Positions 1-24,744 of a stretch of DNA of 24,744 nt are shown in pieces. The notes beneath the pieces are model-generated. The model was not told where the DNA came from. It ran no database searches and worked only from the letters and a program-made list of their open reading frames with translations. The stretch is from Clostridia bacterium. GTDB lineage: Bacteria; Bacillota; Clostridia; Christensenellales; UBA1242. The translations under genes were made by a program, and so were the position numbers. Where the stretch lies: positions 1 through 24,744 of the forward strand of contig JAZUCB010000121.1 in assembly GCA_045638985.1 (NCBI GenBank). The letters run 5' to 3'. The number at the start of each line of letters is the position of its first letter. The stretch's first letter is position 1.

Positions 1-514
1 TAACAGTGTTAGCAAATTGCAATCCATCACCCACACTAACATCATACACATTATCTTCAAAATTATATTTATTTGTTAGTGCTCTCTCATCTTCGGGTTC
101 TAACATGAATTTTTCTTTGCTTAGGCTACTCAAGTGATTTAACACGTATTCGTGAAATGATGTTCTTAGAAATGAACCTTTTGCTCTTTCTTGAACTTCA
201 TAACTTCTAGAATTTTTGGTGGTATAAAAAATCAATCTAGGAGTGTTTATTCCATACTCTATAAGTTGATTAATAATTTGTTTTCTATTTTCAAAAGTAT
301 TTGAAGAAAACAATTGAGATATAATTACCTTATCACTTTTAAATGGGTAAACAGTTTTATATGCGCCTTTACCCATTCTTTCAGTTTTTTTCTTAGTAAT
401 TTTATCTATGTGTAAAGCAAGTTCAAGATTATTAATGCTAGAAGTGCGTGGCACAAGATCGTTTTCTTCTTGCTTTGCTATTAAGTTTTGAATTATTTCA
501 TCAACGATGCTCAT
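1..514 (-). CDS. Kinase-like array paralog 0, partial and apparently truncated or fused; runs off the left edge
   Basis: Not in the ORF track; translated by hand from ATG 514 (RBS AAAGGAG), open to base 1. Reads MSIVDEIIQNLIAKQ...MGKGAYKTVYPF...GINTPRLIFY...YEVQERAKGSFLRT...EPEDERALTNKYNFE, closely matching 1777..2886, then diverges (DNVYDVSVGDGLQFANTV) at about base 55. Confidence 0.8.
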   Translation of the reverse strand, partial: MSIVDEIIQNLIAKQEENDLVPRTSSINNLELALHIDKITKKKTERMGKGAYKTVYPFKSDKVIISQLFSSNTFENRKQIINQLIEYGINTPRLIFYTTKNSRSYEVQERAKGSFLRTSFHEYVLNHLSSLSKEKFMLEPEDERALTNKYNFEDNVYDVSVGDGLQFANTV

Positions 515-566
515 GCATTCTCCTTTGTTTTATAATGAATTAATTTCTTTTTAATTTAAATTTTAA

Positions 567-1718
567 TTATTCTTTTTCTGAAACAACTTCAGTTTGAGGT
601 GTTGGTTGCTCCATTGCGTTTGTTAAATCCATTGCTTTAATAAAACTTTCGCCGTCTATTTCTTTATTGAAATCATAGGTGGCAGGCAAGTCAAATTGGC
701 AACGGATTGATTTTAATAAAGATTTATCATTTGATTTAATTGCAGAGTAAAGCAAATCTAAAGTTTGAGGGTTAGCACCATAAAAATTTGAAAATTTAAA
801 CCTTTCAGCATATTCCTTTGCAAACCTAAGTTTTGGATCGGGTGAAGTTTGCATAACGTTAAGGAATTGCGTGCATAATAGACCTGTGTAAACATATGCT
901 TCAAAATTTTCGTTAGGGTCTGGTTTGAAAAACCCTCCTTCATGTAAACTATCAACACAACAATGCATAAGGTAGGAATAGCTTGACATAATTCTAGCTT
1001 TATTAATGTCATTTATTTGTGAATTAAAAAAGTTATCTAAATCTAATATGTTGTTATTATCAAACTTGTCTAAATCTAAATCAATAAAGGTATATCCAAA
1101 GGCTGGGCTATAGAAGAAGTTGCCTCCGTTAACGTCTAAAGCGTAAGCAGAAGAAAGACAAGTGAAGTGTTTTAAGAACTTTTCAATATGAGGGATTCCT
1201 GTTAGAGTTCTGTTTTTAAGTATTTCAAAATTATATTTTTCGCATAACAAATTTTCTGAATCTTTAGTAAGATTAGGAACAAACATTTCTCCAGTTAAAC
1301 CATATAAATGATAAAGAACTTTCTCATAATCAAAGGTGTTTAAAAATGAACCCTTTGCTCTTTCTTGAACTTCATATGAAAGTTCTTTATTTCCTAATTT
1401 AAAAGCTTGGTCTTGCGTTAAATAAAAAATAAGTTTTGGAGTGTTAATTCCGTATTCGTTTAGTTTGTTAACTATTTCTTTTTTAACATTAAAAGGTAGT
1501 GTTTGGCGATAAGTGCCTTCCTCTAAAATAACTTTATCTTTTTTGTAAGGAAAAACATTTTTATATGCGCCTCCACCCGTTGGGTAAACGTCATAATCTG
1601 CAATTTTTTTAATTTGAGCTTTAATTTCTTTGGCGTTAAACCCACGAGAACATTGTTCTTGATCTATTTCCTTTTGCTTAGCTATTAAGTTTTGAATTAT
1701 TTCGTCAATGCTATTCAT
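567..1718 (-). CDS. Atypical protein-kinase-like protein, paralog 1 (subfamily A; possible pseudokinase)
   Basis: GGGAYKNVF, beta3 KVILEE (no Lys), YEVQERAKGS, DVNGGN, GYTFIDL, C-terminal FIKAMDLT. Confidence 0.75.
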   Translation of the reverse strand: MNSIDEIIQNLIAKQKEIDQEQCSRGFNAKEIKAQIKKIADYDVYPTGGGAYKNVFPYKKDKVILEEGTYRQTLPFNVKKEIVNKLNEYGINTPKLIFYLTQDQAFKLGNKELSYEVQERAKGSFLNTFDYEKVLYHLYGLTGEMFVPNLTKDSENLLCEKYNFEILKNRTLTGIPHIEKFLKHFTCLSSAYALDVNGGNFFYSPAFGYTFIDLDLDKFDNNNILDLDNFFNSQINDINKARIMSSYSYLMHCCVDSLHEGGFFKPDPNENFEAYVYTGLLCTQFLNVMQTSPDPKLRFAKEYAERFKFSNFYGANPQTLDLLYSAIKSNDKSLLKSIRCQFDLPATYDFNKEIDGESFIKAMDLTNAMEQPTPQTEVVSEKE

Positions 1719-1776
1719 GTTTTTTCCTTTGTTTGTTTTTTATGAATTGTTTTTTTTTAATTTTAAATTTAAATTA

Positions 1777-2886
1777 TTATTTTTCTGAAACATCATCAAT
1801 TTGAGGGGCTGGTTGCTCCATTGTATTTGTTAAATCCATTGCTTTAATGAACGATTCGCCGTCTAGTTCTTTATTGAAATCGTAAGATGCAGGCAATCCA
1901 AATTCTTTTCTTATATATTTAAATGTTGTTTCATCGTTTGTTTTTAAACCCGAGTATAATAGATCTAAAGTTTTTGGCGAGGCGCTAGTTATGGAATCAA
2001 AATCAAAATTTTCAGCAAATTCCTTTGCAAATTTTAAATTTGGGTCGGTTGAAGTTTGCATAACATTTAAAAATTGCTTTAGTAAAATTCCAGAATAAAC
2101 GTATTCGCCAAAATGCAAATTGTTGTGAAATAAATTATATCGATAACCATCATCTGAGGCAATGCATTCAAAAATAAAGTCGGCATAACCACTATTAATT
2201 TTGAATTCGCTTGAAGAATTGACTTTTGAATTTAAATAGGCTCTCATGTTTCTTATGTTTTTACTGAAATCTGAAACGTTTAAATCAATAAATGAGTAGC
2301 CAGTTCTTGGATCATAAAAGAAATTTCTAGGAAGAATATCAAGTGCTCCAACGGCTTTTAAGCAAGTGAAATCGCTCAAAAATTTTTCAATGTGTGGAAT
2401 GCCTGTTAAAGTTCTTCTTTTTATCATTTCAAAATTATACTTGTGTTTTAAAGAGTTTTCATCTTCGGGTTCTATTTTTATTTCTTTTTTACTTAATCCA
2501 CTTAAGTGATCTAAAATATAACGATAGTAATTTGTTCTTAAAAATGAACCTTTAGCTCTTTCTTGAACTTCATAATTGTGATTGTCTTTAACTGTGTAAA
2601 ATATTAATCTGGGCGTGTTTATTCCACATTCAATAAGTTGGTTAATAATTTGCTGGCGGTGTTCAAAATCATTTTTATGAAGCAATCCTGCTAAAATAAC
2701 TTTAGCTCCTTTATAAGGGTAAACATTTTTAAAAGCTCCATTGCCCATTTGGTTGGCTTTTTTATTTTCAATTTGTTTTATATGGAAATATAGTTCAGTT
2801 TCGTTTAAACTATCTTTTCTAGCAAGAGCATCGTTGGCATCTTGCTTGGCTATTAAGTTTTGAATTATCTCATCAACGGTGCTCAT
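1777..2886 (-). CDS. Atypical protein-kinase-like protein, paralog 2 (subfamily A; possible pseudokinase)
   Basis: GNGAFKNVY, KVILAG (no Lys), YEVQERAKGS, DILPRN, GYSFIDL, FIKAMDLT; RBS AAAGGAG. Confidence 0.75.
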   Translation of the reverse strand: MSTVDEIIQNLIAKQDANDALARKDSLNETELYFHIKQIENKKANQMGNGAFKNVYPYKGAKVILAGLLHKNDFEHRQQIINQLIECGINTPRLIFYTVKDNHNYEVQERAKGSFLRTNYYRYILDHLSGLSKKEIKIEPEDENSLKHKYNFEMIKRRTLTGIPHIEKFLSDFTCLKAVGALDILPRNFFYDPRTGYSFIDLNVSDFSKNIRNMRAYLNSKVNSSSEFKINSGYADFIFECIASDDGYRYNLFHNNLHFGEYVYSGILLKQFLNVMQTSTDPNLKFAKEFAENFDFDSITSASPKTLDLLYSGLKTNDETTFKYIRKEFGLPASYDFNKELDGESFIKAMDLTNTMEQPAPQIDDVSEK

Positions 2887-2952
2887 GTTCTCTCCTTTGT
2901 TTAAATTTATTTTTATTTATATTTTAGTGCTTATTTTTTTTAAGTTTCCTAA

Positions 2953-4266
2953 TTAATTTATTTCAGCAATTTCATCAGTTTTAGCAGTTGGTTGCTCCAT
3001 GGCATATGTTAAATCCATGGCTTTAATGAAAGCATCGCTATCTAGTGTTTTATTCAAGTCGTAATCTTCAGGTAAATAAAATTGATTTTTAACTTCTTGC
3101 AAATAATTTGAGTTGTTTGTTTTAAATGCTGAATATAATTGGTCTAAAAATTCGGGTGGGGCAGAGAAGAAATTTTTTTGATTGTAAAGGTTATTTGCAT
3201 AAAACTTTGCATTATCAAGAAGTGGGCTAGAAGTTGTTTTCATAACGTTTAGAATTTGTTTGGTTAAAACTCCTAAGTAAACATATTCGGTGAAGTATTC
3301 ACGGTTATAAAAACATTCAGAACCCATATATTTTTTGTTTAGTTCCCAACTTCCATATAAATTTGAAAAGAAAAAATCATAATCAGGAAAACTTTTCAAG
3401 TTTTCTTCAAATATACATTTTAATTTTTTTTCATTATAAGATTCAGAGAAACCTCTATAGCCTAAGTCAATAAAAGAATAACCATATTTTTCACTAAAAT
3501 GAATGTTTTCTCCGTGATAATCTATCAAATGATTATTATTAAGAACGGTAAAATCTTCTAAAAATTTTTCAATGTGGGGAATGTGAGTTAAAGCACGGTG
3601 TTTTAGCATGGTTGCGTTATATGTTTTATCAAGATTGCGAGTGAACCCAAGTTGGCTCGGGTGGCAGTTTTTAAGGGTTGATAAAAAGGAAATCATATTT
3701 TCAGGTTTTCCAAAGGCTAATGGAAGCCCTGTTGCTAACTTTTGAATTTCATATGTGATATTAAAGTCACCATTATGCAAAACATCATCTCTAAGAATGT
3801 TTCCAACCAATTCGGGAGTGTTTATATTGTAATTTTTCCTTAAAAAATCAGAAGTTGTTTGTTTGTCTGAAAAACTTATATATTGATTGGGAACTTGTTT
3901 TAATAAGATATATGTTAAAAATCTATAACCCTTTTTATGAACGCCTGACCCCATTTCAGATGAAAGGCCATGTTCAATTTTTTGAATAGATTCAACCAAC
4001 AAAGGATTTTCTGAGGTGAAATAAGAAGGTTCATAATTTTCTAGCATAATTTTTTCATCTGTGTTATTTTGCAATTTTATTAATTCTTCAACTAACTCTA
4101 AATCATAATCATTTAAAGAATATATTAAAGAATCAGATTTTTTTTCAGATTCTTTGGTTAATGGTGGTTGAGTGCAAGAAACAGAATGAGCAGAATTGGT
4201 TGATTCCGTCATTTGAGGTTGATGCTTATTGAAAAACTGTTGAAAAATTCTATTCTTTATTTTCAT
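2953..4266 (-). CDS. Atypical protein-kinase-like protein, paralog 3 (subfamily A, N-terminal extension)
   Basis: GSGVHKKGY, YILLK, YEIQKLATG, DYHGEN, GYSFIDL, FIKAMDLT. The start codon is uncertain because of the roughly 55-aa extension. Confidence 0.8.
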   Translation of the reverse strand: MKIKNRIFQQFFNKHQPQMTESTNSAHSVSCTQPPLTKESEKKSDSLIYSLNDYDLELVEELIKLQNNTDEKIMLENYEPSYFTSENPLLVESIQKIEHGLSSEMGSGVHKKGYRFLTYILLKQVPNQYISFSDKQTTSDFLRKNYNINTPELVGNILRDDVLHNGDFNITYEIQKLATGLPLAFGKPENMISFLSTLKNCHPSQLGFTRNLDKTYNATMLKHRALTHIPHIEKFLEDFTVLNNNHLIDYHGENIHFSEKYGYSFIDLGYRGFSESYNEKKLKCIFEENLKSFPDYDFFFSNLYGSWELNKKYMGSECFYNREYFTEYVYLGVLTKQILNVMKTTSSPLLDNAKFYANNLYNQKNFFSAPPEFLDQLYSAFKTNNSNYLQEVKNQFYLPEDYDLNKTLDSDAFIKAMDLTYAMEQPTAKTDEIAEIN

Positions 4267-4270
4267 TGGT

Positions 4271-5458
4271 TTATATCATTTCTCCTATGCTGGTTGAATT
4301 GTTTTGCATGTCCATTTCGTTAGTTGAATCCATTGCTTTAATAAAACTTTCGCTGTCAAAATCGGTTTGGAAATCATATGATTTTGGAAGCTTAAAATGA
4401 GAGCGAATTTTTTTAAGGCTTTTTTCATCGTTTTGCGTTATTCCAACGTATAGTAAGTTTAAGTTTTTTGAACTTGCTCCAAAATAATCTTTTTCCATGT
4501 TTTTATAATCAAAATTATTAGCAAACTCATTAGCGTCTTTTAAAATCGGATCTGTTGAAGTTTGCATAACGTTTAATAGTTGTTTCATTAGAATTCCAGA
4601 GAACATAAAGTGTTCAAAGTGTTCTTTTCTGCCATCTAAAAAATCATGATAAGAATATCGCTTTGAATGCAAAACAGTTCCATCGGCGCGTTCAAAAAGA
4701 TTGTTAAAGTTTACTTTTCTATTTGCAAGGCAGGTGTTTAAATATTTTTCAAAGTTTGCCAACCCACAGTTGTTTATGCAATCGTTAATATCTAAATCAA
4801 TAAATGAATATCCCATAGATGGGTTATAAAAAACGTTTCCACCATGATAATCCAAAGCATTAATAGAATCTAATATGGCGTAATCTTTTAAAAATTTCTC
4901 AGTGTGGGGAATGCCAGTTAAAACTCTGCGTTTCATCATATCAAGATTATATTTGTGAACTAATTCCCAGAATAATGGGTGAGAATTGCAGTCTAAAACC
5001 TTTTGGTTTTCAAGTGAGTTTAAATAATAAGTAAACTGAGTGGTTGAGTTAAAACCAATTGGTGCTCCAATAGCAGATTGCTGAACTTCATATATTAGGT
5101 CGTCGAATCCGTTTTTGATTATGTCATTTTGGTAGCAAGCGTAAAGCAATGCAGGAGTTGAGACTCCAGCTTCTTTTAAATTTTGAGCAAAAGTTTTTTT
5201 GGCTTTTAGAGAAATAAAACCCGGTTCGCTTCCGTAAGCCAAAATAACATAGTTTAAAAATCTGTAACCAGTTTTTTCCACGCCAAACCCAATTGAAATG
5301 CTTGATTCAGCATTAATATTTTTAATAGCAGAAACAACTTCAGATTCATCAAAAGAAGAATATAGCGATGAAACATCTTTTTGTTCTTTTATTAAGTTTT
5401 GGTCTACTTGATTTTGCAATTCAAATATTCGATTAACAAAGTCGTTTACATTATTCAT
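4271..5458 (-). CDS. Atypical protein-kinase-like protein, paralog 4 (subfamily A)
   Basis: GFGVEKTGY, YVILAY (no Lys), YEVQQSAIG, DYHGGN, GYSFIDL, FIKAMDST; RBS AAAGGAGG. Confidence 0.8.
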   Translation of the reverse strand: MNNVNDFVNRIFELQNQVDQNLIKEQKDVSSLYSSFDESEVVSAIKNINAESSISIGFGVEKTGYRFLNYVILAYGSEPGFISLKAKKTFAQNLKEAGVSTPALLYACYQNDIIKNGFDDLIYEVQQSAIGAPIGFNSTTQFTYYLNSLENQKVLDCNSHPLFWELVHKYNLDMMKRRVLTGIPHTEKFLKDYAILDSINALDYHGGNVFYNPSMGYSFIDLDINDCINNCGLANFEKYLNTCLANRKVNFNNLFERADGTVLHSKRYSYHDFLDGRKEHFEHFMFSGILMKQLLNVMQTSTDPILKDANEFANNFDYKNMEKDYFGASSKNLNLLYVGITQNDEKSLKKIRSHFKLPKSYDFQTDFDSESFIKAMDSTNEMDMQNNSTSIGEMI

Positions 5459-5501
5459 AACTAATCCTCCTTTTTTATATTTTTAGGTAAAGTTTGAAGT
5501 T

Positions 5502-6689
5502 TTACATTGTTTCGTTTGTTTGCATTTGTTCATTTGGATTATTCATTTCTCTAGTTATATCCATTGCTTTAATAAAACTTTCGCAGTCGAACATCGTTTG
5601 AAAATTAAAGTTATTAGGAATATCGAATTGATTGCGAATGCAATCAAGGCATCTTGAATCGTTTTCTTTTATTCCTTTATATAAAACGTTTAATGTGCTT
5701 GGGTTTGCGCCAAAGAATTTTTGGTCAATACTGTTTGGGTGTATTCCGCCTAAAAATTCTTTTGCGCTATCTAAAATTGGGCTGGGTGAATTATTAATTG
5801 CATTTATGCATTGTTGCATAACAATTCCTGAGAAAATAAAGTTTTCAAAGTATCGGCTTTTATCTGAATTAAAAGAGTAAGCATTATAAGTTCTGCTAAA
5901 AATAAGTGAACCATCTAAGATGTCAAATAAAATATTGTAATTAGGTGGGTTTGAAATTAGTGCATTATTAACAAAGCCAACTAAATCTTTTTGTTTGTTA
6001 AATTTTAAAAGCGTGTCGTCAAAAACTAAATCTATGAATGTGTAGCCGCTGTTTTCGTTATATAAAATATTCCCACCATGAAAATCCAATGCATTCATAG
6101 ATGCAAGTATGGCATAGTTTTTAACAAAATTTTCAGCATGTTTTGCACCAGTTAATGCACGTTTTTTAAGCATTTCTAAATTATATTTGGCAACTAGTTT
6201 TTTATTGTCAGTTTCAGAATTTCCATATACTTTTTTATTTTCTAATGCGTTTGCATAGTCAATAACTTTATAAGACATGCTAAATCCAATGGGCGAGCCT
6301 TTTGCAAATTGTTGAACTTCATATAAATCGTTCACGTAACCATCATCAAATAGTTTATCTCTTGAAGAATGGAAGATAATTGGAGGAGTTTGAACACCAA
6401 TTGACCTCAACTTTTGAGTGATTTCTTTTTTGGTAGAAAGTGAAACGGTGTAATCAATCTTTTCTTTCAGAATAATATAATTTAAAAATTTATATCCAAC
6501 TTTGTCAACGCCTCTGCCAATTATGGTTGTTTCTCCTTGTTCAATGTTTTTAATTGCTTTAACGAGTTGAGGCATATGAAGAAGAGAATAAAGAAGAGAG
6601 TCAGATGCAGTTTCATCAATTAAACTTTCATCTAACTTTTTTTGAAGTTCAAATATTCTTTTAATAAATTCTTCATTAGTGTTTTTCAT
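5502..6689 (-). CDS. Atypical protein-kinase-like protein, paralog 5 (subfamily A)
   Basis: GRGVDKVGY, YIILK, YEVQQFAKGS, DFHGGN, GYTFIDL, FIKAMDIT; RBS AAAGGAGG. Confidence 0.8.
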   Translation of the reverse strand: MKNTNEEFIKRIFELQKKLDESLIDETASDSLLYSLLHMPQLVKAIKNIEQGETTIIGRGVDKVGYKFLNYIILKEKIDYTVSLSTKKEITQKLRSIGVQTPPIIFHSSRDKLFDDGYVNDLYEVQQFAKGSPIGFSMSYKVIDYANALENKKVYGNSETDNKKLVAKYNLEMLKKRALTGAKHAENFVKNYAILASMNALDFHGGNILYNENSGYTFIDLVFDDTLLKFNKQKDLVGFVNNALISNPPNYNILFDILDGSLIFSRTYNAYSFNSDKSRYFENFIFSGIVMQQCINAINNSPSPILDSAKEFLGGIHPNSIDQKFFGANPSTLNVLYKGIKENDSRCLDCIRNQFDIPNNFNFQTMFDCESFIKAMDITREMNNPNEQMQTNETM

Positions 6690-6728
6690 GATTCCCTCCT
6701 TTTTATTTTTATTTTTATTTTAATCTTT

Positions 6729-7913
6729 TTATATCATTTCGTTTGTTTCTGATTGTGTATTTGGATTATTCATTTCCCTAGTTAAATCCATTGCTTGAAT
6801 AAAGCTTTCGCAATCAAAGTGGGTTTGAAAATTAAAGGTTGTTGGAATATTGAATTGGTTGCGAATTGCATCTAAAGATTCAGCATCGCTATTTTTTATT
6901 CCGTTATATAATTGATTAAGTGTTTTATAATTTGCTCCAAAATAGGTTTGGTCAATGTTTTCAATGTCTAAATTTTCAACAAATTCCTTTGCACAATCTA
7001 AAACCGGATCTTGCGAATTTGATATTGCGTTTAAATATTGTTGAATTAATATTCCTGAAAAGATGAAGTTTTCAAAATATTTAGTTTTGTCTTTTTTAAA
7101 TCTATTTGGAAAAAACATTTGATCGTGCATAATTGTTCCATTAATTCTATCGAAAAACACATGAAAGTTTGGCGGGTTGTTTTCTAATGCATTGTTGATA
7201 AAAGAGGAAACATGTGGGGTTGTTAAAATATTAACAATTCCACCTAACTCTAAATCAATAAATGAATATCCAGCTTTATCATGAAAGAAAACATTTCCTC
7301 CATGAAAATCTAATACTTTTAAAGAGTTTAGAATTGAATAGTTGTTAATATATTTTTCAATGTGAGGAATTCCTTTTAATGTGCGTTTTTTAAGCATTGC
7401 AAGGTTATATGCCATAACCAAGTCGGTGTTGTTTTCAGTTTCGCTATGAGCGTTGTTAGATTCTAACCCGTTGGCATATTCTAAAACTTTGTAAGATTTA
7501 GAAAAACCAATTGGTGAACCAATTGCTGATTGTTGAACTTCATATAAATCATTAACATGACCATTGTTAAAAACAATATCTTGATTTGTGTGAAAAACGA
7601 TTGGTGGGGTGGAAACACCCTGATCGCTTAAAACTTTAGTTATTGCTTTTTTAACATTTAATGGCAAGTTATATTTATTGGGTTTTTGTTTTAAAATAAC
7701 GTAGTTTAAAAATCTATACCCAACCTTTTCAACGCCTTTTCCAGACTCAAGAACGTTTCCTTTTTCAATATCTTTAATAACATCAATTATTTGAGAAGCG
7801 TGAAATAGCGAATAAATGAGAGAGTCAACTGGAGACTGGGTTATTAAGTTTTGGTCTAATTTGTTTTGCAGTTCAAATATTCTTTGAATAAATTCATCAT
7901 TAGCATTTTCCAT
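6729..7913 (-). CDS. Atypical protein-kinase-like protein, paralog 6 (subfamily A)
   Basis: GKGVEKVGY, YVILK, YEVQQSAIGS, DFHGGN, GYSFIDL, FIQAMDLT; RBS AAGGAGG. Confidence 0.8.
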   Translation of the reverse strand: MENANDEFIQRIFELQNKLDQNLITQSPVDSLIYSLFHASQIIDVIKDIEKGNVLESGKGVEKVGYRFLNYVILKQKPNKYNLPLNVKKAITKVLSDQGVSTPPIVFHTNQDIVFNNGHVNDLYEVQQSAIGSPIGFSKSYKVLEYANGLESNNAHSETENNTDLVMAYNLAMLKKRTLKGIPHIEKYINNYSILNSLKVLDFHGGNVFFHDKAGYSFIDLELGGIVNILTTPHVSSFINNALENNPPNFHVFFDRINGTIMHDQMFFPNRFKKDKTKYFENFIFSGILIQQYLNAISNSQDPVLDCAKEFVENLDIENIDQTYFGANYKTLNQLYNGIKNSDAESLDAIRNQFNIPTTFNFQTHFDCESFIQAMDLTREMNNPNTQSETNEMI

Positions 7914-7981
7914 GATTCTCTCCTTTTTTTATTTTTTTGTGTTTTTGTTTTTTTAAACAATTAAATTAGTAAATGAAATTT

Positions 7982-8170
7982 CTAAACCAATCCAAATTCT
8001 AATTCGCCATTGTTTTCTTTAACTTCCATATGCTCTCTTTCTGAGTGATTAATTGGGGCAGGGTTAGGGTTTGCAAAATCAAACTCGTGAGTTGCTTGCA
8101 TGGTTTCTAAAAAGTTAGGAATATCAATGCAAGCAAAATCAAAATCTTCTGGTAGGTTATATTCTTCCTT
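7982..8170 (-). repeat. Near-identical 3' gene ends shared by paralogs 7, 8 and 9 (other copies at about 9365..9545 and 10671..10860)
   Basis: Visual alignment; for example GGGTTAGGGTTTGCAAAATCAAACTCGTG and TTTCTAAAAAGTTAGGAA recur in all three copies. Confidence 0.85.
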
Positions 8171-9322
8171 TATTTCATCAAGGGAAGTAGAGTCGTTTTC
8201 AATTAATGCGTTTTCAAGTTTCAATATGTTTTTTGGTGAAATTAACAATAAATCGTTTAAAACTGGGCTACTTCTATTATTTAATTGAGATTCTATTTTA
8301 AGAGCACATTCTTTAGCGTGTGGGAAATATGGATTATAGCATTCATTTTCAGGAATGTTAGTTTTCATTGCTTCTAGTAGTTGATGAGTGATTATTCCGT
8401 TATAAACATGCTGAGCAAAGTTCTCAGGAGTAATTGGCTTGGGAATGTAGTTTTCTGGAGTAACGCCCAACATAGAAATTATAAAATTACCAAAATCATA
8501 ATTATGAGTTTCAAATTTAGCATTAGCATATTTTTCTAATTTTGATTTGATTTTTGACATAATATTAGATTGTTCGTAGCTCTCATTTGGTAATGCATCA
8601 AACAAAAAAATATCGGGATCTAAATCAAAAAACGTGTAACCAGTATGTGAATTATAAAAAACATTTTCTGTGTGTAGGTCAGCAAAACTTAAACGATTCA
8701 ATATGCAAAAATCAAACATAAAATTTTTAATAAATGGCATACCCGTTTGTGCTCGGTGCTTTGCCATAGCCAGATTATATTGGTCCTTTATATCACACTC
8801 ACTTAAAGATTTTAAATAATCTTCGTTTATATTTTGATTAAAAGAAGATATGTGTTTTATTAGCTGATTGGTTCTTAAAACACTAACAAAAGAGCCTTTT
8901 GCTTCTTCTTGAATTTGGTAAGAGTAATAACCAGAGTGAAAGTAATCGTCGCTTGATGATTTTTCAGTTGTGAATAAAAGAGGCATTGCAATATTAACCC
9001 CAAGTTTTTTTAAAGCAAGAGCATTAAAAAATGCTCGGCTTGGCTTTAAAACTTTTACATAGCTTTTTAATAAAATTTTATTTGAGTCAAATAAATATGC
9101 TTTTTTATATTTCCCTTCACCACAAACAGAAAATTTGCTTGATTCAGGATTGTTTTCATCATTAATTAACTCTTCAATATAATGTTTATATTCTTCGTTT
9201 TGAGCATCTATTTCTTGGTTAGAAGGAATAGATGCTAAGCCAAGCATGGAAAAATCAGATGGTTCGAATCCACTTTCGTTGTTTTGCGTTTTAAGTTTTA
9301 AATATTCAATTATGTTGTTCAT
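7982..9322 (-). CDS. Atypical protein-kinase-like protein, paralog 7 (subfamily B)
   Basis: CGEGKYKKAY, KILLK, YQIQEEAKGS, DLHTEN, GYTFFDL, FLETMQATHEFDF, ends GELEFGLV; RBS AAGGTGG. Confidence 0.8.
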   Translation of the reverse strand: MNNIIEYLKLKTQNNESGFEPSDFSMLGLASIPSNQEIDAQNEEYKHYIEELINDENNPESSKFSVCGEGKYKKAYLFDSNKILLKSYVKVLKPSRAFFNALALKKLGVNIAMPLLFTTEKSSSDDYFHSGYYSYQIQEEAKGSFVSVLRTNQLIKHISSFNQNINEDYLKSLSECDIKDQYNLAMAKHRAQTGMPFIKNFMFDFCILNRLSFADLHTENVFYNSHTGYTFFDLDPDIFLFDALPNESYEQSNIMSKIKSKLEKYANAKFETHNYDFGNFIISMLGVTPENYIPKPITPENFAQHVYNGIITHQLLEAMKTNIPENECYNPYFPHAKECALKIESQLNNRSSPVLNDLLLISPKNILKLENALIENDSTSLDEIKEEYNLPEDFDFACIDIPNFLETMQATHEFDFANPNPAPINHSEREHMEVKENNGELEFGLV

Positions 9323-9364
9323 TTTCCACCTTGTTTTTTAATTTAATAAACTTTATTTTTGTTG

Positions 9365-10627
9365 TTAAACCAACCCAAATTCCAATTCGCCATTGTTTTC
9401 TTTAATTTCAACATGTTCTCTTTCTGATTGATTAATTGGAGCAGGGTTAGGGTTTGCAAAATCAAACTCGTGAGTTGCTTGCATGGTTTCTAAAAAGTTA
9501 GGAACATCAATGCGAGCAAAGTCAAAATCTTCTGGCAGGTTATAGTTTTTCTTTATATCATTTAATAATGAAATATTATTTGTTTTTAATGCATTTTCTA
9601 AATTCATTAAATTTGATGGGCTCATAGCAAATACGCCCAGTTCGTTGCTTGGGAACTTTTCGTTTAAGCCGTTCTCAGCAAAATCTTTCATGCGAGTAAA
9701 GTTTGGATTATAAACCGGATTATTGGGTTGGTTGGCTTTAAGAGCTTCTTGCAGTTGATGTATTAAAATTCCGTTATAAACGAATTGAGAAAAGTTACCA
9801 GAATCAACAAATCCACTAAGAAACTGATTAACCCCATATCCTCTATAAATAAGATTAGTAAAACAAGAAGTTTCTTTTATAGAATTGCTACTAAAATACT
9901 TAATTTGGTTTTCAATATCCTTATTCCTTAAAGCATCGGTGATGCTAGTTTTTTTCAAATTAAACATATAATCTAAATCAAAGAATGTGTAACCATTTGT
10001 TGAGCTATAATAAATATTTTGAGCGTGCATATCACAATTTTTTAAAGCATAAAGTGAGCAGTAATCAGAAACAAACTTGCTTAAAAATGGCAAATGTGTT
10101 CTGGCGCGATGCTTAGCTATTGCGATATTATATTCTTCTTGCATTTTTTCTGAAGTTATTTTGGATTTTTTCAAATTTGGATTGCAAGCTAAAAGATGTT
10201 GTTGGATGTAAATAGGGGCAAGCGCAGTAACAAAAGAACCCTTTGCTTCTTCTTGAATTTCATAATACAATCTTTCTTTACTCTTTTTAAAAACTTTATC
10301 AGCCGAAGTGAAGTATAGTGGAAGCGCAATATTAATTCCATATTTTTTTAATGCTAATGCTTTGCTTAGAGTTTCTGATTTTCTATATTCGTTACACTCA
10401 GATTTAAGTAATATTTTTCCATCGGTTAGAAAGTGGGCAGATTTAAAAACACCTTGCCCGCATGATGGATTTGACTCTGCTTCGCGAATTAATTCGTTGT
10501 AGTTCTCGGCATAATCTTCATAGGTGGAATAATAGTCAGAAGAAAAAGTGTTGGAACTTTGTTCAACAAATTGATTGTTTTTTATTGTGTTGTGTTTAGT
10601 TAAAAAGTATTCAACAATTTTATTCAT
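9365..10627 (-). CDS. Atypical protein-kinase-like protein, paralog 8 (subfamily B)
   Basis: CGQGVFKSAH, KILLK, YEIQEEAKGS, DMHAQN, GYTFFDL, ends GELEFGLV. Confidence 0.8.
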   Translation of the reverse strand: MNKIVEYFLTKHNTIKNNQFVEQSSNTFSSDYYSTYEDYAENYNELIREAESNPSCGQGVFKSAHFLTDGKILLKSECNEYRKSETLSKALALKKYGINIALPLYFTSADKVFKKSKERLYYEIQEEAKGSFVTALAPIYIQQHLLACNPNLKKSKITSEKMQEEYNIAIAKHRARTHLPFLSKFVSDYCSLYALKNCDMHAQNIYYSSTNGYTFFDLDYMFNLKKTSITDALRNKDIENQIKYFSSNSIKETSCFTNLIYRGYGVNQFLSGFVDSGNFSQFVYNGILIHQLQEALKANQPNNPVYNPNFTRMKDFAENGLNEKFPSNELGVFAMSPSNLMNLENALKTNNISLLNDIKKNYNLPEDFDFARIDVPNFLETMQATHEFDFANPNPAPINQSEREHVEIKENNGELEFGLV

Positions 10628-10670
10628 TTTCCACCTTGTTTTTTTTAAATTTTAAACTTTATTTTTGTTG

Positions 10671-11936
10671 TTAAACCAATCCAAATTCCAATTCACCATT
10701 GTTTTCTTTAACTTCAACATGCTCTCTTTCTGAGTGATTAATTGGGGCAGGGTTAGGGTTTGCAAAATCAAACTCGTGCGTTATTTGCATTGTTTCTAAA
10801 AAGTTAGGAATATCAATGCGAGCAAAATCAAAATCTTTTGGCAGATTATATTCTTCCTTTATTTCATTTAATGCTTGAGTGTTATTTGTTTTTAATGCTT
10901 CTTCTAAGTTCATAAGAGTTGAAGAGTTCATAGCAAACACACACAGTTCGTTGTTTGGAAATATTGAATTTAACTTGTTTTCGGCAAAATCCTTTAGGTG
11001 AGTAAAGTTTGGATTATAAACCTGATTTTCTGGTTGGTTGGCTTTAAATGTTTCTCTAAGTTGGTGCATTAAAATTCCGTTATAAACGAATTGAGAAAAG
11101 TTGCCAGAGTTAACAAAACCACATTGAAATTGATTAACTCCATAACCTCTTAAAATAAGATCATTAAAGCAAGATGTTGCTATTGTTGGCTCAGATATGT
11201 AATATCTAATATGCTTTTCAATGTCTTTTATTTTTTGAGTGTTTGTTATGCTAGATTTTTTTGTTTCAAAATCGAATTCCAGATCAAAAAAGGTGTAACC
11301 ATTGGAGGAGCTATAATAAATATTTTGAGCATGCATATCATCGTTTTGAAGACCATATAATGAACAAAAATTGTAAACAAATTTGCTTAAAAACGGTAAG
11401 TGAGTTTTTGCTCTATGCTTAGCCATTGCTAGGTTATATTCGTTAAATATTTCTTCAGAAGTTTTCTTAGTATCTTTAAGTTTTGGGTTGCAAGCAAATA
11501 GATGCTCTTCTAAAAATGACTCGCCTAATGCGCTAACACATGAACCTTTTGCCTCTTCTTGAATTTCATAATGAGTTATTTTGCCTTTCTTTTTAAAAGC
11601 TGTGTTTGATGATGTGAAAAACAGTGGTAATGCAATGTTTATTCCATATTTTTTCAATAATAAAGCCTTGCTTAGAGTTTCAGATTTTCTATATTCACCA
11701 TAGTTGGATTTTAGTAATATTTTTCCATCAGGCAATAAATGTGCTGTTTTATGTAATCCATGTCCACAAGCAAGATTTTCCTGCTCTTCCACTTGACTAA
11801 TTAGTTTGCAATATTTTGATTTATAATCAGAATATGTTGAGTAAGCATTAGAAAAAGTGTTGGAACTTTGTTCAACAAATTGATTGTTTTTTATTGTGTT
11901 GTGTTTGATTAAAAAGTGTTCAACAATTTTATTCAT
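10671..11936 (-). CDS. Atypical protein-kinase-like protein, paralog 9 (subfamily B)
   Basis: CGHGLHKTAH, KILLK, YEIQEEAKGS, DMHAQN, GYTFFDL, ends GELEFGLV; close paralog of 9365..10627. Confidence 0.8.
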   Translation of the reverse strand: MNKIVEHFLIKHNTIKNNQFVEQSSNTFSNAYSTYSDYKSKYCKLISQVEEQENLACGHGLHKTAHLLPDGKILLKSNYGEYRKSETLSKALLLKKYGINIALPLFFTSSNTAFKKKGKITHYEIQEEAKGSCVSALGESFLEEHLFACNPKLKDTKKTSEEIFNEYNLAMAKHRAKTHLPFLSKFVYNFCSLYGLQNDDMHAQNIYYSSSNGYTFFDLEFDFETKKSSITNTQKIKDIEKHIRYYISEPTIATSCFNDLILRGYGVNQFQCGFVNSGNFSQFVYNGILMHQLRETFKANQPENQVYNPNFTHLKDFAENKLNSIFPNNELCVFAMNSSTLMNLEEALKTNNTQALNEIKEEYNLPKDFDFARIDIPNFLETMQITHEFDFANPNPAPINHSEREHVEVKENNGELEFGLV

Positions 11937-11980
11937 TTTCCACCTTTGGTTTTAATGTTTTTGCTTTAAGTGGCTTGGTT

Positions 11981-13303
11981 TTAAACCATTTCATATTCTA
12001 AATTTCCATCAACGTCGCGAGCTTTAATATACTCTCTAGATGGTGTTTCAGTTGGGGTTGGGTTTGGGTTAGAAAAATCAAACTCGCGAGTTGCTTTCAT
12101 TGTTTCTAAGAAGAATGGAATATCGATGCAAGAGAAATCAAAATCTTCTGGCAAGTTATATTCTTCTTTAATTTCGTCAAGGGAAGTAGAGTTGTTTTCA
12201 AGTAAAGCATTTTCAAGCTTTAATAAATTATTAGGTGATATTAAAATTGCATTGTTTAAAACGGTATTGCTCTTATCGTTTAATTGCGATTCAAGTTTAA
12301 TAGCGCAATCTTTAGCGTGTGGGAAATTTGGGTTATAGCAATCATTTTCTGGAGTGTTGGTTTTCATTGATTCTAGAAGTTGATGTGTTATTATTCCGTT
12401 ATAAACATATTGAGCAAAGCCTCTTTTAAGCGTTGGTTTAGCAATGTGAGAAGGAGTGGAAAGGCCCAAAGCTGAAATCATATAATTCATGAAATCTCGT
12501 TCAATTGTTTCAGAAGAGTAATTTGAATAGTTTTCTAAATTTTCTTTAATCTTTGAAATGGCTTCTGCTTGTTTGAATGTTTCATCATCAAATAAATTGT
12601 TGGTTTGGTCTATATCGAAAAACGTGTAGCCTTTTTGAGAACTATAAAAAACGTTTTCTGTGTGTAAATCTTTAAAACCTAAAATCTTTAATGTGCTGAA
12701 ATCAAACATATAATTTTTAATAAAAGGCATTCCTGTTTTTGCTCTGTGTTTTGTCATGGCAAGATTAAATTGATCTCTAACTTTGCTTTTGTCTAAATCT
12801 TTAAAATATTCTATGTTAATATCATGATTAGCTGAAGTTATGTGTTCAATTAATGAGTCTGCTCTAAGAGATTTAACAAAAGAGCCTTTTGCTTCTTCTT
12901 GAATTTCAAATGAATAATATGGGTGGCTTTTATTAGGGTAAACGCTTGCTTCTGTTGTGAACAAAAGAGGCATTGCAATATTAACTCCAAACTTTTTTAG
13001 CGCTAATGCAATGAAAAAAGCTTGGCCTGGTTTTGCAACTTTTGTGTCGCTTTTTAATAAAATTTTATTTGAATTAATTAAAAATCCTTTTTTATGAACG
13101 CCTTCACCACAAATACATGGTTTTTTGCCAGGATTTTCGCTTTCCATAAGTTCTTTAATGTGGTGAGTGTATTCTTCATTTTGAGAAGCAATTTCATCAT
13201 CTGAAGGAGCGTGGTCTAAACCAAGCAAAGAAAAATCTGATGGTTCGAAGCCACTTTCTTTGTTTTGGGTTTTAAGTTTTAAATATTCTAATATGTTATT
13301 CAT
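11981..13303 (-). CDS. Atypical protein-kinase-like protein, paralog 10 (subfamily B)
   Basis: CGEGVHKKGF, KILLK, FEIQEEAKGS, DLHTEN, GYTFFDI, ends LEYEMV; N-terminus nearly identical to that of 7982..9322. Confidence 0.8.
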   Translation of the reverse strand: MNNILEYLKLKTQNKESGFEPSDFSLLGLDHAPSDDEIASQNEEYTHHIKELMESENPGKKPCICGEGVHKKGFLINSNKILLKSDTKVAKPGQAFFIALALKKFGVNIAMPLLFTTEASVYPNKSHPYYSFEIQEEAKGSFVKSLRADSLIEHITSANHDINIEYFKDLDKSKVRDQFNLAMTKHRAKTGMPFIKNYMFDFSTLKILGFKDLHTENVFYSSQKGYTFFDIDQTNNLFDDETFKQAEAISKIKENLENYSNYSSETIERDFMNYMISALGLSTPSHIAKPTLKRGFAQYVYNGIITHQLLESMKTNTPENDCYNPNFPHAKDCAIKLESQLNDKSNTVLNNAILISPNNLLKLENALLENNSTSLDEIKEEYNLPEDFDFSCIDIPFFLETMKATREFDFSNPNPTPTETPSREYIKARDVDGNLEYEMV

Positions 13304-13360
13304 TTTTCCACCTTGATTTTTTAAATAAATATTTTTATATCTGAGAATTGAATGGGCTCA

Positions 13361-14704
13361 TTAAACCAACCCAAACTCTAATTCGCCATTAACTTCTTTT
13401 AATTCAACGTGTTCTCTGGTTGGGGTTTCAATAGGGGTAGGATTTGGGTTTGCAAAAACAAACTCGTGAGTTGCTTTCATTGTTTCTAAAAAGTATGGAA
13501 CATCAATGCAGTTAAAATCAAAATCATCTGGCAGGTTAAGTTTTTTTGCAATTAAATGCAAAGCAACTTGGTTATTGGTAAGCAAAGCGTTTTCTAAACT
13601 CATCAATGTGTTTGAGCCCATTGCAAAAGTTCCATCATCGCAAATGTCTGATTTGTTAAGTTCTTTTTCTTTCTTTTCTGCAAACTTTTGAACCAATGGT
13701 TTTCTTAAATTATGAGAGCCCAAATCAGTTGCGTGTTTCATTGTTTCAATTGCTTGATGGGCAATAATTCCGTTATAAACATATAAAGGGAAGTTTTCAG
13801 CAGTTAAAACATCATCGGGCTTATATTTATTTGAAACAAGTGTGAATATCATTTGGGTTGCTGTTTTCTCTGGAAAATTAATGCTAGCCCCGTCGCGATA
13901 AATTCCTAATCCGCAAGCAAAGAAATCTCTATAATAATATTCTTCCATTGGTTTAGATGTTTGGCTTATTGCTTTGTTAATCTCATCAACAACGTTTCCA
14001 CTTGGATTGATGTTGTTATCGGTATATTCCAAATCAAAGAAAGTGTAACCCTTTTTAGAACTAAAGAATATGTTTTCATAAAAAACATCTCCATGGTTTA
14101 ATGCTTTTAATGTTCTGAAATCAGAGAAGAATTTGTTCATATGAGGCAAGCCAGTTTTTGCACGGTGCTTTGCCATTTGAGTGTTGTATTGAATTAGTAA
14201 TTCTTTTGCTGTTAATTCTTGCACAGTGCTTGATTTAAATGTTTCAATGTTAAATGCTGCTAAATGCTCTAAAAGAGAGTTTGATCTAAAAGCACTAACA
14301 AACGAACCTTTTGCTTCTTCTTGAATTTGATATGAGTAATCGCCGCAATCAATATTTTTAAGTTCGTTTTCATGAATTTGAAATAAAGGCATTGCAATAT
14401 TTATTCCATATTTTTTAAGAGCAAGTGCTCTATAAAAATTTTCAGATGCCGGGCGAACAACTTTATCTGATTTTAGTAAGATTTTATTGTTGATTCGGTA
14501 TGCACTTTTATCTCTTCCTTCTCCGCATGGTGCTTGGGTGGAGTTTTCAACTTGGTTAACCATTTGAACGTATTCTTCATTTTGCATTGTGATATTGCAA
14601 TTGGTTGGTTGAAACTCATCGCTAAGCATAGAAAAATCAGCAGTTGAAAAACCACCTCTATTTTCTTTTATTGCATTCATTAAAACTTCAAAAGTATTAT
14701 CCAT
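13361..14704 (-). CDS. Atypical protein-kinase-like protein, paralog 11 (subfamily B; catalytic-loop His replaced)
   Basis: CGEGRDKSAY, KILLK, YQIQEEAKGS, HGDVFYEN, GYTFFDL, ends GELEFGLV; RBS GAGGTGG. Confidence 0.8.
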   Translation of the reverse strand: MDNTFEVLMNAIKENRGGFSTADFSMLSDEFQPTNCNITMQNEEYVQMVNQVENSTQAPCGEGRDKSAYRINNKILLKSDKVVRPASENFYRALALKKYGINIAMPLFQIHENELKNIDCGDYSYQIQEEAKGSFVSAFRSNSLLEHLAAFNIETFKSSTVQELTAKELLIQYNTQMAKHRAKTGLPHMNKFFSDFRTLKALNHGDVFYENIFFSSKKGYTFFDLEYTDNNINPSGNVVDEINKAISQTSKPMEEYYYRDFFACGLGIYRDGASINFPEKTATQMIFTLVSNKYKPDDVLTAENFPLYVYNGIIAHQAIETMKHATDLGSHNLRKPLVQKFAEKKEKELNKSDICDDGTFAMGSNTLMSLENALLTNNQVALHLIAKKLNLPDDFDFNCIDVPYFLETMKATHEFVFANPNPTPIETPTREHVELKEVNGELEFGLV

Positions 14705-14748
14705 GTTCCACCTCTAGATAATTTCTTTATTCACATAATATTTATTAT

Positions 14749-14777
14749 ATTATATAATAGCAATAGGGAGATGTCAA
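14749..14777 (-). promoter_or_regulatory. Consensus sigma70/sigmaA promoter, probably driving the left 12-gene kinase operon
   Basis: TTGACA (14777-14772), 17-nt spacer, TATAAT (14754-14749), followed by ATAATAAATATTATGTG. Confidence 0.85.
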
Positions 14778-14903
14778 TAGTGGATTTTTTTATTTAACAT
14801 ATAAAAACCTTTATTTTTGGCTACTTTTTAATAAAAAAAGGTTGGTTTAAAAGTTTTACTAAAATTTAAAAGGTAAATATTCTATTTTTTTATTTTTAAC
14901 CTC

Positions 14904-14932
14904 TTGCACTATGAGCGAAATTATGGTATAAT
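14904..14932 (+). promoter_or_regulatory. Promoter of the tRNA-Glu gene
   Basis: TTGCAC (14904-14909), 17 nt, extended -10 TGgTATAAT (TATAAT at 14927-14932), 22 nt upstream of the tRNA. Confidence 0.75.
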
Positions 14933-14954
14933 TCATTTGTTGTAAAATTAATAT

Positions 14955-15029
14955 GGTCCTATGGTCAAGCGGTTAAGACGTCACCCTCTCACGGTGAAAT
15001 CAGGGGTTCGAGTCCCCTTAGGACTACCA
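14955..15029 (+). tRNA. tRNA-Glu (anticodon CUC)
   Basis: Acceptor stem GGTCCTA/TAGGACT; D arm TGGTCAAGCGGTTAAGAC; anticodon stem TCACC/GGTGA with loop CT-CTC-AC; T arm AGGGGTTCGAGTCCCCT; encoded 3' ACCA; 75 nt. Confidence 0.95.
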
Positions 15030-15038
15030 AACAAAAAT

Positions 15039-15068
15039 AATCCTTATCGCAAGATAGGGATTTTTTGT
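15039..15068 (+). terminator. Intrinsic terminator after tRNA-Glu
   Basis: AATCCTTATC-GCAA-GATAGGGATT hairpin with a GNRA loop, followed by a T run. Confidence 0.85.
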
Positions 15069-15271
15069 TTGGTACTCTTATTTTTTAATTTTTCACTTTT
15101 CACTAACTCGGTTTGTTTTGGGTGAAAAAGTAAAAGTGAAAAGTTGATGTTGACTAAAATTAGAAAACATATAAAAAGAGTTTTGAGAAGAATTAAAAAT
15201 ATTAGTTATAGCAGGTTAATTTGTTTATCAGATTTTTAAAAAGGTGATAAAATTAAATTAATAGGAGAAAA

Positions 15272-15985
15272 ATGATGCTAACTAAAAAGAAAATAGTTAT
15301 TGTGTTAAGTTTAATATTAAGTGTTTGTTTTTTAATAAGTGTAAGCGTTTGGTGTTTTAAAATTATTCCAGAAAAAAATGAAAAACTTAAAATTCAACAA
15401 ATGATCAAACAATATCGAGAAGAAAAACTTAAAACATATGCTGAGGAAAATGCAACGTTTGAGGATTATGAAATTGACGTGGCGTTTTTAGGGGATAGTT
15501 TAACCGATGGATATGGCGTTAAAGAATATTATTCTGAGTTTAAAGTTGCTAATAGAGGAATCAGTGGCGACACAACTTTTGATTTAGAAAAACGATTAGA
15601 AGTTTCTTTGTTTGATTTAAAACCAAAAGTTGCAGTTATGCTAATTGGGGCGAATAACTTTAGAACTATGTTTCAAAACTATGAGAGAATTGTTCAGAAA
15701 ATAACCTCAACTTTGCCAAACACAAAATTGGTGTTGTTATCATTAACTGCAATGGGTGGCAAATGGGGAAAAAACAACGAAATTGCGTGCTTTAACAATG
15801 TTAAAATTAAGTTAGTCGCAGAAAAATACAACTGTGAATTTATAGATTTATTCACTCCATTATTAAACCCAGAAACAAATGAAATTTTTGAAAATTTCAC
15901 TTCTGATGGTGGGCATTTAACCAGCGCTGGTTATGAGGTTTTAACTGCTCAAATCAAGCCGGTTTTAAAGAGTTTAATTGTGTAA
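15272..15985 (+). CDS. SGNH/GDSL-family hydrolase with an N-terminal membrane anchor or signal
   Basis: Block I VAFLGDSLTDG, block II NRGISG, block III IGANN, block V DGGHLTSAGY; hydrophobic N-terminus KKKIVIVLSLILSVCFLISV; RBS AGGAG. Confidence 0.9.
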   Translation: MMLTKKKIVIVLSLILSVCFLISVSVWCFKIIPEKNEKLKIQQMIKQYREEKLKTYAEENATFEDYEIDVAFLGDSLTDGYGVKEYYSEFKVANRGISGDTTFDLEKRLEVSLFDLKPKVAVMLIGANNFRTMFQNYERIVQKITSTLPNTKLVLLSLTAMGGKWGKNNEIACFNNVKIKLVAEKYNCEFIDLFTPLLNPETNEIFENFTSDGGHLTSAGYEVLTAQIKPVLKSLIV

Positions 15986-16048
15986 TTTTTATGAGTTTAA
16001 GTTAAAAACAAATGAAAAAAATAAGAATAATTCAAGATTAATAAAAGA

Positions 16049-16080
16049 AAAAAATCAACTTATAATTTAGTTGATTTTTT
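16049..16080. terminator. Bidirectional intrinsic terminator between the convergent SGNH gene and kinase paralog 12
   Basis: AAAAAATCAACT-TATAATTT-AGTTGATTTTTT, a perfect 12-bp inverted repeat with A and T tracts. Confidence 0.75.
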
Positions 16081-16111
16081 GTTTTGAGCCAGCTTTTTAT
16101 TGTTGGTTTTT

Positions 16112-17350
16112 TTAAACCAATTCATAATCATAATCTCCGTTTTGGGAAATGTTAAGACTTGCGTGGTCTGATGTGTTTTGAGAAGTGTTAGCTTTAGGGG
16201 TTGGGTCTTTATAATCAAATGTGTGAGATAAATGCATTGTTTCTAAGAAGTTTGGAACATCAATGCATGAAAAATCAAAGTCTTTGCCAAGTCCATGTTG
16301 CATGGCGATGCTTTTTAAAACTCCATCATCATTTGAAATTAGTGCTTTTTCAAGAGTTGCAAGTGTTTTAGGATTCATTGCAAAAACCTTTCCAACAAGC
16401 AAGTTTTTGTTTTCATAAAAATCAGCAATAGTTTTTCTGGCAAAAGCCCTTGCGTTTGGAAAAAGTGGATTATAATTTGGGCTTTCTGGAACGTTTGAGT
16501 TCAACATTTTTAAATATTGAAAAAGCAAAACGCCGTTATAAACATATTGAGAAAAATTGTTTTCGTTAGGGGTTTCTGTAAAATCACTTTTGTTTAGACC
16601 AAAAGATGTTGTTAAAAAGGTTGAATAATCATGATCTTCAAAAAAATTGGAGCGTCTTGCTAAACGTTGTTTAACAACTTCTGCAAAGTTTTCGTTTTCA
16701 TTAAAATCGAAATCAAAATGTAAATCAAAAAATTTATAACCATCTTTAGAGCTATAATACACATTTTCTGAGTGTTTGTCTTGAGTGCCTAATTCTGTTA
16801 AAATAACGTAGTCCATAAAGAAATTTTTTAAATGAGGCAATCCTGTTTTTGCGCGATGTTTTGCCATTTGAAGGTTATATGCGTTATTTAATTTTTCTTT
16901 ATCAATCTTTTTAAAATCTAAATTAGGACTGAATGCTGAAAGATATTTAACAAGACTATCTTCATTAATAATTCTAACGTGTGAGCCTTTTGCTTCTTCT
17001 TGAACTTGATATTGAACAGGGTAATCTTCTGATTGAAAGAACCCTTTAAATCTACGAATGTTTTTTTCAGAAGTAAAGAAAACTGGGCAAGCAATATTAA
17101 CCCCCATTTTTTTTAATGCGTTTGCTTTTTTAATAATAGATGGTGGGTCAACTTTATAACTTTTAGTTTTTAGAAGTATATAACCTGGTTTTAAATGATA
17201 TGCTTTTTTATAAAGACCTTCTCCGCATAGTGTTGGGTGTGATTTTTCAAGTTTGCGAATTTCGTTAATAAAATCTATGCTAGAAATATCTTCAGCATTT
17301 TCATGAGTATTTATTAAATTGTTTTTAATTTGCTCTAATATTTTACTCAT
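16112..17350 (-). CDS. Atypical protein-kinase-like protein, paralog 12 (subfamily B)
   Basis: CGEGLYKKAY, YILLK, YQVQEEAKGS, DKHSEN, GYKFFDL, ends DYELV. Start moved from 17371 to ATG 17350, which has GGAG upstream. Confidence 0.8.
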   Translation of the reverse strand: MSKILEQIKNNLINTHENAEDISSIDFINEIRKLEKSHPTLCGEGLYKKAYHLKPGYILLKTKSYKVDPPSIIKKANALKKMGVNIACPVFFTSEKNIRRFKGFFQSEDYPVQYQVQEEAKGSHVRIINEDSLVKYLSAFSPNLDFKKIDKEKLNNAYNLQMAKHRAKTGLPHLKNFFMDYVILTELGTQDKHSENVYYSSKDGYKFFDLHFDFDFNENENFAEVVKQRLARRSNFFEDHDYSTFLTTSFGLNKSDFTETPNENNFSQYVYNGVLLFQYLKMLNSNVPESPNYNPLFPNARAFARKTIADFYENKNLLVGKVFAMNPKTLATLEKALISNDDGVLKSIAMQHGLGKDFDFSCIDVPNFLETMHLSHTFDYKDPTPKANTSQNTSDHASLNISQNGDYDYELV

Positions 17351-17405
17351 TTTTTTCTCCAATAGTTTCAAATTTGAACCTTAAGCCACATATTATTTAT
17401 TATAT

Positions 17406-17434
17406 ATTATACAATATTATTATGTTTTTGTCAA
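17406..17434 (-). promoter_or_regulatory. Consensus promoter of paralog 12
   Basis: TTGACA (17434-17429), 17 nt, TATAAT (17411-17406). Confidence 0.85.
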
Positions 17435-17451
17435 TTTGAAGGGGTTTTGGT

Positions 17452-18591
17452 TTAAACAAACTCAAACTCAGTTCTGTGAATATTTCTATCAACTTTAATA
17501 TGGTCGATGCTAGAGGTTGAGGTTTGAGTGTTTGTTGGATTTGAATAATCAAACTCGTGAGTTAATTTCATTGTTTCTAAAAAGTTCGGAATATCGATGC
17601 AAGAAAAATCAAAGTTTTTGCCTAACTTATATTCATCACGAACTAAATTAAGAGCATCTTCGTTGTTGTTTAATAAGCCTTGCTCTAGTGTAAATAACAT
17701 CATTGGTGGCATTGAAAAATAATTTTCTCTTAAATGTTTGCTATTTTCTAATGTGTATGCAAAATTTCGCGTGTTAGGAAAGTGTGGGTTGTAGCAAGGG
17801 TTTTCGGGAATATTTGCTCTAACTGTTTCGCATAATTGATGTGCAATAACTCCATTATAAACAAATTGGGTGAAGTTTTCGGAAGAGTGTTTCGAAACAT
17901 CAATAGGGCAAATTAACCCATAGCAATCTTGGAGGAATCTATTTAAAGTTGTTTGAGAATCAATAGTTTCGCCACCATCGCTTACGTTTATTATTTGAGA
18001 AGCAATATCTTTATCTGGATTAATTTGCATAAAAGGTGATAAATCAAAAAATGTGTAGCCATTGGTTGATGAATAATAAACATTTTCAGAGTGCATGTCA
18101 CCATTATGAAAAGCGCATAAAGTTAGATAATCGTTTAAGAAATTATTTAAGTGAGGTAGGTGAGTTTTTGCACGATGTTTTGTCATTTCAACATTATAAT
18201 TTTTTGCCAATTTTTTTTGGTTAATAAGTTGTTTTCTTAAAGATGGGTTAAATGCAATAATGTGGGAATATAAACTCTCTTCTCGTGAAACATTAACAAA
18301 AGAACCTTTTGCCTCTTCTTGAACCTCATAAAAGATTAATCTATTGCCTTCTTTTTCAACCTTATCTTGAGATGTGAAAAATTTTGGCAGTGCAATATTC
18401 ACGCCATAATTTTTTAAAGCAATATATCTTTTTATATTTTCAGCAGGTTCAACTGGTGCTTTTCTAGATTTTAGAATAACGTGACCATCTAGGGTGTATC
18501 CAGTTTTTGAGTTTCCTTCTCCACATTTTATTGCTTTTTTTTCTGCTTTTTTTATTAAGTTGATATAAAATTCTTCAAACGCTTCGCTCAT
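17452..18591 (-). CDS. Atypical protein-kinase-like protein, paralog 13 (subfamily B)
   Basis: CGEGNSKTGY, HVILK, YEVQEEAKGS, NGDMHSEN, GYTFFDL, ends EFEFV; RBS AAGGTGG. Confidence 0.8.
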   Translation of the reverse strand: MSEAFEEFYINLIKKAEKKAIKCGEGNSKTGYTLDGHVILKSRKAPVEPAENIKRYIALKNYGVNIALPKFFTSQDKVEKEGNRLIFYEVQEEAKGSFVNVSREESLYSHIIAFNPSLRKQLINQKKLAKNYNVEMTKHRAKTHLPHLNNFLNDYLTLCAFHNGDMHSENVYYSSTNGYTFFDLSPFMQINPDKDIASQIINVSDGGETIDSQTTLNRFLQDCYGLICPIDVSKHSSENFTQFVYNGVIAHQLCETVRANIPENPCYNPHFPNTRNFAYTLENSKHLRENYFSMPPMMLFTLEQGLLNNNEDALNLVRDEYKLGKNFDFSCIDIPNFLETMKLTHEFDYSNPTNTQTSTSSIDHIKVDRNIHRTEFEFV

Positions 18592-18643
18592 TTTTTTCCA
18601 CCTTTATTTTTGAGTTAGCAATTACCCGCATAGTATTTATTAT

Positions 18644-18672
18644 ATTATATAATATAATATTAAATTTGTCAA
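18644..18672 (-). promoter_or_regulatory. Consensus promoter of paralog 13
   Basis: TTGACA (18672-18667), 17 nt, TATAAT (18649-18644). Confidence 0.85.
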
Positions 18673-18886
18673 ATTTGCCAAATTTTAAGATTGCTTCTAA
18701 ACCATTTCAAAATCGAAGTTGTTCTCATCGATAGTTGAAACTTTAATATGATCAACAGTTGATGAAGTTGGTGCTTGATTGTTTGTTGGGTTTGCAAAAT
18801 CAAACTCATGAGTTAATCTCATTGTTTCTAAGAAGTTTGGAATATCAATGCAAGAAAAATCAAACTTCTCGCCTAAATCGTATTTT
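18665..18886 (-). repeat. Direct repeat (second copy at 19925..20146, offset 1260 nt) covering the 3' end of one paralog and the -35 box of the next
   Basis: TTTGTCAAATTTGCCAAATTTTAAGATT(G/A)CTTCTAAACCATTTCAAAATCGAAG... occurs at both positions with scattered mismatches. Confidence 0.85.
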
Positions 18887-19857
18887 ACTCTAACTCTATC
18901 AAGAGTTTTTTTATCGTTATTTATTAAACCTTCCTCTAGCAAAAGTAAATATTTAGGGTGCATAGAAAAAGTGTCGCAACAGATCATTGATTCGAAGTCT
19001 TCTTCGAAATCTTGAGCAATACCCCTAATATATGGAAATAGAGGATTGTAGAAAGCATTTTTGGGAGCATGTGCTTTTAGAGTTTCAATAAATTGATAAG
19101 TTAAAATACTATTGTAGGCTAGTTGAGGGAAGTTATGAGAGTTGACGTGTGGTGATAATTCAAAATTGTCAATTCCGAAGCAATAATCAAGAAAATTTCT
19201 AAGTGGGTTTAGTGAATAAATATGGGAATGTCTGTTAGTTAATTCTGCTTGACTTTCCAAAATACGTTTAATATTATCTGAATCAAAATCCATATCTGAA
19301 TACAAATCAAAATATGTGTAGCCATTGGTGGAAGAATAATAAACGTTTTCATGGTGAATGTCACGAAAACCTAATAAACTCAAAGTTAAATAGTCTTCAA
19401 TAGATTTAAATAGGTGAGGTAGCCCTGTTTTCGCACGGTGCTTTGCCATCTCTAAGTTATAAATTTCTTCAAGTTTTTTTAAGTTTATTTGCTCATTTTT
19501 TAGTTGAGGATTAAAAGCAATAATATGAGAATATAAGCTACGCTCTCTAGCAACTCTAGGGAATGAGCCTTTTGCTTCTTCTTGAATTTGGTAAAATATT
19601 AGTTTATTGCCACCGTCTATGGCTTTCTGTTTTGATGTGAAAAATTTTGGCAATGCAATGTTCACGCCATAATTTTTTAAAGCTGTTGCTTGTGTAATAC
19701 TTTTAGCAGGTTTATAATATTCGTCAAATGATTTTAGTATTATATGACCATCTAAAGAATAGGCGTTTTTATAATCGCCACGTCCACAAGATTCAAGTTC
19801 TTGATCTTCTGCTTTTTTTATTAAGTTTAAATAAAATTCATCATATGCTTCGCTCAT
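18697..19857 (-). CDS. Atypical protein-kinase-like protein, paralog 14 (subfamily B)
   Basis: CGRGDYKNAY, HIILK, YQIQEEAKGS, DIHHEN, GYTYFDL, ends DFEMV. Start moved to ATG 19857 (MSEA..., as in paralogs 13 and 15); the track's GTG at 19866 lies inside the AAGGTGG RBS. Confidence 0.8.
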   Translation of the reverse strand: MSEAYDEFYLNLIKKAEDQELESCGRGDYKNAYSLDGHIILKSFDEYYKPAKSITQATALKNYGVNIALPKFFTSKQKAIDGGNKLIFYQIQEEAKGSFPRVARERSLYSHIIAFNPQLKNEQINLKKLEEIYNLEMAKHRAKTGLPHLFKSIEDYLTLSLLGFRDIHHENVYYSSTNGYTYFDLYSDMDFDSDNIKRILESQAELTNRHSHIYSLNPLRNFLDYCFGIDNFELSPHVNSHNFPQLAYNSILTYQFIETLKAHAPKNAFYNPLFPYIRGIAQDFEEDFESMICCDTFSMHPKYLLLLEEGLINNDKKTLDRVRVKYDLGEKFDFSCIDIPNFLETMRLTHEFDFANPTNNQAPTSSTVDHIKVSTIDENNFDFEMV

Positions 19858-19903
19858 TTTTTCCACCTTTATTTTTAAGTTAGCAATAGTTCACATAGTA
19901 TTT

Positions 19904-19932
19904 ATTATATTTTATAATGTTGAATTTGTCAA
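19904..19932 (-). promoter_or_regulatory. Consensus promoter of paralog 14
   Basis: TTGACA (19932-19927), 17 nt, TATAAT (19909-19904). Confidence 0.85.
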
Positions 19933-19956
19933 ATTTGCCAAATTTTAAGATTACTT

Positions 19957-21135
19957 CTAAACCATTTCAAAATCGAAGGTATTCTCATCGATAGCCGAAA
20001 CTTTAATATGATCAACATTCGATGAAGTTGGTGCTTGATTATTTGTTGGATTTCCAAAATCAAACTCGTGAGTTATTTTCATAGTTTGCAAAAAATTAGG
20101 GATATCAATGCAAGAAAAATCAAAGTCTTTGCCTAGTTCGTATTTTGTTCTTATTTGGTTAAGAAGAACTGAATTGTTATTTAATAAACCTTCCTCTAGC
20201 ATTAAAATATCGTTAGGATGCATAGCGAAAATGTTGTTTTCAAAGAATCCATCATGAGTTTTAATATAATGACTTATGTTTTTACCATTTTTCAATATTG
20301 GGTTGATATCATTATCACACGACTTATTTATTGTTTCTAAAAGTTGGTGTGTTAAAATTCCGTTATAAACAAATAGACTGAAGTGGTTATTAACTAGGTC
20401 TTTTGATGTAAGGGGAAAGCAATTCATACCCAACCCAAAACAATCTTCCATAAATAGTTCAACTTTTGTTGCGTCAAATGATAGATTAAGCAAACTGCTT
20501 GCACTTTTATGTTGTTGTGATTCTAATTGATCTTGAAATTGAGAGGCTATATCAAATGCTGGGTCAACATTTATTAGTGCAGTAATATCGAAAAAAGTAT
20601 AACCATTGGTTGAGGAATAGTTAACATTTTCTGAGTGCATATCTCCATTTCCAAAAGTGCGTAATAAAAAGTAATCGCTAACAAACTTTTTTAAATGGGG
20701 TAACCCAGTTTTTGCGCGATGCTTTGCCATTTCAAGGTTATATTGTTGTTTAAGTTTTACTTTATCAGGTTCTTCTTCGTTTAAATTTGGGTTGAATGCA
20801 ACTAGGTGATAATATAAATTTTTAGTGTTTGAAACGTTAACAAAAGAGCCTTTTGCTTCTTCTTGAACCTCATAAAAAGTTTCAGGATCGCCGAATTTTT
20901 CAACTTTATCTTGCGAAGTGAAAAACTTAGGCAACGCAATGTTCACGCCATAATTTTTTAAAGCAGTTAGTTTTTTAATATATTCAGCAGGGTGGAAGAG
21001 GCTTTTGGTTGATTTTAAAATAACATGGTTGTTGCAATAAAAACCAGTTTTATAAACTCCAACCCCACACTTAGTTGAATCTTGTTCAGCTTTTTTTATT
21101 AAGTTTAAATAAAATTCCTTAAACTCTTCGCTCAT
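19957..21135 (-). CDS. Atypical protein-kinase-like protein, paralog 15 (subfamily B)
   Basis: CGVGVYKTGF, HVILK, YEVQEEAKGS, NGDMHSEN, GYTFFDI, ends DFEMV; RBS AAGGTGG. Confidence 0.8.
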   Translation of the reverse strand: MSEEFKEFYLNLIKKAEQDSTKCGVGVYKTGFYCNNHVILKSTKSLFHPAEYIKKLTALKNYGVNIALPKFFTSQDKVEKFGDPETFYEVQEEAKGSFVNVSNTKNLYYHLVAFNPNLNEEEPDKVKLKQQYNLEMAKHRAKTGLPHLKKFVSDYFLLRTFGNGDMHSENVNYSSTNGYTFFDITALINVDPAFDIASQFQDQLESQQHKSASSLLNLSFDATKVELFMEDCFGLGMNCFPLTSKDLVNNHFSLFVYNGILTHQLLETINKSCDNDINPILKNGKNISHYIKTHDGFFENNIFAMHPNDILMLEEGLLNNNSVLLNQIRTKYELGKDFDFSCIDIPNFLQTMKITHEFDFGNPTNNQAPTSSNVDHIKVSAIDENTFDFEMV

Positions 21136-21189
21136 TTTTCCACCTTTTTTAGCTTGTATTTTGATTCATTGCCACATAGTATTTATTAT

Positions 21190-21218
21190 ATTATATAACT
21201 ATTTACCAAATTTGTCAA
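21190..21218 (-). promoter_or_regulatory. Consensus promoter of paralog 15
   Basis: TTGACA (21218-21213), 17 nt, TATAAT (21195-21190), followed by ATAATAAATACTATGTGG. Confidence 0.85.
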
Positions 21219-21284
21219 ATTGGGTTGTTTTAGGTGCATAGTTTTGATATGCTATAAATATAATTGATTTAAACTAGGTGAAAT

Positions 21285-21499
21285 ATGATAAATTTAAACA
21301 AAGCATTTGCATTAAAACTTTCGGATATTTTAAATGAAAGAAAAATGTCGAAATATAAATTAGAAAAAGAAACTGGGTTAACTCATTCAGCATTAAGATA
21401 TATTTTTAATGAAGTTAATAAAGATTTTCAACAATAGTTAAGGTTTGTTCGGTATTAAATATTTCGTTAAGCGAGTTTTTTGATGACGAAATCTTTTAA
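21285..21499 (+). pseudogene. Frameshifted XRE/Cro-family helix-turn-helix regulator
   Basis: RBS AGGTG, ATG 21285: MINLNKAFALKLSDILNERKMSKYKLEKETGLTHSALRYIFNEVNKDFQQ* (TAG 21435-21437). The -1 frame from 21428 gives STIVKVCSVLNISLSEFFDDEIF* (TAA ends at 21499), a typical XRE C-terminal half. Confidence 0.75.
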
Positions 21500-21582
21500 T
21501 TGAAAAATCTAGAAGTGGAATAAAAAAACAGTTAAAACATGTTATAAATTTAAAATAAAAACTATAATTTAGGAGTTGAAAT

Positions 21583-22233
21583 ATGAAAGAAAAAATATTA
21601 ATTGTGGCAATTGCCGGAGCTGGAAAAACATTTCTAGCAGAAAATTATAAAAATGTTGTTGATTTTGAGTATTTATATCATTTGTGGGACTATGATGAAT
21701 CAATAAAAGATTTGCCTATTGATATGCATAAAGGAAACCCAAACCGAACACCAAATCCGGATTATCCATGGAATTTTATTGTTGACATAAAACATGAACT
21801 TGAAAAAGATAAAATTGTTGTTATTCCGGGCATGCCAAACGGCATATATGCTGTTATGGTTGGTAAAGATTACTTTGATAAAGATACCCGTATTATTTTT
21901 GCAATGCCGAGTGAAGATGATTTTGAAAGCTTAGCAGAAAGATATAGAAAGAGAGGAAATCCTGAGTCTTTTGTTGAGTTGGTAAGGGTAAATTTTGCTA
22001 AAGCTCATGAACTTGCTAAAAACTTCAAAGGTGCAGAATACTTGATTATTCCACCTAAAAAATATCTATCTGATGCGTTAATTGAGTATGGAATAAAATT
22101 AGAGCCAGGTGTTGGAGTTGTTAAAGAGAATAGAAATGCTGGACGCGAATTTGAATCTGAGTATAAAGAACAAATGAGAAAAAATCAAAAATATAAAGTT
22201 GATATCGTGACTAGCACACTAATAGAGTTATAA
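21583..22233 (+). CDS. P-loop NTPase, nucleotide-kinase-like
   Basis: Walker A variant ILIVAIAGAGKT at the N-terminus; lid-like ERYRKRGN; RBS AGGAG. Confidence 0.7.
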   Translation: MKEKILIVAIAGAGKTFLAENYKNVVDFEYLYHLWDYDESIKDLPIDMHKGNPNRTPNPDYPWNFIVDIKHELEKDKIVVIPGMPNGIYAVMVGKDYFDKDTRIIFAMPSEDDFESLAERYRKRGNPESFVELVRVNFAKAHELAKNFKGAEYLIIPPKKYLSDALIEYGIKLEPGVGVVKENRNAGREFESEYKEQMRKNQKYKVDIVTSTLIEL

Positions 22234-22257
22234 ATTACTGTGCTCTAAAAATCATTA

Positions 22258-22292
22258 AAAAAATAAAGTGCGAAACTTGCACTTTATTTTTT
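22258..22292 (+). terminator. Intrinsic terminator after the P-loop gene
   Basis: AAATAAAGTGC-GAAACTT-GCACTTTATTT, an 11-bp perfect stem with A and T tracts. Confidence 0.8.
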
Positions 22293-22319
22293 GCACTTTA
22301 AATGGGTTTGTGGTATAAA
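22291..22319 (+). promoter_or_regulatory. Promoter of the HD-domain gene
   Basis: TTGCAC (22291-22296), 17 nt, extended -10 TGgTATAAA (22314-22319); same layout as the tRNA promoter. Confidence 0.6.
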
Positions 22320-22367
22320 AATATAGGAAATATATTTTTAAAATAATAAAATTAAAGTGAAAAAATT

Positions 22368-22943
22368 ATGGAAAAAGAAAACAAATTTAAAAAATATTAT
22401 GATCTAATTAAAAAACAATCTGAAGAATATGATAAATCGCAAAATTGCAACGTTGGGCAAACTTGGCAATTTCATTTGTTGCCAGTGATTAAAAATGCGT
22501 GCATGCTGGCAGAAAGATATGGTGCTGATAAGGATGTTGTGGAAGTGAGTGCGATTTTTCATGATTATGCTGATTTGATTGATATGAATAATAGAGATAA
22601 TCATCATATTCTTGGTGCAAACTTAGCAGAAAAAATTTTAAAGCAAGATGGTTTTGATGATGAATTTATTGAAAGAGTTAAAAAGTGCATTATTAATCAT
22701 AGGGCGAGCGTTGTTAATGAAAAATTTTCAATTGAAGAAATTTGCGTGGCAGATGCTGATGCAATGAGCCATTTAGATAGCGTTGTGGAATTGATTTGCT
22801 GGCGAGCATACTTAGGCGAAAGCATTATGGCTTGCAATGCTTTTGTTAAAAGCAAAATTGTTAAAAGCTATTCTAAAATGAGCAAGCGAACTCAGGAGTT
22901 GATGAAAGATAAATTCGATAGCATTATGAAAGTTTTGTTTTAA
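22368..22943 (+). CDS. HD-domain metal-dependent phosphohydrolase
   Basis: FH(LLPV)...AIFHDY...NHH...IINHR...VADADAMSH, the H...HD...H...D pattern. Confidence 0.85.
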   Translation: MEKENKFKKYYDLIKKQSEEYDKSQNCNVGQTWQFHLLPVIKNACMLAERYGADKDVVEVSAIFHDYADLIDMNNRDNHHILGANLAEKILKQDGFDDEFIERVKKCIINHRASVVNEKFSIEEICVADADAMSHLDSVVELICWRAYLGESIMACNAFVKSKIVKSYSKMSKRTQELMKDKFDSIMKVLF

Positions 22944-23004
22944 AAAATTTTAATAATTTAAAACAGAAACAATTAAATTGCTTAAATAAACAAAAAGGGA
23001 AAGA

Positions 23005-23226
23005 ATGATGGAAGTTAAAGTTAAGGGAATTTATAGGCACTTTAAAGGTGATTATTATATTGTTGAGGATATTGGATACGACGCAGAAACTGAAGAAAAA
23101 GTTGTGATTTATCGTGGGCTTTATGAAGGTGCAAGGTTATGGGTTAGGCCATATGATAATTTTATTGGAAAAACAAAAGATAATAAACCTAGATTTGAAT
23201 ATATTAGCGTTCAAAGCAAAAGATAA
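23005..23226 (+). CDS. DUF1653-family small protein
   Basis: GIYRHFKGDYYIV...AETEEKVVIYRGLY...LWVRPYDNF matches the characteristic YRHFKG...Y..LY...WVRP..F pattern. Confidence 0.85.
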   Translation: MMEVKVKGIYRHFKGDYYIVEDIGYDAETEEKVVIYRGLYEGARLWVRPYDNFIGKTKDNKPRFEYISVQSKR

Positions 23227-23233
23227 TTAATTG

Positions 23234-23274
23234 AAAATATCTAAATCATAAATAAGTGGTTTAGATATTTTTTT
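23234..23274 (+). terminator. Intrinsic terminator after DUF1653
   Basis: AAAATATCTAAATCA-TAAATAAG-TGGTTTAGATATTTT hairpin with one G-U pair, followed by a T run. Confidence 0.75.
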
Positions 23275-23525
23275 AGCTTATAATATTTTGTTAATGAGTT
23301 TTCAGAGAACTATAAGATTTAAAGTTTAACAAGAAAATGTTTGAACCTGTTTTTCATGTATTTTTATAAAGTTTCATTAATTTTTATAAATTTTATTCAA
23401 AAATCGTTTTGATAATAAAATAAAGTTTGTTAATATATTATTAATTAATGCGTTTGTTGAAATAAAATTATGAGTTTCTGCATAAAAATGTGGGAAGAAA
23501 ATTTTTATTGTGGGGAAGATGGGTT

Positions 23526-24716
23526 ATGGTTAAGAGTGTTTTTTTTGAAGATGCAAGAAAATATATTATTGATTTCTTTGATGAAGAATTTCACGAATTA
23601 GACTCTGAAAAACTGCAAAAAATCATTAACTCATTTTATAGATTAAGTTCTTATGAAGAAGAGGGCGTTAAAATTCGCCCTAGCATTTTTGTTTGCAATA
23701 ATATTAATGCTGTTGTTAAAAATATTCCTAATTGCTATAAGTTAATGATTTATAAAGATTCTGATGATAGCAGTTTTAACCAGCGCCTTAAAGCATTGCT
23801 TTGTTTTTGCAAAAACGATTGGCATTTATATATCAATTATTCATCAGACGGCGTTGAATATGGTTTAATAAAACTTTTAAGTTCAATTAAAGATATTAGT
23901 TTAAATCGAATGATTTTTAAAAGTGACCACACTAAAACCTTGGAAGCAAAATGCCACTTAATAAATATTAACGTTGTTAGTGGTGGTATGATCATACTTT
24001 CTGGCATAAAAGGAAACAAAACTAGTATTTGTTTTAACTTAAATAGCCATGTTGAATATGAGTGGGATAATAAAATTCAGCATTTCGTTGAGGCTTGCGT
24101 TTCAAAAGTTCAAACCAAAAGCCAAAGAAAATTAAACGATATTAAAAATATTTTTTATAATATTTTCCAAAAACTTTTTAAAGGCTTGCATGGAACAATT
24201 TGCTTAATTGTGGATAAAGATTTTGCCGATAAAAAAGGCGTTTTTGCAGATGGAACATGGTTAAAAGAACCAATTAATTTTGCAAAACTATTTGTTCAGA
24301 GCAAAAACTTTAATGAGTTTAAACTTTCAAGTTATGCAGATATTATTTCAACAATGCTTAACTATGATGGAATCACCATTTTAGATAACGCTGGTCAAAT
24401 TAGAGCATATAACGTGTTTATTGAATCTGATCCATCTGTTAATAAAAAAGTTGTTGGTGGTGCAAGAAGAAGGGCAACCGAAACTTTGCTTAATATGAAA
24501 TCAAGAAAGATTGTTGGTGTTTATTTCCAAAGTCAAGATGGAGATAATTTCTATAAATATGCTGAGTATTATAAACGTTTAAATAAGAAGATTGAAGAAG
24601 AGCATGAAGAGCATCAGCAAGACGTTGTTAACGAGCTTTTGCCACTAGAAGAGTTGGTTAAAAACCAAACCCTTGCAGTTGGTGAAGTTAAAGAAGTGAA
24701 AGAAGATGAAGAGTAA
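23526..24716 (+). CDS. DisA_N/diadenylate-cyclase (DAC)-like domain protein with an N-terminal domain and variant motifs
   Basis: C-terminal LHGTICLI...YDGITILDNAGQIRAYNVFI...GGARRRA...GVYFQSQDG parallels the DAC DGA...RHR...SQDG pattern. ATG 23526 is preferred over GTG 23490, but the start is uncertain. Confidence 0.7.
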   Translation: MVKSVFFEDARKYIIDFFDEEFHELDSEKLQKIINSFYRLSSYEEEGVKIRPSIFVCNNINAVVKNIPNCYKLMIYKDSDDSSFNQRLKALLCFCKNDWHLYINYSSDGVEYGLIKLLSSIKDISLNRMIFKSDHTKTLEAKCHLININVVSGGMIILSGIKGNKTSICFNLNSHVEYEWDNKIQHFVEACVSKVQTKSQRKLNDIKNIFYNIFQKLFKGLHGTICLIVDKDFADKKGVFADGTWLKEPINFAKLFVQSKNFNEFKLSSYADIISTMLNYDGITILDNAGQIRAYNVFIESDPSVNKKVVGGARRRATETLLNMKSRKIVGVYFQSQDGDNFYKYAEYYKRLNKKIEEEHEEHQQDVVNELLPLEELVKNQTLAVGEVKEVKEDEE

Positions 24717-24723
24717 AAAAATA

Positions 24724-24744
24724 ATGAAGCAATTAATCAAAGGG
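24724..24744 (+). CDS. Possible start of the next gene (MKQLIKG...), cut by the window edge
   Basis: ATG 7 nt after the DAC-like stop, open for 7 codons to the edge; too short to assign a function. Confidence 0.3.

Follow-up and report, generated by a model that had tools for sequence, protein, structure and literature searches.

A tandem array of 17 divergent paralogs of an unnamed protein-kinase-like family in a gut Clostridia bacterium with a small genome

Organisation of the array

The window analysed here is a contig of 24,744 nucleotides (JAZUCB010000121.1, assembly GCA_045638985.1) from an uncultured gut Clostridia bacterium with a small genome; the 1.15-Mb assembly comprises 266 contigs and is 75% complete. 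Bases 1-21135 carry, on the minus strand, 15 complete paralogs of 369-447 aa and one that is truncated at the contig edge (ORF list, bases 2-21135; Table 1), as the earlier note had reported. The array continues on a second contig of the same assembly, C228, at the start of which lies a K1/K2-like C-terminal half (C228a), followed by one further full copy (C228b). Since C228a fits the missing half of K0, these two were counted as one gene, which brings the total to 17. Coverage of bases 1-100 at the K0 edge by any other run was looked for, and none was found.

The 17 genes form the largest paralog family of the assembly and account for about 2% of the assembled DNA. Pairwise identity among the array paralogs is 20-71%. 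The recurrence of the family in the array is far beyond chance, each copy matching the family profile with an E-value of 1e-120 to 1e-156. The GC content of the array equals the genome mean, and the intergenic gaps within it measure 4-105 bp.

A Shine-Dalgarno site precedes every array gene. Perfect TTGACA-N17-TATAAT promoters were found before K11, K12, K13, K14 and K15. According to this arrangement, K15, K14, K13 and K12 would be single-gene transcription units, and K11 to K0 would form one long operon that extends onward into C228, all five units being driven by perfect vegetative-type promoters.

Table 1. Coordinates of the array genes and neighbouring features in the window
Feature	Position	Strand	Remarks
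K0, partial paralog at contig edge	2..514	-	N-terminal 152 aa homologous; bases 1-56 diverge, unlike any paralog
K1, 383 aa, clade A	567..1718	-	catalytic loop DVNGGN; lacks beta3 Lys
K2, 369 aa, clade A	1777..2886	-	catalytic loop DILPRN; lacks beta3 Lys; AF2 model pLDDT 94.0
K3, 437 aa as called, clade A	2953..4266	-	start codon uncertain
K4, 395 aa, clade A	4271..5458	-	ORF list, alignment
K5, 395 aa, clade A	5502..6689	-	ORF list, alignment
K6, 394 aa, clade A	6729..7913	-	ORF list, alignment
K7, 446 aa, clade B	7982..9322	-	3' end homogenised with those of K8 and K9
K8, 420 aa, clade B	9365..10627	-	
K9, 421 aa, clade B	10671..11936	-	
K10, 440 aa, clade B	11981..13303	-	
K11, 447 aa, clade B	13361..14704	-	opens the long run of closely spaced genes K11 to K0
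Perfect TTGACA-N17-TATAAT promoter upstream of K11	14749..14777	-	
tRNA-Glu(CTC)	14955..15029	+	in gap splitting the array
GDSL-family lipase/acylhydrolase gene	15272..15985	+	same gap as tRNA-Glu(CTC); not a member of the kinase family
K12, 412 aa, clade B	16112..17350	-	from ATG at 17350 with Shine-Dalgarno; ORF list start TTG at 17371
Perfect sigma-70-type promoter of K12	17406..17434	-	
K13, 379 aa, clade B	17452..18591	-	AF2 pLDDT 92.7; G-loop 24-29, D165, N170, D183
Perfect sigma-70-type promoter of K13	18644..18672	-	
K14, 386 aa, clade B	18697..19857	-	from ATG at 19857 with Shine-Dalgarno; missing from near-strain contig L113
Perfect sigma-70-type promoter of K14	19904..19932	-	
K15, 392 aa, clade B	19957..21135	-	opens the array
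Perfect sigma-70-type promoter of K15	21190..21218	-	

Conserved motifs and the ATP site

In the alignment, the 15 complete copies share an invariant GxGxxK glycine loop (G48, G50 and K53 in K1 numbering) as well as Q118, A121 and G123 of a YEVQxxAxG motif, N163, K168, R170, D195, N200, G208, Y209 and D213. The catalytic Asp, the catalytic-loop Asn and the metal-binding Asp occur in every one of the 16 copies that include these positions, and in 75, 75 and 76, respectively, of 76 remote homologs. The 13-residue spacing between the Asn and the last Asp, noticed earlier in some copies, is exact in every copy, and the columns concerned are free of gaps. The catalytic loop is indeed mostly DxHxxN, its His being absent in K1, K2 and K11. 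The ordered motifs described in the earlier note could be retraced, with the exception of the beta3 lysine (ILLK/VILK), which is missing in K0, K1, K2, K4 and C228b and is dispensable; most copies retain a Lys adjoining beta3.

The invariant Lys of the glycine loop occupies the third-glycine position of GxGxxG, which corresponds to the beta2 lysine position of WNK kinases; the conserved ATP-site lysine is this residue and not the beta3 Lys. In an ESMFold2 co-fold, ATP contacts residues 23-29, 38, 40, 91-94, 167, 169-170 and 182-183 (K13 numbering), which fall in the G-loop (with K29), beta3, hinge and catalytic loop and at D183, and it touches K29, V38 and L40 but not K41; a SAM control scored equal to ATP in this model (0.85), so that the co-fold does not discriminate between ligands. 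The family shows neither a conserved alpha-C Glu nor an HRD or APE motif, and the His before the catalytic Asp (HGD type) is missing except in K11.

A sequence scan of the array proteins revealed no hydrophobic segment, signal peptide or membrane segment; the proteins are predicted to be soluble and cytoplasmic. The long forms, and only these, have an additional conserved module of some 70 residues at the C-terminus, and the clade-B tail ends in an aromatic-x-aromatic-x-hydrophobic-Val pattern.

Fold and family relationships

AlphaFold2 models of one copy per clade (K13 and K2) reached pLDDT values of 92.7 and 94.0 and a pTM of 0.92. The best 50 PDB matches listed by Foldseek for each model are all kinase-fold proteins, including BIKE/AAK1/GAK, Fus3, PknB/Stk1, APH(2'')-Ia and -IVa, YtaA, YihE, RIO1 and LicA, with Hanks kinases and APHs side by side in both rankings; the structural matches in BFVD are nearly all kinases. 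The protein-kinase-like fold that had been proposed from motifs is borne out. As these matches are weak (E ~1e-4, TM 0.2-0.3), the family is distant from every solved kinase, and arguments on its substrate from the nearest family are weak.

In profile-profile comparison, the family aligned with the Pfam APH family over 174 columns (94% probability, E 8e-8) and in the same register with Pkinase, the Hanks kinases (67%; reversed control 0.2%); G-loop, beta3, hinge, catalytic loop and DFG-like Asp are in register with both. Weak single-sequence Pfam matches recur solely for kinase-clan families (EcKL, ABC1, APH, LepB_N, PI3_PI4). None of the Pfam, NCBIfam, PADLOC, PHROG or PDB sequence models recognises the proteins at significance, in agreement with the earlier description of the family as unrecognised. 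The array proteins make up a family, not named before, within the protein-kinase-like superfamily. The known group that it most resembles is the APH/choline-kinase (APH/CAK) type of eukaryotic-like kinases, rather than PI3K, HipA or effector kinases to which it had been likened before.

With the APH group (Pfam PF01636; APH(2'')-Ia 5byl, APH(2'')-IVa, LicA 4r77), its best profile-profile match, the family has in common the bilobal kinase fold, the D-x-H-x-x-N catalytic loop of most copies, an (I/F)-D-(L/I) metal-binding motif after which an acidic residue is common (IDxE), and a helical, variable part after the DFG-like Asp without an APE motif or classical activation loop. It differs in that none of the 15 copies matches PF01636 even at E up to 1, in the lack of the HGD His outside K11, in the invariant glycine-loop Lys, and in the C-terminal module and clade-B tail of the long forms, the structural similarity being confined to TM 0.2-0.3. 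APH-fold enzymes also include protein kinases, namely YihE/SrkA, the CotS/YtaA group and HipA-like enzymes.

Hanks-type Ser/Thr kinases (Pfam PF00069; S. aureus PknB/Stk1 4eqm, NAK kinases 5ikw/4o38) are the top Foldseek matches of both models and agree in fold and motif order, whereas the array family, below the Pfam threshold, lacks HRD, APE, a conserved alpha-C Glu and an invariant beta3 Lys. WNK kinases likewise have their ATP-site lysine in beta2 (Lys233 in WNK1; PMC4718504). Here the resemblance extends to the dispensable canonical beta3 lysine, but most array copies still have a Lys adjoining beta3 and, superfamily membership apart, the sequences are unrelated; it is a resemblance of mechanism, not family membership.

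Duplication, selection and gene conversion

The paralogs fall into two deep clades, K0-K6 (A) and K7-K15 (B), with 20-32% identity between them, which descend from about three ancestral genes through successive tandem duplications. Neighbours are most alike, as had been noticed before: K0/K2 61%, K4/K5/K6 42-54%, K8/K9 71%, K7/K10 64% and K13/K14/K15 51-55%. In K7, the core is about 45-60% identical to that of K8 and K9, whereas the last 60-90 codons are 92-96% identical, third codon positions included. The gene ends, especially the C-terminal module, are kept alike by gene conversion.

Compared with L113, a contig of a near strain, the array genes show dN/dS ratios of 0.19-0.27 versus 0.02-0.07 for the flanking genes. 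By region, the ratio is 0.11 in the core, 0.44 in the post-DFG segment and 0.27 in the C-terminal part. Strong purifying selection acts on the catalytic half; positive selection is not demonstrated, since dN/dS stays below 1 in every region measured. Variability is greatest, both between paralogs, where entropy peaks at K13 residues 196-240, and between strains, in the segment of about 50 residues that follows the DFG-like Asp. It is in this segment that kinase-fold enzymes bind their substrate. K14 is absent from L113, the flanks of which are 93-98% identical, so that copy number varies between strains.

Distribution

Among 1.84 billion representative proteins, only 94 match the family. In the genus, other species carry zero to three copies, with 31 of 40 lacking the family, and a single copy occurs in two of 400 other genomes of the order. 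This distribution supports the lineage-specific tandem expansion that had been suggested. The gene neighbourhoods of remote homologs offered no guide to function. Orthologs with 52-87% identity were found in independent metagenome assemblies, L113 having the same flanking genes. The 408-aa gene that flanks the array belongs to the core set of the genus and is syntenic with a two-copy locus of the sister species.

Proposed function and alternatives

With moderate confidence, we propose that the locus encodes 17 soluble, cytoplasmic, APH/CAK-like ATP-dependent phosphotransferases that are catalytically competent and constitute a battery of specificities aimed at a varied set of targets. The copies would have one chemistry and one interaction module in common but phosphorylate different targets. 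The analogy with APH enzymes and the kinase arrays of insects slightly favours small molecules as these targets, for example antibiotic-like compounds or other xenobiotics; foreign or self proteins are nearly as likely. Insect EcKL kinases are detoxification kinases that form arrays, and K11 gives a weak EcKL match (E 0.013).

It is possible, if rather doubtful, that the proteins are protein kinases of biological conflict, either a repertoire that senses or modifies phage or foreign proteins or a set of delivered effectors or toxins, with the C-terminal module and clade-B tail as a shared docking or export signal. Faster non-synonymous change than in the flanks, the absence of K14 from one strain and the mosaic copies made by gene conversion fit this, as does the rare and patchy occurrence of the family, one remote homolog of which lies within a Gram-positive conjugative element, adjoining PrgI, VirB4/TraG-like, sortase and CHAP genes. 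The Hanks kinases among the best structural matches and the 0.8-1.4 Mb genomes of the lineage, which suggest dependence on other cells, point the same way. On the other hand, PADLOC and PHROG matches are lacking, the array proteins are devoid of a signal peptide and of LXG or any other secretion domain known, a look for WXG100 genes in the 75%-complete genome turned up none, and the gaps between the genes are too small for small partner, immunity or antitoxin ORFs. An arms race, proposed earlier as the cause of the expansion, is plausible in view of the rapid change, copy-number difference and gene conversion, but unproven because dN/dS stays below 1; neither a secretion signal nor a match to defence systems nor a partner gene was found.

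A different chemistry on the kinase fold (AMPylation as in SelO, glutamylation as in SidJ), or a role of many copies as pseudokinase binding proteins or scaffolds, appears improbable. The atypical ATP site, with its dispensable beta3 Lys and no conserved alpha-C Glu, the missing His before the catalytic Asp in most copies and that of DxHxxN in K1, K2 and K11, and the equal score of SAM would be in line with it. However, the invariance of the catalytic Asp, Asn and metal-binding Asp, extending to the remote homologs, is the pattern of active phosphotransferases, and the catalytic half has a dN/dS of 0.11. Other groups of eukaryotic-like kinases are active although they, too, lack the beta3 Lys and alpha-C Glu (PMC4702295), and WNK relies on a beta2 Lys.

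We regard it as very improbable that the array encodes CotS/YtaA-type kinases of the spore coat (bacterial spore kinases) whose number rose because coat proteins evolve fast: YtaA (2q83) is the fourth-best PDB match of K13, and the lineage probably sporulates, since 21 of 21 genomes from the genus have Spo0A, but the family stays below the threshold of the APH/CotS Pfam model, most other species of the genus lack it, and all five promoters match the vegetative sigma-70-type consensus perfectly, from which mother-cell sigma-E and sigma-K promoters differ.

That the genes are decaying, functionless duplicates or an assembly artefact, as the fragmented assembly and the broken K0 with its 56 deviating terminal bases might suggest, is already largely refuted by 15 of 15 complete frames being open and equipped with Shine-Dalgarno sites, by the low dN/dS of the array genes, by the orthologs in independent assemblies, by the GC content and by the synteny of the flanking core gene.

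In favour of the main reading, the same genome also encodes a GNAT acetyltransferase family of eight copies, of which four stand in tandem on a single contig; GNAT enzymes are another classic small-molecule-modifying class.

Organisation of the array

The contig belongs to a 1.15-Mb assembly in 266 contigs (75% complete, 30% GC; genome G000). As described in the earlier note, it carries a tandem array of paralogs: 16 minus-strand ORFs, K0 to K15, occupy bases 2-21135, of which 15 are complete (369-447 aa) and one, K0, runs off the left edge. The groups of most similar neighbours proposed there are borne out by the identity matrix, in which two deep clades, K0-K6 (clade A) and K7-K15 (clade B), share 20-32% identity. 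Another contig of the same assembly (C228) opens in the middle of a copy resembling K1/K2: only its C-terminal half is present, at 58-61% identity to these two. This half-copy fits K0, the gap to the last homologous residue of K0 being ~30 residues. C228 then encodes one more full copy (C228b, 377 aa), followed by unrelated genes. In total, the array comprises 17 genes and ~22.9 kb, i.e. 2.0% of the assembled bases, and represents the largest paralog family of the genome (17 of 794 ORFs of at least 150 aa). The last 56 bases of K0 resemble nothing else. Four other metagenome runs, all from animal guts, yielded contigs that match window bases 1-3000 as short fragments only (85-95% alike), none of them covering these last bases.

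Given the GC content of the array (30.2% vs. 29.9% for the genome), horizontal acquisition as a compositional island was rejected. Pseudogenisation and an assembly artefact are excluded by open reading frames, purifying selection and independent assemblies.

Perfect TTGACA-N17-TATAAT promoters were found upstream of K15, K14, K13, K12 and K11. The genes from K11 to K0 are spaced by 4-68 bp, with no such promoter between them, and a Shine-Dalgarno site precedes each array gene. Judging from these sequences, the proteins are probably expressed vegetatively. Among the runs listed for the locus, none was an RNA-seq run. Downstream of all five perfect promoters we observed a near-invariant stretch of ~18 bases (ATAATAAATAnTATGTGG), a candidate transcription start region or common operator of the five units.

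Features in and around the array, and loci elsewhere in genome G000 and its genus
Feature	Location	Strand	Remark
tRNA-Glu(CTC)	window 14955-15029	+	splits array between K11 and K12, opposite strand
GDSL lipase gene	window 15272-15985	+	splits array between K11 and K12, opposite strand
Perfect promoters with ATAATAAATAnTATGTGG stretch	window 14705-14820, 17351-17475, 18592-18715, 19867-19975, 21136-21260	-
216-aa protein, P-loop-like N-terminus, no Pfam match	window 21583-22233	+	flanks array head
HD-domain phosphohydrolase	window 22368-22943	+	flanks array head
408-aa protein, no Pfam match	window 23490-24716	+	genus core gene, 40/41 genomes
Mini-arrays of 2-3 short forms (256-300 aa)	G020:C2:207265-209688; G008:C4:101568-103196; G047:C3:27027-28801		wider family
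10-member family, ~424 aa, no Pfam match	C169:1620-5637 and C89
GNAT acetyltransferase family, 8 members, 4 in tandem	C122:6726-9601
Seven-ORF run, ~300 aa each, no Pfam match	C132:1772-7360
Five ORFs, ~225 aa, no Pfam match	C257:3116-5322 and C40

Sequence searches and relation to known kinases

The family had been called unrecognised. Indeed it is unnamed, and neither Pfam, NCBIfam, PADLOC nor PHROGs contains a model for it; nor is there a significant PDB match by sequence (phmmer/hmmsearch) or a solved relative closer than a TM-score of ~0.3. In Pfam scans of array copies the best E-value was 0.0065, and the sole kinase-clan match was that of K11 to EcKL (E 0.013); PF00069 (Pkinase) was not matched, nor, with E-values of up to 1 allowed, was PF01636 (APH) in any of the eight copies scanned. 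Array copies returned nothing significant from NCBIfam, no system component from PADLOC (best E 0.029, one copy) and no match from PHROGs (best E 0.0031, one copy). A first, pattern-based scan of genome contigs gave zero relatives. An exhaustive search of 1.84 billion representative proteins with a family profile yielded only 94 proteins with an E-value no greater than 1e-3. None of 76 remote homologs carries a Pfam domain; PF01636 matches two of 77 members of the wider family (K13 plus these homologs), at E 0.011 or worse, and with the E-value limit raised to 10, only ABC1 and APH, both of kinase fold, matched more than a single member.

For profile-profile comparison (hhalign), APH and Pkinase domain alignments were built from genomes of the same order. 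The family profile aligned to APH over 174 columns with 94% probability (E 8e-8) and to Pkinase, in the same register, with 67% (E 5e-5); a reversed APH control gave 0.2%. The G-loop, V-x-L-K and hinge of the family pair with the G-loop, beta3 and hinge of APH, and its D-x-H-x-x-N and F-I-D-L with HGDxHxxN and VID. Within the kinase-like superfamily, where it is only distantly placed, the family stands nearest to the APH/choline-kinase group. The 94% probability indicates distant kinship rather than membership of APH; the family stays below the Pfam threshold and, K11 excepted, lacks the HGD histidine. Unlike Hanks-type kinases (PF00069), it has no HRD, APE, conserved alpha-C Glu or invariant beta3 Lys.

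The kinase fold is among the best-studied enzyme folds. AlphaFold2 gave confident models of K13, from clade B, and of K2, the clade A copy whose catalytic loop is most altered. Their pLDDT was 92.7 and 94.0, respectively (pTM 0.92), and both contain the bilobal fold, with a glycine loop in the beta-sheet of the N-lobe and helices making up the C-lobe. In a Foldseek run, the check suggested in the earlier note, the best 50 PDB matches were all kinase-fold proteins for both models alike, including NAK kinases, Fus3/ERK, S. aureus PknB/Stk1 and many APH(2'') entries, as well as YtaA, YihE, RIO1, PRPK and LicA. Matches in BFVD were nearly all of kinase fold, mostly viral and phage kinases. The models thus superpose on the kinase fold and no well-characterised family was matched, in agreement with the kinase-like assignment made beforehand. 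The matches are weak (E-values 1e-4 to 1e-3, TM-scores 0.2-0.3), and these low TM-scores point to a distant member of the PKL superfamily, remote from every solved kinase-fold protein.

The family resembles the CotS/YtaA spore kinases in structure only (2q83) and lies outside PF01636. A role of the array in the spore coat appears unlikely because of the vegetative-type promoters with their perfect sigma-70-type consensus.

Active site

The ordered motifs listed in the earlier note proved correct, except that neither the beta3 Lys nor the His of DxHxxN is universal. Invariant in the 15 complete copies (K1 numbering) are G48, G50 and K53 (GxGxxK), L65, Q118, A121, G123, N163, K168, R170, D195, N200, G208, Y209 and D213, together with several C-terminal positions. 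The catalytic Asp, catalytic Asn and metal-binding Asp are invariant in all 16 copies covering them, with an Asn-to-Asp spacing of 13 in every copy. Among the remote homologs, the catalytic Asp and Asn are each conserved in 75/76 and the DFG-like Asp in 76/76; G26, G96 and G178 (K13 numbering) are nearly invariant. D-x-H-x-x-N occurs in 12 of 16 copies, its His being absent from K1, K2 and K11, and only K11 has His-Gly before the catalytic Asp. K1 and K2 do not merit the label "pseudokinase": Asp, Asn and Asp are kept, and K2 folds at pLDDT 94.

The beta3 Lys is missing in five of the 17 copies covering the position (K0, K1, K2, K4 and C228b) and in about a third of the remote homologs. The G-loop Lys (residue K29 of copy K13), on the other hand, is invariant in every array copy that includes the N-lobe, and 52/76 remote homologs have K or R there. 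The Pkinase alignment places this Lys at the third glycine of GxGxxG, matching the position of the catalytic Lys233 of WNK1 in beta2 (PMC4718504). Lack of both the beta3 Lys and the alpha-C Glu is also known from some eukaryotic-like kinase groups that are active (PMC4702295). The likeness to WNK kinases is limited to lysine placement. An invariant glycine-loop Lys combined with a dispensable beta3 Lys offers a testable bacterial parallel.

In an ESMFold2 co-fold of K13 with ATP and two Mg, ATP sits in the expected pocket and contacts residues 23-29, 38, 40, 91-94, 167, 169-170 and 182-183, which takes in K29 and L40 and not K41, the beta3 Lys; since a SAM control scored the same, this is a consistent picture only. 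No copy has a hydrophobic segment fit for a signal peptide or membrane anchor.

Distribution and phylogeny

A TypA/BipA-like GTPase marker of G000 is 87-88% identical to that of uncultured Clostridia/"Christensenella sp." assemblies from human (Hadza) gut, and 72-78% to that of assemblies from rabbit, buffalo and other guts. The runs holding parts of the array locus are animal gut metagenomes, goat included. Genomes of the genus measure ~1.0-1.4 Mb, and those of sister genera 0.8-1.2 Mb at 98-100% completeness. Spo0A was present in all 21 genomes of the genus searched. A search for Hanks-type Ser/Thr kinases (PF00069) with an E-value limit of 1e-20 gave none in G000 or in a 100%-complete genome of a sister genus; in the other families of the order, 24 of 39 genomes encode such a kinase.

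The wider-family profile gave 18 matches in G000, corresponding to the 17 genes. Of 40 genomes from congeneric species, nine matched, with one to three copies each and often in tandem; there was no match in 20 genomes from other genera of the family, and the rest of the order yielded single copies in 2 of 380 genomes. In one of the congener mini-arrays (G047) the copies hold in-frame stop codons.

In a maximum-likelihood tree, clade A (K1-K6) has a support of 99/99 and clade B (K7-K15), joined by metagenomic orthologs of K11 and K12, of 100/100. C228b forms a third lineage, and the short forms of congeners constitute a separate deep clade together with a homolog from a conjugative element. This short form (P0072) lies at 8001-8975 of contigs L115/L116 (from JGI 3300021310 and ENA ERZ27247006) within a Gram-positive conjugative-element gene set; its neighbours are PrgI, a VirB4/TraG-like ATPase, a sortase, a CHAP hydrolase and a methyltransferase.

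Two sister species (G016 and G006; flanking gene 82-84% identical) have two copies, ~26% identical to the array, adjoining the same core 408-aa gene. By synteny, the latter gene indicates where the kinase-like locus lies in these species. The genomic context of the remote homologs revealed no recurrent partner gene. An HD-domain neighbour occurs beside the window array and one remote homolog (L179), but not in G016.

Strain divergence and gene conversion

A contig from a near strain (L113) shares 93-98% amino-acid identity with the window in the flanks; its orthologs of K15, K13 and K12 reach only 79-87%, and an ortholog of K14 is lacking. Copy number thus changes between strains. In this contig, a DUF1653 gene takes the place of the gene for the 216-aa protein.

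Against L113, dN/dS was 0.19-0.27 for whole array genes and 0.02-0.07 for flanking genes. Within the array genes it was 0.11 for the N-lobe and catalytic core, 0.44 from the DFG-like Asp to the long central helix, and 0.27 for the C-terminal part. Paralogs, too, differ most from one another in the post-DFG segment (K13 residues 196-240). Its counterpart in kinase-fold enzymes is the substrate-binding side, and diversification is concentrated there.

The cores of K7 and K8/K9 are ~45-60% identical with third codon positions near saturation, whereas their last 60-90 codons are 92-96% identical (third positions 86-96%). The gene ends have been homogenised by gene conversion. As the wider-family profile ends at about K13 residue 308, the last ~70 residues are an add-on of the long forms only. 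An ESM Atlas search with this C-terminal module alone found no look-alike (scores of at most 0.50), and splitting K13 into body and tail to place the latter was uninformative (score 0).

Possible functions

The 17 tandem genes encode a family of soluble proteins of kinase fold, whose catalytic triad is fully conserved under purifying selection. We infer that they are active ATP-dependent phosphotransferases of differing specificities. Seventeen genes and ~2% of the bases of a reduced genome imply a strong selective value. We slightly favour small-molecule substrates, because APH is the closest profile match, the catalytic loop reads D-x-H-x-x-N, and an APE motif and activation loop are lacking; the eight-copy GNAT acetyltransferase family of the same genome, with four tandem copies on C122, was also counted toward this leaning. 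If such substrates were antibiotics or other xenobiotics, the family would count as a so far overlooked component of the gut resistome.

Nearly as likely, the array provides protein kinases for defence or attack, which would make it a new conflict system. The patchy distribution, the conjugative-element homolog and the mosaic evolution would fit such a role, but neither a secretion signal nor a match to a defence system nor a partner gene speaks for it, and dN/dS never exceeds 1.

A more elaborate proposal, to which we assign a small chance, is that of a recombining, hypervariable repertoire of intracellular kinases with a WNK-like ATP-site lysine, a "specificity library" against foreign molecules driven by gene conversion and akin to contingency or immune-receptor loci. 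A conserved catalytic engine and a common C-terminal docking module would be joined in each copy to a target-recognition segment of its own, by which a gut bacterium of reduced genome could recognise and neutralise changing foreign molecules, e.g. phage proteins or competitors' toxins. If true, this would be the first bacterial kinase family with a WNK-like glycine-loop lysine.

With its constrained catalytic half, fast substrate-side segment, strain-dependent copy number and gene conversion, the array amounts to a natural experiment in the diversification of enzyme specificity. G000 holds several further paralog families, mostly tandem (see table).

Follow-up and report, generated by a model that had tools for sequence, protein, structure and literature searches.

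The window, which is the whole stretch of 24,744 nucleotides analyzed here, carries on its minus strand 16 tandem paralogous ORFs of a kinase-like family. It derives from the genome (about 1.2–1.5 Mb) of an uncultured member of the Clostridia from the animal gut, in which at least 18 diverging copies of the family are present. The genes of the array are as follows; residue numbers are those of the individual proteins, paralog 6 being the reference copy.

2–514, minus strand: paralog 0, N-lobe only; loop GKGAYK (Lys codon 356–358); Ser at the β3 position (VIISQ, codon 317–319)
567–1718, minus strand: paralog 1, loop GGGAYK; Glu at β3 (VILEE); catalytic loop DVNGGN; FIDL
1777–2886, minus strand: paralog 2, loop GNGAFK; Ala at β3 (VILAG); catalytic loop DILPRN; FIDL
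2953–4266, minus strand: paralog 3, loop GSGVHK; β3 Lys (ILLKQ); DYHGEN; FIDL
4271–5458, minus strand: paralog 4, loop GFGVEK (K62); Ala at β3 (VILAY, A74); DYHGGN; FIDL
5502–6689, minus strand: paralog 5, loop GRGVDK; β3 Lys (IILKE); DFHGGN; FIDL
6729–7913, minus strand: paralog 6, with G58, G60, K63, K75, Q127, D202, H204, N207, and D220
7982–9322, minus strand: paralog 7, loop GEGKYK; β3 Lys (ILLKS); DLHTEN; FFDL
9365–10627, minus strand: paralog 8, loop GQGVFK; β3 Lys; DMHAQN; FFDL; Glu at the start of αC
10671–11936, minus strand: paralog 9, loop GHGLHK; β3 Lys; DMHAQN; FFDL; Glu at the start of αC
11981–13303, minus strand: paralog 10, loop GEGVHK; β3 Lys; DLHTEN; FFDI
13361–14704, minus strand: paralog 11, loop GEGRDK; β3 Lys; DVFYEN, lacking the His; FFDL; Glu at the start of αC
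16112–17371, minus strand: paralog 12, loop GEGLYK; β3 Lys (ILLKT); DKHSEN; FFDL
17452–18591, minus strand: paralog 13, loop GEGNSK; β3 Lys; DMHSEN; FFDL; Glu at the start of αC
18697–19866, minus strand: paralog 14, loop GRGDYK; β3 Lys; DIHHEN; YFDL
19957–21135, minus strand: paralog 15, loop GVGVYK; β3 Lys; DMHSEN; FFDI; Glu at the start of αC

Paralog 0 extends past the low end of the window, and its similarity to the family stops after KYNFE. The family accounts for about 2% of what is a very small gut-bacterial genome.

An earlier sequence-only reading reported a Lys at G-x-G-x-x-K in every copy, and the ORF translations bear this out (16/16); the loop strings that it quoted, GKGAYKTVY, GNGAFKNVY, and GEGLYKKAY, are those of copies 0, 2, and 12, and the string that it gave for the WNK kinases is GRGSFKTVY. 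It was also accurate in listing four copies in which the β3 Lys is replaced (0, 1, 2, and 4, by Ser, Glu, Ala, and Ala), the other 12 having [VI][IL]LK, in placing a candidate αC Glu in copies 8, 9, 11, 13, and 15 only, where it lies at the point at which the predicted αC helix begins, and in describing the DYHGGN and FIDL motifs of copy 4 as intact. The interval given for these features, 340–21070, holds for the loop Lys codons, which span 356–358 to 21049–21051, but the β3 codon of paralog 0 falls just outside its start. The paralogs are only 22–54% identical in pairwise comparisons and just 11 columns are invariant in all 16; because the loop contributes three of these (G58, G60, and K63), with N207 and D220 from the catalytic core among the rest, the retention of the loop motif is not a matter of chance.

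The AlphaFold (AF2) models of paralog 6 (pLDDT 86, pTM 0.88) and paralog 4 (pLDDT 90, pTM 0.90) have the bilobal fold of the protein-kinase-like (PKL) superfamily, a β-sheet N-lobe with αC and a helical C-lobe, and equivalents of the PKL core residues G52, D166, N171, and D184 are present in the family. Among the top 50 matches to representatives of solved chains, 47 (paralog 6) and 48 (paralog 4) are kinase folds with Z of 7–8.4, including APH, MPH, YihE, Bud32, Rio, MtnK, Rad53, and IRAK4, and shape matches in the ESM Atlas are to Kdo/WaaP, APH, and RIO clusters (TM 0.6–0.7, normalized by the match). It should be noted that the fold matches are of middling strength (Z 7–9; Foldseek E about 1e-4 to 1e-3) and that the best single structure match of paralog 6 is the NIS synthetase AcsD (Z 9.1); the case for a kinase fold therefore depends on how consistent the hits are, taken together with the motifs. 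Searches of Pfam, NCBIfam, PADLOC, and PHROG gave no family match for the array proteins, and among the 87 members of the family, whose distribution in uncultured gut Clostridia is patchy, none matches Pfam Pkinase or, at E ≤ 0.01, PF01636 (APH). No activation segment or APE motif was found, and a helix directly follows FIDL in both AF2 models.

The relationship to PKA numbering was established by hhalign comparisons of the 87-member family with 7 Hanks kinases from the same order (E 5e-5) and with 14 APH-family proteins (E 3.9e-6), for which the probabilities, 68% and 87%, respectively, are modest. In the resulting register, G58, G60, K63, K75, D202, N207, and D220 of paralog 6 correspond to G50, G52, position 55, K72, D166, N171, and D184 of PKA, and the catalytic spacing is identical to that of PKA (Asn at D + 5 and Asp at N + 13). 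The loop and β3 lysines are referred to below as K55 and K72. K55 is spaced 12 residues from the β3 position in half of the 16 copies and 13 residues in the remaining half, and the secondary structure leaves the hairpin geometry and the direction in which the side chains face unfixed. Position 55 is that of Lys233 of WNK1, the catalytic Lys of the WNK enzymes (PMC1821047, PMC4718504), and in ChoK the residue at this position, Asn55, points into the ATP pocket beside position 72 (PMC1821047).

In the wider family, the core positions are nearly invariant (among representatives, G60 in 66/67, D202 in 85/91, N207 in 90/91, and D220 in 91/91). K55 is present in 54 of 66 members in the hmmalign tally and in 59 of 87 in the MAFFT tally (about 68–82%), with Ser or another residue in the remaining 18–32% or so, and ranks 12th in conservation among 207 columns, whereas K72 (42/66 and 53/87, respectively) ranks 28th. 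No αC column is more than 31% acidic, so that a conserved equivalent of Glu91 is absent family-wide; with K72 in 61–64% of members, the K72-E91 salt bridge pair of the PKL superfamily is not a general feature of these proteins, and single PKL families may lack K72 or E91 (Kannan et al. 2007, PMC1821047). The family tree requires at least 12 changes at K72, which is also missing from one copy on another contig. The K72-less lineages are under purifying selection: in comparisons with orthologs that come from other samples, paralog 4 gives a dN/dS of 0.25 and paralog 1 (ortholog L105) one of 0.20, as compared with 0.15–0.48 for copies that retain K72.

The explanation that we favor, to which we would give about an even chance (50%) taken as a whole, is that the array proteins constitute a previously unclassified PKL family of phosphotransferases, outside the eukaryotic protein kinases (ePKs), in which K55, on the β2 side of the glycine loop, would supply positive charge to the ATP phosphates. 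The neighboring K72 would thereby be made redundant and be lost repeatedly, and K72-less copies such as paralog 4 would remain working enzymes. This proposal, drawn from residue registers and conservation, supposes that the side chain of K55 extends as far as the phosphates, that K55 may be able to replace K72, and that the array proteins are active kinases. A bolder form of it must be put tentatively, as the odds lie somewhat against it: the β2 Lys55 would be the working anchor of a new non-ePK family and the β3 Lys a dispensable extra, making this the first Lys-bearing WNK-type site outside the ePKs, and the family would be seen while still polymorphic, its members having both lysines, one or the other, or neither.

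Since most members keep both lysines, the leading catalytic role may belong to K72 in every member that has it. In its full form, this alternative holds that K72 is the principal catalytic residue and that K55 only assists, for example by contacting the γ-phosphate or steadying the loop, copies 0, 1, 2, and 4 then being weak or dead enzymes (pseudokinases) that act as binders, scaffolds, or regulators. In its favor are the canonical [VI]-x-L-K strand in which K72 is retained by 12 of the 16 copies and by some 60% of the family, the truncation of paralog 0, and the missing catalytic-loop His of paralogs 1 (DVNGGN) and 2 (DILPRN), and it should be recognized that purifying selection indicates a functional gene and is not proof of catalysis. 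However, pseudokinases usually decay at several motifs, whereas members of this family that lack K72 keep D166 in 13 of 14 cases and N171 and D184 in all 14. The β3 residue drifts freely within clades whose catalytic residues are fixed, being Ala, Ala, Ala, Cys, or Ser in the clade of paralog 4 and Ala, Ser, Val, or Thr in that of P0041/43/45/55, both of which retain K55 and the D-H-N-D residues. The greater conservation of K55 and the family-wide absence of the αC Glu, the partner of K72, also argue against a principal role for K72. Most canonical kinases lose their activity when K72 is mutated (PMC4718504), but on balance we regard its primacy here as rather unlikely.

A different view is that neither Lys is essential and that ATP is kept in place by Mg2+ acting through N171 and D184, by backbone amides of the loop, and by the His or Lys at D + 2 of the catalytic loop, K55 being kept for binding of an anionic or phosphorylated substrate, for regulation, or for loop structure. 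The two lysines are indeed lost independently: members without both number 4 of 66 (4.4 expected) or 10 of 87 (10.9 expected), about 6–11%, although the test is weak because of kinship among the rows, and its tree-paired version has too few pairs. These counts are not what a pattern in which one Lys compensates for loss of the other would predict. Members lacking both still keep N171 and D184, and one such clade (P0075/76/91) has the catalytic loop D-x-K-x-x-N; they may, however, be inactive themselves. PKL families without K72 are known, such as HSK2 (Thr72) and CAK (Arg72) (PMC1821047), and APH-type proteins of the relatives commonly have a polar residue (Asn, Ser, or Asp) at position 55. 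Against this, a Lys of the phosphate loop that projects into the ATP pocket beside position 72 is most simply viewed as a phosphate ligand (PMC1821047), and K55 is invariant in the 16 paralogs despite their divergence, as it is in their orthologs. This view is accordingly judged improbable.

It is very improbable that these proteins are not phosphotransferases, using a kinase-like fold for other chemistry (AMPylation as in SelO, or glutamylation, which SidJ reportedly performs with a kinase fold) or for no catalysis at all, since, although no sequence family was assigned in the libraries searched, the fold matches are middling, and AcsD heads the list for paralog 6, the equivalents of D166, N171, and D184 lie at exact PKA spacing, G52 is nearly invariant, and the hhalign comparisons with Hanks and APH kinases align all of the catalytic motifs.

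Whether a kinase is called dead is routinely decided on the β3 Lys, and the WNK kinases are the textbook exception. If the proposed role of K55 is correct, there is one natural family, unannotated in every library searched, in which the Lys of position 55 occurs together with the β3 Lys, persists beyond it, and in some cases takes its place, and the variants with both lysines, either, or neither would form a natural series for asking how the phosphate-anchoring charge moves within the kinase fold. It would also counsel caution in annotating bacterial kinase-like proteins that lack K72 as pseudokinases. No Hanks kinase above the Pfam cut-off was found in the 24 genomes of the array-bearing genus that were searched, and the many diverging copies in a small genome without such an enzyme would fit a diversified arsenal of kinases with varied targets.

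Among known systems, the Hanks-type Ser/Thr kinases (PF00069) align with the array family in the registers of the G-loop, β3, hinge, catalytic loop, and DFG Asp, and the basic or polar residue at D + 2 recalls their D-L-K-P-E-N, but the family has no PF00069 match, activation loop, APE, or αC Glu. The nearest profile match is to the small-molecule kinases of the APH/ChoK/MtnK group (PF01636), which are likewise bilobal, have no activation segment, and carry at position 55 a polar residue whose side chain projects into the ATP pocket (Asn55 in ChoK); their catalytic loop is H-x-D-x-x-x-x-N, as opposed to D-x-[HK]-x-x-N in the array family, and the C-terminal helical domains are unrelated. Within this group, CAK-chloro (choline/aminoglycoside-type kinases; PMC1821047) offers a parallel in a non-ePK, bacterial-type enzyme, with a proposed shift of charge away from position 72, which is Met, to an Arg at position 55, and with loss of E91 (Phe). 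It is set apart, on its description, by having Arg rather than Lys, by a swap that is fixed rather than polymorphic, and by its place within the APH/ChoK family.

The comparison with the WNK kinases, which the sequence-only reading had emphasized, is partly supported. Both carry Lys at PKA position 55, where GxGxxG has its third glycine, and four array copies and about 40% of the family resemble WNKs in lacking the β3 Lys while having D166, N171, and D184; the loop Lys is also better conserved than the β3 Lys. WNK1 has Lys233 on β2, Cys250 on β3, and a conserved αC Glu, Glu268. The WNKs, however, belong to the ePKs proper, having HRD, an activation segment, APE, and the αC Glu, and all lack K72, whereas the β3 Lys is kept in 12 of 16 array copies and 53 of 87 family members. 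WNK3 is found among the fold matches in 40th place (Z 7.0). That the array proteins are themselves WNK kinases is ruled out by the lack of a Pkinase match, activation segment, APE, or E91 equivalent. Of the two possibilities raised previously, that the family had converged on the WNK arrangement or shares it, shared ancestry of the site is very unlikely and convergence is the sole tenable form, so that the Lys at the WNK position in this non-ePK, kinase-like family probably arose convergently.

The window contains an array of 16 genes of one family, copies 0 to 15 as numbered from low coordinates, that is accompanied by the following features.

Positions 2-21135, minus strand: 16 ORFs of the one family, arranged head to tail.
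Positions 15272-15985, plus strand: a GDSL-lipase gene, the only interruption of the array.
Positions 21583-22233, plus strand: a P-loop protein of 216 aa, located upstream of the array, whose sole match is a phage family of unknown function (phrog_4182, E 3e-11).
Positions 22368-22943, plus strand: a stand-alone HD-domain phosphohydrolase of about 200 aa.
Positions 23490-24716, plus strand: a 408-aa ORF without a match in Pfam, NCBIfam, PADLOC, or PHROGs.

The factual statements of the sequence-only reading were all reproduced. The glycine-loop motif G-x-G-x-x-K is present in 16 of 16 copies; the usual β3 Lys is replaced in copies 0, 1, 2, and 4 (VIISQ, VILEE, VILAG, and VILAY, respectively), the other twelve having [VI][IL]LK; copy 4 has the motifs DYHGGN and FIDL; and a Glu at the start of the predicted αC helix is limited to copies 8, 9, 11, 13, and 15. 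Because identity among the paralogs is only 22-54% and just 11 columns are invariant in all 16, among them G58, G60, K63, N207, and D220 (numbering of paralog 6, positions 6729-7913, minus strand), the invariance of the loop Lys is attributable neither to chance nor to recent gene conversion. Eight copies have a spacing of 12 from this Lys to the β3 position and the remaining eight a spacing of 13, so that the type of turn is ambiguous from DSSP strings and hairpin parity; the facing of the side chains is not derivable from secondary structure alone. It should also be noted that paralogs 7-15 (subfamily B, positions 7982-21135) have a conserved C-terminal tail (...NGELEFGLV, ...FDFEMV) that is absent from paralogs 1-6 in alignment A1.

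Members of the family have no match in Pfam, NCBIfam, PADLOC, or PHROG, phmmer matched no chain in the PDB, and a profile search of the PDB gave one weak, CaMK-like match only (E 0.0075). AlphaFold2 models were obtained for paralog 6 (alignment of the 16 paralogs; pLDDT 86, pTM 0.88) and for paralog 4, which lacks the β3 Lys (48-sequence alignment; pLDDT 90, pTM 0.90), and the two have the same secondary-structure plan. Both were searched, all-against-all, against about 48,000 solved chains, and the 50 top matches of each, which were examined, have almost wholly kinase folds, including APH(2''), macrolide phosphotransferase, YihE, Bud32, Rio1/2, MtnK, Rad53, IRAK4, haspin, and WaaP; the Z scores (7-8.4) are middling, so that the weight rests on the consistency of the matches. 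Foldseek searches of the PDB, AFDB clusters, and Swiss-Prot were in weak agreement with a kinase fold, and a shape search of the ESM Atlas found Kdo/WaaP, APH, and RIO clusters with TM scores of 0.6-0.7, normalised by match.

The residue register was set by profile-profile alignment of the 87-member family alignment with 7 Hanks-type kinases (probability 68%, E 5e-5, 217 columns) and with 14 APH-family proteins (probability 87%, E 3.9e-6, 229 columns), both sets being taken from genomes of the same order. In the alignment with the Hanks set, G58, G60, K63, G65, I73, and K75 are matched to positions 50, 52, 55, 57, 70, and 72 of PKA, Gln127 is aligned with the gatekeeper, and D202, N207, and D220 correspond to D166, N171, and D184, with spacings (D+5=N and N+13=D) identical to those of PKA. 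This pairing puts the invariant loop Lys at position 55, the position of the WNK lysine (K233 of WNK1), which "is required for catalysis" (PMC1821047, PMC4718504). The gatekeeper Gln (codon 7533-7535 in paralog 6) lies within a hinge motif, Y-E-V-Q-E-x-A-x-G; every one of the 16 copies has it, and its conservation in the wider family is 84%. It might stand in for contacts of the missing αC Glu.

Among 1.8 billion representative proteins, a profile search identified 97 relatives at E≤1e-3, to which no names were attached in a cluster look-up, and a search of genome contigs using alignment A1 produced no confirmed relative. Across the family, the consensus reads G-x-x-K-x-C-Y ... V-[VIL]-L-K ... 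Y-E-V-Q-E-x-A-x-G ... D-x-H-x-x-N ... G-F-x-F-I-D-L. In an HMM-based alignment, G52 is present in 66 of 67 members, D166 in 85 of 91, N171 in 90 of 91, and D184 in 91 of 91; K55 is present in 54 of 66 and K72 in 42 of 66, with Arg in 4 more, ranking 12th and 28th in conservation, respectively, among 207 columns. The corresponding counts in a MAFFT alignment of 87 members are 59 for K55 and 53 for K72, the latter including a by-eye correction of four "ALKE" rows shifted by one column. In the αC region of the family alignment, no column is more than 31% acidic, which means that the canonical K72-E91 pairing does not characterise the family.

The reading that we consider most likely has a probability of about 0.5. 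The family would be an atypical kinase-like phosphotransferase whose phosphate-binding loop bears a Lys at position 55, and this Lys would extend into the ATP pocket next to position 72. With this charge in place and no αC Glu as partner, the β3 Lys would be weakly constrained and repeatedly lost, in which case the copies without K72, paralog 4 among them, would probably be active.

In a maximum-likelihood tree of 86 kinase cores, generated by a quick search with the K55 and K72 columns left out, the state of K72 changes at least 12 times and that of K55 at least 8 times; since the tree is unrooted and many deep branches are weakly supported, gain and loss are indistinguishable. Two well supported clades lack K72 and keep both K55 and the D-H-N-D residues, with drift at the β3 position: one comprises P0041, P0043, P0045, and P0055, with Ala, Ser, Val, or Thr at the β3 position, and the other consists of paralog 4 and four orthologs from other samples (Ala, Ala, Ala, Cys, and Ser). 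A less likely alternative is that catalysis still relies mainly on K72, the K72-less copies being pseudo-enzymes. Short homologues from the same genus (L004 and L005) have a shorter loop without Lys and always "ALKEY", and a sister pair of genes in another species has Ser at position 55 in one and Lys in the other. Of the 14 representatives that lack K72 and bear K55, 13 retain D166 and all retain N171 and D184. Paralog 4 has a dN/dS of 0.25 relative to its ortholog in another metagenome (L100, 74% identity) and paralog 1 a dN/dS of 0.20 relative to L105 (79% identity), the values for K72-bearing paralogs being 0.15-0.48; the K72-less genes, whose catalytic residues are intact, are therefore under selective maintenance.

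Both lysines are kept by most members. A requirement for at least one of them predicts few members that lack both, but the observed numbers are those expected under independence (4 observed and 4.4 expected, n=66, in the HMM-based alignment; 10 observed, three with Arg at 55, and 10.9 expected, n=87, with MAFFT). This evidence is weak, given that the rows are related and that informative pairs were too few for a paired test on the tree, yet it does not support compensation between the two lysines. Such counts bear on the unlikely alternative that neither Lys is essential and K55 serves in substrate binding or loop structure. Non-kinase exceptions among the 50 top structural matches were limited to NIS synthetases and, for paralog 6, one TraF domain. 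A non-kinase chemistry for the fold, or the absence of any catalytic role, is very improbable.

The initial proposal was that the family may have converged on, or share, the WNK arrangement. The proteins are neither WNKs nor ePKs: they have no Pkinase match, no E91, and no activation segment or APE motif, a helix following directly after F-I-D-L; WNK3 is only 40th among the fold matches. Shared ancestry of the arrangement can be set aside, and convergence is the sole form in which the proposal stands. The WNK reading is further weakened by the retention of both lysines in most members, by the number of members with neither, by the short homologues and the sister pair with Ser or Lys at position 55, and by the variable spacing between K55 and the β3 position.

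The window, a complete contig, belongs to a metagenome-assembled genome of 1.15 Mb (75% complete), and its G+C content is about 30%. By RpoB, the organism falls among uncultured Clostridia and Christensenellales-like bins of animal and human gut origin (identity up to 94%), and the sequencing runs in which pieces of the array were found are metagenomes of animal gut or faeces. The same genome has additional family copies, at least two on contig C228 and one fragment on C172 (L104, short); positions 1-2000 of C228 (L103) contain a C-terminal fragment and a full copy, which has the loop GNGYFK and "ILLET" at β3 and thus also lacks the β3 Lys. In another sample, the closest genes to paralogs 8 (91% identity), 5 (94%), and 4 (74%) directly adjoin (L100, 223-3953), which, compared with window positions 4271-11936, indicates that copy number and order in the array vary between strains.

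The distribution of the family is patchy: of the genomes searched, 6 of 24 from the genus and 1 of 200 from the rest of the order carry it, and no member was found in phage and plasmid collections. No Hanks-type kinase (PF00069) exceeds the Pfam cut-off in the 24 genus genomes searched or in that of the window; of 16 other families in the order, 12 have such a kinase. The array family may be the only protein-kinase-like signalling enzyme in the genus, apart from APH-type proteins. The genes around distant members offered no hint of function other than an HD-domain gene and a recombinase. HD-domain phosphohydrolases are near family members in two unrelated loci (window 22368-22943, plus strand; L101, 10146-10754; L102, 2226-2885), and the two proteins have 34% identity over 82 aa (E 1e-9), which might reflect a kinase/phosphohydrolase pairing, or coincidence. 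In L101 (3604-8972), the distant, β3-Lys-less P0041 directly follows a large serine recombinase, two HTH regulators, and a Rep-like gene; the locus, in the vicinity of dnaN, rpmH, and rnpA, looks like an integrated mobile element.

In the literature covered, which is incomplete, there is no description of this unclassified family or of a Lys-55 arrangement in a bacterial or other non-ePK family, nor any mention of the WNK string GRGSFKTVY. Kannan et al. in 2007 proposed a charge shift to position 55 for the CAK-chloro subfamily, with R55, M72, and F91 (PMC1821047), and the only precedents for compensatory ATP binding that are cited in a 2025 review on bacterial pseudokinases are WNK and ULK4 (PMC12599244). 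The catalytic loop of the family, D-x-[H/K]-x-x-N, resembles that of Ser/Thr kinases at D+2, and the remainder of the C-lobe resembles that of small ELK-type kinases.
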